Shown here: positions 1-64,000 of the stretch, piece by piece | Layout of the letters: each line of letters begins with the position of its first letter | Position numbering within the stretch: the stretch's first letter is position 1 | Assembly: GCA_963705105.1 (NCBI GenBank) | Contig: CAVPIW010000010.1 | Coordinates: 64,001-128,000, forward strand | Direction of reading: 5' to 3' | DNA: 64,000 bases | Source of the DNA: an uncultured Nitrospiraceae bacterium | GTDB lineage: Bacteria > Nitrospirota > Thermodesulfovibrionia > Thermodesulfovibrionales > Dissulfurispiraceae | Notes under the pieces: generated by a model | What the model saw: only the letters and a program-made list of their open reading frames with translations | Told to the model about the DNA's origin: nothing | Databases searched by the model: none | Position numbers and translations under genes: made by a program

Positions 1-282
1 GTGCGGGAGCTGGAGCATAGTATCGAGCATGCCTTCATCCTCTGCCGTCAACGCACGATTACCGTTGAGGATCTCCCCTCCGATTTGGTGGCTGCGAGCG
101 CGGCGCAACCCTTTCCCTGCGATCCATCATTCGACGGGCGTCGTGTGATTCTCCAGGCCCTCGAAAAGACGGGATGGAACAAGGCGAAGGCTGCCCGGCT
201 TCTCGGCATGAGCGCGCGTACCATGTTCCGAAAACTCAAGGAGTACAAAATCATCAGAGACGCCGACCCGAACGACCCGTGA
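1..282 (+). CDS. C-terminal part of a sigma-54-dependent (NtrC/Fis-family) transcriptional activator, truncated by the window edge
   Basis: VRELEHSIEHA AAA+ C-terminus and ALEKTGWNKAKAARLLGMSARTMFRKLK Fis-type HTH. Confidence 0.9.
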   Translation: MRELEHSIEHAFILCRQRTITVEDLPSDLVAASAAQPFPCDPSFDGRRVILQALEKTGWNKAKAARLLGMSARTMFRKLKEYKIIRDADPNDP

Positions 283-634
283 CATGGCACGGCATGCCCT
301 GTCACGATTTCATGCCGTGAAGAATTTTTCCTGACCGTGCAACGATCCCCGTCGTTGGCATTTTCTTGTCCAACTCATTGCAACCTTTGTGTTTCCAGGG
401 TCGCCCTTCGTCCGGGCATTACGCGTGTATGGTTCTTGCTCTTCCTGAGGACGCAAGGGTGGCGAGGCACGCCTTTCCGTGCCCGTCGTTCGAAGCGCCG
501 GCGGACCCCGTTTTCCGCAACCCTGTCCGCCGCAGGCAACTTGAGGATCTCACGGAATCAGGCCCTCGACACGAATCCGGCCTTTGAAAGACATGCGTGG
601 TGGAATGCAAAACGACGAAGCGGGCGAAAAAAGG

Positions 635-802
635 ATGTTGAAACAAACAGTCGGCAGAAGAGTCTGTCCATTCGCCGAAAACCCTCTCGATGACTGCCTG
701 CTCCTCAAGATGGACAGTCAGCATGTGGAGGATGCCATCTATTACTGCGGAGGACATTTTAAGGAGTGTTCAATTTACAGGAGACATGTGCACGACGTAT
801 GA
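635..802 (+). CDS. Small Cys-rich hypothetical protein
   Basis: ORF MLKQ...CPF...DCLL...YYCGGHFKECSIY with four spaced Cys; start uncertain (605 or 635). Confidence 0.55.
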   Translation: MLKQTVGRRVCPFAENPLDDCLLLKMDSQHVEDAIYYCGGHFKECSIYRRHVHDV

Positions 803-981
803 GATGTCAGGCTGATTCCTGTTCCTGCAAAAGAGGTATATAAATTCAATGGATGCCGGCTCTCAGGAGCGGAGTGCGCCTCGTGGAGGGCATGATTCTC
901 AATGATTTTCGTGCATCGGGGTAAACCTTCATAAGCCCGCTCAGCGGAATCAGGCCTGCTACCCTGGGGGAGGCAATTTCG

Positions 982-1165
982 TATAGGTAGAGTCTGTTTG
1001 TAAACTCACGAAGTTGCAGTTCGTATGTCATTCCGGCTCTTGTCCTCGCACCGTCGAGGATCGGTCCGGAATCGTTCTTTCAGAAGGATTCCCAACGCCC
1101 CCGCATCAAGTGCGGGGTTGCGGGAATGACAGACGAAGGATACTTTATGGACAGACTATAGGTAG
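982..1165. repeat. MITE-like palindromic element containing a GTCATTCC...GGAATGAC hairpin doublet
   Basis: Imperfect TIR tagagtctgtttgtaaa (988-1004) / tttatggacagactata (1144-1160); tataggtag direct repeat at 982-990 and 1157-1165; inner doublet shared with 6356-6511, 7142-7216, 11027-11085. Confidence 0.75.
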
Positions 1166-1417
1166 TTCTGCCTATATGAAAATGGGTAATTCTACGAGTA
1201 GCCGGGGATTTTATACAGCACTATAATACTAAGTGTAATAAAGGACCGGATATCGAATGGTGACAAGGAGGTTTTTTTTGCAGGGAAAGCAGGATGTGTC
1301 GTGAGACAGAGAGGCGAAACCGACGGAATCAAAGAAAGGAGGGCGTGTTTAAAAGGGGAGTATATGAATCTGTTTTCTTGTTTTGGAGACGTGACGGATC
1401 ATGAAAGGAGAGAGAAC

Positions 1418-4400
1418 ATGAAGAACCGAAGATTTTTAATCTTTATGTGTTTGCTATTGACAATGCTCGTCCTTTCCTGGGGAGTCGACCAGGGATGGGC
1501 GCAAAAAGCGCCAAAAGATAAGAAACTTATATTTAAGGGCAAGACAACGCCTGCCGAGCTGAAGGCCGCTGCGAAGCGTGCCGCCAAGCTGGGTGTCAAG
1601 CCGGGTATAGCAGGTCGGGCCGCTGCCCCCGTGGCCGTTGCCCCCTTTGCCGTTGCCCCCGGGCTTGATGCCCCCGTGGCCCTGGCCCCCTTTGCCGCTG
1701 CCGCCCCCCTTCCGGGCATTGAGGGTCCCGGGGGGGTGCCGCATTATTTCGGCCCCTTCGGCAACTGGGCTTTCAGCCCGCTGCCCAAGGGCCCCGTTGC
1801 GGTGGTCAATGTTGTCGACGGTGGCATTGGGTATAGCGCCGCGCCTACAGTCACCATCAGCGATGCGTATATTACATCATGCCAAACGAATAACACGCCC
1901 CCGTGCTACACCCCGGCTACTGTTGCGGCTACGGTTGCGGGTGGCGTCATTACCGGCTTCACGATCACCGACGTAGGTGCAGGGTATGTTGCTCCTGTTG
2001 TTGTCATCGAGGATGCCACAGGCACAGGCGCACTCGGTGACGCAACCATCGGTGCTGCTACCTTAGGTGGCCCACTCACCGGCGGCATGCGCAAGTTTGT
2101 CGACGGACTGCCGGGTCTGACCCCTGCCGGGGTAAATAATCTTGGGCAGTATATCCCGGTTGCCGTTGCCGAAACTCGGACGTTTAGCGGTCAGCCAGCA
2201 GACTACTACGAAATCGCCCTGGTCGAGTTTTACGAAAAGATGCACTCGGACCTGCCGCCGACGAAGCAGAGGGGATATGTGCAGTTGTCGACGACGGGTG
2301 CCGGAATTCCTTTGCTTCAAGTTGACGGGGTCACCCCAATCTTGAAGCCCGATGGCACGCAAGCTTTGGCCGTTGATAACCCCCATTTCCTGGGGCCTGT
2401 CATCGTTGCAAAGGGGAGGGCACACGGCGTTGCGGGCGCAGCGGGCGAGCCGGTGCCGGTCCGCATCAAGTTCTACAACCTGCTTCCCACCGGCGCCGGC
2501 GGCGACCTCTTCATTCCGGTGGACGAAACCGTCATGGGTTCCGGGATAGGCCCCGCGCTGCCGGGTACGGCGGGTGATAAGTTCACACAGAACAGGGCCA
2601 CCATCCACCTTCATGGGAACAACACCGTCTGGATCAGCGACGGCAACGTTCACCAGTGGATTACGCCCCCTAATGAAAACACTCCTTACCCCAAGGGCGT
2701 CAGTGTGCGGAACGTGCCGGACATGGGCGCTGACTGCGACGCTCCGGGCAGCGGATGCCTGACCTTCTTTTACACCAACGCGCAGAGCGCCAGGCTGCAG
2801 TTCTATCACGACCATGCCATGGGCATCACGCGTCTCAATGTGTATGCCGGTGAAGCAGCCGGATACGTGCTCACCGACGCCGTCGACCAGGATATGATCA
2901 ACGGCACCAATGTTTCCGGCGTCAATATCAATTGCGTCGATGGGAGTGACCCCGGGACGATCGCCGGCGACTCCCCTGGCGAATGCGCCAGCGTCCTCCC
3001 CAGCCTCGGTATTCCCCTGGTCATCCAGGACAGGACCTGGGTGGACGCCGACACGGTTTTCGCTCAGGACCCCACATGGAACTGGGGAACGGGGACAAGG
3101 GACGCCAACGGAAATATAACCACGGCAGTCACCGGCGACCTGTGGTACCCCCATGTCTACATGACGGTCCAGAATCCGTGGGACCTGACCGGCACGAACG
3201 GCTTCGGCCGCTGGCACTATGGTCCATGGTTCAATCCACCGGTGCCGGAGTGCGTCAACGGGCTCCCGGTGGGGTGCATCGAGGTCGGACCCGTTCCGAA
3301 CGAGTACTATCAGCCTGTTTGTGACGGTCTGCCGGATCTTGTCAATCTCGTTTGCACGGCGCCCTGGGAGCCGCCGTTGAGGCCCGGGAATCCGAACCCC
3401 TCCATACCGGGCGAGAGTTTCATGGACACCCCGATCGTCAACGGCACTGCCTATCCATTCATGACGGTAGAGCCAAAGGCATACCGGTTCCGCGTGCTGA
3501 ATGCCGCCAATGACCGGATGTTCAACTTCCAGCTCTATGTCGCCGCGGATAAGACCATGCCAACGACGCCGGGCACCACCGGTACCGTGCTGTGCGACGG
3601 CACGTCCGCAGTACCGGTTGAAAACTGTACTGAAGTCAAGATGGTCCCCGTCAGTGTGGCGCCGGCGAACCAATTTGCGGACACGCCGAGCGGCATTCCC
3701 GATCCGGCAACGAAAGGGCCGCAATGGATCATGATCGGCACGGAAGGCGGCTTCATGCCGAAGCCGGTCGTGGTGCCTCAGCAGCCCATCGGCTATAATT
3801 TGAACCCTGCCTACTTCAGTTTTGGCCTGGTCAACCAAAAATCGCTTTTCCTGGGATCAGCGGAGCGGGCGGATGTCATTGTTGACTTCTCCGCCTACGC
3901 CGGCAAGACCCTCATCCTCTACAACGATTCCCCGGCGCCGGTCCCGGCGGGCGCAACGCCCTACGACTTCTACACGGGCAATGGAAACCAGACTGGATGG
4001 CGGCGGCGCGCCCAACACACAGCCCGGATACGGCCCCAACACCCGCACGATCATGCAGATCCGGGTGGCCAATACGACACCAGCCGCCCCCTATGATTTG
4101 ACAGCGTTGAACGCAGTGTTTGCCAAAGGCGACACATCAGGCTGTACCGCTGTACCGCCGGGGCCCTGCAAGCGCGGTGTCTTCGAGGTCACACAGGACC
4201 CGATCATCATTCCTCAGGCCGCCTACAACTCGGCCTATAACAACACGTTCCCGGCGACTGCCGCGAAACAATATGTACAGATCAACGAAACACAGAAGAC
4301 CTTTCAGCCCATCGACGAAAACGGGGTTCTTCAGCCTGCCGTCACGTTGCCGCTGGAGATGAAGGCCATGCATGACGAGATGGGCGGTGTGTACGACACC

Positions 4401-5960
4401 CTGTTCGGCCGGATGAGCGGGATGCTCGGGCTCAGTCTCCCCAACTCTCCCAACCATGTGTTGATACCCTACGGACTGGCAGCCCCGCCCACCGATATCG
4501 TCAAGGGCTCAGTGGAAGGGACTCCAATCGGAGTAATGCCCGATGGCACCCAGATCTGGAGGATCTTCCACAACGGCGTGGATACCCACACCATCCACAC
4601 CCACCTGTTCCATGCTCAGCTCATCAACCGAGTTGACCAGAGCGGGCAGGTGACGGGGGGGACGTTGCCTGTAGACCCCATTGAGCTGGGCTGGAAAGAC
4701 ACCTTCAGGGTGAACCCGCTGGAGATCACCTACCTCGCGATGAGGCCGACCGTTCCGACCCCGTCGCAGATTCCTTTCGAAGTGCCCGACAGCGTCCGCC
4801 TGATCGACCCGACGCTGCCCGAGGGGGCCACGCTTATCCCGCCGCCGCCGGCAGGATGGTTCGACCCGGATGGAATCCGAATCCCCGAGATCCTGAACCA
4901 TTTCGTCAACTTCGGCTGGGAGTACGTGTGGCACTGCCACATCCTTTCCCATGAAGAGATGGACATGATGCACTCTCTGGTGTTTGCAGTTCCACCGAAG
5001 GCGCCGACGGGTCTCGCTGCGACAGTGAGCGGCCCCGCCAACAACCCGACAGTCACCTTGACCTGGACTGACAACTCCCAAAAAGAGGCACGGTTCAGCA
5101 TCCAGAGGGCGACAAATGCCGCATTCACAACGGGACTAACGACATTCAACGTCAACGCCAACGTTGTGACATTCGCAGACACAACTGTCGTGAACAATAC
5201 CGCCTATTGGTACAGGGTGTTCGCGATAGGCAATCCAGTCGGCGACACCCAGGCTTATCCGGGTTCATTCGGCTTCCCCACCATGTCTGCCGACTCTGTT
5301 TCCAACACATTCCCCATCGCGGTCGGGATTCCGACAACGAATGTGCCGGCAGATCCGACCCTCCTGTCCACAACCGTGCAGGCGGGACCGCAGGTGAGCC
5401 TGACCTGGAGGGACAACGCGACCAACGAGACCGGCTTTGAGGTCGAGCGCTGCACGGTGGTAGCACCGGCAACCACTTGCAGCAACTTTGCAGTGATCGC
5501 TACGCGGGGACCGAGAAACAACACGGGCAACGCAACGTTCGTGGATACGACGGTAACGGTCGGCAACACCTACTTTTATCAGGTGTGGGCAGTGAACGCA
5601 AATGGGCGGTCGACTAATCCGACGAACGCAACCTCCGCGGTCGTGCCCGCGATTCCGGCTGCGCCGACCAATTTTAGAGTATCGGTCGCGCCCATCCCCG
5701 GCCCCAACACCGGCTATACGGCGACGCTGACATGGCAGGCCGTCACCAACCCACCAACCAACTTCACGGTCCAGCGCGCCACCAATTCCACATTCACGCG
5801 CGGCCTGAACACAGTCAACCCTGGGCCCGCCGCCAGGAGTCTCACGCAGACCGTGAATCGCAACACAACCTACTACTATCGGATCCGGGCGAACAGCAAT
5901 ATCAGCGGTTCGTCCGCCTGGACGAACGCCCTGCCGTTCCCCATTCGCACGGGTCCCTAA
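1418..5960 (+). CDS. Large secreted multicopper oxidase with C-terminal fibronectin type III domains (OmpB/MofA-like); one frameshift near 3990-3997
   Basis: RBS aaggag before ATG 1418; signal peptide; Cu motifs IHLHG, FYHDHAMG (ORF 1301..4096) and HTIHTHLFH, WHCHILSHEEMDM (ORF 3822..5960); three FN3-like repeats (APTGL..LTWTDNS..YWYRV). Confidence 0.85.
1622..1696 (+). repeat. Intragenic 15-bp tandem repeat x5 encoding an Ala/Pro linker
   Basis: gctgcccccgtggcc gttgccccctttgcc gttgcccccgggctt gatgcccccgtggcc ctggccccctttgcc. Confidence 0.85.
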
Positions 5961-5983
5961 CAAGTAAAAACAGGTCGTTCATC

Positions 5984-6012
5984 GGGGAGGGAGCAATCCC
6001 TCCCCTTTTTTT
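5984..6012 (+). terminator. Rho-independent terminator after the multicopper oxidase
   Basis: ggggaggga-gcaa-tccctcccc perfect stem followed by T7. Confidence 0.9.
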
Positions 6013-6034
6013 ATAACGGCGGGCAATGGTGCTG

Positions 6035-6090
6035 TTGCATGAAAAGGCAGGGAGAAGTGCCTCAAAGTTTTGCTGATAGCCTCAATGATT
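6035..6090. repeat. Partial E1 element (right arm, reverse orientation)
   Basis: ttgcatgaaaaggcagggagaagtgcctcaaagttttgctgatag is the reverse complement of the E1 right arm at 11461-11510 and 17175-17222. Confidence 0.7.
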
Positions 6091-6092
6091 AT

Positions 6093-6158
6093 TGTAGGGT
6101 CTGCTCCCCGAGCAGACCGCTTCATCGATGTCGGGCCGTTCGGGGAACAGCCCCTACA
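6093..6158. repeat. GTAG-type REP doublet (REPIN-like)
   Basis: tgtagggtctgctccccgagcagacc ... gggccgttcggggaacagcccctaca; related hairpin at 37886-37920. Confidence 0.7.
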
Positions 6159-6265
6159 CAGAGATCAACACCTCCAGCCACAAATGAGTATAATACGATT
6201 GTTGCTGATGTTTTTTCGTGAGCGCACTGCTCACATGCTAACCCAATGAGAAGGAGTTTCTTTCG

Positions 6266-7093
6266 ATGGAAATAAACCGGTTCAGTCTGAGTTTATTGCG
6301 GCGCTCTCCGACGTCTGCAAAGGCCGAACGACGCCCACTGACCTTTCGGCGGAAGATTACCCCGGCAATTAAACGGACGAACTACGCTATGCTTTGTCAT
6401 TCCGGCTTGTCCGGAATCTTTCTGTTTTTTCGGAAGGATTGCCGACGCCCCGGCATCAAGTGCGGGGTTGCGGCAATGACAGTGGTGCCGGTATTTAATT
6501 GCCGGAGTAATAAGGCCGGGGCATTCTTGACCTCACTGGGCGTGCTGTCCATTTTTTTCATGCTCTGTGCTTTCGGGGACCCGGCGGATGCGCAGGACAA
6601 GACGTTCAAACGCACCGTTGAGACCTATACCGTCCCCGACGTCACCCTGGTGAATCAGAACGGGGCAAGGGTGAGGATCAGGAGCCTCCTGCAATCGGAC
6701 AAGCCCGTCGTCGTGGATTTCATCTTCGGCACCTGCACGACCATATGCCCCGTGCTTTCCGCCGGCCTCGCCTCGCTTCAGCAGCAGCTCGGCCCTGATG
6801 CCCGGAAGGTCCAGCTTGTATCCATATCCATCGATCCCGAGAATGACACGCCGAAGGTGATGAAGGACTACCTGAAGAGATACGGGGCGAAGCCCGGATG
6901 GGATTTCCTGACGGGGACACGCACGGACATCGACAAGGTGTTGTATGCCCTTTCTGCTTATATACAGAACAAGATGGATCATTACCCGTTGACGTTGATC
7001 AGGTCGTCGGGAGACGGCAAATGGGTCAGGGTGCGCGGGCTCATGAGCGGCGCTCAATTAATGACCGAAGTCCGGCAAGCGGGGTTGAAATGA
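6266..7093 (+). CDS. SCO1/SenC-family copper chaperone with an in-frame palindromic insertion in the N-terminus
   Basis: DFIFGTCTTICP (CxxxC) motif, SISIDPENDTP, conserved His (MDHYP); RBS aaggag at 6251. Confidence 0.9.
   Translation: MEINRFSLSLLRRSPTSAKAERRPLTFRRKITPAIKRTNYAMLCHSGLSGIFLFFRKDCRRPGIKCGVAAMTVVPVFNCRSNKAGAFLTSLGVLSIFFMLCAFGDPADAQDKTFKRTVETYTVPDVTLVNQNGARVRIRSLLQSDKPVVVDFIFGTCTTICPVLSAGLASLQQQLGPDARKVQLVSISIDPENDTPKVMKDYLKRYGAKPGWDFLTGTRTDIDKVLYALSAYIQNKMDHYPLTLIRSSGDGKWVRVRGLMSGAQLMTEVRQAGLK
6356..6511. repeat. 156-bp MITE-like palindromic element inside the SCO ORF
   Basis: TIR attaccccggcaattaaa / tttaattgccggagtaat (17 of 18 matching); inner GTCATTCC/GCAATGAC doublet; length divisible by 3. 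Confidence 0.85.
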
Positions 7094-8898
7094 AAGGATT
7101 GAACCGTAGCGTACCGACAATGTATAGCGACGCAAATCAGCTGTCATTCCCGCAAGCGGAGCGCGTCGGGAATCCTTCCAGATACAAGGAAAGATTCCGG
7201 ACAAGCCGGAATGACAAACCGTCCGGAACTTATGTCGCCTTGTATAACTGCGGGGCGGTCCAGGTCCTCACCCTCGTCCTCGTTTCTATGCTGTTTCTTT
7301 TCTGTGCATCGAGTTCATTCACGGAAGCCGCTGAGCCGTCCCTGTCGCCTCAGGAAAAGCTCAGGCTGGGAGAGCAGATGTACCGCGAGGGCATCCTCCC
7401 GTCGGGAGAGCCGATGATGGCATTGGTGCAGGGAGACATCCCCGTTGCAGGGACGGCCTTCACCTGCGTGAGCTGCCATCTGCGCAGCGGGATCGGCTCC
7501 CTTGAGGGCGGTGTCGCCACCCCTCCGACAAACGGGGCGACCCTCTTCCGGACCGTCAGGAAGCTCCATAACGGCGTCGAGGTTGCGACGTGGCCCGTGC
7601 GCCGGCCGGCTTATACCGACGAGACGCTGGCGAAGGCGCTCTGGGGCGGCGTTGACGCCACGGGCCGGGTAATGGATGAAGTCATGCCGCGGTATCAGCT
7701 CACCGATGAGGACATGGCGATTCTCATCTATTATTTAAAATGGCTGTCGTCGGAATTCTCTCCCGGCGTGTCGAATTCGACGCTCCGGCTGGCGACGGTC
7801 ATCACGGACGACGTGAGCCCTGATGAACGTGACACCATGCTCCTCCCGCTGCAGGATTACGTCAAATTCAAGAATAACGCGGCGGAAAGGCAATACTCGA
7901 AAGAGAGGCTGGTACTGTCGCAGTGGCTGTTGAAAGGCCCTCCCGGGACGTGGCGCGCCCAGTTGGAGGAATACCATAAGAAGGAGCCCGTCTTTGCCCT
8001 GGTGGGAGGCATAACGAAGAAGGAATGGCAGCCGGTCCACAACTTCAGCGAGGAGCATAAGATTCCCTGCATCCTGCCTGTTACGGACTTCCCCGTCCTT
8101 TCCGGGACGGATTGGTACACCCTTTACTTCTCCAAGGGGTTTTACCAGGAGGGCGAAGCCGCTGCCCGATATCTCAACGACAAGGAGGACCTGTTGAAGG
8201 GCCGGACGATTGTCCAGGTTGTCCGCGATGCGCCTGAAGGCCGGGCACTGTCGGCGGGATTCCGGGAGACGTGGCGGGATTTGGGTCATAAGGACCCGGT
8301 GACGGTCACGCTGAAGGCGGGAGAATCGCTGACCGGGAAGTCCCTGCAGCAGGTGATGACAAAGCACAGGCCCGCCGCCCTGCTGCTATGGGCGGGTTCG
8401 GAGACTCTGCCCGCGCTGGAGACATTGGCCGGCAGGAACAGGCCGATTATGGCATTTGTTTCGGCGGGCTATCTCGGGGAGAGCATCCGGGCACTGAAAG
8501 AACAGGTCCGCGATTTCACGTACATAACGTACCCTTACAGATTGCCCGAAGCCGAGAAGCGGTACACGGCGATCGTCAGGTCGACTTTGGGCCCCGCCTA
8601 CGAGAAGGGCGATAATCTGATCACATCAAAGAAGACATACACCATCATCAGGGTGCTGACGCAGGCCCTGGCAAGCATGGCCGGACAGTATTACCGTGAC
8701 GCCCTCCTCGACTCCGTCGACATGGGAAGGGGCGCTGTCAGTATGGGCTCCGGGGTGCAGGACGAGACGTACCCGCTCTACCAGCGTTTCAGCTTCGGCC
8801 CGGGACAGCGCTACGCCTCGAAGGGATGCTACATCGTGCAACTCTCAAAAGGTCCCGAGCCCGAACTCGTCAGGAGGAGCGACTGGGTGATACACTGA
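7090..8898 (+). CDS. Monoheme cytochrome c fused to a periplasmic binding protein type I-like domain
   Basis: ATG overlaps the SCO stop (ATGA); CVSCH heme motif, MPRY axial Met, LivJ-like C-terminal part; hydrophobic signal segment. Confidence 0.8.
   Translation: MKGLNRSVPTMYSDANQLSFPQAERVGNPSRYKERFRTSRNDKPSGTYVALYNCGAVQVLTLVLVSMLFLFCASSSFTEAAEPSLSPQEKLRLGEQMYREGILPSGEPMMALVQGDIPVAGTAFTCVSCHLRSGIGSLEGGVATPPTNGATLFRTVRKLHNGVEVATWPVRRPAYTDETLAKALWGGVDATGRVMDEVMPRYQLTDEDMAILIYYLKWLSSEFSPGVSNSTLRLATVITDDVSPDERDTMLLPLQDYVKFKNNAAERQYSKERLVLSQWLLKGPPGTWRAQLEEYHKKEPVFALVGGITKKEWQPVHNFSEEHKIPCILPVTDFPVLSGTDWYTLYFSKGFYQEGEAAARYLNDKEDLLKGRTIVQVVRDAPEGRALSAGFRETWRDLGHKDPVTVTLKAGESLTGKSLQQVMTKHRPAALLLWAGSETLPALETLAGRNRPIMAFVSAGYLGESIRALKEQVRDFTYITYPYRLPEAEKRYTAIVRSTLGPAYEKGDNLITSKKTYTIIRVLTQALASMAGQYYRDALLDSVDMGRGAVSMGSGVQDETYPLYQRFSFGPGQRYASKGCYIVQLSKGPEPELVRRSDWVIH
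7142..7216. repeat. Palindromic doublet in-frame in the 5' end of the cytochrome c gene
   Basis: tgtcattcccg...cgggaatcc...gattccggacaagccggaatgaca, with an outer gcgac/gtcgc shell at about 7120-7246. Confidence 0.8.
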
Positions 8899-8908
8899 AG
8901 ACAGTAGT

Positions 8909-8934
8909 CAGAATACAGAATACAGAATACAGAA
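8909..8934. repeat. Heptamer tandem repeat (CAGAATA)
   Basis: cagaatacagaatacagaatacagaa. Confidence 0.85.
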
Positions 8935-8991
8935 AAAAGAAAACAGCAAAAAAAGAGACAAAAGACAGGAATCAGAGGATAAACGCACGAC

Positions 8992-9471
8992 GGGAAGGCT
9001 GATGTGGTTCAAAGCGTTTCCGCTAAGATACCTTAATCGTCACCAGACCACACTTTGCCGTGTCTGTCGATACCAAAAGCCCGGCAGGCAGCAGGCGCTG
9101 AACACCTTGAGATGTGCACATTGCCTCATACGCCTGACCGAAAGGCGGGGTGAAGCACCGAAAAGCATCGGTGCTGCGAAACCGCTGCCTTCCCGTGGAG
9201 AGTACGGAAGCACAACTGTCGATGATACAGAGGATGAAATGTTTAAAATCCAATAATAAATAATCATGCTCGCTATCAGCGAGGCTTTGAGGCGCTTCGC
9301 CCCGCTTTCTGTGCATCTGCCAAAATGATCCTCATATCGCATTGGAAAGGCTTTGAACCATATCTGCCTTCCCGGAGGTAGCGCCACTATGAGCAAGGCT
9401 TTGAGGCACATCGCCCCGCCTTTCTATGCAACTGCAAGGCTATCTCACGCAAAGTCGCAAAGAGCGCAAAG
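8992..9471. repeat. Nested element: E2 shell containing E1, then an extra E1 right arm and a cgcaaag-type short repeat
   Basis: E2 IR gggaaggctgatgtggttcaaagcgtttcc / ggaaaggctttgaaccatatctgccttccc; inner aaaggcgggg...ccccgcttt; near-identical to 46356-46747. Confidence 0.9.
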
Positions 9472-9489
9472 AAAGAAATGCCGGTCCTG

Positions 9490-10950
9490 TCAGCGGCCCT
9501 CTGCCTGCACCGTCAGGTAGATCGATGAGCCGTTCCGGTGGACGTGGAGAAGGATATCGCGCCCCTCCTTGATTTTCGACACCGTCGCCAGGTAATCCTT
9601 CACGTTCCGCGTCGCTTTGCGCTCCACCTCCATGATGATGTCGTTTCTCTTCAGCAGGCCGGCGGCAGGGGCGTCTTCGCTGATTGCCGTGACAATGACC
9701 CCGTTGACTTTTCTTGCGACGCCGAGGCGCTTCCGCGACTCCGGCGTCAGGTCCTGGACGCTCACTCCCCTGAGGTTGTTTCCGACTGACGGCGCGCTTG
9801 TCCGGGCCTCCTGCGGGATTTCGGTTATGGTCGTTTTGACCGTCACGGGCTTTCCGTCCCTCAGCAGTTTGATGACCACTTCCTTGCCCGGGGCGGTCGT
9901 TGCAACCATGTTCCTCAGGGCCGGGGCGTCGCCGAACTCTTTGCCCCCGTACTCGGTGATCACGTCACCCCTCCTGATGCCCGCTTTCTCCGCAGGACTG
10001 CCCCCGACGACATCCCCGACGAGGGCGCCATTGTCCCCCCTGACGCCGAGCTGATTCGCGATCTCCGGCGTGATGGGCTGCATCGAAACACCGAGATATC
10101 CCCGGACGACGCGGCCCTTCTTGACGAGGTTGTCCATGACGACCCGTGCCATGTTGCTCGGGATGGCGAAACCGATGCCCTGGTACCCCCCGGACGTGCT
10201 GAATATGGCGGTGTTGATACCCACCAGCTCTCCCCGGACATTGATGAGGGCGCCCCCGGAGTTTCCGGGATTGATGGGCGCATCGGTCTGGATGAAGTCC
10301 TCATAATCGGCGATGCCCACATTGGCGCGGCCCGTGGCGCTGACGATGCCCGAGGTGACGGTCTGATTGAGGCCGAAGGGATTGCCGATGGCGATCACCA
10401 TCTCGCCCACCCTTAGCCTGTCGGAATCTCCGAGCTTGACGGACGGCAGCCGGTTCGAGTCGATCTTTATGACGGCGATGTCCGTCTTGGGGTCCGTGCC
10501 GACCAGCTTTCCCTTGAATTCCCTCTTGTCGGACAGCCGTATCCTTATGTCATCAGCGCCCTTGACGACGTGGTTGTTCGTCAGGATGAAGCCGTCACGG
10601 TCGACGATGACGCCCGAACCGAGGTGCATCTGCCGGCGCTCCTGCTGACGGTCCTGGTTCCGTGACTCGTCTCCGAAGAACCTCCGGAACATGGGGTCAT
10701 CGAAAAATTGAGACGACTGCCGGGACTTCACTTTTCTGGACGTCGAGATGTTCACGACAGCGGGCTTGACTGCGGCGGCAACCTCGGCGAGGGCCTGGTT
10801 CGTCCGCGTCAGGATGTCGATCGACTCCTTCGAGATCTTCGGCTCCTCCACGGCCCCGGCAATCCCTGCGCCATGCCATGAATCAGTGACAGACAGCATG
10901 CACGAGAGCAACAGTACGAGCACGGCAACCTGTTGTGTAACCCTCTTCAT
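9490..10950 (-). CDS. degQ: HtrA/DegQ (Do) serine endoprotease with two PDZ domains
   Basis: LTNNHVV, DIAV, IQTDAPINPGNSGGAL catalytic motifs; signal peptide; start set at 10950 after RBS ggaggg. Confidence 0.92.
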   Translation of the reverse strand: MKRVTQQVAVLVLLLSCMLSVTDSWHGAGIAGAVEEPKISKESIDILTRTNQALAEVAAAVKPAVVNISTSRKVKSRQSSQFFDDPMFRRFFGDESRNQDRQQERRQMHLGSGVIVDRDGFILTNNHVVKGADDIRIRLSDKREFKGKLVGTDPKTDIAVIKIDSNRLPSVKLGDSDRLRVGEMVIAIGNPFGLNQTVTSGIVSATGRANVGIADYEDFIQTDAPINPGNSGGALINVRGELVGINTAIFSTSGGYQGIGFAIPSNMARVVMDNLVKKGRVVRGYLGVSMQPITPEIANQLGVRGDNGALVGDVVGGSPAEKAGIRRGDVITEYGGKEFGDAPALRNMVATTAPGKEVVIKLLRDGKPVTVKTTITEIPQEARTSAPSVGNNLRGVSVQDLTPESRKRLGVARKVNGVIVTAISEDAPAAGLLKRNDIIMEVERKATRNVKDYLATVSKIKEGRDILLHVHRNGSSIYLTVQAEGR

Positions 10951-10974
10951 ATCGTTTCCCTCCGTAAAAACACA

Positions 10975-11150
10975 ATTATTTAAACCGGAAATCAAACAGA
11001 TGAACCGTACCATAAAACTACTTTCATGTCATTCCTGTTTGTCGCCAATCTTTCTAAGAAGGATCCCGGACAAGCCGGGATGACAAATACAGAAATGGAG
11101 CATGTTACCTTGCTATACTATCGATCTCCTTGGTAATTGCCGGGTAATAA
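10975..11150. repeat. Degenerate copy of the 6356-6511 palindromic element
   Basis: right end ggtaattgccgggtaataa; inner tgtcattcc...cccggacaagccgggatgaca. Confidence 0.7.
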
Positions 11151-11208
11151 TCAACCTCAATGCTGCAAACGCCGGACCAAAAGGGTGGGGCGAAGATGCC
11201 ACCGTAAC

Positions 11209-11664
11209 AGTCATCAAGTCATTGAGTCATTGAGTTATTGAGTCACTGGTAGCCGACAGTCTGCACCAAGCCACGAACGCACGACGGGAAGGCTGATGTG
11301 GCGAAAAGCCTTTCCGCTAAGATACCTTATTGATCCCCAGACCACCCTTTGCCGTGTCGATCGATGCCAAAAGCCCGTGAGGCAACAGGCGCTGAACACC
11401 TCGATATTATCATCGCATTGGAAAGGCTTTGAACCATATCTGCCTTCCCGGAGGTAGCGTCACTATCAGCAAGGCTTTGAGGCACTCTGTCCCGCCTTTT
11501 CATGCAACTGCAAAGTTATCTCACGCAAAGCCGCAAAGATCGCAAAGATCGGCAGTGACTTAATCAACCCAATCAACCCAATCAACCCAATCAACCCAAT
11601 CAACCCAATCAACTCAATCAACTCAATCGACTTAATGACTCAATGACTTAATGACTCAATGACT
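11209..11664. repeat. Composite: inverted 8-mer arrays (AGTCATTG / CAATGACT) flanking E2 plus E1 right arm and a 9-mer array (TCAACCCAA)
   Basis: 8-mer repeats at 11209-11245 and reverse complements at 11629-11664; E2 at 11286-11451; 9-mer x7 at 11563-11626. Confidence 0.9.
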
Positions 11665-12810
11665 TGTCTTTTCGGTGATGTCCTTGTCCAGCCTGTCTAT
11701 GCGCACCTCCTGCAGCAGGGAAATGAAACGATCCGATCCGATCGGGTTGTCCCGCATGCCGAAAAGATGGGTCCTGCAGGAGCAGTCCGATGACCCGAAA
11801 CCGGGCACTGACCAGTCGGCGATGTTCTCCATCATACCCGCAATGGCGCATTCGAGACGGGCCGTTCCCCGCACAGGCAGGGCCGCCACGAACCGGGTCT
11901 CCTTCCGGAGGTAGTCGATATGCCAGCGCAGCGTCTTTCGCACGCGCCTGTGACGTTCAATCCTGGCGGTCAGGTTTCTCCGTCCCGACCCCACATAGAT
12001 ATAATAGCCCTCCGGGAAGTCGATCGCACCGCGGTCACCGATGACGATCTTTCCGGGATGTTCCCGACGGAGGATGACGAGGTAGCTGCCCTCGTCACGG
12101 GCCTCACGGCCGATGACGTCCCAGGGAATATCGAGCGTGCGGACATCGTCGCCGAGGGTCAGGTCCTCTTTCCAGCGAACAGCGATGGCCCGTATCAGGA
12201 TATCATTCCTTAATTCGTACAGGGTCCGGGAAAAATCAAAGTCAGTATGGTAATCGGGCATGAAGTATCGCACATGGGGTGAATGGACGAGAAAAAGCAC
12301 GCCGCCTTTCGTTCCTCGTTCCTTCAGACCGGCCAGTTCCACGAGATGCCTCCGACCCCTTTCCGTCACCGCATCGGGAAACATAGCAATCTCCCTGCCA
12401 AAAAGGGTGCATGACTTCACCTCCAGGACGAGGTCTTCCCGGTCGTCACGGAGCAGAAAGTCGAACCGGCTGCTGCCCATGGAGACCTCCCGCCTCACGA
12501 CACGATACCCCTCGAAGCCGGGCAGCATCCCCTTGCGTATGAGAAGATCGGCGACGCTGTTTGTTTGATGCGTGTGAAGCATGACGGGGGAACCGTCGCG
12601 GTCGACGGCGATGCAGGTGTGGGACAACATGCCGTCGCGGCGCGCATTTTCGACAATATGGACGGTCCTGCCCGGGAGGAGCAGATCCCGGAGCCTCCCG
12701 GGGTTGGGGAGATAGGCCCGAACGGTCTTCCCCTGCACGTCGCACTCTATGACAAACCGGTTCGGCCTCCGGAGAAAAAGGGCATTCTGGGCTGTATCGA
12801 ATAGTTTCAT
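11656..12810 (-). CDS. sfsA: SfsA DNA/RNA nuclease fused to a DUF123 (GIY-YIG-like) domain
   Basis: RRPNRF, YLPNPGRL, SRFDFLL, EVKSCTL, MFPDAVTERGRRHL; C-terminal YIYVGSG, WHIDYL, GFGSSDCSCRTHL. Confidence 0.9.
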   Translation of the reverse strand: MKLFDTAQNALFLRRPNRFVIECDVQGKTVRAYLPNPGRLRDLLLPGRTVHIVENARRDGMLSHTCIAVDRDGSPVMLHTHQTNSVADLLIRKGMLPGFEGYRVVRREVSMGSSRFDFLLRDDREDLVLEVKSCTLFGREIAMFPDAVTERGRRHLVELAGLKERGTKGGVLFLVHSPHVRYFMPDYHTDFDFSRTLYELRNDILIRAIAVRWKEDLTLGDDVRTLDIPWDVIGREARDEGSYLVILRREHPGKIVIGDRGAIDFPEGYYIYVGSGRRNLTARIERHRRVRKTLRWHIDYLRKETRFVAALPVRGTARLECAIAGMMENIADWSVPGFGSSDCSCRTHLFGMRDNPIGSDRFISLLQEVRIDRLDKDITEKTSH

Positions 12811-12876
12811 GGTCATTAAGTTACTGTATCATTGGTCGGCGTCCGACGGTTGTTACCAGGCCAAGAATATGCGGGC

Positions 12877-13246
12877 GGGAAGGCTGATGTGGTGAAAAGC
12901 CTTTCCGCTAAGATACCTTATTCGTCACCGGACCACACTTTGCCGTGTCTATTGATGACAAAAGCCCGTCAGGCAACAGGCGCTGAACACCTTGAGATGA
13001 CATATTTCTTCATAGGCCCGACCGAAAGCGGGGTGAATGCGCCGAAAAGCATCGGTGCTGCGAAACCGCTGCCGTCCCGTACAGACCATTTCGGGCTGGC
13101 GGCTGAAAAAAGGTGAACCTTTTGCTGACACTCACACTGCCACTGACACTGTTTTTCAGAGCGCTTCGCCCCGCCTTTCGGCGCATCTGCCAAAATGGTC
13201 CTCATCATCGCATTGGAAAGGCTTTGCACCATATCTGCCTTCCCGG
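12877..13246. repeat. Nested E2[E1-variant] element
   Basis: E2 ends at 12877 and 13245; inner E1 with acactcacactgccactgacactg hexamer module shared with 40452-40639 and 55797-55998. Confidence 0.9.
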
Positions 13247-13354
13247 CGCCAACGAATATGGAGGGTCAGCACACCGCACCGGGAAAGAAGAGGGCGAAGA
13301 CCGCCGCCGCGGCCTTCGCCCCATTTTCCGCCGACGCACCCGCCGCTGCGGTCT

Positions 13355-14623
<1,269 letters not shown>

Positions 14624-15775
14624 TTAGAGACCGGCATCCTGCCGCAGTGTCTCGGCCATGTCCGTCCGTTCCCAGGTGAAGTCGGCGTCGTTGCGGCCGA
14701 AATGACCATAGGCCGCGGTCTTCTTGTAGATCGGCCTCCTCAGGTCCAGGTGATCGATGATCCCCTTCGGCGTGAGGTTGAAATTTTTCCTGATGAGCGG
14801 GACGATCCTGTCGTCGGCGATCTTTCCCGTTCCGAAGGTGTCCACAAAAATGGAGACCGGCTCGGGGATGCCGATGGCGTAGGCGATCTGCACCTCGACC
14901 CTCCCGGCTATGCCGGCGGCAACAATGTTCTTTGCGATGTAGCGCGACATGTAGGAGCCGGAACGGTCCACCTTCGTCGGGTCCTTCCCGGAGAAGCACC
15001 CTCCGCCGTGACTCCCCACACCGCCGTAGGTGTCGACGATGATCTTCCTGCCCGTGAGACCCGTGTCGCCCATGGGACCGCCGATCACAAAACGTCCCGT
15101 CGGGTTGATGTGATAGGTGATCCTCTCTTCGTTCAGCAGGTCCTTCGGCACGACAGGCTTGATCACCTTATCGATGATGTCTTCGCGCAACTCCTTCAGG
15201 GTGACGTCGGGGCTGTGCTGGGACGAGATGACGATGGTGTCGACACGCACGGGCCTGCCGTCGCGGTATTCGATGGTCACCTGCGTCTTGCCGTCGGGCC
15301 TGAGATAGCCGAGGACGTCCTTCTTCCTCACCTCGCTGAGGCGCATGGCAAGTTTGTGGGCGAGCATGATGGGCAGCGGCATCAGCTCCGGCGTTTCATT
15401 GCAGGCGAAGCCGAACATGAGACCCTGGTCGCCGGCGCCTCCCGGATCGACGCCCATGGCGATGTCGCCGGACTGCTCATGGATGGAGGTGATGACGGCG
15501 CAGGTCTCGTAATCGAAACCGTATTTCGCCCTCGTATAGCCGATGTCCCTGATCGTTTCGCGCACGATTGAGGGAATGTCCACATAGCATGTCGTCGAGA
15601 TCTCCCCGGCGACAAAGGCGAGGCCCGTCGTCACGATCGCCTCGCAGGCCACCCGTGAATTCTTGTCCTGGCCGATGATGGAATCGAGAATGGCGTCCGA
15701 TATCTGGTCCGAGATCTTGTCCGGATGCCCCTCCGTGACAGACTCAGAGGTAAAGAAATAATCCCTTCCGTTCAT
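14624..15775 (-). CDS. metK: Methionine adenosyltransferase
   Basis: [50 protein letters not shown]; start at MNGRDY after RBS ggagg. Confidence 0.97.
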
Positions 15776-15792
15776 CCTCTCGCGCACCTCCC

Positions 15793-16806
15793 TTATTTGA
15801 TGAGTTCTTCGGCGATCTGCACGGCGTTGAGGGCCGCCCCTTTTCTCAGGTTGTCGGAAACGACCCACATGTTGATCCCATTTTCTATCGATTCGTCCTC
15901 CCGGATCCTTCCGACGTAGACGTCGTCCTTGCCCGCCACGTCGATGGGCAGGGGGTAGACGTTTTTCTCGGGAGCATCGAAGACGGTGATCCCCGGGCTT
16001 TTGGCCAGCAATGAGCGGACCTCGTTGGGCGTAAGCTTCTTCGCCGTCTCGATGTTGACCGATTCGGAATGGCCCTTGAAAACGGGAACGCGCACCGTCG
16101 TCGCCGTCACCCCGATCGAATCGTCGCCCATGATCTTCCTGGTCTCGTTGACCATCTTCATCTCTTCCTTCGTGTAGCCGTTCTCGAGGAACTTGTCGAT
16201 GTGAGGCAGCACGTTGAAGGCGATCTGGTGGGGATAGACGTTCTTCTGTATTTCCTTGAAGCTGAGAAGGTCCGTCGTCTGCTGGAGCAATTCGTCCATG
16301 GCCTTCATGCCCGTCCCCGACACGGCCTGGAAGGTCGTGACGACGACACGCTTTATCTTTGCCGCATCGTGGATCGGCTTCAGGGCCACGACCATCTGGA
16401 TGGTCGAGCAGTTGGGGTTCGCGATGATCCCCTTGTGCCACTTCAGGTCGTGGGTGTTCACCTCAGGGACGACGAGAGGCACTTCAGGGTCCATGCGCCA
16501 CTGGCTCGAGTTGTCGATGACGACGCAGCCCGAGCGGGCCGCAACGGGGGCCCAAATCCTCGAACGCTCCGCTCCCGCGGAAAAGAGGGCGATGTCGATC
16601 CCCTTGAACGAGTCGTCATTCAGCGTCTCCACGGGGATCTGGCTCCCTTCGAATTCGAGGGTCTTGCCCTCGGACCTCTCCGAGGCGAACAGCCTCAGCT
16701 TGCCGACGGGGAAATTCCTCCCCTCCAGCACGGCGATCATTTCGTTTCCCACGGCGCCCGTCGCACCGACGACGGCAACGACATACTTCTCCTTCTTCTT
16801 CAGCAT
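15793..16806 (-). CDS. asd: Aspartate-semialdehyde dehydrogenase
   Basis: [42 protein letters not shown]. Confidence 0.97.
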
Positions 16807-16888
16807 TTCCCGCTCCTCTCATCGGCTGCGGATCGCCGCGTTTCGCAGTTCACAGCAGCCTGTTTGTATAGATCAGCATCAGTTTATA

Positions 16889-17232
16889 AACCTTATCGTT
16901 GCAATAGGACATCCGGAAAGGCGGGGCAAAGATGCCTCTAAACAGTAGACAATAGACAGTCGACAATAAACAGGAACCAAAGACAAAGGCATGGCGGGAA
17001 GGCTGATGTGGCGAAAAGCCTTTCCGCTAAGATACCTTATTGATCCCCAGACCACCCTTTGCCGTGTCGATCGATGCCAAAAGCCCGTGAGGCAACAGGC
17101 GCTGAACACCTCGATATGTCGTATCATCGCATTGGAAAGGCTTTGAACCATATCTGCCTTCCCGGAGGTAGCGTCACTATCAGCAAGGCTTTGAGGCACT
17201 TTGTCCCGCCTTTTCATGCAACTGGAAGGTAA
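16889..17232. repeat. E1 left arm, short agacaat repeats, E2 and E1 right arm (E2 nested within E1)
   Basis: aaccttatcgttgca...aaaggcgggg at 16889-16927; 16996-17222 nearly identical to 11286-11510. Confidence 0.9.
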
Positions 17233-17237
17233 AGTCT

Positions 17238-18305
17238 TCAGATTTCACCGACCAGTTTTGCAACAAGGTCACCCACCTCAGACGTGGTGTATCCCATGCT
17301 GCCTGCGGCGAGGCTCTTGATGTGCTTGCCCGTCACCTCCATGACCGCCCGCTCGACGGTCTTGCCCGCGGCGTCTTCACCGAGGTTTTCGAGCATCAGC
17401 CCGCCGGCGCAGATGGCAGCCAGGGGATTGATGATGTTCAGGCCCGTGTATTTGGGGGCCGACCCGCCGATGGGTTCGAACATGGACACGCCCCGGGGGT
17501 TGATGTTGCCGCCCGCGGCGATGCCCATCCCTCCCTGGATCATGGCGCCCAGGTCGGTGATGATGTCGCCGAACATGTTGTCCGTCACGATGACGTCGAA
17601 CCATTCAGGGTTCTTCACGAACCACATGGTGGTGGCGTCGACATGCGCGTAATCGACCTTTATGCCGGGATACTCTTTCGCGACCTCATAAAACACCCGT
17701 TCCCACAGGTCGAATGCATAGGTGAGCACATTCGTCTTGCCGCAGAGAGTGAGCTTATTGCCCTTGTTTCTCTTCCTGCAGAACTCGAAGGCGAAGCGGA
17801 TGCACCGCTCCACACCCTTCCTCGTGTTGATCGACTCCTGCACGGCGACCTCATCGGGGGTGCCTTTCTTCAGCACGCCCCCGGCGCCCGCATAGAGTCC
17901 CTCGGTGTTTTCCCGGATGACGACGAAGTCGATGTCCTCGGGTCCCTTGTCCTTCAGGGGGCAGTCGACACCGGGGAAGAGTTTGACGGGCCTGAGATTG
18001 ATGTACTGGTCAAGCTCGAACCGCAGCCGCAGGAGTATACCCTTTTCGAGGATGCCGGGCTTCACATCGGGGTGACCTATGGCGCCGAGAAATATAGCCT
18101 GGAATTTGCTCAAATCGCTCACGGCGCTGTCGGGCAGGACCTCGCCCGTTCTCAGGTACCGGTCGCCGCCGAAATCGAACTCCTGCAGATTCATGGTAAA
18201 ACCGAAGCGATCGGCCGCGGCCCGGAGGACCTTCAGTCCCTCCGCCACGACTTCGGGACCTGTCCCGTCGCCCGGAATAACCGCAATATCGTAGGCCTTG
18301 CTCAT
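17238..18305 (-). CDS. leuB: 3-isopropylmalate dehydrogenase
   Basis: [36 protein letters not shown]; coupled to leuD. Confidence 0.93.
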
Positions 18306-18808
18306 GCTGCCGCTCCTTTGCCGATTTTTTTCCTGGTCCACTCGATCAGTCCGCCTGAGGCGATGAGCTCCTGCATGAAGGGCGGGATCGGCTTGACCGT
18401 GTAGTGTTCGCCGGACGAGAGATTCCTGATGACGCCTTTGTCTGCGTCGATCTCGACGGTGTCTCCCTCGCGGATTTTTTCAGACCCGTCGGCGGACTCG
18501 AAGATGGGTAAACCTATATTGAAGGAGTTCCGGTAGAAGATCCTCGCAAAACTCTTCGCAATGACAGCCTGGATGCCGGCGGCCTTGATCGCGATCGGGG
18601 CATGCTCCCGCGACGACCCGCAGCCGAAGTTCTTCCCCGCCACGAGAATGTCTCCCCCCTTGACCTTGCGGGGGAATTCGCTGTCGGCGTCCTCCATGAC
18701 ATGGGATGCGAGCTCGGCGGGATCGGAGGTATTCAGGTATCGTGCCGGGATGATCGCGTCGGTATCGACATCGTCTCCGAATCTCCAGGTTCTCCCTTTC
18801 AGTAACAT
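18302..18808 (-). CDS. leuD: 3-isopropylmalate dehydratase small subunit
   Basis: [33 protein letters not shown]. Confidence 0.95.
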
Positions 18809-18889
18809 GGCGCCTCCTTGAAGACCTTTGCTTTCTGTAAAGCTATATTTTAAACTTATTATTATATATTCCCTTTGCGAATAAATTCC

Positions 18890-19870
18890 ATGGAAAAAGT
18901 CCTCATCCTCCTCGGTCCCACGGGCGTCGGGAAAACAGGTCTTTCCCTCACGATGGCGGAGCATCTGAAGACCGAGATCATCGGCGCAGATTCGATGCAG
19001 GTCTACCGGTTCATGGATATCGGGACGGCGAAGCCTTCGGTGGAAGAGCGGGCTGCTGTGAGGCACCACGTGATCGATATCATCGACCCCTGGGAGAGGT
19101 TCAGCACCGGCCAGTACATCAAGTCCGCCGGCCTGATCATTGACCGGCTCATCGGAGAGGGGAAGATACCCCTCGTTGTCGGGGGGACGGGTCTCTATAT
19201 CAAGGCAATGACAAGGGGCATCTTTGCGGGTCCCTCCGCCGACTGGACCCTGAGGCACTCCCTGGAGGAACGGGAGAGCAAAGATCCGGGCTCGCTCCAC
19301 GCGTACCTTCAGGCCCTCGATTCCAACGCAGCATCACGGATCAATGCGACCGACATCAGGAGGATCGTCAGGGCCGTGGAGGTCTGCCTCCGGGGCGGGC
19401 GGTCGATCTCGGAGCTCCATGCCGCCTCCACGCGACCCCTGCCCTATGAGTTTCTGAAAATCGGCATCACGAGGGACCGGTCAGAGCTGTACCGCATGAT
19501 CGAAGAGCGGGTGGACCTGATGATCCGGCAGGGCCTGGTCGGCGAGGTAAAGGCCGTGATGGCGCGGATTGAGGCTCACGGGGGGGCAGGCTATGATATC
19601 ACGAAACTCTCATCGATGCAGGCGATCGGGTACAAGGAAATCGCTCTTTATCTTTCAGGCGAAATCGGGATTGACGAGGCGGTGCATCTTGTCAAGAAGA
19701 GAACGAAAATGTACGCGAAGCGTCAGTACACCTGGTTCAGGAAGGAGGAGGGCATTCACTGGGTGGACGTGACGGGCATCCTCGACCCCGCCGGGATGTG
19801 GAAAAAGGTCTCACCTGTCCTTGCCGATCATCCTTATCATTGCAATGGGATATCCGGAAAGGCGGGGTGA
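18890..19870 (+). CDS. miaA: tRNA dimethylallyltransferase
   Basis: [43 protein letters not shown]. Confidence 0.96.
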
Positions 19871-20043
19871 ATGCGCCGAAAAGCCTCGGTGCTGCGAAAC
19901 CTTTGCAGTCCCGTACAGACCATTTCGGGCTAAAGGTCGATGACACAAAGGAGGAATTCCCGATACACCAATAATAAACGATCACACTCGCTATCAGCGA
20001 GGCTCTGAGGCGCTTCGCCCCGCCTTTTCATGCAACGACAAAG
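19831..20043. repeat. Stand-alone E1 element between convergent miaA and lpxK
   Basis: ccttatcattgca...aaaggcggggtgaatgcgccgaaaagcctcggtgctgcgaaacc...ccccgccttttcatgcaac; similar to 43775-43990. Confidence 0.9.
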
Positions 20044-21063
20044 CTATCTCTTTCTCACAAGCTCCGAAAAGAGCCGGTCATAAAACTCCTGGTCGATGGC
20101 GAGGTCGACCTCCAGGGTAAGGAACCGCGCCGGCACGGTGAAGTCCCTCACTTTCACCATGTCCTTTTCGGTGGTCACGAAGAACTCGGCCTTTCTTTCC
20201 TTCCCTTTTTCGACAATCTCGTCGATATCGGCCTTTGTGTAGCGGTGATGGTCCCGGTATGCCCGGAAGCCTGCCAGGTCCCGGCAGAACACCTGCACCG
20301 TCTGCCTGAACGATTCGGCATTTGCGATGCCGCAGAAGGCGAAGACCCGTTTTCCTGCCAGGATGTCGGGGGACACCATGTTCCCCCAGGTGTCCTTCAA
20401 TCCCCTGACGGCGTATCTTGCGAGGAAGGCGGGCGCCCGAGGATTGATCGCCCGCAGTTTTGCATCGAGACTGCTGTTGCGTGCCTTCGTGATAAGGAAT
20501 ATGTCGGCATCAGCCAGCTCCCCGACAGGACCGCGCAACCGCCCCAGGGGGAGCAGCCTGCCGTTGCCGAAGGGATTGATGCCGTCGAGGAGCACGACAT
20601 CGACGTCCCGGTAGAGCCGCCAGTGCTGAAACCCGTCATCGAGGATGAAGAGGACAGGTTTCGCGGGATGTCCCAGCGACTGGAGGGCGAAGGCGCCGCC
20701 TTCGAAGCGGTCGGCGCATTTCACGACGGGCACGTCTCCCAGCCTCGCGGCGATGAGAACCGGCTCGTCACCGGCATCGTCGACGAGTGAGGAGAAGGTC
20801 TCTCCCTTCTGTGACGGCGTCGATGAAACGAAGAAAGGACCTTTTCTCTTGCCGCCATATCCCCGCGTCAGGACGACGGGGCTGTATCCCCGTTTCTTCG
20901 CCTCCGTTGCGACGGCGATCGTCGCGGGGGTCTTGCCGGTGCCGCCTGTCGTGATGTTGCCGATGCTGACGACCCTGACGGGGAGCCTCTTTTGGTTTCT
21001 GATGGCCCGGCGTTTCTTGAGGGAGTATCCGGCGTAGTAGAGAAATTCGATGACGTTCATCAT
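20044..21063 (-). CDS. lpxK: Tetraacyldisaccharide 4'-kinase
   Basis: SIGNITTGGTGKTP, TRGYG, GDEP, LDDGFQH, LLPLGRLR, TTEKD. Confidence 0.95.
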   Translation of the reverse strand: MMNVIEFLYYAGYSLKKRRAIRNQKRLPVRVVSIGNITTGGTGKTPATIAVATEAKKRGYSPVVLTRGYGGKRKGPFFVSSTPSQKGETFSSLVDDAGDEPVLIAARLGDVPVVKCADRFEGGAFALQSLGHPAKPVLFILDDGFQHWRLYRDVDVVLLDGINPFGNGRLLPLGRLRGPVGELADADIFLITKARNSSLDAKLRAINPRAPAFLARYAVRGLKDTWGNMVSPDILAGKRVFAFCGIANAESFRQTVQVFCRDLAGFRAYRDHHRYTKADIDEIVEKGKERKAEFFVTTEKDMVKVRDFTVPARFLTLEVDLAIDQEFYDRLFSELVRKR

Positions 21064-21087
21064 ACATTAAAAACAAAACCCCTGAAA

Positions 21088-21190
21088 GAAAGCAAAAGTG
21101 GCAGTGTGAGTGAGAATGAAAGGGAATGACAAGAGTGACATTGACAGTCCTTCGGGTTATGAAGAAAGCAAAAGTGGCAGTGTGAGTGCG
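21088..21190. repeat. Direct repeat x2 with hexamer-like periodicity
   Basis: gaaagcaaaagtggcagtgtgagtg at 21088 and 21164. Confidence 0.75.
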
Positions 21191-21269
21191 GGTGTGAAAA
21201 AGACGGTTCGTCCTCATGCCCCATCCGCGTCAAGGCGAAGAGTTGGTATAATGGAGTGAAGGAGCTGAA

Positions 21270-21554
21270 ATGAATGCAGTCGAAATACTCAAGAAGAATG
21301 AGATAAGAATAAAGCAGCAGTACCAGGTAAAGTCAATCGGCGTATTCGGGTCTTTTGCAAGGGGGGAAGAGACAGAAGGGAGCGATGTCGATGTCCTCGT
21401 TGAGTTCTACGAGGGAGCAAAGAAATTTGATAATTTCATGGATCTGAAGTTTTTCCTTGAAGACCTTTTCGGAAGAAAGGTCGACCTGGTAACAACTGCT
21501 GCGCTGAGGCCTCAACTGAAGGAAAACATACTGAGGGAGGTGCAATACGCATAG
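21270..21554 (+). CDS. Minimal nucleotidyltransferase antitoxin (MntA-like)
   Basis: GVFGSFARGE..SDVDVLV motif, DLV; 94 aa; adjacent HEPN gene. Confidence 0.9.
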   Translation: MNAVEILKKNEIRIKQQYQVKSIGVFGSFARGEETEGSDVDVLVEFYEGAKKFDNFMDLKFFLEDLFGRKVDLVTTAALRPQLKENILREVQYA

Positions 21555-21888
21555 AAGCATTCACCTCTATCTTGAGGATATCATTGAATCCGTCAACAGG
21601 ATTACGCGATATGTCGGGGACTCCGCCCCGGACGACATTAGAAAGGACGACATGCGCCTTGATGCAATAATTCGCAACTTCGAAATAATCGGTGAAGCGG
21701 CGAGCAAGGTGCCCGAAGACCTACGCAGAAAATACCCTTCCGTTGAGTGGCGTAAGATCGCAGACTTCAGGAACGTTCTTGCCCATCATTAATTTGGCAT
21801 TGATTATGAGATCATGTGGGATATAATCAAAACGAAACTCCCGCCTTTGAGAGAAGGCATTCTGTCGATTATTGAGAAAGAGAAATGA
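21547..21888 (+). pseudogene. HepT/DUF86 HEPN toxin pseudogene
   Basis: Manual translation: ACG in place of ATG, YLEDII...DAIIRNFEIIGEA...EWRKIADFRNVLAHH*FGIDYEIMWDII; in-frame TAA at 21790-21792. Confidence 0.88.
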
Positions 21889-21945
21889 TACTCAACTGAT
21901 GAAGAAAGGCCGGTGCAGACGTTGCGTCCGCACCGGCCGGGGGGA

Positions 21946-22434
21946 TTACTCGGACGATACGGAGATTTTCTTTGTCTCCGCCACTTCCTTTTCCGTCTTG
22001 GGAAGAACGATCATCAGGACACCTTTTTTGAAGGTCGCATCGATCTTGTCGCTGTCGATCTCACGGGGCAGGGGTATGGTCCTGGTGAAGGACCCGTAGG
22101 ATCTCTCCATCCTGTAATAATCCTTCCCCTTGTCCTCTTTTTCCTCTTTCTTTTCTCCCCTGATCGTCAGGGCATCCTTGCTCATGGACACATCGATGTC
22201 CTTCTCGTCCATTCCCGGAAGCTCCGCCGATATCTTGATTTCCTTGTCCGTCTCCATCACGTCGATGCGGGGGCTGAAAGTGCCGAGGCGACTTCCAAAG
22301 GGTTCGACATCGACTCCACGGAAGAAATTCTCGAAGAGTTCATTCATCTCCCGCTGCAGCAGGGCAAAGGGGTCATCCTCGCGCCGCACCTGCAGTCCTC
22401 TCTTGCCGAATGGCATCAAATCCCTGATTGACAT
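21946..22434 (-). CDS. Hsp20/alpha-crystallin small heat-shock protein
   Basis: PRIDVME, AELPGMD, ERSYGSFTRTIPLP, ATFKKGVL. Confidence 0.95.
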   Translation of the reverse strand: MSIRDLMPFGKRGLQVRREDDPFALLQREMNELFENFFRGVDVEPFGSRLGTFSPRIDVMETDKEIKISAELPGMDEKDIDVSMSKDALTIRGEKKEEKEDKGKDYYRMERSYGSFTRTIPLPREIDSDKIDATFKKGVLMIVLPKTEKEVAETKKISVSSE

Positions 22435-22455
22435 GACTGCAACACCTCCTTTTCG

Positions 22456-22860
22456 TCACTTTCCTGCCGCAACGGGGATCTTCCGCGTTTTGGCGATTTC
22501 CGCCTTCGGCAGGATCAGGGTTAATACGCCGTTTTTCAGTGATGCCTGTATCTTTTCCTTGTCAACTTCGTCGGAAAGGGTGAAAGACCGCTGATAATCA
22601 CCGATGCCGTACTCCGATGCGACGAGACGGTGCTTCTCCGGTATTTCCGCCTCGACCTTGCCGTAGATCGTCAGGACGTTCTTTTCGAGGGTGATGTCGA
22701 CGGTCTGCTCATCCACGCCCGGCATGTCGGCGATGACGACGATGTCATCCTTGCGCTCCATGATGTCGACGAGGGGAGAATAGAGTCTCCTCGCCCTTGT
22801 GCGCTCGCTTCCTTCAGCGGCCGGCGCCTCCTTTTTCAGAATATCTCTTGCGTCCGCCAT
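22456..22860 (-). CDS. Hsp20/alpha-crystallin small heat-shock protein
   Basis: PLVDIME, ADMPGVD, YQRSFTL, ASLKNGVLTLILPK. Confidence 0.95.
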   Translation of the reverse strand: MADARDILKKEAPAAEGSERTRARRLYSPLVDIMERKDDIVVIADMPGVDEQTVDITLEKNVLTIYGKVEAEIPEKHRLVASEYGIGDYQRSFTLSDEVDKEKIQASLKNGVLTLILPKAEIAKTRKIPVAAGK

Positions 22861-22878
22861 GAGAACACCTCCTCAGTT

Positions 22879-23307
22879 TTATTGAGCCTTGACGCTGATC
22901 TTTCGGGGTTTTTCCGCTTCCGCCCTGGGCAGTGAGATCGTCAGGATGCCTTTGACATACCGTGCGTCGACCTTTGCCGATTCCACGTCGAAGGGGAGTT
23001 CCAGGGTCCTTGTGAATTGTCCGCCCCACCGCTCTCTCCGGTGATATGACTCACCTTCCTTGACGCCATCAGGCTGACGGGACCCCTTCAGGGTGAGGTT
23101 CGAGCCGACAACGGATATGTCTATCGAAGCCGGGTCGACACCGGCTATCTCTGTCGTGACGATCACGTCATCCTCAGACATCCACATATTGGCTGCAGGG
23201 AACTCGTAGGCCACGGGCGACACTCGTGCGGCCGCCCTGTTCATCCGTTCGAACTCCCTCCAGGGATCAAAGAATCTGCCGAGTCTTTCGAGTTCTGACC
23301 ATAGCAT
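22879..23307 (-). CDS. Hsp20/alpha-crystallin small heat-shock protein
   Basis: FPAANMW, YHRRER.G.FTRTLELP, ARYVKGILTISLP; start MLWSE after RBS ggagg. Confidence 0.93.
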   Translation of the reverse strand: MLWSELERLGRFFDPWREFERMNRAAARVSPVAYEFPAANMWMSEDDVIVTTEIAGVDPASIDISVVGSNLTLKGSRQPDGVKEGESYHRRERWGGQFTRTLELPFDVESAKVDARYVKGILTISLPRAEAEKPRKISVKAQ

Positions 23308-23353
23308 TGTGCAAGACCTCCTTCCGGGTGGGCCGATGGCCCCAACCGAATAA

Positions 23354-23380
23354 TTAGCACTCTCATTCATCGAGTGCTAA
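23354..23380. promoter_or_regulatory. CIRCE operator (HrcA binding site)
   Basis: Perfect TTAGCACTC-N9-GAGTGCTAA upstream of the Hsp20 operon. Confidence 0.97.
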
Positions 23381-23383
23381 TTC

Positions 23384-23412
23384 TTTATAAAACATTCTTC
23401 AGAAAATGTCAA
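23384..23412 (-). promoter_or_regulatory. Sigma-70 promoter of the Hsp20 operon
   Basis: Minus strand TTGACA-N17-TATAAA directly upstream of CIRCE. Confidence 0.85.
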
Positions 23413-23464
23413 GAGGTTTGATTTGAATCATATCAAGAAAGCCTTCCCGTCAGGGAGTTCGTGG

Positions 23465-23509
23465 CCCCCTTTCGGCCGGCTATTCCTGAAGGCGTATGCG
23501 ACGATAAGG
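23465..23509. repeat. Partial E1 left arm (reverse)
   Basis: ggcgtatgcgacgataagg matches 37234-37252. Confidence 0.6.
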
Positions 23510-23564
23510 GACAATATTGGAGAACTGCGAAAGGCGTGAGATGCGCAATGACGGGCTGCCCGGT

Positions 23565-23951
23565 CTATTCCAGCGCTTTTGCAGCGGTGACGAAATACTC
23601 CGTTTCGCCGAAACAGTTTGTGGGGATGCCTTTGTGCTGCTCGTATGAGAGAACGACGCGCCTGCCTGCCAACTGGTTGAGCTGCTTCACCACAGCATCG
23701 TCGCGGACGCTGAAATAGAACTTCTCAGGCGTGGTGCCGGGAATAGCCACCATCAGGAGTTCTCCTTCCCAGGTCTTGCAGACCCAGCCCTTTTCCGAGA
23801 ACTTCTGGATATATCCCGCCCGTTCACCCCTCGAATAACTCCATGTCAGGGCGAACCACGTATACGCGACAGCGAGCAGCACGGGAACGATCAGGATGCC
23901 GACGGCGAGAAAAATCCAGCGTGATTTTCTTGTTTCCTGCGACCCTTCCAT
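23565..23951 (-). CDS. Membrane-anchored hypothetical protein
   Basis: N-terminal TM helix, YSRGERAGYIQKFSEKGWVCKTWEGEL. Confidence 0.8.
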   Translation of the reverse strand: MEGSQETRKSRWIFLAVGILIVPVLLAVAYTWFALTWSYSRGERAGYIQKFSEKGWVCKTWEGELLMVAIPGTTPEKFYFSVRDDAVVKQLNQLAGRRVVLSYEQHKGIPTNCFGETEYFVTAAKALE

Positions 23952-24187
23952 GGGTGAAATTATACCACAAAAAACCTGGACTTATGCCCACGCTGACATA
24001 AGTGATCAGGTCATGACTCTGCGCATACGAAAAAAAAGAGCCGTCATAGAATGTGCCGATTCGACATAGGGATGACTATACTCACTGATTTATTCTCATT
24101 TCTTCCCTGTCAAAAAATAGCAGTCATGACTCAACAATCAAGTATGATGCCCCCGGAATTCCAGAATTCTGGCACCGCTACGCCATA

Positions 24188-25583
24188 TATGATAACGTTC
24201 AGGACATCGTTAACTGTTTTTACGTTCAAGACATCGTTTACTCTCGTTCTTTGACATTGAAATAGCCACAGCCAGGTATATCATGAACACCCAATTCTTT
24301 TGCGGAGGTGTTCATGAAGAAGAATATCCTGCAGCAGAGAGTATTAGCAGTACGACGATACATAGAGGGCGAAAGTCCGCGAGACATCTGCTCTTCATTG
24401 GGAAAGACGAAGCCGTGGTTGTACAAATGGGTTGCACGGTACATTCCGGATGATCCGACATGGTTTGAAGATTGGTCCCGGCGACCTTTTACCAGCCCCA
24501 CACATACTCCTGAGGAGATCGAAAAGATCGCAGAGATGGTTCGGTTGAGCCTGTACAATAAAGGCGTCTTTTGCGGTAATCAGGCCATCCAGTGGGAGAT
24601 GATCGACATGGAGATCCAACCGCTCCCTTCCCTGAGCACCATCGGTCGTATCTTGCGCCGACTCGAATTGACTCATCGACGGACCGGGAGATATGAGCCC
24701 AAGGGGAAGAAGTATCCCGAACTTCCGGCGCTTTTGCCCAATCAAACGCACCAAGTTGATCTGGTTGGTCCCTGTTACCTTACCGGCCCAATCAAGTTCT
24801 GCAGCCTACATGCCGTTGATGCCGCAATCAACCGGTGTGGGATCGAGCCGATACCTTCACGCGCGGCGCAAAGCGTTGTGGATGCTGTTTACGCAATTTG
24901 GCTGCGGATGGGAATCCCGGAGAATCTTCAAGTGGACAACGAATGGGCCTTCTTTGGAAGTCCGGCGCACCCGCGAGGCATGGGTGCGCTTATTCGCCTT
25001 TGCCTGCGCTACGGCGTTCACCTCTGGTTCATTCCACCTTCGGAGCCATGGAGGAACGGGGTCGTCGAGAAATTCAATGATCATTATGAGCAGAAGTTTC
25101 TCGCCAAGGTCATGATGACCTCTAGGGAACAGCTTGACCAGGAATCGCTTGCGTTCGAGTATATGCACAACAGCACCTATCGCTATAGCAAGATCAAGGG
25201 AAAAACTCCTCTCAAAGCATTGGCTGACACAGAAAGGAAATTAATCTTCCCGAGCAAGAGTGATACCCCAAGAAATCCCTTGGATAAGCCGGAAGAGGGT
25301 TACTACCACTTCGTGCGATTCATTCGAAGCGATTGCCGGCTAAACATCTTCGGCGAAATGTTTCCTATTCCCCCGGAGACCCAGTACGAATACGACGTGG
25401 CTACTGTCGATGTCAAAGATCAAAAGCTGAAGCTCTTCCTGGACAGGCCCCAGGTCGAAGAATACAAATAGCAACTGCTGACTCATGATAAAGGTCACGG
25501 GCATCGTGAAATGCATCGCCCCAACGAGAGTAAACGATGTCCTGACCATTTCTTAAGCAAACGATGTCCTGAACGTTGTCACA
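24188..25583 (+). mobile_element. IS481-like insertion sequence
   Basis: Long imperfect TIRs with internal repeated units (tatgataacgttcaggacatcgtt...aagacatcgtttactctcgtt / aacgagagtaaacgatgtcc...aacgatgtcctgaacgttgtcaca); right end ACA. Confidence 0.8.
24314..25471 (+). CDS. DDE integrase-core (rve) transposase
   Basis: N-terminal HTH (WLYKWVARY), HQVDL, LQVDNE, WRNGVVEKFN. Confidence 0.88.
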   Translation: MKKNILQQRVLAVRRYIEGESPRDICSSLGKTKPWLYKWVARYIPDDPTWFEDWSRRPFTSPTHTPEEIEKIAEMVRLSLYNKGVFCGNQAIQWEMIDMEIQPLPSLSTIGRILRRLELTHRRTGRYEPKGKKYPELPALLPNQTHQVDLVGPCYLTGPIKFCSLHAVDAAINRCGIEPIPSRAAQSVVDAVYAIWLRMGIPENLQVDNEWAFFGSPAHPRGMGALIRLCLRYGVHLWFIPPSEPWRNGVVEKFNDHYEQKFLAKVMMTSREQLDQESLAFEYMHNSTYRYSKIKGKTPLKALADTERKLIFPSKSDTPRNPLDKPEEGYYHFVRFIRSDCRLNIFGEMFPIPPETQYEYDVATVDVKDQKLKLFLDRPQVEEYK

Positions 25584-26733
25584 TATAAGCTTCGCCAGTC
25601 AGCAATAGTGAGGCTATCTCGGGTTTAGAACTGCGCAAATCATTGAGCGAAGTAATGTAGCGTTTTGGCTCTGCCTGTGGAATTGCGATCCCATAATTGT
25701 TTTCAGACGTGGGAGGTCTCACCTCAAAACAAGCCAAACCAACCCCTAACGTTATTAGTTTACTGCCCAGAGGGGTTACTACAAGTCGACACCCACCAAG
25801 CATGTTTAAGCTATCGCGGTAGCGACACATCGCCGAATACATCTGACGATAAGCCTCAAAGGGATTGTTTTCATGAGCATAGAGAATGTTAGTTGTCGGC
25901 ACCTTTCTCACCCCAAACAAAGGACGCATGTATTCCACCAGCAGTTTATCGCCTCTTCTCAGGTCATTGGAAGGATGCGGAACTACCGGGCATATTTCAG
26001 CAGTGTCAGGGATTACTGATACCATCACCTTTTCGAACTGACCCATACGATTTTCACCAAGAATGGGAAACCAAACAAGAGGCCAGTCTTGCATGCTCTC
26101 CGAATACAGAGCACTTGAATATCCAGGGATGAGCACCAGATCGTTGCTGGGATCGTCAGATTGTATACGCCCATCGAGCGAAGCATCTTGTCCAACAAGT
26201 ACTTGAAAGTTAATCCCCTTGGCCCCTAAGGCATCCGGAGTCTTAATAGGCATAACTTTGTGAAGAATGGCGGTCAAAAGAGTTAGATAAACGGTTCGTG
26301 GCAGAGAACTGACATCTAAGATAATGTCAGTCTGATCACCAACGTGCGACAACACTTTCATCATTCCAATCGAAAGTATGTTACTTGCACTAAGATCAGT
26401 TTCCTCGACCAGGGATGAGTCAAAACTGATTTCATGCACTGAGCCGATTTCCCGGAAAAGCTGTTGAATTTCTCGAGCGTTCTGCTCGGTCTGCTCAATG
26501 AGGGCATCGTCGAGTTCGTATCCTGTGAGGCCGACCAACAACAATCGAGCCTCCTCAACCTTGTGGCCGTTTGAGCGCATGTTTTGTAAAAACTCAGATA
26601 GCACTTTCTGAGCCCTCACGTCGAATCCTCGTCCACAGATGTACAACAAGCGAATAACACGATCTCTGAACAGGTCGTCCCACAGATCGTGTACGCTGTC
26701 ACCCATCCTAAAGACGTAATTCTTCCAGAGCAT
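25579..26733 (-). CDS. Uncharacterised alpha/beta protein, last gene of the putative conflict operon
   Basis: Starts 2 nt after the ATPase stop; IILDVSSLPR and VVTPLGSK motifs; stop codon overlaps the IS end. Confidence 0.75.
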   Translation of the reverse strand: MLWKNYVFRMGDSVHDLWDDLFRDRVIRLLYICGRGFDVRAQKVLSEFLQNMRSNGHKVEEARLLLVGLTGYELDDALIEQTEQNAREIQQLFREIGSVHEISFDSSLVEETDLSASNILSIGMMKVLSHVGDQTDIILDVSSLPRTVYLTLLTAILHKVMPIKTPDALGAKGINFQVLVGQDASLDGRIQSDDPSNDLVLIPGYSSALYSESMQDWPLVWFPILGENRMGQFEKVMVSVIPDTAEICPVVPHPSNDLRRGDKLLVEYMRPLFGVRKVPTTNILYAHENNPFEAYRQMYSAMCRYRDSLNMLGGCRLVVTPLGSKLITLGVGLACFEVRPPTSENNYGIAIPQAEPKRYITSLNDLRSSKPEIASLLLTGEAYM

Positions 26734-26735
26734 TC

Positions 26736-28661
26736 TTACTTCGCCTCCATTGTTTTGAAGCGAGGTGGCGCCTGCCGACCCTGTCGCATCCACTCAACTA
26801 TGTCTTCATTTCTCACATCCTGCCATCCTCCCATCTGCAACGGTAGCCCATAGTAGCTGCACAAAGTCCGATTCAGATAGAAAACAACTCCGCTCTCGCG
26901 GGAGGCCGACGCCGCGCTGTCGCGTTGAACCAGTAGATTCTCCGCAATGCATTCAGACAGCACATTTAAGAGGAGCTGATATTGTTCTGCCATCGGTCCA
27001 TTGGAAGAGCGCAATTCCTCAATCTTGCCATGAGATAGTCTTATGCCAGTGATTCCAGGAGCGTAAGGAGCATTCGGCAAAAACGTCCTTTCACGGCAGA
27101 ACATCCCAATACCGTCCAGAAGTCGTTGAGCTCTTGTCCCTTGTGTATGTGACCTGGGAATATAATCCCTCTTTCGCTTTGCCGCATCTTTCAGAAGTTT
27201 CTCTTGCTCATAAGTTGACAGTACAAGTTCCGAACGCCTTAGCAACTGCTTTGCCTGCAACCCTTCGTATAGGGCCGCTGCAAGTCCAAGCAATTCTTCG
27301 ACGTTGTTAGTCGCCATCATACATAACCTCTCGATACCAAAATAGTAAGGAATTTTGAGGTCGTCATTCATGAAGATTTCTGCCGCGCCTTGCACTTGGG
27401 AACTGTCGCGCTCTTCGAGCTCTTCAGATGAAAGGGGAACTAAGGACAACTGCCGTTTCGCCTCATTACGAGCGATAAGGATTCGCGTCGTATAAAGCTC
27501 CACCAATGCATCGAGGTCACTCTTAGCTGCGTAGCTATCTGCCTTGTTAAACCATTCTACATACTGCGTATCGGACCGATAGCGTTCTGTGATCTCATAA
27601 AACTATGCTATGCCTTGCTGGATCTCTCGACGAATCTCGTCATGCTGCAATTGCGAACGGAGGTATTGCGAAAAATTGCCCGAGGGAATCACATCTTGCG
27701 CAGCCAACCGCCTATCGAGGATATTCTGTGCGAAGGAGGCAAACTGATGCAGCCCTCGCATCGAGGTCCATAATTCCTCCAGATCGATCTCATTGGAGTC
27801 ACGACCATCTCGAGTGCCCTGCGACAACAATTCGATGCCCAGTGCGTTTCTTCGCTCAGCGATCCACACCGGAATACTTGGTCTTGATTCGATCAATTCT
27901 TGAATCAATAATGCCCTTTGGTTCCGGCGCAGTTTGTGTAAATCGTCTATCATGAGCAGTCTCTGAGGAGCTAGCATTTTCCCATCTCTAATAAATCTAA
28001 CTCCCTGGAGCCATAACAAGCTCTCAAATCGCACATGGGCTGGCATTTCACGCGATGTCGGTCCAGGAATTGCATCCAAATGGGCGTATACTTCTCGCTC
28101 ATATTGCTCAGCCCAAAGAGCGAGTTCACTTGCGGTATCTACTAACGGAATGGATTTAATGTCAATAGCCGCTCCGTCGTACTCAAGTTGGATGCCGTCG
28201 AGTTGGTCTACAGAAGAAAAGCCAACAAACAAAGATAAAGACCTTAAGGTGCGAAGCACAACCCGACAATCAAGCAATGCCCGAAAAAGCCCAGCTTGAG
28301 AAAAAGCTGCTCCAGGTGGCAAATCAGCGTATCCAGAGGCACAGGATAGAAGCACTCCCAATAGCTGCGGTCCTTCACCTTCACTTAACACACCTCGAGC
28401 AACGAGGCGTTGATACGATTCGTTCATTTCTGAGGATTTGCGCGCGTTCCAGAAAGCGCGCAGAGCCATAGGGGTGAAAGCGCGCAACAGGGTCGTCTTG
28501 CCAGCGACCGGGGAACTCCTGAAGATGTGAACGGCACCTTTGAATACTTCTTCGGGTAGTTTTTCAAGGATCTTCGGAGAAAAGAGACGTACAAATTCTT
28601 GATAGGAAGTGGTACGTTCGGACATACGATCTAAAAAGGGATTCGCCTGATACCTCATCAA
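26736..28661 (-). pseudogene. P-loop ATPase (ORC/CDC6- or STAND-like), with one in-frame TAG
   Basis: Walker A-like SSPVAGKTT, Walker B LLMIDD; ORFs 27603..28661 and 26736..27506 are in the same frame, separated only by TAG at 27603-27605. Confidence 0.8.
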
Positions 28662-29764
28662 AACTCCCTGTGTCGACTCACTCTGGGGAATAGGCCATGG
28701 AAGCGAAGAAACTCAGGCCCCCACAAAAGGTAAACCGAATTATTAGGAGTGTTGTGAGAAAGGACTAACGGAAGAGAGCATTTCGCAAATCCCCAGCGGG
28801 CATCAGTAGTTCCTCCAACGAGAATGTGTTTGTCAGAAGCTTTGTCATCGTAATAATTCGGATGAAGAATAATCTCTTCTAACTGGGGGACTGTTTCTCC
28901 TGTAAGGGCAGTTTCGGGTTCAATCGGACATAGCACCCTAAGCTGAAGAGGCTTGTAACCGTTCGGAGAAGTGAATTGCTCAGCCCAATACTCGATATGG
29001 TCCACCGCCTGACGCGTTGCAACATACAAAAGGAGAAATACCTCATAATGCGACGTATCGATCAAATCCCCACGATGCAATCTCTCATATATTTTCTTGA
29101 TATTGCCTTTGAATTTCTTCTCAGCGCTGTCAAAACGAATATACGTATAACCACTGCCGGAGAAATCATCAAGCAGCCAAATCATGTTGAAGCGTGGTTT
29201 GTTCGTTGAAAACCCAGCCTTTCCCAGAGTTTCCCCTAACTCTCGGGTCATGTCGCTCGCCTTTTCCTCGCCCAGTTCGTATGCTTGCCAGATCTGCTCA
29301 TTGCCGATGTCTCCTTCACTGGCACGACGGAGCTCATTTGTTCTCGCGCCATCACTAAGCCCCAGATATAGAGATTTTATGCTCAGTTCCGCGAACCGCC
29401 GCCCATGAACGATCGTTCCGATGCGATGGGGTGGTATATACATCTCCTCCGCGACGAGACGTATACGCTCCTGAAGAATCCAGTCTGGATATGCAGTCTG
29501 TACAAGGTGTGATAATTCCGCTGCGGAGATATAAATCAACCGATCCGTTACAAGATGCAGAGCTGTGGAGCGGTGCACACGGTCAAACTGATTGATCCAA
29601 TGCGACAGGCTTTCAATGAATCTTTTCACTGGGGCAAATTGCTCGTAATGGTCGTATTTGTAATCAGCCAACAACTGCAATTGAGGGATGTGCTCACTGA
29701 CGATCTCGGGATCATCACAGCTCATAACTTTAGCCAGCAGCGCTTGAGCATTTTGATCTTTCAT
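28658..29764 (-). CDS. Phosphoribosyltransferase-fold protein (PRTase conflict-effector-like)
   Basis: PRPP-binding loop IWLLDDFSGSGYT; C-terminal LVLSHNTPNNS and LFPR; 4-nt overlaps with both neighbours. Confidence 0.75.
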   Translation of the reverse strand: MKDQNAQALLAKVMSCDDPEIVSEHIPQLQLLADYKYDHYEQFAPVKRFIESLSHWINQFDRVHRSTALHLVTDRLIYISAAELSHLVQTAYPDWILQERIRLVAEEMYIPPHRIGTIVHGRRFAELSIKSLYLGLSDGARTNELRRASEGDIGNEQIWQAYELGEEKASDMTRELGETLGKAGFSTNKPRFNMIWLLDDFSGSGYTYIRFDSAEKKFKGNIKKIYERLHRGDLIDTSHYEVFLLLYVATRQAVDHIEYWAEQFTSPNGYKPLQLRVLCPIEPETALTGETVPQLEEIILHPNYYDDKASDKHILVGGTTDARWGFAKCSLPLVLSHNTPNNSVYLLWGPEFLRFHGLFPRVSRHREF

Positions 29765-31733
29765 AGTGGAGTACCGACTTCTTCTCTCTTATAGTCTGTC
29801 AGACGGAGATAAAAAGAATTTTTATCTGTTGTAAATAAGCGTGTCAAATACCATAGAGTCGCGTCTACGTCTCGTTTATGAGGCGGGGCGAGCTTCCACT
29901 CACGGTCGATACTTAGAGATGGCACATCGACGCTCAAGGAGTACCGGTGCTCAAGCAGCGTTGAATCGTTTCCGGGCCAGGCACCCTGATCACCCATAGT
30001 CAAAATTTGATCCGGTTTAACTCTGAATTATTGAATGATTACCGTTATCAAGCGAGATTTGCTGATGTCTCTGGCTAATATGTCAATTGAATGCTTACTA
30101 AGCACCATCCTCGAAAAATCCAAACCCGCCTTGCGAAGTGCATCAGCTAACACAAACCACATGCTTTCGGTATTAATTCCTTCTTGAAACCGTATACTGA
30201 CTTGATAAGGTTGAGTCGGCTTGATTGTATCGATCGGGACCCCGAATGCTTGGAGCCCCCCCACGATTCGCACAGCATGGCTAAGGAATTCGCTTGTTTC
30301 TGTTCCTTCCGGCTGAGGCCTGCCAATATCCGATATCAGACCACAGCTATAAAGTCCCAGCCTAAATCTACTCCACAACGTCTGCGGCAGGAGTCTTGAC
30401 AGATGTTCCCGGATTGACCTTCCTCTGCCTGACGCTATGCTGATAATAATTCCTGCTTCGGCGAGCCGAATAAGTTGTTTAAGAACTGCGTCGGTCGGTG
30501 AAACATCCTTTCGCTGAGAACTGCATAGCGTCCCATCATAGTCAAATACGATAGCTTTGAACTCCTGTCGCTCAAGTGCTATTTTGTAAGCGTCGAGTTT
30601 ACGCTTCATGAAACCTTGTCGAAGAGTGGAAGGCCATCGTGCACCGAGAACCGCGTACTTCAAGTATTCGCGCTGGTCCAAAGTAACGGCACCGACACTA
30701 GTTTCTGAAGATCGGCATAATATAGATCCCTCCCAAATTGAGGGACGACTGGGTTCCCCGGGTCAACGTTCAGTTCTTTAGCTATATTCGCAACAAGGTG
30801 CATCTGTGCTACCAACCCCGCGATCAAATCCCACGGAGCGCTGCCTCCCGTATGCATGGTAAAGGTTGGCACTTCCGATGGCAGAATACGTTGCATATGT
30901 GACCACAGATCAGCCATAGATGGGTCAGTGAGAGCCAGGATAGCACAATCTGCAGGCCGAGTTGCTAACCAAAGATGGCGGCCGTGGGCAAATGAGCGAA
31001 TATCGGCTACTTGACAGTGCAGAAGCGCCGACTCAGCAAGCTTCGACTCAAGGTCTGCCGCGATTGCCCTCATAAAAGGTGAATAGATAATAATGATGTT
31101 CTCTCTTTTTGCGACTTCTTTGACAAACTCGTCAGCATGTTTGAGCCATTCAGTAATTTGTAACCCCGAGAGGGTGACTTGATTCAAATTATCAGGAAAT
31201 TGCTTCTTCTTCTGATCCAGTTCTCCATAGGCCCGGGCGACTACCACAGCATTCAACAATAGGCTGTTAGTTGCCAGATAACCATCTTTCTGAGCGAGCT
31301 TGAAATAATGAGTAGTGACATCGGTGAGGCTTTCAATACTTGCGACTAATGGGCTATTTTCTTGGTTTGTTATAACATGAATGCTGCGTGCACTGTGTCG
31401 TCTGGCTCTAAGCAACGCCTCTATGATGTCAGGGTTTTTCTCTTCGGCGGAGACCAAAAATACAGGGCTTGTTGCCGCCAGCGTGGGATTGCATATGATC
31501 TCAAGCGGCGTTGATGGTCTTGAAACCCTACCTGTATACGATTCGTGGAGATTACAAAGCAGCGATGCGATCGTGAAGGAACCGCCTGATCCCACGCCAA
31601 TAACGCTCAGGCCGCTCGCTCCGGCAATCGCTTTCTTGAGCAAGCTAACATCTGCCTCAAGCGCTGCGGAGTATGTTTCTCCTATCACCTCAAGTTCATT
31701 CTCATAGTGGTTTCTCGATCTTGGCAGCTGCAT
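29761..31733 (-). pseudogene. SIS (sugar isomerase) domain - HAD hydrolase fusion with a frameshift (~30685) and an in-frame TAA (30028)
   Basis: GVGSGGS and FAHGRHLW (SIS); FDYDGTL, ASGRG, MGDQGAWPGND (HAD motifs I, II, IV). Confidence 0.8.
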
Positions 31734-31746
31734 AAGTCCCGTGTCG

Positions 31747-32358
31747 CTACCTATTGGCGCTAACGGCCTCTTGTGATATCATTTTTCTACAATTATTAAT
31801 TGTACGCTGTATGGGCCTGTTTTTAGAAGGGGTTCCTTTCCGCAACTCCGCTCGCAATTCCATCAGTAGAATGCCCAACATGTTCTGGCCCTTTCCGTTC
31901 ACCTCACCCCATATCCGGTTAATGGAATTGTCCACCGTGCCAGCCTCGACGAGCCGTGCATCTCGAGTTGAAAGTAGCAATTCGCATAGGTCGTCGTGTT
32001 GCGTAAATTTGGCGTAAAGAACTTGCCGCATCCGCTCAAATTTTATAGCAGCTCAATTGTGGACGATCTCCCAAGTATAGAGTCCGTGGGCTGCCATAGC
32101 CACCAAGGAAGGGGAAGGAGCGCTCAATATCCATTCCCTTACCGAATCCTTTCGTGCTTTTCCTGCCTGGTAAGCGTGCTCAGCCGAAGGATAAATCCGG
32201 CCTTCAAAAAAAATATTTCTGCGATAGAGATTGCTCAAAGCACCATAGGGTTTTTCATTTGCCCTATAAAAGTGAATCTCAGAAATTTCGTCCCCAGGTG
32301 AGGCGATGTGATTGCTGTTCAATGATGTTCCAGTTAACCTAACGATGTTCCTTTTCAT
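31747..32358 (-). pseudogene. NADAR (YbiA-like) family protein with an in-frame TGA
   Basis: PYGALSNLY, YPSAEHAYQAGK, N*AAIKFERMRQVLYAKFTQH, LVEA, WG, GQNMLGILLMELR; TGA at 32053-32055 where Trp is expected. Confidence 0.88.
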
Positions 32359-32552
32359 ATTTTGGTCTCCCTTTCAGACGGTTGCTTAGGTTGGATCCCT
32401 ATCTGTTCACAATATTTTAGGACAAGAACCTCGATTAAACTGGTTACGCTTCGCCGTTCATGTTTTGCGGCGAGTTCCGCAAACCTCTTTACCATCGGTT
32501 CAACACGAAGTGTCATGACAGCCGTTTTAATTCTTGGCTTTCCGCGCGGCAT
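32355..32552 (-). CDS. Small ribbon-helix-helix (CopG/DUF1778-like) regulator
   Basis: KTAVMTLRVEP.VK..AELAA..ERRSVTSLIEVL; ATGA overlap with NADAR. Confidence 0.75.
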   Translation of the reverse strand: MPRGKPRIKTAVMTLRVEPMVKRFAELAAKHERRSVTSLIEVLVLKYCEQIGIQPKQPSERETKI

Positions 32553-32739
32553 TTATAATTTCTCCAAATATGTACTGCACTAAGTAATATATATTCTATA
32601 TTCATACTATTATTTATACTGCATTTTTATATCCATTCTGTCAAGAGTCTTCGTCTCCCGTTAAATTGCATGATTGCAATCTATTGGAAGAGACGGACAC
32701 TGGTTGAGGCCACGGCAAGAACTCTCATTTTGAGCGGTC

Positions 32740-33989
32740 TTATAATGGCAGCAGGAGCCCCACGATCGCCCCTGCCATGCAGGTGGAGAGTGTTCCCACG
32801 ATGATGGACCTGATCCCGAGTGAGACTATTTCGTCCCGCCTCTCGGGCACCATGCCGCCCATCCCGCCGATCATGATCCCGAGGCTGCCGAAGTTGGCGA
32901 AACCGCAGAGGGCATAGGTCATGATCACCCTGCTTCTCGGGCTCAACGTGCCTTCCGGCAGTCCGGCGAGGTCGAGATAGGCGATGAATTCATTCAGGAC
33001 GGTCTTTGTCCCCATCAGTGCGCCTGCTGCCTGCGCCTCCTGCCAGGGGATGCCGATGAGCCAGACGACGGGCGCCATGACCATGCCGAGTACCCGCTGG
33101 AGGGTCACGGGACGGCCGCCGATCTCAGGCAGCAGGGTCAGCATTTGGTTGGCGAGGCTCACGAGGGCCACGAGGACGATGAGCATTGCGATGATGTTGA
33201 TCAGGAGATGGATACCTTCCATCGTGCCTTTTGTGATTGCATCCATCGTGCTCGTTGCGGTCTGCGGGGGGACGAGTTTTCCCGAGGTGACGCTCCCCGT
33301 CCCGGGTATGAGGATCTGGGACAACATGATTGCGGCCGGTATGGTTATGATCGACGCCGTGAGGATATGCCCCATCGCATCGGGGATGACGGCCCTCAGA
33401 ACGCTCGCATAGAGCACCATAACCGTGCCGGCTATGCCCGCCATGCCGCAGGTCATGGTGACAAACAACTCGCTTCTCGTCAATTCCTTCAGGTATGGAC
33501 GAATAAAGAGAGGCGCCTCGATCATCCCGAGAAAGACATTGGCCGCCGCCCCGAGGCCGACGGCGCCGCCCACGCCCATGGTCTTTTGGAGCGCCCAGGA
33601 AAAGGCCCTGACGATGACGGGGAGATGCGCCAGTAAAAGAGGAGAGAGGAGAGGGCGCTCACCACCAGGACGAGCGGGAGGGCCTGGAAGGCGAAGAGGA
33701 AGCTTGACACTTCAGGCTTCACCTCGAAGGGAAGGGCGCCGCCTCCCAGATAACCGAAGACGAAAGACGTGCCCGCTTTCGTGGCCTCTTCGAGTGACAT
33801 GACCATGCCGTTCAGCAGGTGGAAGAGCTCTTTGAAGAGAGGGAGCCTGAGCATGAGGAAGGCGAAGATGAACTGCACCGCGAGACCCGCGAGGATTCCT
33901 CTCACCCTGACGCCCCGTCTGTTCTCGCTCAAAAGCCAGGTGACGGAGATAAGCACCACGATGCCGAATATGGTCTGCGCGATGATCAT
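32740..33989 (-). pseudogene. nupC: Concentrative nucleoside transporter (NupC/CNT), 1-nt deletion near 33625
   Basis: GTSFVFG, AANVFLGMIEAPL, MAGIAGTV, KTVLNEFIAY, YALCGFANFGS; two overlapping frames. Confidence 0.88.
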
Positions 33990-35225
33990 CGGGAATGAGA
34001 ATTATAAACTTTCACCTTGGATATCTCAAGACCACCGGGCCGATTGGGGACGTTGTGTCCCGCATGTCATTATGGGAATCAGGAATAGACGTAGTCAATG
34101 ACATTCCGGACACAACGTCCTTGAGATCGATACTATAATGCTATAATGCTTTTCCGTATATTGACGCTGCAGAAGGAGAACAGCCATGATCCGCTCTCGA
34201 AGGCGCCAGGTCACTTTCGCATATCTCATCGCTGTACTATTGCACTTTGTTGCCTGCGGCACAGACAGCGTCATGACATGGACCAAGACCTTTGGAAGTG
34301 TGAGCACCGATAATGCTGGCGAAGTCATGCAGACGTCCGACGGTGGATATATCTTTACAGGGTCGGTGCATTGCCGGGGAGGCCGCAACTGCGATGTTTA
34401 CCTTGCCAAGTTCGACGCGAACGGCAATGTCCTCTGGGAGCAAACGTACGGAGGTGCAGACAATGATAGAGGCAACTCAGTGCAAGAAACGCTTGACGGG
34501 GGCTATGTGGTTCTGGGAACGACTTCTTCATTTGGCAATGTACAGGGTGGGCACGTTTATCTCATTAAGACTGATGGAAAGGGTGATATCCTCTGGCAGA
34601 AAACATACGGTGGCAAAAGGCAGCAGGACGGCAGGAAGGTCCGGCAGACCTCCGATGGGGGCTACATCATCGTAGGGAGTTCAAATTCATTCTCCGGGGA
34701 GGAAGACACACGGGATGTCTATCTGATCAAGACCGATAGGAGAGGCGAAATAGAGTGGGAAAGGACATACGGGGGACCCGGATATGATGACGGAACCTCA
34801 GTTCATCAGACGCTTGACGGTGGATACGTTGTGGTTGGCCGCAAAGGATCTTTCAGGGAAGGAGTTGAGAACTCAGGAAATGTGGCAGACCTCTATCTCA
34901 TAAAGACGGATGCGGCCGGTGCCTCTCTGTGGGAAAAAACATACGGAGGGAAGGGTTTGAGTGCCGGACATTCCGTTTTACAGACGGAAGACGGCGGCTA
35001 CTATGTCACAGGTACGACGGACGCATTCAGTACGCCTAATGAATATGAAGCATATGTGATCAGAACAGACGACGAAGGGATCGTGCTTTGGGAGAAGACT
35101 TATAAGGGACCCGTCGCTGATTATTGGCATCCGAATATCGGCATAGTTGATACCGGATATTTTATCGCTGGTACCACCGGTCCGAACGGGGCACACATGC
35201 AGATTTTTCTCATAAAAATGGATAA

Positions 35226-36732
35226 CTCAACTTTCGCACATAGAAATCTGGAGCGGGGCACTGAGAAATGAGGGCAGAGCACCCATAAAGTTGGTCATAA
35301 ATTGCTCCAGTCTTCGGGAGGAGAGTGAAAGAAACCTCCTCAATTCTTCCTTCAGCACGTCCATGACGATAAGCATTGCATCCACAAACCCAAGGCCCTG
35401 TGCCTCATCGCAATGAGCATAAAAGAGCATCCCGATCGTTCGAGGGTCCTCACTTTCCCGCTTTTCCATCGCCAGCATGATGTACCGGCAACACACAATC
35501 GTTGTATGAGCGATCATCGCGTCATACCGCCGCCCCATGAACTCCTTCGCAAGCTTCAGGTGCGATTTCGCCATCTTGAAAAATACCTCGATGTCCCACC
35601 GCCTCCCATAGGTCGTGATGATGTCCTCGTCACTCAGTGCCGTATCCGTCGACAAGACGGCAAGCCACTTCCTGCTCCTGCGGTCCCGCACAAACACGAT
35701 CTTCGCCTCGACGACCTTTCCTTCCTCATCAACGCCGAGCCTGACAATGACGGATGCCAGAACCTTCGCCCGTCCCCTTTTCTTCCTTACAGAGGCATAC
35801 AGTTTGCTCAGCGTCACTTTCCTGTCCCCAGAGCCGTACAAGACTTTGGTATCTTTGAGCATGCAAATGCAATGAAACTTCTCCTTCAGGACGTTCATGA
35901 TCACGGAGGGGCTCGAAAACCACCGGTCAAACAACACATACTGCGCGTCAATCCCGGACGTCTTGATCTGTTTGATCAGGTCAAACATCGTCTCCGTTGC
36001 CTTCTTGATGCTTTCCGCCCGCCTCTTGTATCCGTTGGTCCGTTTGTCAATCTCGTTGTTCATTTCGCAGAGGCGATTGTCCGCCTTCACCGAGCTCAGC
36101 AGAGAAAACGCCACAGGCAGAAAACTCACCCCGTCAGACCAGCCCACCGTCAGCATCCGGAATCCCCGGCGGTATTTCTGCTCACAGTGATCGTACACCC
36201 GTGCCAGAAGTTCCACCACCTTGCTCCTGTTCCGGCTGAACAGGGAATCATCGATGATGAGCACCTTGATCCTCTCCGCAGAGGTCAATGTTGCGACCCG
36301 GTCTTTGATGATCGATGCGCTCAGCAGCAACAGAAACTTTCTCCAGTTGTAGCGAGACGAGTTCAAGAACCGATACACCGGGTCTTTGCCCGGATGGCCC
36401 TCAGCCGCTGCCATGTGCAGTGTTCGATACAGGTTCTTTCCTGTAAATACCAACAAAAAGATAAAGCGAAACAATGCAGCGCAGGGGATACCCCGCTCCT
36501 TGGTGAAGTTGGACTGCTTGAGAATCCGGGCGACATGATGGGTGCGGAGAAATGTGCTTGCGTAATTCTGAACATCCTCATTTTGTGGTACAATGCTCAT
36601 AGAACATCCCCTCCTCGTCTTTGTATGTTTCGCGACAATATTGTACAAGGTTTGGGGATGTTCTTTTTAGTTTTTTCTGTTCATTCCCTTATCAGACGCC
36701 TTTTCATGACGGTTTTCTATCTGCGAAACTTG
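35226..36732 (-). mobile_element. IS4-family-like insertion sequence with target-site duplication
   Basis: TIR tcaactttcgcacataga / tctatctgcgaaacttga; direct repeat aatggataa at 35217-35225 and 36733-36741. Confidence 0.9.
35227..36600 (-). CDS. DDE transposase (IS4 superfamily)
   Basis: LIIDDS, VLFDRWF, YGRRWDIEVFFKMAK (YREK motif). Confidence 0.92.
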   Translation of the reverse strand: MSIVPQNEDVQNYASTFLRTHHVARILKQSNFTKERGIPCAALFRFIFLLVFTGKNLYRTLHMAAAEGHPGKDPVYRFLNSSRYNWRKFLLLLSASIIKDRVATLTSAERIKVLIIDDSLFSRNRSKVVELLARVYDHCEQKYRRGFRMLTVGWSDGVSFLPVAFSLLSSVKADNRLCEMNNEIDKRTNGYKRRAESIKKATETMFDLIKQIKTSGIDAQYVLFDRWFSSPSVIMNVLKEKFHCICMLKDTKVLYGSGDRKVTLSKLYASVRKKRGRAKVLASVIVRLGVDEEGKVVEAKIVFVRDRRSRKWLAVLSTDTALSDEDIITTYGRRWDIEVFFKMAKSHLKLAKEFMGRRYDAMIAHTTIVCCRYIMLAMEKRESEDPRTIGMLFYAHCDEAQGLGFVDAMLIVMDVLKEELRRFLSLSSRRLEQFMTNFMGALPSFLSAPLQISMCES

Positions 36733-37047
36733 AATGGATAAAAACGGCAATATTGTCTGGGAGAGAATATATGGAAAGACATCTACCAATTTCAGCTCCG
36801 TTCAGAGAACGCGGGATGGTGGCTACATAATCTCGGGCAGCACAAATGTGGATGTCAGAGCTTCGTTTTCGGGAGGCAATGGTTCGGATTTTTGTCTAAT
36901 AAAGACCGATCGTTTCGGCAACGCGCAATGAGGATTTATTGCAGCGCTATTGGAGTTCAATCGGGGACGTTGTTTCCCACATGTCAGTATGGAAATGAGG
37001 ACAAGGAACAGACGTGGTCAATGACACCCAGGACACAACGTCCCCTT

Positions 37048-37254
37048 TGGCAAATGAAAAGGCGGGGCGAAACGCCTCAAAGCCTTGCTGAAGGCGACGA
37101 TACGCCTCGTCATCTTCGTGTTTCAGGATTTCACTCTTTGTGTCATCGACCATTAGCGTTTAGTTCATCTTTCGTTTTGATACAGGTGTCGCCGCAGCAA
37201 GGTTTTCGGCGCATACACCCCGCCTTTCCGGATGGCGTATGCAGCGATAAGGTT
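37048..37254. repeat. E1 element, reverse orientation
   Basis: aaaaggcggggcgaaacgcctcaaagccttgctga...ccccgcctttccggatggcgtatgcagcgataagg. Confidence 0.85.
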
Positions 37255-37314
37255 AAGACAAGGAAGAACGAAAATATTGTGATTTAGGTATATTGAAGGT
37301 ATAATTTATATACT

Positions 37315-37575
37315 ATGGAATTCGAGTTCGATTCGGAAAAGAATGATAAAAACAAGGAAAAACACGGGATCGACTTCTATGAGGCACAAGCGTTGTGGGA
37401 TGACCCCGACTTGATCGAGATTCCGGCAAGAACAGCGGATGAACCCAGGTTTATGGTCATTGGAATGATTGCAGGCACACATTGGTCAGGAGTGATATCG
37501 CATCGGGGCAATGCCGTGAGGATGATCTCTGTACGGCGATCCCGCAAAGAGGAGATTGACATATATGAAGGCTAA
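37315..37575 (+). CDS. brnT: BrnT-family toxin
   Basis: MEFEFD.EKN..NKEKHGIDF, EPRF, VRMISVRRS. Confidence 0.9.
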   Translation: MEFEFDSEKNDKNKEKHGIDFYEAQALWDDPDLIEIPARTADEPRFMVIGMIAGTHWSGVISHRGNAVRMISVRRSRKEEIDIYEG

Positions 37576-37789
37576 GGAATTCGACAAAAGGTTTGACGAA
37601 GGTGACGATGTTTCGCAGTATCTTGACATCTCAAAGGCCAAGAGACCGGTGCAGGAACAGAAACGGGTCAACGTCGATTTCCCGCTGTGGATGATTCAGT
37701 TGCTGGATAAGGAAGCCAAACGGTTAGGGGTACCCAGGCAGTCTATCATCAAACTATGGGTGGCAGAGCGGCTGAAAAAGGCATCCTGA
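37565..37789 (+). CDS. BrnA-like (CopG) antitoxin
   Basis: EFDKRFDEG, KRVNVDFPLWM, LGVPRQSIIK; overlaps brnT. Confidence 0.85.
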   Translation: MKAKEFDKRFDEGDDVSQYLDISKAKRPVQEQKRVNVDFPLWMIQLLDKEAKRLGVPRQSIIKLWVAERLKKAS

Positions 37790-37885
37790 GTTGTTCCAAC
37801 CAGTCAATCCGGCGGATCGGCCATAAACCGGCCTCAGGCTGATATTTTCGTCAGCCTGTAAAAAGCAACAACACTTTTCGCTGCA

Positions 37886-37920
37886 CGACGGGGGCCGTTT
37901 CCCCGAACGGCCCCCGTCGT
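37886..37920. terminator. GC-rich hairpin between convergent genes (terminator or REP-like)
   Basis: acgacgggggccgtt...aacggcccccgtcgt. Confidence 0.65.
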
Positions 37921-37955
37921 ATTCCTTTCACTGACACTGAAACTGCATCACTGGC

Positions 37956-38222
37956 TTACTTCTTCTTCGCCGCCTCCTTGGACTCGATGCTCGCGGCCTT
38001 CATCTGGTACTTAATGGTCACCTTGGACCCGACTTTCACGTCACCGGTGATCTTCGTGTCTTTGTCCTTGGCGATCTCCCATTTCTCCTTGCCCTTCTGC
38101 ACCGTAATGGAGTTGTCCTTGACCTCCAGGACCGGGCCGGTGACCTGATAGGTCTCCAGTGCCGATGCGATCACGGCTGACAGAAGGATGACGGCGGCAC
38201 ACAACGCGACAAGACGTTTCAT
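37956..38222 (-). CDS. Small secreted protein (OB-fold-like)
   Basis: Signal peptide; YQVTGPVLEV, VKVGSKVTI. Confidence 0.8.
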   Translation of the reverse strand: MKRLVALCAAVILLSAVIASALETYQVTGPVLEVKDNSITVQKGKEKWEIAKDKDTKITGDVKVGSKVTIKYQMKAASIESKEAAKKK

Positions 38223-38271
38223 CGAAAATCTCCTTTTGTCGGAAATATGGAAAATTAGCGAACAACCTTTT

Positions 38272-38862
38272 CTACTTCAAGGCATCCGGAATAGGCATGT
38301 CAAGGCTTGTCAGCAAGTCAGCAGTTTTCCCCTTGACGGATTTCAATGCGTCCATAGCCTCTATTGTTTTCCCGGCTTTGAATGAATCCTGAGCCCCCGC
38401 CCACATCTTCTTGACATCTTCAAGTCCGGTCTTTGCTGTATCGGCGGCGGCCTGCTTGGCCTTGCTCTTTGAAAGAACATCTATTCTGCTCTGGATTTGG
38501 TCAAAAACCTTCGGAAGTCCGGCGCTCGTGCTTTCCCATGCCTTTGCCAACTCGGCTTTCTTGCCCTCTGTGATGGCCTTGACGATTTCTGAAGCCTTCG
38601 CCGGGATTTCCTTTGCCGCTGCGAGTGCTCCCTTGAAATCATTCTTTGCAAGGCTGTCCTTAGCGGCTGTCAGCTCTTTCTCGACAGCACCGTACTTTTC
38701 CGCCGCATACTTCATTGCTTCATCCTTATTAATTGCCTTCATTGCCTCTTCAGCCGCCTTGACGGCGGTTGTCGCCGGTCCTTTCTCATCGGCGCAGGCG
38801 AATAAAAATGCTACGCATAAAAAAGCTGCAAACAATGCCATAATCTGTCTTTTCATCAGCAT
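38272..38862 (-). CDS. Helical Ala/Lys-rich lipoprotein
   Basis: Lipobox LFAC; RBS aggagg. Confidence 0.8.
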   Translation of the reverse strand: MLMKRQIMALFAAFLCVAFLFACADEKGPATTAVKAAEEAMKAINKDEAMKYAAEKYGAVEKELTAAKDSLAKNDFKGALAAAKEIPAKASEIVKAITEGKKAELAKAWESTSAGLPKVFDQIQSRIDVLSKSKAKQAAADTAKTGLEDVKKMWAGAQDSFKAGKTIEAMDALKSVKGKTADLLTSLDMPIPDALK

Positions 38863-38896
38863 GTCCTCCTTGAATATGTTGCAGGTGGTTGGTTGC

Positions 38897-39136
38897 TTAC
38901 GGAATCCGGAGCTTCTGCCCGACCTTGATAAGATCGGGGTTATCCAAAATGTCCTTGTTCGCTTCGAATATCTGCATATACAAGCCCGCATCGCCATAAT
39001 ACTTGGCAGCTATTTTCGATAGCGTATCTCCCTTTTCTACCTCATGCCACTGAGCGGCATCCCATGCGCCTTCCTTGTTTGCGTCGCTCTGTTCCGGTGA
39101 AAGTGAAGGTTCAGACTGATTCGGTTCCTCAGGCAT
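38897..39136 (-). CDS. LysM domain protein
   Basis: HEVEKGDTLSKIAAKYYG...IFEAN...NPDLIKVGQKLRIP. Confidence 0.9.
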   Translation of the reverse strand: MPEEPNQSEPSLSPEQSDANKEGAWDAAQWHEVEKGDTLSKIAAKYYGDAGLYMQIFEANKDILDNPDLIKVGQKLRIP

Positions 39137-39369
39137 TTTTACCTCCTTGAGATCATGAAGTGTTCATCACGCATTCTCAATGGACGACTCCGGCGGCATC
39201 GCATGTTGAAGTGGCGAAGCCTCCTATCACCTCCTTCTTGTCGCACAAACAGATCTTCTGAAAATATGCCTCCGCAACCCCGGCATTTCCAAGCCTGTTT
39301 CCATTATATATGACAAGCTCAAATATTCATAATCGGCGAAGATATCCTAAATGCTTTCTTGAGACGATG

Positions 39370-39727
39370 TGAGCGGTCTCACAACGGCAGCAGGGTCAGC
39401 ATTTGGTTGGCGAGGCTCACGAGGGCCACGAGGACGATGAGCATTGCGATGATGTTGATCAGGAGATGGATACCTTCCATCGTGCCTTTTGTGATTGCAT
39501 CCATCGTGCTCGTTGCGGTCTGCGGGGGGACAAGTTTTCCCGAGGTGACGCTCCCCGTCCCGGGTATGAGGATCTGGGACAACATGATTGCGGCCGGTAT
39601 GAGGCGCCTCGATCATCCCGAGAAAGACATTGGCTGCCGCCCCGAGGCCGACGGCGCCGCCCACGCCCATGGTCTTTTGGAGCGCCCAGGAAAAGGCCCT
39701 GACGATGACGGGGAGTATGCGCCAGTA
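39370..39727 (-). pseudogene. nupC: Internally deleted second copy of nupC
   Basis: Near-identical segments to 32731-32755, 33128-33343 and 33510-33635. Confidence 0.9.
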
Positions 39728-40384
39728 CTTGCTCGATGCAGATGACAATATGGCAGCTTCTGTTCGGAAAACTGTTCACTTCTGTGTAAAACTCCGCACA
39801 AACAGGAACGACCCTCGCAGAAAGTCCAAGAAAGGGATTTCACTGAACCGCTATCAAAATCATTGGGTTCTAACAGGGCAGGAGAAGGCCGCTTCCTGTG
39901 GAATGGTAATTGCTCAAGTGACTGAGCATCGGCGAGACTGACCTTATCTGCCCGACGAGTGAACGCGGTTCATCCGGCATGATGGATCTGCTGCCAAGCA
40001 AGGGCGAAGGGTTCGGAATCCAACGCCAACAGGGCGTCTCAAAAAGACGTGAGGGAAAAATGGGAAGAACGGTTGTAGCAGGATTTGCTGCGGAAGGCGG
40101 TGATGGGGAGACAATGACACATACGAAGAACTCTTTCGGAATGACAAAAGAAAGGATGATCATCTTCTATCCCGACAGGATTTCAATTGAGACCCAGGGG
40201 TCTGTCCCTCTCTCATGGAAAAGCAAGATAAAGAGCTTCATACAACGTCTCAGACAGTCCTGGCAGCTCCCAAGACCATGAATCATAGTCACTGAACGCC
40301 TTTGGGAAAAGATGACGGCGGCACGCACCACATCAGCCCTCCCGTCCGGGTGTTCGCGGTCTGCTTCCGGCTGTCGACGACCAG

Positions 40385-40639
40385 TGACTTAATGACTGTT
40401 ACGGTGGTATCTTTGCCCCGCCTTTTCATGCGACCGCGAGGTTAACGTCCAATTGCATGAAAGGGCGGGGCGAAGCGCTCTGAAAAACAGTGTCAGTGTG
40501 AGTGTCAGTGTCAGTAAAAAGGCTCACTTTTCGGCCATTGGCTTGAAACGCCGTCATTTGCGATGTTATAGGTGTCGCCGCATCAAGGTTTTCCGCGCAT
40601 ACACCCCGCCCCTTCAGTCCGGCGTATGCAACATTAAGG
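40385..40639. repeat. 8-mer repeat, E1 right-arm fragment and reverse E1 variant
   Basis: gacttaatgact; ccccgccttttcatgcgac; ttgcatgaaagggcggggcgaagcgctctgaaaaacagtgtcagtg...ggcgtatgcaacattaagg. Confidence 0.85.
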
Positions 40640-41912
40640 TTAACTTCGCGCCGGGGCGAGGAGTTCGAGGACCTTTTCAACGGCCTTTTCCGTCGCACCG
40701 GCATTATCCTGAACGATCCTCTTCGCCGCAGTCCCCATGGAGGCCCTGAGGTCCGGCTCCGAGAGGAGGCGGAAAAGGATGTCGTACAGGCCGTCCCGGT
40801 CGGTGTGCACTGCCGCTCCGCGGCGGTAAAAGTCCTCGGCAAAGGGGAAGTTCTCCATGTGGGGGCCGCAGACGATCGCTTTGCCCCAGCATGCCGGCTC
40901 GAGGGGGTTCTGCCCGCCGTGTTCGATGAAGCTCCCGCCCATAACCGCTATATCGGCAGCCCCGTATGCCGCGGCGAGCTCGCCCATGACATCGACAAGG
41001 ACGACGGACCCCCTGATGTCCCCCCCGCTTCCCTCAAGGATGTCTGACCGCCTGATCACAGTCACGCCGCGGTTCTTCAGTATAGTCCTCCACTTCTCCG
41101 AACCGCTCGGGATGCCTCGGCACGACGATCAGGTTGAGATCGGGGAAACGGGACAGCAGCCTCACATAGGCGTCGACGACAAGGTCTTCCTCCGTCCTGT
41201 GGGTGCTGCCTGCAATGATGACAGGCCCGGCGAGGCGTTCCGACCACGCCGGCGGGGCAGGAGGCGCGAGGACGTCGAACTTGAAATTGCCCGTCACGGT
41301 CACACGGTCCGCAGGGGCGCCGAGCATTCTGATCCGTTCCGCATAAGTGTCGCTCTGCATGCAGAAGAGCCTGATGAGCCCGAGCGTCTCTTTCATGAAA
41401 AACCGTACCCTCCGGTATCCCGAGAAGGACCGGTCGGAGATCCTGCCGTTCACGAGCGCAACGGGGATCCCCCGACCGCTTGCCATCCGCACGCAGTTGG
41501 GCCAGAGCTCCGTCTCCATGATCACGAGGAGGGCGGGGTTGATCCGCCTCAGGGCGCTGCTGATGATGCCCGGCAGGTCAAAGGGCATGTAAAAGATGTC
41601 CGCCACGGCGCCGACGCGCTCCCGGGCGACCTTCTGTCCCGTGTCGGTGACTGTCGACAGGGCGATGCGCAGGTCGGGCCGGCGAGCTTTCAACGCCTTG
41701 ATGAAGGGGACCGCGGCCGCCACTTCGCCGACTGAGACGGCGTGGATCCACAGGCAAGGCCCTTTCTGTTCCCGCTGCGACAGGGAAATACGACCCGTCC
41801 TCTCCCGTATCCACCGATTGCGGACCTCTGTTGGTCTCTTGAAATATTCGACGGGAAGAAGTATGGTCAGGGCGATTCCGTAGAGGACTGTGTACGCGCC
41901 GGAAAGGAACAT
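40640..41912 (-). CDS. waaA: Kdo transferase, apparent frameshift near 41083
   Basis: WIHAVSVGE, METELWPN, NGRISDRS, AGSTH, PRHPERF; then MGEL, GGSF, GGQNPLEPA, GPHMENF in another frame. Confidence 0.9.
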
Positions 41913-41922
41913 ACCCGGAGAG

Positions 41923-43677
41923 CTACTCCTTTTCGGCGTCTGTTGCGACAAAGGTGCGGGGTTCGCGTTTCCCCGACGTTTCGAGCTCGTAGAGCCTGCG
42001 GTAGAGACCGTCTTTTGCGAAGAGGTCGTCATGGGTCCCCGTCTCGACGATTTTGCCTTTTTCGAGGATGATGATCCTGTCGGCTTTCTTGATCGTCGAG
42101 AGCCTGTGGGCGATCACGAAGGTCGTCCTGTTTTCCATGAGGGTGTCGAGGGCTTTCTGGACCATCTTCTCCGATTCGGAGTCGAGGGACGATGTCGCCT
42201 CGTCGAGGATGAGGACCGGGGGGTTCTTCAGAAGGGCCCTGGCGATGGAGATGCGCTGCCTCTGTCCGCCCGAGATCATTACACCCCGTTCACCGATAAC
42301 CGTGTCGTAACCCTTCGGGAGTTCGAGGATGAAATCATGGGCATAGGCCGCCCGGGCCGCGTTCCTGATCTCCTCGTCCGTCGCGTCGGGCTTGCCGAAG
42401 GCGATATTCGCCCTGACGGTGTCGTTGAAGAGGATGATGTCCTGGCTCACAAGGCCGATCTGTCTCCTCAGCGACGGAAGACTTGCCTCGGCGATATTCC
42501 TGCCGTCGATGCGGATGGAGCCCTCCACAGGGTCATAGAAACGGGGGATGAGGTCGACAAGGCTCGTCTTGCCGGCCCCGCTTCTGCCGACGATGGCGAT
42601 GATCTCGCCCTTCTTCACCGAAAGGGTGACATCGTTGAGCACATAGTTCTTCGACGTCGGGTATTTGAAGAACACGTTTTTGAACTCGAAGGACTCCCTG
42701 ATCGTCCCGATATCCTCCTTCCCCTCGTCCTCATGTTCCCTCTCGAAGAGCTCGTCGAGGCGCTCCATCGTCGCCTTGGACTGCTGGATGGCATTGTTCG
42801 CCGAGGCCAGGCGGCGGGCCGGCGTGTATATCATGAAGATCGCCGTCAGGAATGAGAAGAACTCGCCGGGTGACATGACGCTCGTGATGACGAGCCGTCC
42901 GCCGTACCAGAGCACGAAGGCGATGCCGACGGCCCCGACGATTTCCATGAGCAGTGACGTGAATTCAACGAGCCTGGTGGTACGCATGACGTTCCGGTAA
43001 TACTCCTGATTTTTCCTGCGGAATGTCCCGGAAAGTGCCTGCTCCCTGCCGAAGACCTTGACCATCTTGATGCCGTTCAGCGTCTCCGTCAGGAATTCCG
43101 TGAGGACGGAGATGTTCTTCTGCGCTTCCTTGCTGACACCTTTCAGTCTCTTTCCGAGCCTCCCGGCCCCGTAGAGGGCGGCGGGCAGCACGGTGACGGC
43201 AATGAGGGTGAGGTCCCACCGGCGGTAAAAAGCGATACAGATGAGCACGATCGCCGTGGCCCCCTCAACGAAGATGTCCTTCACGGCGCCGGCGAGAAGG
43301 CTCTGGAGCTGCGCAGCGTCGTTGATCGCCCTCGAAAGGATGGAGCCGCTCGATTCCTTCTTGAATTCATCGACGGGCATGAAGAGCAGGTGATCGTACA
43401 GACGGTTCCTCATGTCCCGGACGAGTTTCACGCCGGCCCCCCTCATCAGGTAGGCCTGAAAAAAGGAGAAGACGCCCCTGAGGAGATAGAGGACAAGGAC
43501 GGCAACGGGCATGAGGGTGAGAAGGGTCATGTCCTTCTCGATGAAGATGCCGTCCAGGGCGGGTTTGACGATCCAGGCGAGCCCTCCGTTCAGCCCCGAG
43601 ATGAAGAGGCTCATGAGCGCGGCGACGGCGATCATGCCCCAGTAAGGTTTGACGAGTTTGAAGAGCCTGATGATCAT
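41923..43677 (-). CDS. msbA: Lipid A export ABC transporter MsbA
   Basis: TM domain, GRSGAGKT, ISGGQRQR, LDEATSSLD, IAHRLST; lpx context. Confidence 0.9.
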   Translation of the reverse strand: MIIRLFKLVKPYWGMIAVAALMSLFISGLNGGLAWIVKPALDGIFIEKDMTLLTLMPVAVLVLYLLRGVFSFFQAYLMRGAGVKLVRDMRNRLYDHLLFMPVDEFKKESSGSILSRAINDAAQLQSLLAGAVKDIFVEGATAIVLICIAFYRRWDLTLIAVTVLPAALYGAGRLGKRLKGVSKEAQKNISVLTEFLTETLNGIKMVKVFGREQALSGTFRRKNQEYYRNVMRTTRLVEFTSLLMEIVGAVGIAFVLWYGGRLVITSVMSPGEFFSFLTAIFMIYTPARRLASANNAIQQSKATMERLDELFEREHEDEGKEDIGTIRESFEFKNVFFKYPTSKNYVLNDVTLSVKKGEIIAIVGRSGAGKTSLVDLIPRFYDPVEGSIRIDGRNIAEASLPSLRRQIGLVSQDIILFNDTVRANIAFGKPDATDEEIRNAARAAYAHDFILELPKGYDTVIGERGVMISGGQRQRISIARALLKNPPVLILDEATSSLDSESEKMVQKALDTLMENRTTFVIAHRLSTIKKADRIIILEKGKIVETGTHDDLFAKDGLYRRLYELETSGKREPRTFVATDAEKE

Positions 43678-43774
43678 GTGAGTGACAGTGACAGTGTGAA
43701 TGACGGTAACATGTAATTTCCTGTTTTCATTTGAACGGCTGTTCCCAAACCTTGTCTCTGCTGACTCTCCCATG

Positions 43775-43990
43775 AACCTTGTCGCCGCAATGAGATGTCC
43801 AGAAAGGCGGGGTGAATGCGCCGACAAGCCTCGGTGCTGCGAAACCTTTGCCTTCCCATAAAGACACTATTAGGCTCATGATCGATGTCACAAAGGGTGA
43901 ATTCTTGATACACCATAATAAACGATCACACTCGCTATCAGCGAGGCTCTGAGACGCGTCGCCCCGCCTTTTCATGCAATGGATGGGTTA
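43775..43990. repeat. E1 element between lpxB and msbA
   Basis: aaccttgtcgccgca...aaaggcgggg...ccccgccttttcatgcaa. Confidence 0.9.
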
Positions 43991-43995
43991 ACGAC

Positions 43996-45225
43996 TCAAT
44001 GACTTAATCTCTCCACCAGGTCAGAGACCCTCTCGGAGGCGCTCCGGCCGGCAAAGAGGCCGGTTACGTGCCGCATCTGCTCCCTCAGACGCTCTCTGTA
44101 ACCCCTGTCGGATATGAGGCGCCTGAGTTCGGCGGTGATATTCTCACGGGTCACCTCGTGCTGGAACAGCTCCATGACGAAGGGTCCCCTGTCCTGCCCG
44201 AGGGAGCGGTCGATCAGATTGTTCACGAGGGAGAAGTGGCGCACCTTCACGATGAGCCTGCCCAGGAAGTGTGTGATGGGAGAGACGCGGTACACCACGA
44301 CCATCGGCACCCGGGCGATGGCCGCCTGGAGTGTCGACGTGCCGGATTTGACGACGGCATAGTCCGTCGCGAACAGGACCTGCAGCGGCTTCCCCTCGAT
44401 GACGCGCACGGAATCGGGCGGCAGGCCCATACCGGAGAGGGTCTTCCGGAGACGGTCGAGTTCCCCGTCCATGAGCGCCTTTGCTTCATGCGGCAGATCG
44501 GGCGACCGGGGGATGACGAAGATGAACCCGGGAGACGTCCGCGCCGTCCCGATGATGCTTTCGCACAGGACAGGGAGCAGTCTTTCCACTTCGTGCCTCC
44601 TGCTCCCCGGCATGACGGTCATCACGGGTCTGTCGGCGGCGATACCGAGTTCTCCCTTCATGGCGTTTTTCAGCTCATCCGACCCGAGCGCTTCGAGACC
44701 GAATCCCTTCAGGGTAAGGACGTCCCTCATCTCGTCCATGACGGGATGGCCGACGAATTCCGCGGGGATGCCCGCATCCCTGTACAACGCCTCTTCAAAG
44801 GGGAGGATGACCGCCATCATATCAATGAGGCTGCCGATCGTCCGGACCCGGCCCTTCCTCCACGCCCAGACCTGGGGGCTGACGTAATAGAGGATCCTGA
44901 TGCCGAGCTTCTTCGCCTCACGGGCCACCTTCATGTTGAAGTCGGGGTAATCGATGAGCACCAGCACCTGGGGGCGGAAGGTCGACAGGTATGCCCTCAC
45001 GCGGCCGAAGGTCTTCCGGAGCTCGCCGATACTCTTCATCACCTCGACGCCGCCGAATGCGCCGGCTATCCTTGACATGAGCTCGACGCCGGCGGCTTCC
45101 ATGCGGTAGCCGCCCACGCCGGTGATCCTGACGGACGGATGTCTCGCCCGGAGGGTCCTGGCGAGAAGGGCGCCGTAGAGTTCTCCGGAGCTCTCACCGG
45201 CGACGATCATCACCCTCTCAAGCAT
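43996..45225 (-). CDS. lpxB: Lipid-A-disaccharide synthase
   Basis: IVAGESSG, IDYPDFN, YYVSPQVWAWR, FVGHP, PGSR, KSGT. Confidence 0.95.
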   Translation of the reverse strand: MLERVMIVAGESSGELYGALLARTLRARHPSVRITGVGGYRMEAAGVELMSRIAGAFGGVEVMKSIGELRKTFGRVRAYLSTFRPQVLVLIDYPDFNMKVAREAKKLGIRILYYVSPQVWAWRKGRVRTIGSLIDMMAVILPFEEALYRDAGIPAEFVGHPVMDEMRDVLTLKGFGLEALGSDELKNAMKGELGIAADRPVMTVMPGSRRHEVERLLPVLCESIIGTARTSPGFIFVIPRSPDLPHEAKALMDGELDRLRKTLSGMGLPPDSVRVIEGKPLQVLFATDYAVVKSGTSTLQAAIARVPMVVVYRVSPITHFLGRLIVKVRHFSLVNNLIDRSLGQDRGPFVMELFQHEVTRENITAELRRLISDRGYRERLREQMRHVTGLFAGRSASERVSDLVERLSH

Positions 45226-46316
45226 GCATGCACGATATCCGAAATCCGCCCCATCTCGCTCTCCCCGATCTCGGGATAGATGGGGAGCGAGAGGACCTCC
45301 CGGGAGGCACGCTCCGTGACGGGAAAATCTCCTTCCCCGTTGCCGAGAAAGCGGAGTGCCTCCTGAAGATGGAGGGGCACGGGATAATAGACGACGGAGG
45401 GATAATCCCCCTCTTTGAGACAGTCGCGGATTGCGTCGCGCTTCGGGCTCCTGATGGTGTACTGGTGGTAGACGTGGACCGCTCCCTCTTTCTCGACGGG
45501 ACAGGTCACGACGTCGGACAGGAGCCGCGTATACAGCCCGGCCCGGCGGCGCCTCAACTCGTTGTACGCGTCGATCCTCTTCATCTTGACGAGAAGGATC
45601 CCCGCCTGCAGCTCGTCGAGGCGGCTGTTGAAACCGACGCAATCATGCAGATAGCCCCCTGCCGATCCGTGGTTCCGGAGTTTCCTGATCCGGTCCGCAA
45701 CGGCTTTGTCCCTGAGGACGATCATGCCCCCATCGCCGAAGGCGCCGAGGTTCTTGCTCGGATAGAAGCTGTAGCACCCGGCGTCGCCGAAGCTTCCCGT
45801 TTTCCGGCCCTGAAGGGATGCGCCGAAGGACTGGGCGCAGTCCTCGACCACCTTCAGTCCGTGTCGCCCGGCAATTTCCATAATGCGCTGCATGTCCGCG
45901 GGGTGGCCGTAAATGTGAACGGGGAGGATCGCCTTCGTCCTGGCGGTGATCTTCTCCTCGATGCGGTCCGGATCGATGTTCAATGTGTCAGGTTCGATGT
46001 CGACGAGCACCGGCGTCGCTCCCGTATAGAGGATCGCCTCGACTGTCGCAAAGAAAGTAAAGGGTGTGGTGATCACCTCGTCTCCCTTGCCGATGCCGAG
46101 AGAGAGCAGGGAGAGGTGGAGCGCGTCCGTTCCCGATGCCACGCCGATCGCGTCGGGCACACCGTGATAGGCGGCGACTTTCTCTTCCAGCTCACGGACC
46201 CGCCGGCCGAGGATATACTGGGAGCTTTCGAGAATCTCGCCGACGACGGCGAGGACCTCGTCCCGTATATCGAGGTACTGCGTTTTCAAGTCAAGCATCG
46301 GTTTCATGATCATCAA
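45210..46316 (-). CDS. gnnB: DegT/DnrJ PLP aminotransferase, probable GnnB
   Basis: SGTDAL, TPFTFFAT, EDCAQS, SFYPSKNLG, NSRLDELQA; directly upstream of lpxB. Confidence 0.8.
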   Translation of the reverse strand: MMIMKPMLDLKTQYLDIRDEVLAVVGEILESSQYILGRRVRELEEKVAAYHGVPDAIGVASGTDALHLSLLSLGIGKGDEVITTPFTFFATVEAILYTGATPVLVDIEPDTLNIDPDRIEEKITARTKAILPVHIYGHPADMQRIMEIAGRHGLKVVEDCAQSFGASLQGRKTGSFGDAGCYSFYPSKNLGAFGDGGMIVLRDKAVADRIRKLRNHGSAGGYLHDCVGFNSRLDELQAGILLVKMKRIDAYNELRRRRAGLYTRLLSDVVTCPVEKEGAVHVYHQYTIRSPKRDAIRDCLKEGDYPSVVYYPVPLHLQEALRFLGNGEGDFPVTERASREVLSLPIYPEIGESEMGRISDIVHACLRG

Positions 46317-46355
46317 TCCCTTTCTATCATAATAGTATCGATATGCTCATATATC

Positions 46356-46747
46356 ACCGGACCACACGTTGCCGTGTCTGTTGATGCCAGAAGCCCGTCA
46401 GGCAACAGGCGCTGAACAACCTGAGATGACATATTTCTTCATACGCCCGACCGAAAAGCGGGGTGAATGCGCCGAAAAGCATCGGTGCTGCGAAACCGCT
46501 GCCTTCCCGTGGAGAGCACGGAAGCACAGCTGTCGATGATACAAAGGATGAAATGTTTAAAATCCAATAATAAATAATCATGCTCGCTATCAGCGAGGCT
46601 TTGAGGCGCTTCGCCCCGCTTTCTGTGCATCTGCCAAAATGATCCTCATATCGCATTGGAAAGGCTTTGAACCATGTCTGCCTTCCCGGCATCAGCGTCG
46701 CATTCAGTAAGCCTTCGAAGCACTTCGCCCCGCTGTTCCTCTGCAAC
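46356..46747. repeat. Nested E2[E1] plus E1 right arm (E2 left end truncated)
   Basis: Near-identical to 9040-9432. Confidence 0.9.
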
Positions 46748-46755
46748 GGGACTGT

Positions 46756-47709
46756 CTAATCCCCGACGGCCGGGCAGAACGAGTATCCGCCCCTGATCCT
46801 CCTGCCGATCTCGAGTGCGATCTGCAGGGCGTTCCTTCCCTCGACGGCCGAGACGTCAGGCCTTCTTCTCTCAGTGATACATGCCACGAAATCCCGGAGC
46901 TCCTCCATCAGGGGTTCCCTCTTTTCGACGCCGACTGACTCCTCGACGATCCCGCCGTCCCGCTTGAAAAACCTCCTGATCTCCATGGCCTGGTAATCGA
47001 GAAGCAGGAGGGAGTCACGCTGGAAGACCCTCAGCTTCCGGGACTTCTCCGGTGAAAGCCTGCTTGCTGTCACGAGGGCCTGCACACCGTCGCCGAATTC
47101 GAGCCACGTCCTGGCGATGTCGATCGTCTCCGTGAGCACCGGCGAGCCCGTCGCCTTGATGTCGGCAACGGTGACGTTTCTTCCCGCCCGCGACAGGAGG
47201 GCGAGGACGATATCGATGTCGTGAATCATCAGGTCCAGGGTGATGTCGACGTCCGTTCCCCGACCGAGGAAGGGCGAGAGCCTCTCGGCCTCGATGAAGA
47301 CGGGCTCCCCGATGAGGGGATGAAGGGCGACGACGGCGGGGTTGAACCGCTCCAGGTGGCCCACCTGGACGATGACGCCCCTGTCGGCGGCGGTCCTGAT
47401 GATGTCCTCGGCCTCGTCGACAGTGCAGGTGATCGGCTTTTCGATCAGGATGTCCTTGCCCGCATCGATGCAGTCCCTTGCTATTCCATAGTGAAGCGTC
47501 GTCGGCGTCACGATGCTCAAGGCATCCACCCTGTCAATGATGTCCCTGTAGTCGGCGCAGTATGCGCAGCCGTATTTTCCCGCTATCTCCCGCGCCCTTT
47601 CGATGTCCGCGTCGACGACGAAACTGAGCTGTGCCCCGTCGAGCCCGGAGAAGATACGGGCATGGTGCTGACCGAGATACCCCACTCCGATGACCCCGAT
47701 GCGTTTCAC
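46756..47709 (-). CDS. gnnA: Gfo/Idh/MocA oxidoreductase, probable GnnA
   Basis: GVGYLGQHH, EKP, GHLERFNPA, DLMIHDID. Confidence 0.8.
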   Translation of the reverse strand: MKRIGVIGVGYLGQHHARIFSGLDGAQLSFVVDADIERAREIAGKYGCAYCADYRDIIDRVDALSIVTPTTLHYGIARDCIDAGKDILIEKPITCTVDEAEDIIRTAADRGVIVQVGHLERFNPAVVALHPLIGEPVFIEAERLSPFLGRGTDVDITLDLMIHDIDIVLALLSRAGRNVTVADIKATGSPVLTETIDIARTWLEFGDGVQALVTASRLSPEKSRKLRVFQRDSLLLLDYQAMEIRRFFKRDGGIVEESVGVEKREPLMEELRDFVACITERRRPDVSAVEGRNALQIALEIGRRIRGGYSFCPAVGD

Positions 47710-48347
47710 TGTTCCGCCTTCCGCTGTTCCAGCATTTTCAGAATTGTCTGCCTGACCGGAGGGAATCCCTGCCGGCGCAGTGCCTCGATCATCTCCTCCG
47801 ATGCAACGTCCCTGAAAAAACGTTGTCTTTCAGCCTGATCCGGCATTTCCCTTCTCACCCGTGCCCTGAGCGCGCCGAGGAAACGCACGAATTGTCCGAA
47901 ATCCCCGCCATACAGACCTTCAAGCTCTTTCCGGATCGTCCCGGCCAGAGCCGGACTGGCCCCTGACGTCGAAACGGCGATCCTCAAACCGCTCTTTTCA
48001 ATGGAGGACGGGACTATAAAATTCGCCTTCCCAGGCAGGTCGACGGTGTTCACAAGACAGGGGGCTTCAGAGGAAACACGCTCATTGACGTCCTTCCGGG
48101 ATGTGGCCGCGATGACGAGGAAGGCCTGCCGGAGATCTCCGCTCCTGTATTGTCTCCTTACATGGGTGATGGCGCCGCGCTCTTTCTTCTTCTCCAGGGC
48201 CGCCGTGAGGTCGGGACTGATGACGGTGACGTCTCCGCCCGCCCTGAGGAGCGATGATACTTTCCTTTCAGCGACTTTTCCGCCGCCGACGACGACGCAT
48301 TTTCTGCCTTCGATGTTCAGGAAGGCGGGATAATATCGGGGAATCAC
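47706..48347 (-). CDS. Precorrin-2 dehydrogenase/sirohydrochlorin ferrochelatase (CysG N-terminal/SirC)
   Basis: YYPAFL, VVGGGKVAERK, VNTVD, FIVPS, STSGASPAL. Confidence 0.9.
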   Translation of the reverse strand: MIPRYYPAFLNIEGRKCVVVGGGKVAERKVSSLLRAGGDVTVISPDLTAALEKKKERGAITHVRRQYRSGDLRQAFLVIAATSRKDVNERVSSEAPCLVNTVDLPGKANFIVPSSIEKSGLRIAVSTSGASPALAGTIRKELEGLYGGDFGQFVRFLGALRARVRREMPDQAERQRFFRDVASEEMIEALRRQGFPPVRQTILKMLEQRKAEQ

Positions 48348-48356
48348 AACGGGAGG

Positions 48357-49139
48357 CTACCTCGGAGACCCCTGCGTCCCGATGCCGGGCATGAGTTTCC
48401 GCGCCTGAGAGGCGAAGGAACTCGACGGATACCTGGTGACGAGACGTGTGAACGCGTCCCGGGCCTTCTCGTCGTTCTTCATGGCCCGGTATGAGCTGCC
48501 GAGGAGAAAAAGCGTCTCTTCCATCCTTTTGTACTCGGGAAATTTGTCGATGAGCCCCTCGAAACGGGAGATGGCGGATTCATACGATCCCTTCTTGTAG
48601 TAAAACTCTCCCGTCATGAATTCACCGTCTGCAATCACGGACCGCGCCTTTTCGATCCTGAGCTCCACGACTTCCCGATAGGGGTTCCGGGGATAGAGTT
48701 CCTTGAGGCGGATGAATTCCCTGAGTGCTCTCTGGGCGGCGCCCGAACCCCTGTCGGGCGACTCGATCTGACCGAAATATGCCGATGCTATCTGGTACTG
48801 CGCATAGGACGCATACTGGTTATCGGGATAGAGTTCGAGAAATCTGCGGTATTCCTGTATGCCGACCTCGGGCTCTCCCTCCCTCACAAAAGAGTCCGCT
48901 ATCCTGAGCTGGGCGACGGGAGAGAACTTCTTCGTCGTGTCCCTGTTCTTCACTTCCAGGAGCACCTTCCGGGCCTGTTCGTATTCCTTGTCATCGATGA
49001 GTTTTTCGGCCTTCGCAAGGCTCTTTTCAGGATCGAAGGCCTCCTCTTTCACGACTTCCTTGCCTCCGCATGAAAGCATGACGAGGGCCGTCAGGATCAC
49101 CGCGACGGCGGGAAGAAGTCGTTGCAGGGCCTTACCCAT
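48357..49139 (-). CDS. bamD: Outer membrane assembly lipoprotein BamD
   Basis: Lipobox LSC, TPR repeats, FLELYP..YA.Y, FYYKKG.Y.SAI.RF. Confidence 0.85.
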   Translation of the reverse strand: MGKALQRLLPAVAVILTALVMLSCGGKEVVKEEAFDPEKSLAKAEKLIDDKEYEQARKVLLEVKNRDTTKKFSPVAQLRIADSFVREGEPEVGIQEYRRFLELYPDNQYASYAQYQIASAYFGQIESPDRGSGAAQRALREFIRLKELYPRNPYREVVELRIEKARSVIADGEFMTGEFYYKKGSYESAISRFEGLIDKFPEYKRMEETLFLLGSSYRAMKNDEKARDAFTRLVTRYPSSSFASQARKLMPGIGTQGSPR

Positions 49140-49253
49140 AACAGTCTATTTAACCGCAAACAACGTCTTTAGTCAAGGTTTTTGACAGGACGGCGGATCT
49201 TGTACTAAACTGTTTGATTGATACCCTGACGTAGACGTACAAGGAGGGTTTTC

Positions 49254-50975
49254 GTGACAAAAGGTTTTGCATTTCTGGTCCTCGCCTGCTGCATTCTGTT
49301 TTCCTGCGCTTCCTTCGCCTACGGTCAGCAGCAACCCGGAGGCGGGGAGGAAACTCCCAGCCTGGTCGAAGAGCCGCTGAAGGCGCTGAAACAGGAGCTG
49401 CTCTCCTTTGTTCAGCCCATGTCCGGCCGTGTGCTCGCCGTCGAAGACGGAGCGGTCACCATCGACAAGGGGACGCTCGCGTCCGTCAAGCCCGGCATGA
49501 GATTCTCGGTCTTTAAGGAAGGGGTCAGTTTCATCCACCCCGTCACGAAGGAACCTCTCGGGAGGATCGAAATCCCCGTCGGCACGGTGGATGTGACGAC
49601 TGCAAACAGGGACGACTCCCGCGGCGTCATCGTCAAGGGAAAGCCCGAGGACTTCCAGGACGCAAAGGTGAAGATTTACGGCACGAGAATCAGGCTCTTC
49701 TTCTTCCAGTCGCAGACCGTTGACTGGGACGTGGGCGAGACCTATTACCAGATATTGAAGGAGAGCGGCCGCTTCGATCTCATCGATACAGGCATCGTGA
49801 CGGACGATATGGAAGGGATCATGAAAGAGGCCCGGGACAAGGGCGCGGAGATGATCATCATGCTCCGGGCTTCGGCTGCCGGCGATCAGATGAACCTCGC
49901 GCAGAGGCTCCTCTGGGCAGGCGACGCAAAACAGTTCTCCGACAAGGAGGTCTCCTTCCCGCTCACCGCGGTAAGGGAACTCAAATACAGGGCGGGGAGA
50001 CCCCTGATGAGGGAGGGGGAGATCCTGCTCATGTTCAGCCTTACATATGGGGCGAATCACCTTTCCGTCGGAGACCTCGACGGAGACGGGAACCCGGAAA
50101 TCATCCTCGTCTCGGGCAACGTCGTCCGCGCCTATGTGCCGGGGGTGGATCTCAAGCTCCTATGGGAATTCAATGTTTCCCGAACGGGAGATGTCCTCTG
50201 GATCGAGACGGCCGATATGAACGGCAACGGCCGGGACGAGGTCATCGTCACGCTCATGCAGGACGGCAGGATCGTCTCCTCCGTCCATGAACTCGGCGAT
50301 GGACGGTTTGTGGAACTCTGGAACAGGAAGGACCTCTTCCTGAGAAAGGTCGACCAGGGCCTGGTGGGTCAGCGTTTTAACCAGCGCGACGGGTACGACG
50401 GTGCCGTCTTCACCGTCTCGTACGAGAACGGGACCTTCAGGGAGGGAGACAGGATAAAGCTGCCGGCCGAAATCAATATCTATGATTACCAGCCCATTAT
50501 CTCGCCCGACGGCAGGAGGGGAACCCTGTCATGGGACGACAACGGATTTCTCCAGCTCCACAATGAGCGGGACGTCAGGGTCTGGATGAGCGCCGCCGAT
50601 TACGGGGGTTTCTCGACGACGTTCAAGAGGGAGTCTGTCGGCGGCATGGCGGAACGGGGGAAATGGGCTGTCAAGGACCGGCTCATGAAAAAGCAGGGCG
50701 AAGTGCTCGTTCCCAAGAAGACGCCCCTTGTCGGCATGGCAAAAGGCATCGGGTTCCGCAAATCGGAGATCAGGAGTCTCTGGTGGAACGGCCTGTCCGT
50801 CGATGAGCGCAGGCTCGTCGAGGACATCAGCGGAGAAATCCTCGATTACACGATCGTCGACGACAAAATCTACGTCCTCTCGAAGCCCCTCTTCGGGATC
50901 AAGGCGGGAAACATCCTCAAGGGAGAAAATCCCCTGGGGGTGATGATCTACGTCTTTTCTCTCAAGGGAAGATAG
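49254..50975 (+). CDS. Secreted FG-GAP/VCBS repeat protein
   Basis: Signal peptide; GDLDGDGNPEI and ADMNGNGRDEV motifs. Confidence 0.8.
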   Translation: MTKGFAFLVLACCILFSCASFAYGQQQPGGGEETPSLVEEPLKALKQELLSFVQPMSGRVLAVEDGAVTIDKGTLASVKPGMRFSVFKEGVSFIHPVTKEPLGRIEIPVGTVDVTTANRDDSRGVIVKGKPEDFQDAKVKIYGTRIRLFFFQSQTVDWDVGETYYQILKESGRFDLIDTGIVTDDMEGIMKEARDKGAEMIIMLRASAAGDQMNLAQRLLWAGDAKQFSDKEVSFPLTAVRELKYRAGRPLMREGEILLMFSLTYGANHLSVGDLDGDGNPEIILVSGNVVRAYVPGVDLKLLWEFNVSRTGDVLWIETADMNGNGRDEVIVTLMQDGRIVSSVHELGDGRFVELWNRKDLFLRKVDQGLVGQRFNQRDGYDGAVFTVSYENGTFREGDRIKLPAEINIYDYQPIISPDGRRGTLSWDDNGFLQLHNERDVRVWMSAADYGGFSTTFKRESVGGMAERGKWAVKDRLMKKQGEVLVPKKTPLVGMAKGIGFRKSEIRSLWWNGLSVDERRLVEDISGEILDYTIVDDKIYVLSKPLFGIKAGNILKGENPLGVMIYVFSLKGR

Positions 50976-50991
50976 CAAAGGGGAGCAGGCG

Positions 50992-51708
50992 ATGCAGAAG
51001 AGGACCATCCCCCCGCATATCGGCATCATCATGGACGGCAACGGCCGCTGGGCGGAAATGAGAGGGCTGCCGAGGTTCGAGGGCCACAAGAGGGGCGTCG
51101 AACGGGTCAGGGAGATCATCGAGGCCGCCAGCGGCATCGGTGTCAGGGTCCTTTCCCTCTATGCCTTCTCAATCGAGAACTGGATGAGGCCCGAGGATGA
51201 AGTGAACGTTATCATGGGTCTGCTCGAATCGACGCTCAAGGGTGAGTTCCTCAGCTTCATGAGCAACGGGATCCGGTTCAGGGCCATCGGCGACAGGGAG
51301 AGGCTGCCGGAAAATATCAGGGCGATCATCGAGCTCATCGAGGCGGAAACGAAGAACAATGACAGGCTGATCCTCCAGTGCGCGCTGAGCTACGGCGGCA
51401 GGGACGAGATCATCAGGGCCGTTAAAAAGTCCCTCGCAGCCGCTCCGGGGGGAGAGATCACCGAAGAAACCGTCACAGCTCACCTGGACACAGCGGGAAC
51501 GCCCGATCCCGACCTGATCATCAGGACGAGCGGTGAACAGCGGTTGAGCAACTTCCTTCTCTGGCAGTCTGCCTATGCGGAATTCTATTTCACGCCCACC
51601 CTCTGGCCCGATTTCACGAAAGAAGAGCTGCTGGAGGCCGTGCTCGAATACCAGATGAGGGATCGTCGATTCGGCAAGGTCGCCGACGGAGCCCTGAAAT
51701 GCACCTGA
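50992..51708 (+). CDS. uppS: Undecaprenyl diphosphate synthase
   Basis: HIGIIMDGNGRWA, YAFSIENW, SYGGRDEI, IRTSGEQRLSNFLLWQ. Confidence 0.97.
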   Translation: MQKRTIPPHIGIIMDGNGRWAEMRGLPRFEGHKRGVERVREIIEAASGIGVRVLSLYAFSIENWMRPEDEVNVIMGLLESTLKGEFLSFMSNGIRFRAIGDRERLPENIRAIIELIEAETKNNDRLILQCALSYGGRDEIIRAVKKSLAAAPGGEITEETVTAHLDTAGTPDPDLIIRTSGEQRLSNFLLWQSAYAEFYFTPTLWPDFTKEELLEAVLEYQMRDRRFGKVADGALKCT

Positions 51709-52511
51709 AGCGGCTCATTGTCGCCCTGATCGCCCTTCCCCTGCTTTACTTCCTCATCGTTCGCCTCGGTCCGGGCGCGTTCCTCGTCATCCTCACCATC
51801 GTCACGGCAGGGGCCCAGGCGGAATTTTACAGCATGTACAAAACAGCCCCTGCCCTCTCGGTGATCGGCATCATCGGAGGTGTGCTCATGATCACCTCTT
51901 CTTTTCTGATCGAGAGTCGGTTTGTCCCCGAGGCGGTCTCGGCAAATTTCCATCCCTCGGTGATTATGATGACCTTCCTGATCATGTCGACGGCGAGGCT
52001 CTTCCTCGTCAGGGACCCCTCCGCCTCTCTCCATGATATGGCGCCGGCCATCACGGGCTTCGTCTACATCCCCACCCTCCTGCTGCCGCAATGGCACCTG
52101 AGGCTGAACGGCTATGAGTGGATCCTTCTCCTGTACGGATCCGTCTGGGCCTCCGACAGCCTTGCCTATTACGTCGGCAAGGGGATGGGGAAAAGAAAGC
52201 TCTATGTCGAAGTGAGCCCGAACAAGACCGTCGAGGGCGCTTTCGGCTCCATCCTCGGCGGCGCCCTCTCCGCATTCATCCTCGGCAGACTCCTGTTCAG
52301 CGATATGAACGGCCTGCTCTTCGCATTCATCGGGCTGATGATCGGGGCGGTGACGATCGCAGGTGACCTCGTCGAGTCCATGTTCAAGCGCGATGCCGGC
52401 GTGAAGGATTCGGGCGTCCTCATCCCGGGGCACGGGGGGATCCTCGACAAGATCGACGGCGTCCTTTTCGCGGGACCGGTCCTCTATCTCATCACCCTCG
52501 CACTGACATGA
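51699..52511 (+). CDS. cdsA: Phosphatidate cytidylyltransferase
   Basis: SPNKTVEG, GDLVESMFKRDAGVKDSG, PGHGGILDKID. Confidence 0.95.
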   Translation: MHLKRLIVALIALPLLYFLIVRLGPGAFLVILTIVTAGAQAEFYSMYKTAPALSVIGIIGGVLMITSSFLIESRFVPEAVSANFHPSVIMMTFLIMSTARLFLVRDPSASLHDMAPAITGFVYIPTLLLPQWHLRLNGYEWILLLYGSVWASDSLAYYVGKGMGKRKLYVEVSPNKTVEGAFGSILGGALSAFILGRLLFSDMNGLLFAFIGLMIGAVTIAGDLVESMFKRDAGVKDSGVLIPGHGGILDKIDGVLFAGPVLYLITLALT

Positions 52512-53659
52512 AACGGCTCGTCATCCTCGGCTCGACAGGGTCGATCGGGAGGAGCGCTCTCGAAGTGGTGTCGCAATTTCCCGGCCTCTTTCAGGTGACG
52601 GGCCTGACGGCGGGCGGGAATGTCGCCCTCCTCAGGGAGCAGATCGGGCGGTTTCGTCCCGACGTCGTCGCCGTCAATGACGAGTCGTCCTGGCGGGACC
52701 TCAGGAAAAGCCTCGCCGGTCCGGGGGCGCCCGAGATACTCTGCGGCGCGGAAGGGATAACCACCGTCGCCGAACTGCCCGGAACGGATACGGTCCTGTC
52801 GGCGATCGTCGGCTCGGCAGGGCTTATCCCGACACTCGCCGCCGTGAGGAAAGGAAAGACCGTCGCCATCGCAAACAAGGAGACCCTCGTCATGGCAGGC
52901 TCCCTCGTCATGGCGGAGGTGAAAGCCTCAGGAGCGACCCTGCTCCCCGTCGACAGCGAACACAGCGCCATCTTCCAGTGCATAAACGGCCGGCGCGACT
53001 CCGTGAGGAAGATGATTCTCACCGCGTCGGGAGGGCCCTTTGCGGGACGGACACGGAAGGAGCTGCAGCATGTGTCTCCCGGCGAGGCCCTCAATCATCC
53101 GAACTGGAGCATGGGGAGGAAGATCACCATCGATTCCGCCACCCTCATGAACAAGGGCCTGGAGGTGATCGAAGCCCACCACCTCTTTGACATGCCCGCG
53201 CCGTCGATCGACGTCGTCATCCATCCCCAGAGCATCATCCACTCCATCGTCGAGTTCCATGACGGGAGCTATCTCGCCCAACTCTCCAGGCCGGACATGA
53301 AGGGACCGATCGCCATGGCCCTCGCCTATCCCGAAAGGCTCCGTTCCGTCATGGAGCCCCTCGACTGGGACAAACTCTCCCGCCTTACCTTCCGGAAGCC
53401 GGATACGGGGACTTTTCCCTGTCTCAACCTGGCCTATCGGGCCGTGGCATCGGGGGGGACCCTTCCGGCCGTCCTGAACGCCGCGAACGAGGTGGCCGTG
53501 CAGGCCTTTCTCGACGGGGTTATCGGTTTCAACGACATACCTGTTATAATAGAAAAAGTTATGAATTCTCATGACATTCAGTCTGCAGGCAGACTGGGGG
53601 ATATACTTGAAGCGGACCTTTGGGCGAGGTCGCAAGCGGGGGAGGCGGTGAAGCGATGA
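52508..53659 (+). CDS. dxr: 1-deoxy-D-xylulose-5-phosphate reductoisomerase
   Basis: LGSTGSIG, ANKETLV, PVDSEHSA, HPNWSMGRKITIDSATLMNKGLE. Confidence 0.97.
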   Translation: MKRLVILGSTGSIGRSALEVVSQFPGLFQVTGLTAGGNVALLREQIGRFRPDVVAVNDESSWRDLRKSLAGPGAPEILCGAEGITTVAELPGTDTVLSAIVGSAGLIPTLAAVRKGKTVAIANKETLVMAGSLVMAEVKASGATLLPVDSEHSAIFQCINGRRDSVRKMILTASGGPFAGRTRKELQHVSPGEALNHPNWSMGRKITIDSATLMNKGLEVIEAHHLFDMPAPSIDVVIHPQSIIHSIVEFHDGSYLAQLSRPDMKGPIAMALAYPERLRSVMEPLDWDKLSRLTFRKPDTGTFPCLNLAYRAVASGGTLPAVLNAANEVAVQAFLDGVIGFNDIPVIIEKVMNSHDIQSAGRLGDILEADLWARSQAGEAVKR

Positions 53660-54726
53660 CGTTTCTGTCGGCTATACTTCTTTTCGGGTTTCTCATCTTC
53701 ATCCACGAACTGGGGCACTTCATCTTCGCCAAGCTGAGCGGCGTCAGGGTCCTCAAATTTTCCCTCGGTTTCGGGCCCAAGGTCATCGGGAAAAAAATCG
53801 GCGAAACGGAGTATCTCCTGTCGGCGGTTCCCCTGGGCGGCTACGTGAAAATGCTCGGCGAGGAGACGGAGGATGAGGTGGACGACTACGACGAGAGCCG
53901 CTCCTACAAACATCAGCCCGTCCGAAAGAGGGCGCCGATCATTCTCGCCGGACCAATCTTCAACATCATGACGGCTGTCGTCATATTCTTCTTCCTTTTC
54001 CTGGGCGGCATCCCGGCCCTCCTGCCCGTCATCGGCGAGGTCATGCCCGACACCCCGGCCGGCAACGCGGGGCTCCAGAAGGGAGACCGGATCCTCGAAA
54101 TCGACGGGACAACTATAGCGCAGTGGACCGACATGACGGAGATCATCTACGCCAGCGCCCGGAAGCCCCTGACCATCAGGATCCAGCGGGCGGGGGAAGT
54201 CTTCACGAAGGAGATCGTGCCGGACAGCAAGATGGTGAAGGACATCTTCGGAGAGGAAAGGGAGGTGGGCCTCATCGGCGTGAAGCCCGCGGGCGATACC
54301 TTCGTCATCCGGGAAGGCCCCGTGAGCGCCCTGAAGAACGCCTTCGTCAAGACCTGGGACATCTGCGCCCTCACCCTCGTGGGCATCGTCAAGCTGATCC
54401 AGCGGATCATACCGGCCGACACGATCGGCGGACCCATTCTCATCTTCCAGCTTGCCGAGAAGCAGGCGACGGCGGGGGCCATGAATTTCTTCACCTTTGC
54501 CGCCGTCATCAGCATCAACCTCGGCATCCTGAACCTCCTGCCCATCCCGATCCTCGACGGCGGGCATCTCGTTCTCCTCGGCATCGAGGCGATCCGGAAG
54601 AAGCCCCTGAGCGAACGGGTCGTCCTCATCGCCCAGCGCATCGGCATGGCCCTCATCATCACCCTTATGGTCTTCGCCATGTACAACGACATCTTCAGGC
54701 TCATCACGGGAAAACCCCTTCCCTAG
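53656..54726 (+). CDS. rseP: RIP metalloprotease RseP
   Basis: HELGH, PLGGYVKM, PDZ domain, NLLPIPILDGG. Confidence 0.95.
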   Translation: MTFLSAILLFGFLIFIHELGHFIFAKLSGVRVLKFSLGFGPKVIGKKIGETEYLLSAVPLGGYVKMLGEETEDEVDDYDESRSYKHQPVRKRAPIILAGPIFNIMTAVVIFFFLFLGGIPALLPVIGEVMPDTPAGNAGLQKGDRILEIDGTTIAQWTDMTEIIYASARKPLTIRIQRAGEVFTKEIVPDSKMVKDIFGEEREVGLIGVKPAGDTFVIREGPVSALKNAFVKTWDICALTLVGIVKLIQRIIPADTIGGPILIFQLAEKQATAGAMNFFTFAAVISINLGILNLLPIPILDGGHLVLLGIEAIRKKPLSERVVLIAQRIGMALIITLMVFAMYNDIFRLITGKPLP

Positions 54727-54734
54727 GGCTTCTC

Positions 54735-55199
54735 ATGCGCCCTGCAACGCTCAAACACCTCCACTCGGCAGGCGGCGTCCTGTACCGCAGACGGCATGAT
54801 GCCGCCGAGATCGCCCTCATCGCGCTCAAGGGAAAGTCCGTCTGGACCCTGCCCAAGGGGCTCATCGACAGGGGAGAGCAGCCGGAAGCGACGGCCGTCA
54901 GGGAGATCATCGAAGAGACAGGCCTCACAGGCAGGATCGTCGACCTGCTCGGAGAGCGGTCCTACTGGTTCTTCCTGAAAGATGACAACGTCAAGTGCCG
55001 GAAAACCGTGACCTACTACCTGCTCGAGTACGTCAGCGGCGACATCGAGAATTACGGGTGGGAAGTCGATGAGGCCCGGTGGTTCCCCATCGACGAGGCG
55101 GTCGGAAGGGTGTTCTACAAGAGTGACCGCGAGATTCTCCGGAAAGCCGGCGAGAAGATCGCCCGGATCCGGGACTCCTCCGGCCCGTCAGGGACATGA
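54735..55199 (+). CDS. NUDIX hydrolase
   Basis: SAGGV, LPKGLIDRGEQPEATAVREIIEETG Nudix box. Confidence 0.9.
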   Translation: MRPATLKHLHSAGGVLYRRRHDAAEIALIALKGKSVWTLPKGLIDRGEQPEATAVREIIEETGLTGRIVDLLGERSYWFFLKDDNVKCRKTVTYYLLEYVSGDIENYGWEVDEARWFPIDEAVGRVFYKSDREILRKAGEKIARIRDSSGPSGT

Positions 55200-55663
55200 G
55201 CAAGGTCGCCGGGCGCAACGCCCTGAAGGAGACCGTCGACGGCCTGAAGGCACTCGGCAAAAAGATCGTCTTCACGAACGGGTGTTTCGACCTCATCCAT
55301 GTCGGCCATGTGAGATACCTCCGGGAGGCGAAGGCCCTGGGCGACGTCCTCGTCGTCGGGCTGAACTCCGATGATTCCGTGAGGAGGCTCAAGCCGAACA
55401 GGCCTGTCATCCCCGAGGCCGAGAGGACCGAGGTGCTGGCCGCCCTTGAAATGGTGGACTATGTAACCCTCTTCCACGAAGATACCCCCTATGAGCTCAT
55501 CAGTCTGCTGCGGCCGGACGTCCTTGTCAAGGGAGGGGACTGGAAGAAAGAGGACATCGTCGGCGCCGACATCGTCCCTGACGTCCGCAGCCTCCCCTAT
55601 GTCGACAACATCTCGACGACGGGCATCATAGAGAGGATCCTCGCCCTCCCGCGCAGCGGGTGA
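55196..55663 (+). CDS. rfaE2: D-glycero-beta-D-manno-heptose 1-phosphate adenylyltransferase
   Basis: FTNGCFDLIHVGH, GLNSDDSV, VKGGDW, STTGII. Confidence 0.92.
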   Translation: MSKVAGRNALKETVDGLKALGKKIVFTNGCFDLIHVGHVRYLREAKALGDVLVVGLNSDDSVRRLKPNRPVIPEAERTEVLAALEMVDYVTLFHEDTPYELISLLRPDVLVKGGDWKKEDIVGADIVPDVRSLPYVDNISTTGIIERILALPRSG

Positions 55664-55796
55664 GACTAATCGCCCCGTCACGCTGTGACTGCCGCCACCC
55701 GAACTACGTGGATACATCAGGCGGGGACTATGCCATACGGGTGGGCCGAAAGCGCCGGAGTGAAAAACGATCAGCTATCCTCGCTCAGCTGTATCA

Positions 55797-55998
55797 ACCT
55801 TGAGTTGCATAAAAAGGCGGGGCGAAGCGCTCTGAAAAACAGTGTCAGTGACAGTGTGAGTGTCAGCAAAAGGTTCACCCTTTTTCAGCCGCCGGCCTGA
55901 AATGGTCTTTATGGAAAGGCAAAGGTTTTGAAGCACCGATGCTTTTCGGCGCATTCACCCCAGCCCCGCCTTTCCAAAAAGCATATGCAACGATAAGG
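55797..55998. repeat. E1 variant, reverse orientation
   Basis: aaccttgagttgcataaaaaggcgggg...gcatatgcaacgataagg; reverse complement of the inner element at 13020-13180. Confidence 0.88.
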
Positions 55999-57045
55999 TT
56001 ATCTGTTCCGGACAAGTGTGTCAACTGAAATATCCCCTGAACAGGAAAGAGGGGGCAATCCAAAGGAAACGAACCTTTCTCCGAGATAGGGAGGGGTCAC
56101 ATGCAACGGTACTGCGGCGTCTTCAAGTCCCGGAAACAGAAAAGTGGGCATCAGCAAAGTGTCCGGCTCGAAGGGAAGTGTACCGATGTACGGGCAGGTG
56201 ATCCGGCCTGTGTCATAATCGATTTGGCCGTGGAGACCCGTTATTCTCAGTATGTACCCTCCTGCCGCTTCTTCGACAAGCCCGTTGAATATCATGCTTA
56301 TGACGCCGGTGCCGCTGGCGACGCATGAGTTCGGAAATGCGACGGTGTACGTTGCGACGCCGCCTCCTGTCCCGCCTACCTGGTTGCCCTGTTTTATGCC
56401 GAAGGGAATAAACGCTTCCTCCTTAAATGAGAGGGATCCGTCGGGGGTCGTGCATTGAAGATCGTATACCAGCCTTGCCACTTTTGACTTCACCACGATA
56501 AAGGGATTGGCATAAATGTAGAAGGCGGGTAGCCGGGGAGCATCCGACCCGTGGCGCGAAGATGCGGCAGAGGAGGAAGACAACCCGCCTGCCGGGATGA
56601 CAAGGACGTAGACCGTGTAATCTCCGTCGGGAAGGACGGAAATATCGATGTTTCCCCAGATGGTCTCGTTCACCGGACCCTTCGTCGCGGACTTCCATGC
56701 TACGAGACCCGCATTCAGAGACTGGACAGAGAGATCGGGTCTCACGATGAGGGTGTCGTTTACGGGGGCGGGAACAGAAATACCGACGATTATGTCGACA
56801 GCCTCCTCGAACTCATCGAAACCTATCTGAAGGCGTAACGTGTTGTCACCGGCAGAGAGAGGACCGATGCCGACGGGATGCGCAGCGGCAGGATCTGATT
56901 TTATCGAAGGGTTGCCCGACGGCAGTATCGAGAAGACCTCCTGCCCGAGAGGCAGGGGAATCGCCGCGTGAACCGGGCCGCTCATGATAACCGATAACAG
57001 AAGAACCGATAGCATGGTCTCCTTCACAATCGTCCTCCTCGCCAT
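55999..57045 (-). CDS. Secreted hypothetical protein
   Basis: Signal peptide ending VHA; 348-aa ORF. Confidence 0.7.
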   Translation of the reverse strand: MARRTIVKETMLSVLLLSVIMSGPVHAAIPLPLGQEVFSILPSGNPSIKSDPAAAHPVGIGPLSAGDNTLRLQIGFDEFEEAVDIIVGISVPAPVNDTLIVRPDLSVQSLNAGLVAWKSATKGPVNETIWGNIDISVLPDGDYTVYVLVIPAGGLSSSSAASSRHGSDAPRLPAFYIYANPFIVVKSKVARLVYDLQCTTPDGSLSFKEEAFIPFGIKQGNQVGGTGGGVATYTVAFPNSCVASGTGVISMIFNGLVEEAAGGYILRITGLHGQIDYDTGRITCPYIGTLPFEPDTLLMPTFLFPGLEDAAVPLHVTPPYLGERFVSFGLPPLSCSGDISVDTLVRNR

Positions 57046-57436
57046 TGACTGGCTGTTTGCTTTCTTTCTTCATGTATAACCGAGAACGGGGGGAAAGTCA
57101 ATCACTCTTTCTTGGGGTCAGACTTGCGAATTGCTTTAAGCAGGCGGACTGTCTCATGAGATGCCGGCCATTTTGAACATTAAGATATCTGACTTCTTGC
57201 ACTAATTCTCTGCTGTTGCTTTAAGAATCTGCATTATTCTGTGACATTTATGATGACGCTTCTCCCACCCCTCCCATTCCCGCGGGTCAATCGTTTCGCC
57301 AAGTGACCAATGAAATGCAATCGCTCCTTGAGAATCCCTCCATGCTCATTCTCACTGTGCGGGCAATCACTGCCATTGAGTCAACAATTGGAATATCTTT
57401 AAGGCGATACCCATCTTGATCCGACACGAGTGCGCA

Positions 57437-57820
57437 ATGGAAAAACATACATGTTTCAGAACACATATCCTCTCCGCCTGCAGAACACTCTTAATCCTCC
57501 TTCTGTCCACAGGCCCGGCCCTGTCACAGACGATGCCATCTTCGCACGGCGCCTATTATCCTGCCATCTTTGTCACCGATAACAAAGAAAACACCTATGC
57601 ATATTCAGTCACAGATGCGTCATCGTCGAAAGAAGAGATCGACGGGATAAAAAAAGGGCGGAATGATATGAAGGATATCGATTTGATCTACCCGGAAAAC
57701 GACGTCGCCAAATGCAGGACGCTGCGGACACATGTTATCAACGGCAAGGCGGCACAGATTGCCTATTACGTCTACTTCGGACGGGACGCTGACGGGGTAT
57801 GGAGGATCGATAGGTTTTAG
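57437..57820 (+). CDS. Hypothetical protein, possibly an internally deleted remnant of a larger secreted protein
   Basis: Signal-like N-terminus, PKD-like YYPAIFVTD, C-terminal YYVYFGRDADGVWRIDRF. Confidence 0.5.
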   Translation: MEKHTCFRTHILSACRTLLILLLSTGPALSQTMPSSHGAYYPAIFVTDNKENTYAYSVTDASSSKEEIDGIKKGRNDMKDIDLIYPENDVAKCRTLRTHVINGKAAQIAYYVYFGRDADGVWRIDRF

Positions 57821-57845
57821 GGAAGTTGCAGGAAGGAGGGAACTG

Positions 57846-60461
57846 ATGTTCGGAAGTGTAATGATTATGCTGGTGGTGCTCTTTTTTGCCGGTCTTGATT
57901 CCGCGCATGCAAGCATCGGGTGGATTGTCTATTACGAAGATGCTTTTCAGGGAAAAGTCATCGATACGGACACGAAAGAACCGATAGAGGGAGCCGTGGT
58001 CGTGGCTGGCTACGCTATCAGAACATATGGCTTGATCGAATCCGATACAGACGTTGTTGACGCAAAAGAAGTGCTCACGAATAAGAAGGGGGAATTCTAC
58101 ATCCCTGCTCATATTTTCTTCAGTCTTTATCCAGTCGCCAGGGGTGAGACACCGGAGTTTATCGTCTACAAACCGGGCTACACCGCTTATCCCGGGAGAG
58201 GATACGATTATTTTAGTTATTTCCCCCGCGGCCCTTTGAGTACTGGTATTGATAATACGGCGAGACTATTCAAGAAAGGTGTGACAGTTGAACTGAAAAA
58301 GTTAGCGATAGCCGAGGAACGATTGAGAAACGTCCCAGCCGGATTCAATGACATGCGATCAAGACAACTTCCTCTTCTCTATCGGGCAATCAATGAGGAG
58401 AGAAAACTTTTCCGATTGAAGGAGGTCTATAAAATGAGATGGTTGAAATATACTGCAATTTCATTTATTGCATTAATCTGCTTTTCCTCTCCTTGTTTCT
58501 CCTTGGAGACTGTCTCACATGAATTCCTCAATGAAAAAATTGCATCAGGCTCTACGGGATACTCCCTTCACTCACTATTGATAAACAGGATCGGTATGAG
58601 AGACGGGGTGGAAACTGAATTAAATGGCAAAGAAGTGTGGAGATGGGTCCGCGACGGCGGACTCTATGAAGACAGGCCGCCCTTTGCCATGCCCTATTCG
58701 CGGTCATTCAACCATTTCCATGATCCCCTCTCCAATGTCGGTTATCTTGGATTATGGAGTTCATCGGTGATATGGGGCCAATTGCCAAGAACGACTCAAT
58801 CACAGGGGGGCTGGTACTCGTGGCACGATGCGAGAAATTATTTCTATCAGGCCCTCACGAGAAAGAGTAACAGGGAAAAAGAAGAGCAATGGGCGAGGAC
58901 CTTCCGTGCCCTCGGGCAGCTCATGCATCTCGTGCAGGACTCCTCGGTCCCCTCTCACGTGAGAAACGACGGGCATCCCGATGGGTTCGAGTACGAGGAT
59001 TGGCTGAAAAAGCATCCCGAGTTCCTGCGCCATTTCACTTCACCCGTTTCATTCGACAGATCTGTCCTGTTTTCTGAAACAAATCGACCGGGCATGTGCC
59101 CGATTACGCCCCTATTCGACACAAATACATATAATGGCTTTAATCCTCTCGCCACGTTGAGCCCTACTGTCGGCCTCACCGAATTCACCAACGCCAATTT
59201 CTTCAGCGAAGACACGATCTTCAGAGGCTATCCCCATCCGGCAGTCGAAGACACAACCTATGGAGACATCACTTGGGCGAATCCTGAAATAACGGATGCG
59301 GAGGATCGTATCAAAGACAATGTCATCTATATCAGGGATAAAAAGAACGGATATCGCCTTGCTGCAATGGGATATTTCTCTTATGATGTGAAGAGAAAAC
59401 TTTCCTCCGGCGAGCAGGTCGACAAGGGCTATGAATTTCTTCCCCTGGTGCTGTATGACGACATCTACAGAGATTACGCCGCCCATCTCATTCCCCGTGC
59501 CGTCGGGTACTCGACCGGCCTTCTGGACTACTTCTTCAGGGGCAACATCTACATCGGTCCCACCGACAAAGGCGTCTTCTCCTTCATCCACTACGACGAC
59601 GATCCGGGCAAAGGGTTCCAGAAGCTCACACTCAGCGCATTGAACATCACCTCCTCCGGTGAAGAGATGCGCGACGGCAGCATTGAACTGGTCGTGAAGT
59701 TCAAGCGGGCACTTGAGAATCCCTTCCGTGTCCGCACCTCACCGGTTCCTGTGACCGAAGAGTTCGAATACAAGGTCTATCCGGAGGCCCAGGGTATCCG
59801 GTCAATTCCCCGCACGGAGTTCGCCACCCTCGAATTCGACCTGAGCAGCGATCCCATCCCCCTGGAAGCCGTCGATCTGTCCATCCAGATCGTCTACAAG
59901 GGACGGCTCGGCGCAGAGGCGGAGGCTGTCGTCGTGGGGTTCAGCAACATCGGGGAACCCACCCCTTTTGATGTGTATAACAGCATGGACCGCTTCTGCC
60001 TGTATAACAAGTGGTACATTGCGGGAAGCGACGAGATCCTGCAGCAGACGGACCCTCTCGGCAGGCCCATCACCATGACTGCCGACGTCTTCTCCCACGA
60101 TCTGAAAGACATCTATGTGAGGTTTTCCTTCTACTGGACGCCGAAGGCAGTTTCACCGACAGACTACCAGTATCACATTCCTCTGCTCAAGGCGGGACAG
60201 TACAAGCGGGTCTATCTGCTGACCGAATCCTATTTCATCGTCAGTCTTTACCCGTCCAAGATCGAGCACACCGATCCTGAGGACAACCTGTGGATGAGAC
60301 CGATGCCGGTGATGACCTATGCTGAAGCGGCTGTCTGGAATCAGGAGGGGTCGATTCCCCGGGGATGGACATTCAGGGGATTGGACACCTTCGCCAATGC
60401 CATCATTCTCCCCTGGCCCTTTACTGCGACGTCGAAATGCGATCCGAAATACATTCCGTAA
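57846..60461 (+). CDS. In-frame fusion of a carboxypeptidase-regulatory-like (Ig) protein with a Zn-phospholipase C/S1-P1 nuclease-like secreted protein (internal start 58434)
   Basis: GKVIDTDTKEPIEGAVV; second RBS ggagg and ATG at 58434 with its own signal peptide; NHFHDP, LGQLMHLVQDSSVPSHVRND.H, YE. Confidence 0.7.
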   Translation: MFGSVMIMLVVLFFAGLDSAHASIGWIVYYEDAFQGKVIDTDTKEPIEGAVVVAGYAIRTYGLIESDTDVVDAKEVLTNKKGEFYIPAHIFFSLYPVARGETPEFIVYKPGYTAYPGRGYDYFSYFPRGPLSTGIDNTARLFKKGVTVELKKLAIAEERLRNVPAGFNDMRSRQLPLLYRAINEERKLFRLKEVYKMRWLKYTAISFIALICFSSPCFSLETVSHEFLNEKIASGSTGYSLHSLLINRIGMRDGVETELNGKEVWRWVRDGGLYEDRPPFAMPYSRSFNHFHDPLSNVGYLGLWSSSVIWGQLPRTTQSQGGWYSWHDARNYFYQALTRKSNREKEEQWARTFRALGQLMHLVQDSSVPSHVRNDGHPDGFEYEDWLKKHPEFLRHFTSPVSFDRSVLFSETNRPGMCPITPLFDTNTYNGFNPLATLSPTVGLTEFTNANFFSEDTIFRGYPHPAVEDTTYGDITWANPEITDAEDRIKDNVIYIRDKKNGYRLAAMGYFSYDVKRKLSSGEQVDKGYEFLPLVLYDDIYRDYAAHLIPRAVGYSTGLLDYFFRGNIYIGPTDKGVFSFIHYDDDPGKGFQKLTLSALNITSSGEEMRDGSIELVVKFKRALENPFRVRTSPVPVTEEFEYKVYPEAQGIRSIPRTEFATLEFDLSSDPIPLEAVDLSIQIVYKGRLGAEAEAVVVGFSNIGEPTPFDVYNSMDRFCLYNKWYIAGSDEILQQTDPLGRPITMTADVFSHDLKDIYVRFSFYWTPKAVSPTDYQYHIPLLKAGQYKRVYLLTESYFIVSLYPSKIEHTDPEDNLWMRPMPVMTYAEAAVWNQEGSIPRGWTFRGLDTFANAIILPWPFTATSKCDPKYIP

Positions 60462-60837
60462 TTATAACCATCGGGAACTGAACGCATTTGTGGCTTAGAA
60501 ACGAAGCAGACTCCGAGTTCGGCGGGATAGTTCGCTCCCACGCTGCCGTCCCGACGGGTTTTGTTCCTCGAACAGCATCACTTCATGGTTTCCTTCCCTC
60601 AGATACGTAAGCGCTTATTTGCCGAGCATGAAACCGAATTTCTTTACGGTGCTCAACTGGGCAAAAAACCGGTTCTCTGCCGCCATGGTCTCCTCGCTGC
60701 AGGACTTGCGCGTCGTGCCGATCTGGCTCTTTATTCCCACTCCCGGTATATTCTCTATCATGTCATGATACAAAATATATCATCATCTGTCTGTTCTCAT
60801 CATTGAACTCCCTGTAATCCCGACCCGTCTCTCACCT

Positions 60838-61908
60838 CTACAGCGCCCTCAAACGCAGCACCTTTTCGGCGTTCCCGAGGATATCGTCAGAAAAGCCGTG
60901 AGCCCTCTTGATCCGTATGTCCCGGTCGAGGGGGTTCTTGGTCCTGCAGATCTTGACGTACTCTTCGGGAGTGATGTCATGCGTAAACCAGGGAAGATGG
61001 GGCCACCCGTCGATGGGGATCGGAAAATCGGTGCCGTGGACCAGCCATTCCGGCGGAAAGGTCCCGACGATACCGGGGATGATCGGAAGGCGAGTCGACA
61101 GTGAAAGCGCTGAGGTATCCGCCCAGAGCCTCACCGTCCCGTCAGCGTTTGCATCCTTCATGAAGGCAAGAAAGTCCGCCACGTCGTTGCGGTCGATGAC
61201 CGGAAACACCGGTGAGGCGCAATGGGCCGCGATGACGGTTGCGCCCTCCGCAAGGGGCTTTTCGAGGCCCCTGAAGTGATCCAGTTCCGTATTACGTATC
61301 CCCTCGGGAAAGGAATACTCGGGGCCCACATGACAGAGAAGGGGCATCTGCGCAGCTGCGAGGGCGCTATAGAAGTCCCTGTGTTTTTCGTCTCTCACGT
61401 CTATGTGCTGCGTCGAGGGTATCCACTTGATTAAGACCGCGTCTGTCTCGTCCAGGACATAGGCAAGTTCGGATTCCCAGTCCCTCCTGTTCGGGCTGAC
61501 CGAGGCGCCGAGGTAGAATGTCTTCTCTATCCCTTCGGACCTGAGCCGGCTGTTCAGCGCCTCAACCTTGCGCGCCAGTAGCCTGTTCGACACCCAGAGA
61601 TCCGTCTTTTCTTCATCCAACATGCCCGTCTCTGGAGAATAGACGGCGTCGAGGGCGAGGAGGACGATCCCGTCAGTTTCCGTGGAGGAAGAGAGCATGC
61701 GGTAGAGCAAGGCGAAGTATTCGTCAGTCGATATCATGCCGTCCCTGTTCAGGTCTGCTTCCATTCTCTCCAGGTCTTCCTGGATCAGGCAGGCGAGCAT
61801 CCTCGTGAACAGGAGCTGATTGTCCTCCGCATAGAGGTACACGTCGTTGTCCATATCGTGAATGTCCGTGCCGTTTCCTATCACGTGGCAATGCATATCG
61901 ATTTTCAT
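60838..61908 (-). CDS. Amidohydrolase family protein
   Basis: IDMHCH, LLCHVG, IAAHCA, ADTSA, HGTDFP. Confidence 0.85.
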   Translation of the reverse strand: MKIDMHCHVIGNGTDIHDMDNDVYLYAEDNQLLFTRMLACLIQEDLERMEADLNRDGMISTDEYFALLYRMLSSSTETDGIVLLALDAVYSPETGMLDEEKTDLWVSNRLLARKVEALNSRLRSEGIEKTFYLGASVSPNRRDWESELAYVLDETDAVLIKWIPSTQHIDVRDEKHRDFYSALAAAQMPLLCHVGPEYSFPEGIRNTELDHFRGLEKPLAEGATVIAAHCASPVFPVIDRNDVADFLAFMKDANADGTVRLWADTSALSLSTRLPIIPGIVGTFPPEWLVHGTDFPIPIDGWPHLPWFTHDITPEEYVKICRTKNPLDRDIRIKRAHGFSDDILGNAEKVLRLRAL

Positions 61909-62074
61909 CTCATCCCCCTCTCCGATCTGCTCGATTGCTCCCCGGTTTCAATTCCCCAACACCTCTTTAGTGTGTGCCGACAGCCGTAATGACAATTCCT
62001 CTTTCCGTGAGCATATATGTCGCTCTATAGTTCGTCGTTATGCTGAATGCCCATTGATCGGCACTTTGTGCAAG

Positions 62075-62596
62075 TTATGCGGAACGTTCGGTCGTTCCAG
62101 TCCAGGGAGTCATTCGGGGCACCCACCGGGGCACATTTGCCCGGTACGCTTCATATGCATTGCCGTACCGACGGCGCAACGTCGGCTCCTCATACCATAG
62201 AACAAAGGCATTGAAAGACATCCATACGACCGTCGCATACCCAATCAGCGACACGCTGCCGAAAAGGAAGGCCTGGCCTGCGATCATGCCCACGACCGCG
62301 AGGTACATGGGATTGCGCACGTACCGGTAAAGTCCTGAGACCACGAGCGCCTCCGTCGGGGCCACCGGCGCCGGCGTGCCGCGCCCCTCCAGCGCGAAGC
62401 GCACAAAGCAGTGCACGAGACTCACCACCCCCATGACAACCAGCATCCCCCCTGCAAACCGCACCGCCAGAACGCCGAGAAACGACGGTTCGAAGCGCCA
62501 TTTGGAGATCATGTAGGGAACCAATCCCGCAACGGCTCCCGGCGCCAATACGAAGAAGATTACGGAACCGACGGTAGACCCAGCCTTTCCTGCCAT
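62075..62596 (-). CDS. Isoprenylcysteine carboxylmethyltransferase/PEMT-like membrane protein
   Basis: GRGTPAP, GLYRYVRNPMY, EEPTL, Y..Y...VPRW. Confidence 0.88.
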   Translation of the reverse strand: MAGKAGSTVGSVIFFVLAPGAVAGLVPYMISKWRFEPSFLGVLAVRFAGGMLVVMGVVSLVHCFVRFALEGRGTPAPVAPTEALVVSGLYRYVRNPMYLAVVGMIAGQAFLFGSVSLIGYATVVWMSFNAFVLWYEEPTLRRRYGNAYEAYRANVPRWVPRMTPWTGTTERSA

Positions 62597-62696
62597 GGAT
62601 TCATCTCAGTGGGATGGCTTCGCTTCTTCCCATCTTGGTCTGTCATCTGATCCGCCTCTCGCCAGCATTATTCTTTTGTTGCCGACTGCATTGTGC

Positions 62697-63035
62697 CTAT
62701 CCGGCCGATTCACTGTAGCGCCTTGTTCGATGGGGCGTTTTTGTGTCCTTCCCTTCTTTCACAAGTCTTAGGTCTATACGATACCCGAGGGCGTGAGCGT
62801 ACTTCCGCAAGGTAGCCAGTGAGGGAGAATGTTTGCCTCGACCAGACTCAAGACGGGCCACTGCTGACTGGGTCGTCCCCATCTTCTCGGCCACCTCCGC
62901 CTGGCTCATACAGGCAGATGACCGTGCCTTCAGGAACTCGTCGAGAAATGCAAACTCATCTTCAAGACGATCGTACTCAGCCTTTACGTCTTCACGCTCC
63001 AGAGCTCGGGACTTAAGTTCTTTGTGTGTGAGCAT
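62697..63035 (-). CDS. XRE-family HTH antitoxin (HigA-like)
   Basis: MSQAEVAEKMGTTQSAVARLESG, PSLATLRKYA. Confidence 0.88.
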   Translation of the reverse strand: MLTHKELKSRALEREDVKAEYDRLEDEFAFLDEFLKARSSACMSQAEVAEKMGTTQSAVARLESGRGKHSPSLATLRKYAHALGYRIDLRLVKEGKDTKTPHRTRRYSESAG

Positions 63036-63354
63036 CTCTGACCTCCTTCATTCGTCGCCGAGCTATGGCAAGCTCTTTCGGCGGCGTCTTCTGAGTCTTC
63101 TTGGTGAACTGCTGTAGGATCACGATTCTCTTTCCGATCAATGTTCAGTAAAATACGCGGGCAATGCCTTCCACGGCTTTCAGTCGTAGTTCGAACAACC
63201 CGTCGCCCATAGCTCGCGTATGTGGCATGCCCAGATCAGGACCGTAGATTTCCATACCGTCGGTGTACCGCAAGTAACGGCCAAGAAGACCGGCCGGAAA
63301 GGCAAGGACGTCTTCTTGGAGAGCCTCGCTGTAATATGTGATCGTCCAGCTCAC
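63013..63354 (-). pseudogene. RelE/HigB (Gp49-like) toxin with an in-frame TGA
   Basis: GMPHTRAMGDGLFELRL...RVFY*TLIGKRIVILQQFTKKTQKTP; TGA at 63145-63147. Confidence 0.85.
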
Positions 63355-63580
63355 ATGTCAATTATAGCACATTTGCTATGCCGAAGCGCATGAATCTCCT
63401 TGAATTAAAAGCTGCGCACGACTAAGTGCAGCTCTCACAGGCTGAGAAGCAGCAGGAGAGCGACCACAGCAAAACGAGTGCTTTCCGCCCGTGGTCCCCG
63501 GCGAGTTGCCGCAGTACGGCGATGACTCATGTCCAAACCTCTGTTCTTCAAGCTCTCGATGTCCTCACCGACTTCATATG

Positions 63581-63829
63581 TCAGTCGAACAGTTCCTCGA
63601 GAAAAGACTTCTTTTTGTATTTCTTGTATTCGTGGTGGCCGCCATGTTCTTTTTCCTGGTGATCAGTTTTCCGCCTGTAATTCTCCGAGGTCTGCATGCC
63701 CGATCGTTCGATGATCTTGTCGAGTTCCCCCCGGTCCAGCCAGACTCCCCGGCACTGCGGGCAGTAGTCGATCTCAATTCCCTGGCGCTCAGACATCTGC
63801 AAGTCAATTGTACAAACAGGACATTTCAT
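63581..63829 (-). CDS. zf-TFIIB zinc-ribbon protein
   Basis: MKCPVC...EIDYCPQCRGVWLDRGELDKII...KKKSFLEELFD. Confidence 0.9.
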   Translation of the reverse strand: MKCPVCTIDLQMSERQGIEIDYCPQCRGVWLDRGELDKIIERSGMQTSENYRRKTDHQEKEHGGHHEYKKYKKKSFLEELFD

Positions 63830-64000
63830 GGTTTCCTCCTTACATCCATGGTTTAAACCCTAACGAACCTCAGTCAGCATTATTTGCAACGCCTCATGAG
63901 CCTGCAAACACCCAGTCCGCCTCGGTCGCATCAGCTCCGGCCACGATGAAGACTTACCCTGAAGCTGCATCGGCTCCCGCATCGGCCGTGCGTCTGTTCA

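Follow-up and report, generated by a model that had tools for sequence, protein, structure and literature searches.

The window analysed here, a stretch of 64,000 nucleotides from an uncultured Nitrospiraceae bacterium, contains nested inverted-repeat sequences in about a dozen places, many of them in operon junctions, which raises the question of what these sequences are and by what means they were spread. A sequence-only reading had described them as a family built of two shells, E1 and E2, and proposed an undescribed non-autonomous mobile element and/or a structured RNA. Results of our analysis indicate that E1 is very probably a MITE, on which an IS1380-family DDE transposase absent from the assembly likely acted in trans, and that E2 is an end-less paralogous core, likely a cargo of E1. 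Profile matches were obtained at all 12 coordinates named in that reading, and the end motifs are correct as it spelled them.

Simple E1 copies, whose interiors combine a module B1 or B2 with a module C or D, occur at 19832..20043 (+ strand; 212 bp, B2-C, adjoining the lpxK stop codon), 37050..37252 (- strand; B1-C, with the CAG-type end decayed), 40445..40639 (- strand; B1-D, about 195 bp, TTAA on each side), 43777..43987 (+ strand; 211 bp, B2-C, between msbA and lpxB), and 55797..55998 (- strand; B2-D, adjoining the gene at 55999-57015 at its stop codon). The copy at 40445..40639 stands head to head with a truncated composite at 40326..40441 (- strand), recognized by the inverted repeats I8, I16, and I22 and by the profile, which consists of an E1 end, a microsatellite linker, and the E2 left arm. 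An intact composite of E2 within E1 (E1[E2]), 339 bp long, is located at 16891..17229 (+ strand; E2 core 16996-17163), with TAAA duplicated on both sides. The E1[E2] composite at 11155..11515 (+ strand; E2 core 11286-11449) has a degenerate left end and no target duplication. The E2 core at 12877..13244 (+ strand) encloses a decayed E1 with the B2-D interior and is devoid of outer terminal repeats. In the composite at 8992..9439 (+ strand), an E2 core (8992-9373) enclosing a decayed E1 is followed by the E1 right part, and the left terminal repeat was not found. The composite at 46346..46754 (+ strand) is without the E2 left arm and comprises the E2 middle, a decayed inner E1 (46429-46638), the E2 right arm, and the E1 right part. 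Solo E1 end remnants are present at 6027..6080 (- strand; an unpaired CAG-type end, profile match of 45 bits) and 23483..23509 (- strand; a TCG-type end, weak profile match of 19 bits). Each of the arrangements described earlier is borne out: E1 by itself, E2 lying in E1, and E2 enclosing an E1 remnant. The names given to the neighbouring genes were appropriate for the degQ-like gene, sfsA, ahcY, asd, leuB, lpxB, and the msbA-like gene, whereas gnnA and gnnB fit by family only.

In the genome as a whole (Nitrospirota, Thermodesulfovibrionales), the copy-number check advised earlier revealed 714 family loci, found by profile and constituting 3.7% of its DNA. Left E1 ends number 573, right ones 595, and pairs of ends 435, far beyond chance. 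The exact E1 end pattern is present 166 times in this genome, never in the reversed form, and in none of 400 other genomes of the phylum; homologues are present in 39 of 126 Thermodesulfovibrionales genomes. Exact-pattern scans gave no matches in viral and metagenome contigs and at least 54 loci, mostly chance ones, in genome contigs, and BLAST searches gave one short chance match in plasmids and none in phages.

The E1 ends are imperfect terminal inverted repeats with sharp borders in end logos, and 422 of the 435 pairs are shorter than 500 bp (mode 212 bp; 211-213 bp in 171 of the 422). None of these 422 lies inside a gene called in this analysis, at a coding density of 75%. Identical 4-bp sequences flank 127 of 245 clean E1 pairs (shuffled mean 13.5, maximum 24), other duplication lengths are not enriched, except weakly that of 5 bp (4 vs. 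0.2), and TNNA is the target in 126 of 158 duplications. Target duplications were also found in 7 other genomes. The earlier proposal of a non-autonomous mobile element is borne out by these short, gene-less, multicopy units with terminal repeats and 4-bp duplications. Since no clean empty site was seen among the 15 joints listed out of 158, transposition is deduced from the duplications. Three insertion sites are common to relatives at 96-98% identity. A contig of run X7 passes from the flank into the copy at 37050..37252, and the insertion sites of 43777..43987 and 46346..46754 are likewise occupied in relatives and in run X3, respectively. A depth-matched contig of run X3 may bypass the gap at 55.7-56.0 kb; it was not counted as an empty site. 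Insertion into TNNA targets, stop codons among them, would, together with purifying selection, restrict the copies to intergenic gaps.

Comparison with relatives points to IS1380 as the likely family of the cognate transposase. Members of this family have CC tips and generate 4-5 bp duplications; the ISEcp1 tip fits the CC rule, and E1 too has CC tips and a 4-bp duplication. In one relative (G450), the two halves of an IS1380 transposase have their first 13 bp in common with the MITE ends of that genome. Intact IS elements of 1520-1655 bp in relatives (L124, L126, and L127) reach 224-241 bits on the NF033539 profile, for which the cut-off is 180 bits. The E1 ends agree with the left end of L126 at 13 of 14 bases and with the right end of L125 at 12 of 13, and a MITE end of genome G392 agrees with L127 at 16 of 16. 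The L126 group is 25% identical to ISEcp1. Identical 4-bp flanks were seen at just one of the three intact cognate ISs. A search in which CC was demanded and duplications were favoured gave duplications of 4-5 bp for 9 of 30 IS rows. All three intact cognate transposases contain the motif QLDLF, and binding of IS1380 peptides to the beta clamp has been described (PMC3971601). The orientation bias of IS1380 is small according to the same paper. Whether through this motif the transposase would tie insertion to the replication fork is, in our estimation, an evenly balanced question.

The absence of a cognate transposase from the window, noted earlier, extends to the whole assembly. A search of this genome with PF13701 gave no matches, that with NF033539 gave just weak cross-matches to IS1634, and tblastn with three cognate proteins gave a best E value of 0.074; none of 15 PF01609 matches has E1-like ends. 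The suggested check for copies enclosing a transposase with matching ends yielded none among the 13 E1 pairs longer than 500 bp, one of which contains an IS1634 inserted into E1. No close transposase homologue was found in the MITE-rich genomes G211, G027, and G019 either. Presumably, the enzyme acted in bursts in the past; since then it was lost, or else its gene stayed unassembled. The long hairpin core is missing from most cognate IS ends and, therefore, is not a simple deletion product of them.

The earlier description of E2 as an independent second shell did not hold: E2 is an order-wide ancestral core carried inside E1. It aligns with the core that relatives bear between IS1380-type ends, has no terminal repeats of its own, and shows no target duplication at 25 offsets and 5 lengths. 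E1 parts on the same strand adjoin 87 of 112 E2 cores, and among the 43 cores inside E1 pairs 41 are oriented like their E1; 4-bp duplications around 10 of the 43 E1[E2] composites indicate that composites moved as units. That E2 is an independent element that targeted E1 and moved without target duplication, in an HUH/RAYT-like or IS110-like manner, seems quite unlikely to us. Such a view could draw on the 25 of 112 cores with no adjoining E1 part and on the 74 cores of exactly 168 bp, which are 89% alike next to left flanks that are 42% alike without gaps, but these flanks have a weak consensus in common, and the shared orientation with E1 and the homology to the core of relatives speak for the ancestral core. 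The interchangeable central modules noticed earlier are seen as all four combinations of B1/B2 with C/D (counts 135, 65, 62, and 18). Recombination among hundreds of copies may have swapped these modules and let microsatellites expand.

The elements fold strongly, as had been claimed; for instance, the composite at 16891..17229 has z values of -5.9 on the + strand and -4.3 on the - strand. The sub-terminal stem covaries across lineages, with 3-4 Watson-Crick pair types per outer-stem position in 29 representatives and tandem G-A pairs in 18-19 of them. The covariation check revealed compensatory changes in the closing stems only, for which a DNA-level cause is possible. A core that is a functional structured RNA, spread by a MITE and acting in co-transcribed operons in RNase III-type processing or in stability, would be in line with these stems, with the 297 of 419 placed copies that lie between co-oriented genes, with the 57 of the 419 that are no more than 1 nt away from a stop codon, and with the precedent of Correia/NEMIS (PMC2229807). 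We consider this unlikely: the two strands are on a par in folding (-128.2 vs. -126.5 kcal/mol), co-oriented gaps make up 78% of all gene pairs anyway, and a poor alignment of 14 representatives yielded no conserved interior fold (no consensus pairs, mean z -0.23). Alignment folding of 28 copies recovered just 10 outer pairs. The Rfam search of the window gave no match at the gathering score and that of 12 loci of relatives just one tRNA and two chance matches. Moreover, E1 copies are 142 in sense and 155 in antisense to neighbouring genes genome-wide (p=0.49), and E2 copies 27 and 44, which does not support the same sense in the mRNA. The element does lie on the + strand in the five minus/minus junctions, but the copy at 55797 is convergent and not in a plus/plus junction. 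A modest replication-strand bias of copies (185 vs. 129, p=0.002) accounts for this local pattern. Given the random orientation to neighbouring genes, the family is most likely selfish DNA.

Within the MITE reading, it is a matter of roughly equal chances that the long arms remain complementary mainly via arm-to-arm template switching. Better-kept stems and an excess of G-T over A-C on one strand are not clearly what template switching by itself would give. It is rather unlikely, in turn, that the core of the same MITE is kept owing to a need for one strand to form a long hairpin when IS1380-type elements transpose at the fork. A folded single-stranded intermediate would bring the ends together. 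The stem pair types, the G-A tandems, and the replication-strand bias agree with such a requirement, as does a core common to two end types, the transposases of which are 20-25% identical. The outer stem has 52 G-T vs. 21 A-C wobbles, but the per-position sign test gives p=0.057, and the bias in the terminal repeat is the opposite (39 vs. 86), which means that raw counts are lineage-confounded; a stem-vs-interior wobble test gives p=0.025 or 0.22 depending on the setting. Private changes per 1000 sites number 17.5 in the stem, 44 in the terminal repeat, and 45 in the interior, which in resident copies amounts to a stem conserved 2.5-fold better than the terminal repeat. Double stem changes are compensatory in 22 cases vs. 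4, although mosaic copies can fake such changes. Half-stem variants moved too, autonomous elements are without the long hairpin, and double-stranded ends are the normal substrate of DDE enzymes.

The sub-terminal stem occurs under the two IS1380 end types at offsets of 36, 47, and 57 bp, about one helical turn apart, and an IHF-like motif is present at the same offsets in IS1380 ends. The 11-mer motif TCAAAGCCTTG is common to the ISEcp1 left end (bp 35) and E1 (bp 36), and the best motif match falls at bp 35, 36, 46, or 47 in 12 of 38 IS1380 ends (2.7 expected), these being related elements and not independent ones. The motif fits the E. coli IHF consensus only in part, at about 7 of 9 positions, and one IHF-alpha-like gene is encoded in the genome. 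With even chances, the motif located roughly 36 and 47 bp inward of the tips might be a site, for a DNA-bending, IHF-like host factor or for the transposase, that aids the meeting of the ends of a short element. Its geometry is not obligatory, as variants of 194-195 bp missing one motif and composites of 331-399 bp still carry target duplications. A tentative, rather doubtful extension is that the core of about 165 bp is a portable transposition chassis usable by any IS1380 end type. Its parts would be a strand-specific hairpin, an unstructured spacer of fixed length, and protein sites in helical phase, and the reason for its selection would be a folded single-stranded stage of IS1380 transposition at the replication fork. 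If true, it would reveal a transposition mechanism of the IS1380 family, which spreads CTX-M genes.

Dispersed integron attC-like recombination sites are extremely improbable: AAC-N6-GTT is a possible reading of both ends, and strand-specific bulges are present in the arms, but the outer AAC/GTT bases are part of the 4-bp duplication, which varies, and not of invariant core boxes, and the ends match IS1380. REP/REPIN sequences moved by RAYT were also rejected, as DDE-type duplications and IS-matching ends speak against them.

As a MITE, the family is of an ordinary kind, but it burdens its genome heavily; up to 2% is the share cited for MITEs in a review (PMC9330008). No paper on IS1380-derived or Nitrospirota MITEs was found among the literature listings searched, and neither term appears in a 2024 review (PMC10969869). 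The family provides natural minimal substrates for IS1380 transposases, maps in a testable way the end needs of IS1380 (the tip, a motif 35-36 or 46-47 bp inward, and possibly the hairpin), and exemplifies a MITE core that re-amplifies after the loss of its own ends.

The IS1380 elements ISEcp1, L124, L126, and L127 are like E1 in their CC...GG tips and 4-bp duplications, and the 13-16 bp ends of the L126 group are near-identical to those of E1. However, they carry a transposase and are 1.5-1.65 kb long, whereas E1, of about 212 bp, has no transposase and has the long complementary arms that autonomous IS1380 elements lack. Correia/NEMIS of Neisseria is likewise a MITE with many intergenic copies. 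It has an IHF site and hairpin transcripts, of which E1 may have counterparts, and IHF binding and RNase III cleavage were reported for it (PMC2229807), but it differs in the TA duplication and in its ends. Chunjie, a MITE found in Geobacter uraniireducens, is 178-235 bp long, with many partial copies, sometimes inside operons (PMC10969869, PMC3184786); its 21-bp terminal repeats, 9-bp duplications, and about 95 copies contrast with repeats of about 13-17 bp, duplications of 4 bp, and about 700 loci in the E1 family. Truncated, REP-like copies that lost their ends are described for QMITE2 of Coxiella and for ERIC, the latter with up to 711 copies (PMC10969869); no sequence match to them is expected, and the E1 family differs in that its end-less core was re-amplified inside a sister MITE.

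Family sequence was found by profile search at all twelve places (12/12) named by the sequence-only reading, and the end and arm motifs that it had written out were confirmed. The window is part of contig C10 of the source genome (G000), an assembly of 4.23 Mb in 19 contigs that is 99.4% complete, and its LpxK has named homologues from Thermodesulfovibrionales/Nitrospirota. Across the whole genome there are 573 left and 595 right ends of E1, the ~212-bp gene-less repeat with imperfect terminal inverted repeats, which make 435 pairs, and 112 complete cores of E2, the unit with ~30-bp arms that is often found inside E1; the 714 family loci together occupy 156 kb, or 3.7% of the genome. Two small contigs of outlying G+C, C3 (67%) and C1 (46%), are possibly foreign to this genome and carry 0 family copies.

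E1 is a MITE. Of 245 pairs whose ends match well, 127 have the same four flanking bases left and right, against a mean of 13.5 and a maximum of 24 after shuffling; identical flanks of 5 bp are weakly enriched, and those of 1-3 bp and 6-9 bp show no enrichment. A 4-bp duplication is present in 158 of the 422 short pairs and has the form TNNA in 126 of these 158, and beyond CC...GG the end logos are at background level save for this 4-mer. The lengths peak at 211-213 bp (171/422) and 194-195 bp (31). Among 316 there are 3 identical pairs, and the median nearest-neighbour identity of the copies is 92%, so that most of their spread is old. By our own gene calls, none of the 422 copies lies within a gene and a stop codon is at most 1 nt away in 57 of 419 placed copies; the TNNA 4-mer often includes a stop codon. 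Contigs of relatives from three independent runs (96-98% identity) cross flanking genes into the copies at 37.2, 43.8 and 46.4 kb, with no clean empty site among the joints shown in this comparison. In the features tested for such an element, the family behaves like a MITE with IS1380 ends. The same kind of tests rejected its identity as REP/REPIN, as attC and, there being no match, as an Rfam family.

The core found between terminal repeats in relatives aligns with E2, and the inner arms of E1 are a paralogue of E2. Core length is 164-169 bp in 93 of 112 cases and 361-386 bp in 16, each of the latter holding a decayed E1. Because E2 shows no target duplication of its own in a search over 25 offsets and five lengths, E1 parts lie beside it on the same strand in 87/112 cores, and 10 of 43 composites (16891-17229 among them) have 4-bp duplications, the composites seem to have moved as E1 units. 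The alternative 5' (B1/B2) and 3' (C/D) modules of simple E1 copies occur in all four combinations (135, 65, 62 and 18), which points to recombination among copies as the origin of the mosaics. Module D is a type of hexamer microsatellite that also occurs in another part of the genome around a four-helix-bundle gene (TIGR02436; contig C9, 319916-320239), where long stretches stand at both sides; alone, the module is found at 54 loci. An IS1634-family element (five copies in the genome) sits within the microsatellite module of a composite E1 at C10:240792-243138 with a 5-bp duplication, and another copy adjoins an E1 end at C6:934049.

When 28 copies were turned into a sequence model, this matched 39 of the order's 126 genomes (8 of 13 families) and, beyond the order, 1 of 124; the relatives' copies are 209-216 bp long with TNNA duplications. 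In one relative (G450), the MITE ends share their first 13 bp with an IS1380 transposase element split over two contigs. Three intact elements of relatives (L124, L126, L127), which are 1520-1655 bp long and 60-77% identical, score above the NF033539 cut-off and have ends of this type; the E1 ends match them at 13/14 and 12/13 bases. The transposase subfamily comprises 5549 proteins at E<=1e-100 among 8000 scored and is 25% identical to ISEcp1. Searches of the source assembly gave no trace of it, and it may have been lost or left unassembled. Against the IS1380 link, however, count the lack of a close transposase homologue in several other MITE-rich genomes as well and the identical 4-bp flank in only one of the three intact elements. 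A third end type surrounds the same core at L099 and L095 (G021, G041) and at L161 and L164 (G032), with a 5-bp duplication at L099; no matching IS was present among the IS1380 loci fetched.

Two competing readings may account for conservation of the core. It may be kept for single-strand structure: the closing stems show strong covariation, tandem G-A pairs are kept in 18-19 of 29 representatives, and G-T exceeds A-C in the closing stems by 52 to 21 (p=0.057 in a sign test by position). Among the copies resident in G000, stems changed at 17.5 per 1000 sites and the terminal repeat and the interior at 44-45; double changes were compensatory in 22 cases and otherwise in 4, although this count is inflated by mosaic copies. 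Arm-to-arm template switching, an established mechanism in quasi-palindromes, can yield the first-named stem effects without selection. A regulatory RNA is the weaker reading of the core, because as RNA both strands fold equally well, no Rfam match was found and there is no sense bias.

Alternatively, the core may be kept for DNA architecture. A motif is found 36 bp from the tip on one side in 161/194 copies and at 46-47 bp on the other side in 217/256, and its offsets in other lineages (35, 46-47 or 56-57 bp) are spaced by roughly a helical turn. At bp 35 of ISEcp1, the same 11-mer lies within a putative match to the IHF consensus, and the best motif match falls at 35, 36, 46 or 47 in 12 of 38 IS1380 ends (2.7 expected), these ends being kin and not independent. 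Between the inner stems lies an unstructured spacer, 85-92 nt long in most lineages. A second end type (G044, G416), resembling the IS elements L109/L110, encloses the same core, and the L109/L110 transposases share 20-25% identity with the L126 group. Since longer composites moved too, as did shorter variants without one motif, neither this geometry nor the full hairpin is strictly required.

The proposal that the copies keep the same sense in the mRNA did not hold genome-wide: between co-oriented genes, 142 are sense and 155 antisense (p=0.49), and within 300 bp the counts are 106 and 118. Relative to third-codon GC skew, which is noisy in this draft assembly, E1 is biased 185 to 129 (p=0.002) and E2 63 to 28, with genes tending the opposite way; such a strand bias can be the source of the local orientation run in the window. 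The QLDLF motif is present in all three intact transposases (3/3). In the available text of one study, IS1380 peptides bound the beta clamp and IS1380 itself showed little orientation bias (PMC3971601).

Other micro-repeat families (REP-like hairpins, an inverted pair 714 bp apart, and 7-9-mer tandem repeats) crowd the same gaps at 6090-6160, 6393-7218, 9440-9475, 11025-11085, 11520-11660 and 21080-21200. At 40640-41912, waaA (Kdo transferase) is split over two frames into pieces of 292 aa and 141 aa, which may reflect a frameshift or an assembly error; relatives show many base differences near 40700. Pieces of a nucleoside-transporter-like gene (216 and 115 bp) are near-identical duplicates 6 kb apart, at 33128-33624 and 39347-39779. 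Neither the IS481-like element (24185-25586, 64-bp inverted repeats) nor the IS4-family transposase (35227-36666) has E1-like ends. A 415-aa protein with 18 copies over several contigs resembles an IS256-family transposase.

No published description of this family was found, and ISfinder, subscription papers and supplements outside the search may hold IS1380 MITE entries. In our view the family is a new orphan MITE that is very abundant and has an unusual portable core. From the available text of the published accounts, MITEPye1 is linked to IS1182 (PMC11578231), and Correia/NEMIS elements, with an IHF site and hairpin RNA (PMC2229807), and Chunjie (PMC10969869, PMC3184786) are analogues whose ends and duplications differ from those of E1.

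Follow-up and report, generated by a model that had tools for sequence, protein, structure and literature searches.

Parts of the cassette described here recall several known systems. In Retron-Eco11 (type III-A3), an effector of the PRTase family is held with a sensor module, as described in the accessible parts of two reports (PMC12746101, PMC7736814). Activation of this effector cut PRPP by about 50% (P =.04, n = 3), and mutations in the PRPP loop abolished defence (PMC12746101, accessible part). The loss is modest and does not reveal what PRPP is turned into. DS-32 (DefensePredictor) consists of PRTase and NADAR alone and was validated against phage in E. coli (bioRxiv 10.1101/2025.01.08.631726, accessible part).

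The locus lies on the minus strand at 25579-32552 of the window (the whole 64-kb stretch of DNA that was analysed). Its six co-oriented genes were identified by Pfam, PADLOC and NCBIfam searches as RHH, NADAR, SIS-HAD, PRTase-CE, ATPase and CARF6. The PRTase family (PADLOC PRTase_III-A, PF24390), the PRPP loop and the Gx14PNN motif are common to the cassette and Retron-Eco11. In contrast to the retron, the cassette lacks a reverse transcriptase, an ncRNA and a winged helix fused to the PRTase; the role of sensor would fall to the ATPase–CARF6 pair, and the cassette has three additional accessory enzymes. It does not group with type III-A retrons, as the PRTase gene is flanked by those for SIS-HAD and the ATPase, both in the window and in 49 loci, and Rfam gave no match at 20000-40000 of the window. 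DS-32 likewise pairs a PRTase-like gene with NADAR but has no ATPase, CARF, SIS-HAD or RHH. With the DS-32 models (NF053875 and NF053876 were tested), NADAR scores of 58-72 bits fell short of the cut-off of 240, while the window PRTase scored 12 bits against 250 and two intact homologues gave no match at E 0.01.

The likeness to DarTG1 (DarT1-NADAR) and YarT-YbiA lies in a NADAR that adjoins a predicted toxin making an N-ribosyl bond. Nevertheless, no DarT family, other ADP-ribosyltransferase or NAD enzyme was found among the six genes (Pfam, PADLOC, NCBIfam), which separates the cassette from DarTG1. Moreover, DarT1-linked NADARs carry Asp (PMC11125620, accessible part) where the cassette NADAR has the YbiA-type Glu in its last strand (L[VI]E, 48/49 homologues).

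Can1, Csm6 and Cap5 (type III CRISPR CARF, CBASS SAVED) have a tandem CARF-type fold in one chain, as is predicted for CARF6. Proteins of the CARF type are mostly known for reading messengers that a cyclase has made. CARF6, in contrast, has neither a cyclase traveling with it nor a fused effector domain, and its predicted docking partner is an ATPase encoded beside a PRPP-using enzyme. An accessory role in type III CRISPR or CBASS is not indicated: neither Cas10 nor a CD-NTase is among the six genes, and 39 of the 52 host genomes, many of them draft or metagenome assemblies, yielded neither Cas10 nor a SMODS cyclase (PF22335, PF18144). The window's own host has Cas10 on another contig.

All three core families of the PRTase-CE, ORC-CDC6-like ATPase and CARF6 neighborhoods were recognized by profile, in fixed order. 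The names of these families reportedly trace back to Nicastro et al. 2023 and Makarova et al. 2020. To such neighborhoods the present clade adds RHH with a candidate operator, a YbiA-type NADAR and SIS-HAD, and it lacks PfkB. Five-gene SIS-HAD/PRTase/ATPase/CARF6/PfkB loci (L004, L069, L174-L176) contain a four-gene block ordered as in the six-gene cassette, but at 30-40% identity and with PfkB 3' there versus RHH-NADAR 5' here; both NADAR and PfkB are present in mixed loci (L172, L177, L178). The first-pass annotation had not recognized the combination as a named system. This stands insofar as a literature search, which did not extend to Nicastro 2023 or Makarova 2020 and so leaves absence from print unestablished, found no paper on, or phenotype for, the six-gene cassette. 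The core trio, however, already has Pfam and PADLOC families, and the antiviral role of the cassette is a predicted one. New here are the candidate RHH operator, the predicted ATPase–CARF6 complex and the high proportion of hosts in which neither Cas10 nor SMODS was found.

Gene content, families and distribution

The earlier claim of six same-strand genes was borne out. Five of its family labels held (RHH, weakly, NADAR, SIS/HAD, PRTase and ATPase), while the sixth gene, labeled unknown, encodes a CARF6-family protein. The region and its leader are AT-rich, as claimed (GC 47.9% and 35%, respectively, versus 57.1% for the genome). ATGA overlaps are present at 32355/32358 and 29761/29764, but at 28658/28661, where a third was proposed, a 1-nt TGATG overlap that places the ATPase ATG at 28658 is more likely, because homologues begin at the matching position. 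The TTGACA box is found at 32644-32639, but a scan of 32300-32900 returned 0 canonical sigma-70 sites with 1.1 expected by chance. The broken nupC on one side is real and lies in two frames (33989-32740). No tRNA was found in the window.

Table 1. Features of the cassette and the adjoining insertion element (window coordinates)
Feature	Coordinates	Strand	Basis
Candidate RHH operator	32572..32623	-	two TGCAGTA(C/T) copies (32623-32616, 32579-32572), AT-rich leader
RHH repressor (putative), 65 aa, open	32355..32552	-	PF01402 E 0.012
NADAR (YbiA-type N-glycosidase), broken	31747..32358	-	PF08719 on both halves
Double-SIS + HAD-IIB phosphatase, ~650 aa intact, broken	29761..31733	-	PF01380, PF08282, TIGR01484
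PRTase-CE, 368 aa, open	28658..29764	-	PF24390 E 6.9e-13; PADLOC PRTase_III-A
ORC/CDC6-like AAA+ ATPase, ~640 aa intact, broken	26736..28658	-	PF24389 over cut-off on both halves
CARF6-family stand-alone tandem-CARF protein, 384 aa, open	25579..26733	-	PADLOC PDLC01910 E 1.5e-108
IS481-like element, outside the system	24190..25581	+	rve/HTH Pfam matches

Assignment of the PRTase to PRTase-CE follows from the Pfam cut-off (PF24390, 49.5 bits in the window and 66.9 in locus L005, versus 27), the PRPP loop and a predicted type I PRTase fold (pLDDT 82; best Z 10.2, rmsd 3.3, 143 aligned). The window copy carries the loop as DDFSGSG together with the retron-type Gx14PNN, and homologues retain these motifs in 46/49 and 49/49 cases. 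The proposal of a PRTase effector is supported by a match to PADLOC retron PRTase_III-A (E 4.5e-16), a family that includes a proven defence effector (Retron-Eco11; PMC12746101, accessible part). No significant match came from searching PDB sequences with alignments of the PRTase, the ATPase and CARF6.

All three intact NADAR homologues scored passed TIGR02464 (82-93 bits, cut-off 73.7) and, with the last-strand Glu, belong to the YbiA subfamily; they match E. coli YbiA (2b3w) at E 1.5e-23. NADAR moves as a module, because the L172 protein is 69% identical to that of the window while the L172 core proteins are 25-34% identical. SIS-HAD is a single ORF in 49 loci, and its motifs are retained in 46-49 of 49 homologues.

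Synteny of the homologues was confirmed: 49 of 68 GTDB loci have full-length versions of all five enzyme and sensor genes in the order seen in the window, a result repeated in a PRTase-anchored metagenome scan, and 6 of the 68 are remnants. The intact copies come from dozens of unrelated bacteria. In PRTase-anchored loci of the close clade with a long enough flank, ATPase was present in 68/68, CARF6 in 63/64, SIS-HAD in 65/66 and NADAR in 59/60. PRTase-ATPase-CARF6 is contiguous in all seven divergent layouts inspected that contain all three (L004, L171, L172, L174-L177), and L178 has three unnamed genes of matching sizes. Around this trio, SIS-HAD, NADAR and PfkB shift or swap. The cassette is mobile: it is patchy (4/401 genomes of the host phylum), low in GC, plasmid-borne (20 PLSDB records matched by PRTase) and often decayed. 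Intact copies occur, among others, in Trichlorobacter thiogenes ATCC BAA-34, Thermomonas fusca DSM 15424 and Arenimonas oryziterrae DSM 21050, and the PRTase product from PRPP and a cyclase-independent CARF ligand are therefore testable in named culture-collection strains.

The predicted sensor and the candidate operator

Homologues of the ATPase belong to the ORC-CDC6-like family (PF24389, 77.2 bits in L005 versus a cut-off of 27; Walker A in 48/49, Walker B in 49/49), and the ESM Atlas concurs; the window copy carries a stop and its Walker A deviates from the family motif. CARF6 was assigned by the PDLC01910 profile and a predicted CARF fold, Pfam giving no match. Its model (pLDDT 84) best matched Can1 (6sce; VIA Z 15.0, rmsd 3.3, 231 aligned), and CRISPR/CBASS proteins of CARF or SAVED type filled the first 28 VIA rows. 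In Foldseek, the first CARF protein stood at rank 48 behind diffuse USP/transporter matches (TM ~0.25), so the fold call rests on VIA. A single-sequence genome scan with CARF6 found 0 relatives among 184 pattern matches, while an alignment-based repeat worked. Only 1 of the best 150 50%-identity representatives exceeds 450 aa; CARF6 thus lacks an effector domain and has to work through a partner.

The first-pass annotation had coupled the ATPase to a sensor. This is supported by a predicted ATPase–CARF6 complex, modeled from one intact locus with a score of 0.66 versus 0.00 for the best control; agreement between runs is no lower than 84% of contacts, and each partner has a pLDDT of 84 or more. 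This mark was reached by 116/157 solved complexes and 2/215 mismatched pairs, although these counts apply to the present case only approximately. The predicted interface involves ATPase residues 108-116 and 183-198 and CARF6 residues 202-215 (L005 numbering). Conservation of the predicted interface is 0.80 on the ATPase side (average 0.70) but 0.62 on the CARF6 side (protein average 0.71), the latter speaking against the complex.

Autoregulation by the RHH, also proposed earlier, is supported by an upstream motif that tracks the gene. An RHH homologue precedes NADAR in 35 of the 49 intact loci, and the exact motif GCAGTAC occurs in 29 of these 35 versus 0 of 14 GTDB loci without an RHH match (0.9 expected from shuffles; 32/1085 flank bins). 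Metagenome loci behaved similarly (36/45 with RHH versus 1/9 without). GCAGTAC is thus a candidate operator, to which the RHH would bind. The RHH is free of changes at its 10 conserved columns in the window.

Possible roles of the cassette

The reading tentatively preferred, with a likelihood a little short of even, is that the window holds a decayed copy of a mobile cassette acting as an abortive anti-phage system, in which an ATPase–CARF6 pair licenses a PRPP-draining PRTase. The modeled ATPase–CARF6 complex would sense infection, phage being the trigger by analogy, and switch on the PRTase, which may drain PRPP as the Retron-Eco11 effector does. NADAR and SIS-HAD would clear ribose-phosphate products of the PRTase, NADAR possibly, by analogy, as a reverser of an N-ribosyl bond, and the RHH likely represses the operon. 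The idea of a ribose-phosphate or nucleotide module with an ATPase sensor and a PRTase effector thus keeps its PRTase, ATPase–sensor, synteny and RHH parts. Its ADP-ribose center does not hold up; ribose-phosphate/PRPP fits better, because the cassette has no ADP-ribosyltransferase or NAD enzyme. Against the preferred reading, the PRPP loss in Retron-Eco11 was modest, three sugar-phosphate enzymes exceed the needs of a simple drain, flanking defence genes were not enriched over a small control, and NADAR scores above the threshold of TIGR02464, a metabolic family, but below that of its DS-32 model.

An alternative that is unlikely on present evidence casts the PRTase as a signal writer whose phosphoribosyl messenger is bound by CARF6, with the ATPase or HAD as effector (for example, by dNTP/ATP depletion) and NADAR destroying the signal. 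Both CARF6 half-sites hold invariant polar residues that look pocket-like across 125 divergent representatives (D38 in 125, R40 in 124, D140 in 125, K326 in 123). Since only 7/52 hosts have Cas10, 7/52 a SMODS cyclase and 13/52 either, the CARF6 ligand would come from the cassette or the infection; failure to find a cyclase, however, does not prove its absence, because many host assemblies are drafts or come from metagenomes. In PUA-Cal-HAD, a HAD phosphatase acts as the effector and depletes nucleotides (bioRxiv 10.64898/2026.01.15.699771, accessible part), and SIS-HAD is found in nearly every layout. Nevertheless, its position relative to the trio shifts (L177, L178), and for the PRTase family, toxicity accompanied by a loss of PRPP is the sole measured activity (PMC12746101, accessible part).

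That the cassette serves metabolite damage control or salvage, clearing (ADP-)ribosylated lesions or a nucleoside-like poison under ATPase-CARF6 regulation and with no anti-phage role, is distinctly unlikely. It would suit a YbiA-type NADAR that passes the riboflavin-intermediate N-glycosidase cut-off, and a SIS fold that other clusters show fused to ADP-ribosylglycohydrolase (TM 0.88) or to PfkB (TM 0.84). Nor was enrichment near known defence genes shown: the test, set by the first-pass annotation itself, came out flat (12/44 loci versus 3/11 control regions, p = 1.0, the control being small, from other taxa and with regions twice as long). It covered the closest 178 of 272 flanking ORFs of at least 200 aa, to which 4 edge-cut ORFs were added, in 44/49 intact loci (3 near-duplicates and 2 loci without such ORFs excluded). 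PADLOC at 1e-30 matched 20 proteins, of which 2 housekeeping-like ones were dropped, leaving 18 in 12 loci. For the control, 118/154 ORFs in 11/14 regions gave 17 matches, and dropping 2 likewise left 15 in 3 regions. The PRTase, however, is of a retron-effector family (PRTase-CE) rather than a salvage family, the sensor is CARF/SAVED-like, the cassette is patchily distributed, mobile and often decayed, and YbiA-type NADARs can serve as antitoxins (PMC11125620, accessible part).

A mini-pathway building a non-canonical ribonucleotide, as an antiviral analogue or as the CARF6 ligand, is improbable. SIS would reshape a sugar phosphate, the PRTase couple it to a base, HAD or PfkB set the phosphorylation and NADAR cleave the product in self-protection. 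The enzyme set does read as a single chain on pentose phosphate, with all catalytic motifs conserved, and the modular NADAR joins PfkB beside the core in at least three independent layouts (L172, L177, L178). On the other hand, PfkB occurs in 0/43 testable close-clade loci and NADAR is missing from several PfkB loci; neither is essential to the chain, because each is absent from part of the loci. It is possible, if doubtful, that in a self-contained immune signaling pathway the PRTase, in place of a cyclase, writes a new ribose-phosphate messenger or nucleotide analogue, which ATPase-docked CARF6 would read and NADAR, SIS-HAD or PfkB erase or recycle. If so, the ligand of CARF6 would lie beyond the chemistries of cyclic oligoadenylates and CBASS.

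Decay of the window copy

Three of the six genes are broken in the window, by three in-frame stops and one frameshift. NADAR is interrupted by TGA at 32055-32053, in a column that is Trp in 49/49 homologues; SIS-HAD has a frameshift near 30687 and TAA at 30030-30028, and the ATPase has TAG at 27605-27603. Stop-codon recoding was rejected, because the three stop codons differ, as do the homologue residues at those columns. The copy is likely a dead pseudogene cluster and, as a decaying relic, matters little in itself.

Assembly errors masking a functional cassette are highly improbable. The frameshift near 30687 is absent from a single contig of run X1, which has low depth (2.4) and differs at 4 other places in 287 nt, but substitutions account for three of the four breaks. 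Private amino-acid changes stand to synonymous ones as 183:111 in the window, in excess of the 232:281 in three close intact relatives (p = 4e-6). Conserved columns have 35 changes, including 11 radical ones, which ties for the most among 50 sequences, and 0 of 53 conserved host genes (57 matches less 4 shadow frames) has a true stop or frameshift.

The IS481-like element had been taken as a boundary of the island. This was refuted by a 6-bp target duplication on its two sides (24184-24189 and 25582-25587): the element inserted into the last codons of the CARF6 gene after the cassette had arrived. The same duplication led to its rejection as the cassette's vehicle. Four related copies (82-87%) lie elsewhere in the genome, and the end of the element provides the CARF6 stop codon.

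Gene content and conservation of the cassette

The six co-oriented genes of the first-pass annotation were borne out, as were the AT richness of the region (cassette GC 47.9% against 57.1% for the genome) and the broken nupC gene. Pfam and NCBIfam families were matched by RHH (a weak Pfam match), NADAR, SIS-HAD, the PRTase (PRTase-CE) and the ORC-CDC6-like ATPase. The sixth gene, previously labeled unknown, is without a Pfam family but matches the PADLOC CARF6 profile (E 1.5e-108). Foldseek by itself left the CARF fold of its product unclear. For the AlphaFold model (pLDDT 84), the best structural alignment was to Can1, a tandem-CARF nuclease (Z 15.0, rmsd 3.3, 231 residues); CARF or SAVED-type proteins filled the top 28 rows of the structural search. 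The PRTase model matched type I phosphoribosyltransferases (best Z 10.2). Two of three proposed ATGA overlaps stand; for the third junction, TGATG is the more likely reading. The TTGACA box is present upstream, but a scan of the cassette leader found no canonical promoter. The IS481-like element, taken earlier for a boundary, has a 6-bp target duplication and is inserted within the final codons of CARF6, and therefore arrived after the cassette.

Coordinates of the cassette and of features noted in the window and at other loci
Feature	Location	Coordinates	Remarks
Six-gene cassette	window	25579-32552	minus strand
Broken nupC	window	32740-33989	split across two frames
Two nupC pieces	window	39386-39727	duplicated ~6 kb away, 98-99.5% identity; fused, intervening part missing
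Beta-propeller-like repeat gene	window	34186-35271; 36734-36931	interrupted, then resuming
DDE transposase gene (PF13546)	window	35227-36648	interrupts the repeat gene; 90% copy on another contig, C5
BrnT toxin and CopG-type antitoxin	window	37315-37789	within ~5 kb of the cassette
Minimal nucleotidyltransferase gene	window	21270-21554	within ~5 kb, on the other side of the cassette
Three ORFs in tandem	window	21946-23370	small heat-shock protein-like by eye
guaA	cassette locus L030	398-1996	directly upstream of the cassette; AbiE in the locus
guaA	cassette locus L032	2592-4172	directly upstream of the cassette; AbiE in the locus
SIS-HAD, PRTase, first half of ATPase	viral contig L170	6024-10156	among phage-like genes; CARF6 not found there
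GTP cyclohydrolase II gene	divergent locus L177	2020-2619	3 kb upstream of the NADAR-containing cassette
Large type III-B/III-D CRISPR-Cas cluster	control region L078 (relative genome G008)	103-17949	with CARF-RelE and Csx1-like effectors

Scanning GTDB genomes with an alignment returned 68 loci. Intact syntenic homologs make up 49 of these, with full-length NADAR, SIS-HAD, PRTase, ATPase and CARF6 in the same order; RHH accompanies 35 of the 49. By our own reading, the other 19 comprise nine contig-edge loci, three five-gene loci with breaks, six remnants and one PfkB type. Record titles place the loci in Pseudomonadota, Acidobacteriota and other taxa. In a PRTase-anchored set of 80 metagenome and two viral loci, counted where the flank was long enough, the ATPase was present in 68/68, CARF6 in 63/64, SIS-HAD in 65/66, NADAR in 59/60, RHH in 45/55 and PfkB in 0/43.

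Cassette neighbors are unrelated from locus to locus. A recombinase, transposase, conjugation, primase or RadC gene lies near 9 of 26 NCBIfam-scanned loci (a count without a control), the PRTase matched 20 plasmid records (6 of them examined), and CARF6 profile matches occur in 4/401 genomes of the host phylum. The guaA gene, seen upstream of two cassettes, is a site where islands commonly integrate. Gabija, McrBC, AbiE, type I and II restriction, RT-Cas1, Borvo, PD-T7-1 and other systems flank 12 of 44 loci. Defense genes were likewise present in 3 of 11 control regions (p = 1.0), which had roughly double the length and came from different taxa; the suggested defense-gene enrichment was not confirmed.

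The PRTase, ATPase and CARF6 genes (the trio) stay together in divergent layouts while other genes change place. The arrangements are SIS-HAD/trio/PfkB, NADAR/SIS-HAD/trio/PfkB (locus L172), trio/SIS-HAD/PfkB/NADAR (L177) and, with SIS-HAD and the trio identified by size, SIS-HAD/PfkB/NADAR/HTH/trio (L178). The L172 NADAR is 69% identical to that of the window but its core only 25-34%, and thus NADAR has been exchanged between clades.

Decay of the window copy and a candidate operator

The cassette copy in the window is decaying. NADAR is broken by a TGA, SIS-HAD by a frameshift and a TAA, and the ATPase by a TAG; the ATPase Walker A also differs from the motif conserved in 48/49 homologs. Private amino-acid to synonymous changes number 183:111, compared with 232:281 for three close intact relatives together (p = 4e-6). 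CARF6 shares the excess (38:18) though its ORF is still open, and the PRTase is least affected (21:22). Whether the breaks are artifacts is a question separate from mechanism. The SIS-HAD frameshift is missing from one low-depth contig of sequencing run X1, but true breaks occur in 0/53 conserved host genes (57 matches, four removed as shadow frames), and this together with the amino-acid excess makes artifacts very improbable.

A motif recurs upstream of RHH, frequently as an inverted pair or immediately 3' of TATAAT. Exact GCAGTAC was found in 29/35 GTDB loci with RHH (0.9 expected from shuffles) versus 0/14 without an RHH match, and in 36/45 versus 1/9 metagenome loci; Fisher values overstate this co-occurrence because the loci are related. 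The window leader has two copies. A simple inference makes the motif a candidate autorepression operator of RHH, and its co-occurrence with RHH in both locus sets agrees with the autoregulation proposed earlier, as a repression predicted from sequence. Upstream of RHH in another locus, L022, the leader has a CTGT-N8-ACAG site that resembles a LexA box.

Predicted ATPase–CARF6 complex

CARF6 stands alone, with one of the best 150 representatives exceeding 450 aa, apparently by fusion of a truncated CARF6 to PfkB. P0250, a protein of 559 aa, joins the first ~300 residues of a CARF6 to a PfkB-like part and probably arose by deletion within the five-gene PfkB cassette. Residues D38, R40, D140 and K326 are conserved in 123-125 of 125 full-length representatives; motifs of that kind line the CARF ligand pocket. 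Among 52 host genomes, many of them drafts, Cas10 was present in seven, SMODS in seven and both in one.

Co-modeling of the ATPase and CARF6 from an intact locus, L005, gave a score of 0.66 against 0.00 for the best control, with contact agreement of at least 84% and partner pLDDT of at least 84. That mark was attained by 116/157 solved and 2/215 mismatched pairs, counts that apply roughly here. The model supports predicted binding of the two proteins. Conservation at the predicted interface is above average on the ATPase face and below it on the CARF6 face. A PDB sequence search found no complex resembling this pair.

Candidate mechanism and alternatives

A PRTase makes an N-ribosyl bond and NADAR hydrolyzes one; a writer–eraser pair is therefore plausible. 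The PRTase shares the PRPP loop and Gx14PNN motif with retron effectors, as described in two reports (PMC12746101; PMC7736814). In the former, activation of the type III-A retron Retron-Eco11 halved PRPP, and PRPP-loop mutants lost defense. DS-32 pairs a PRTase with NADAR (bioRxiv 10.1101/2025.01.08.631726, with a passing mention in the Science version, PMC13092281), but the cassette proteins do not satisfy the DS-32 family models. The cassette NADAR is YbiA-type; for enzymes of this type, PMC11125620 reports cleavage of guanine ADP-ribose, a link to clean-up of riboflavin intermediates and an ability to serve as antitoxins. The SIS part weakly resembles NagB-II and deglycase-type double-SIS proteins, and the fold is elsewhere fused to ADP-ribosylglycohydrolase or PfkB.

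The reading that we tentatively favor, at slightly under an even chance, is that the ATPase–CARF6 pair would sense, the PRTase would drain PRPP, NADAR and SIS-HAD would clear PRTase products and RHH would repress the operon. Some defense or conflict role, taking all readings together, is quite likely. Alternatively, the PRTase might make a messenger, with the HAD or ATPase as effector. HAD motifs are intact among homologs, and HAD enzymes can themselves act as effectors (bioRxiv 10.64898/2026.01.15.699771); we consider this alternative unlikely. A damage-control cassette is improbable, and a nucleotide-analogue pathway about equally so.

The core families PRTase-CE, ORC-CDC6-like ATPase and CARF6 are already named in Pfam and PADLOC. 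Our literature search found no study of the cassette; the source papers of the family names, outside its scope, may show the neighborhood. The cassette is thus apparently of a kind known from its families and experimentally unexplored. Added here are the RHH/operator/NADAR clade, the NADAR–PfkB exchange, the tally of cyclases in host genomes and the prediction of an ATPase–CARF6 complex. The GTP cyclohydrolase II gene at L177 is noted because of the riboflavin link of YbiA-type enzymes; it is a single case and may be chance.
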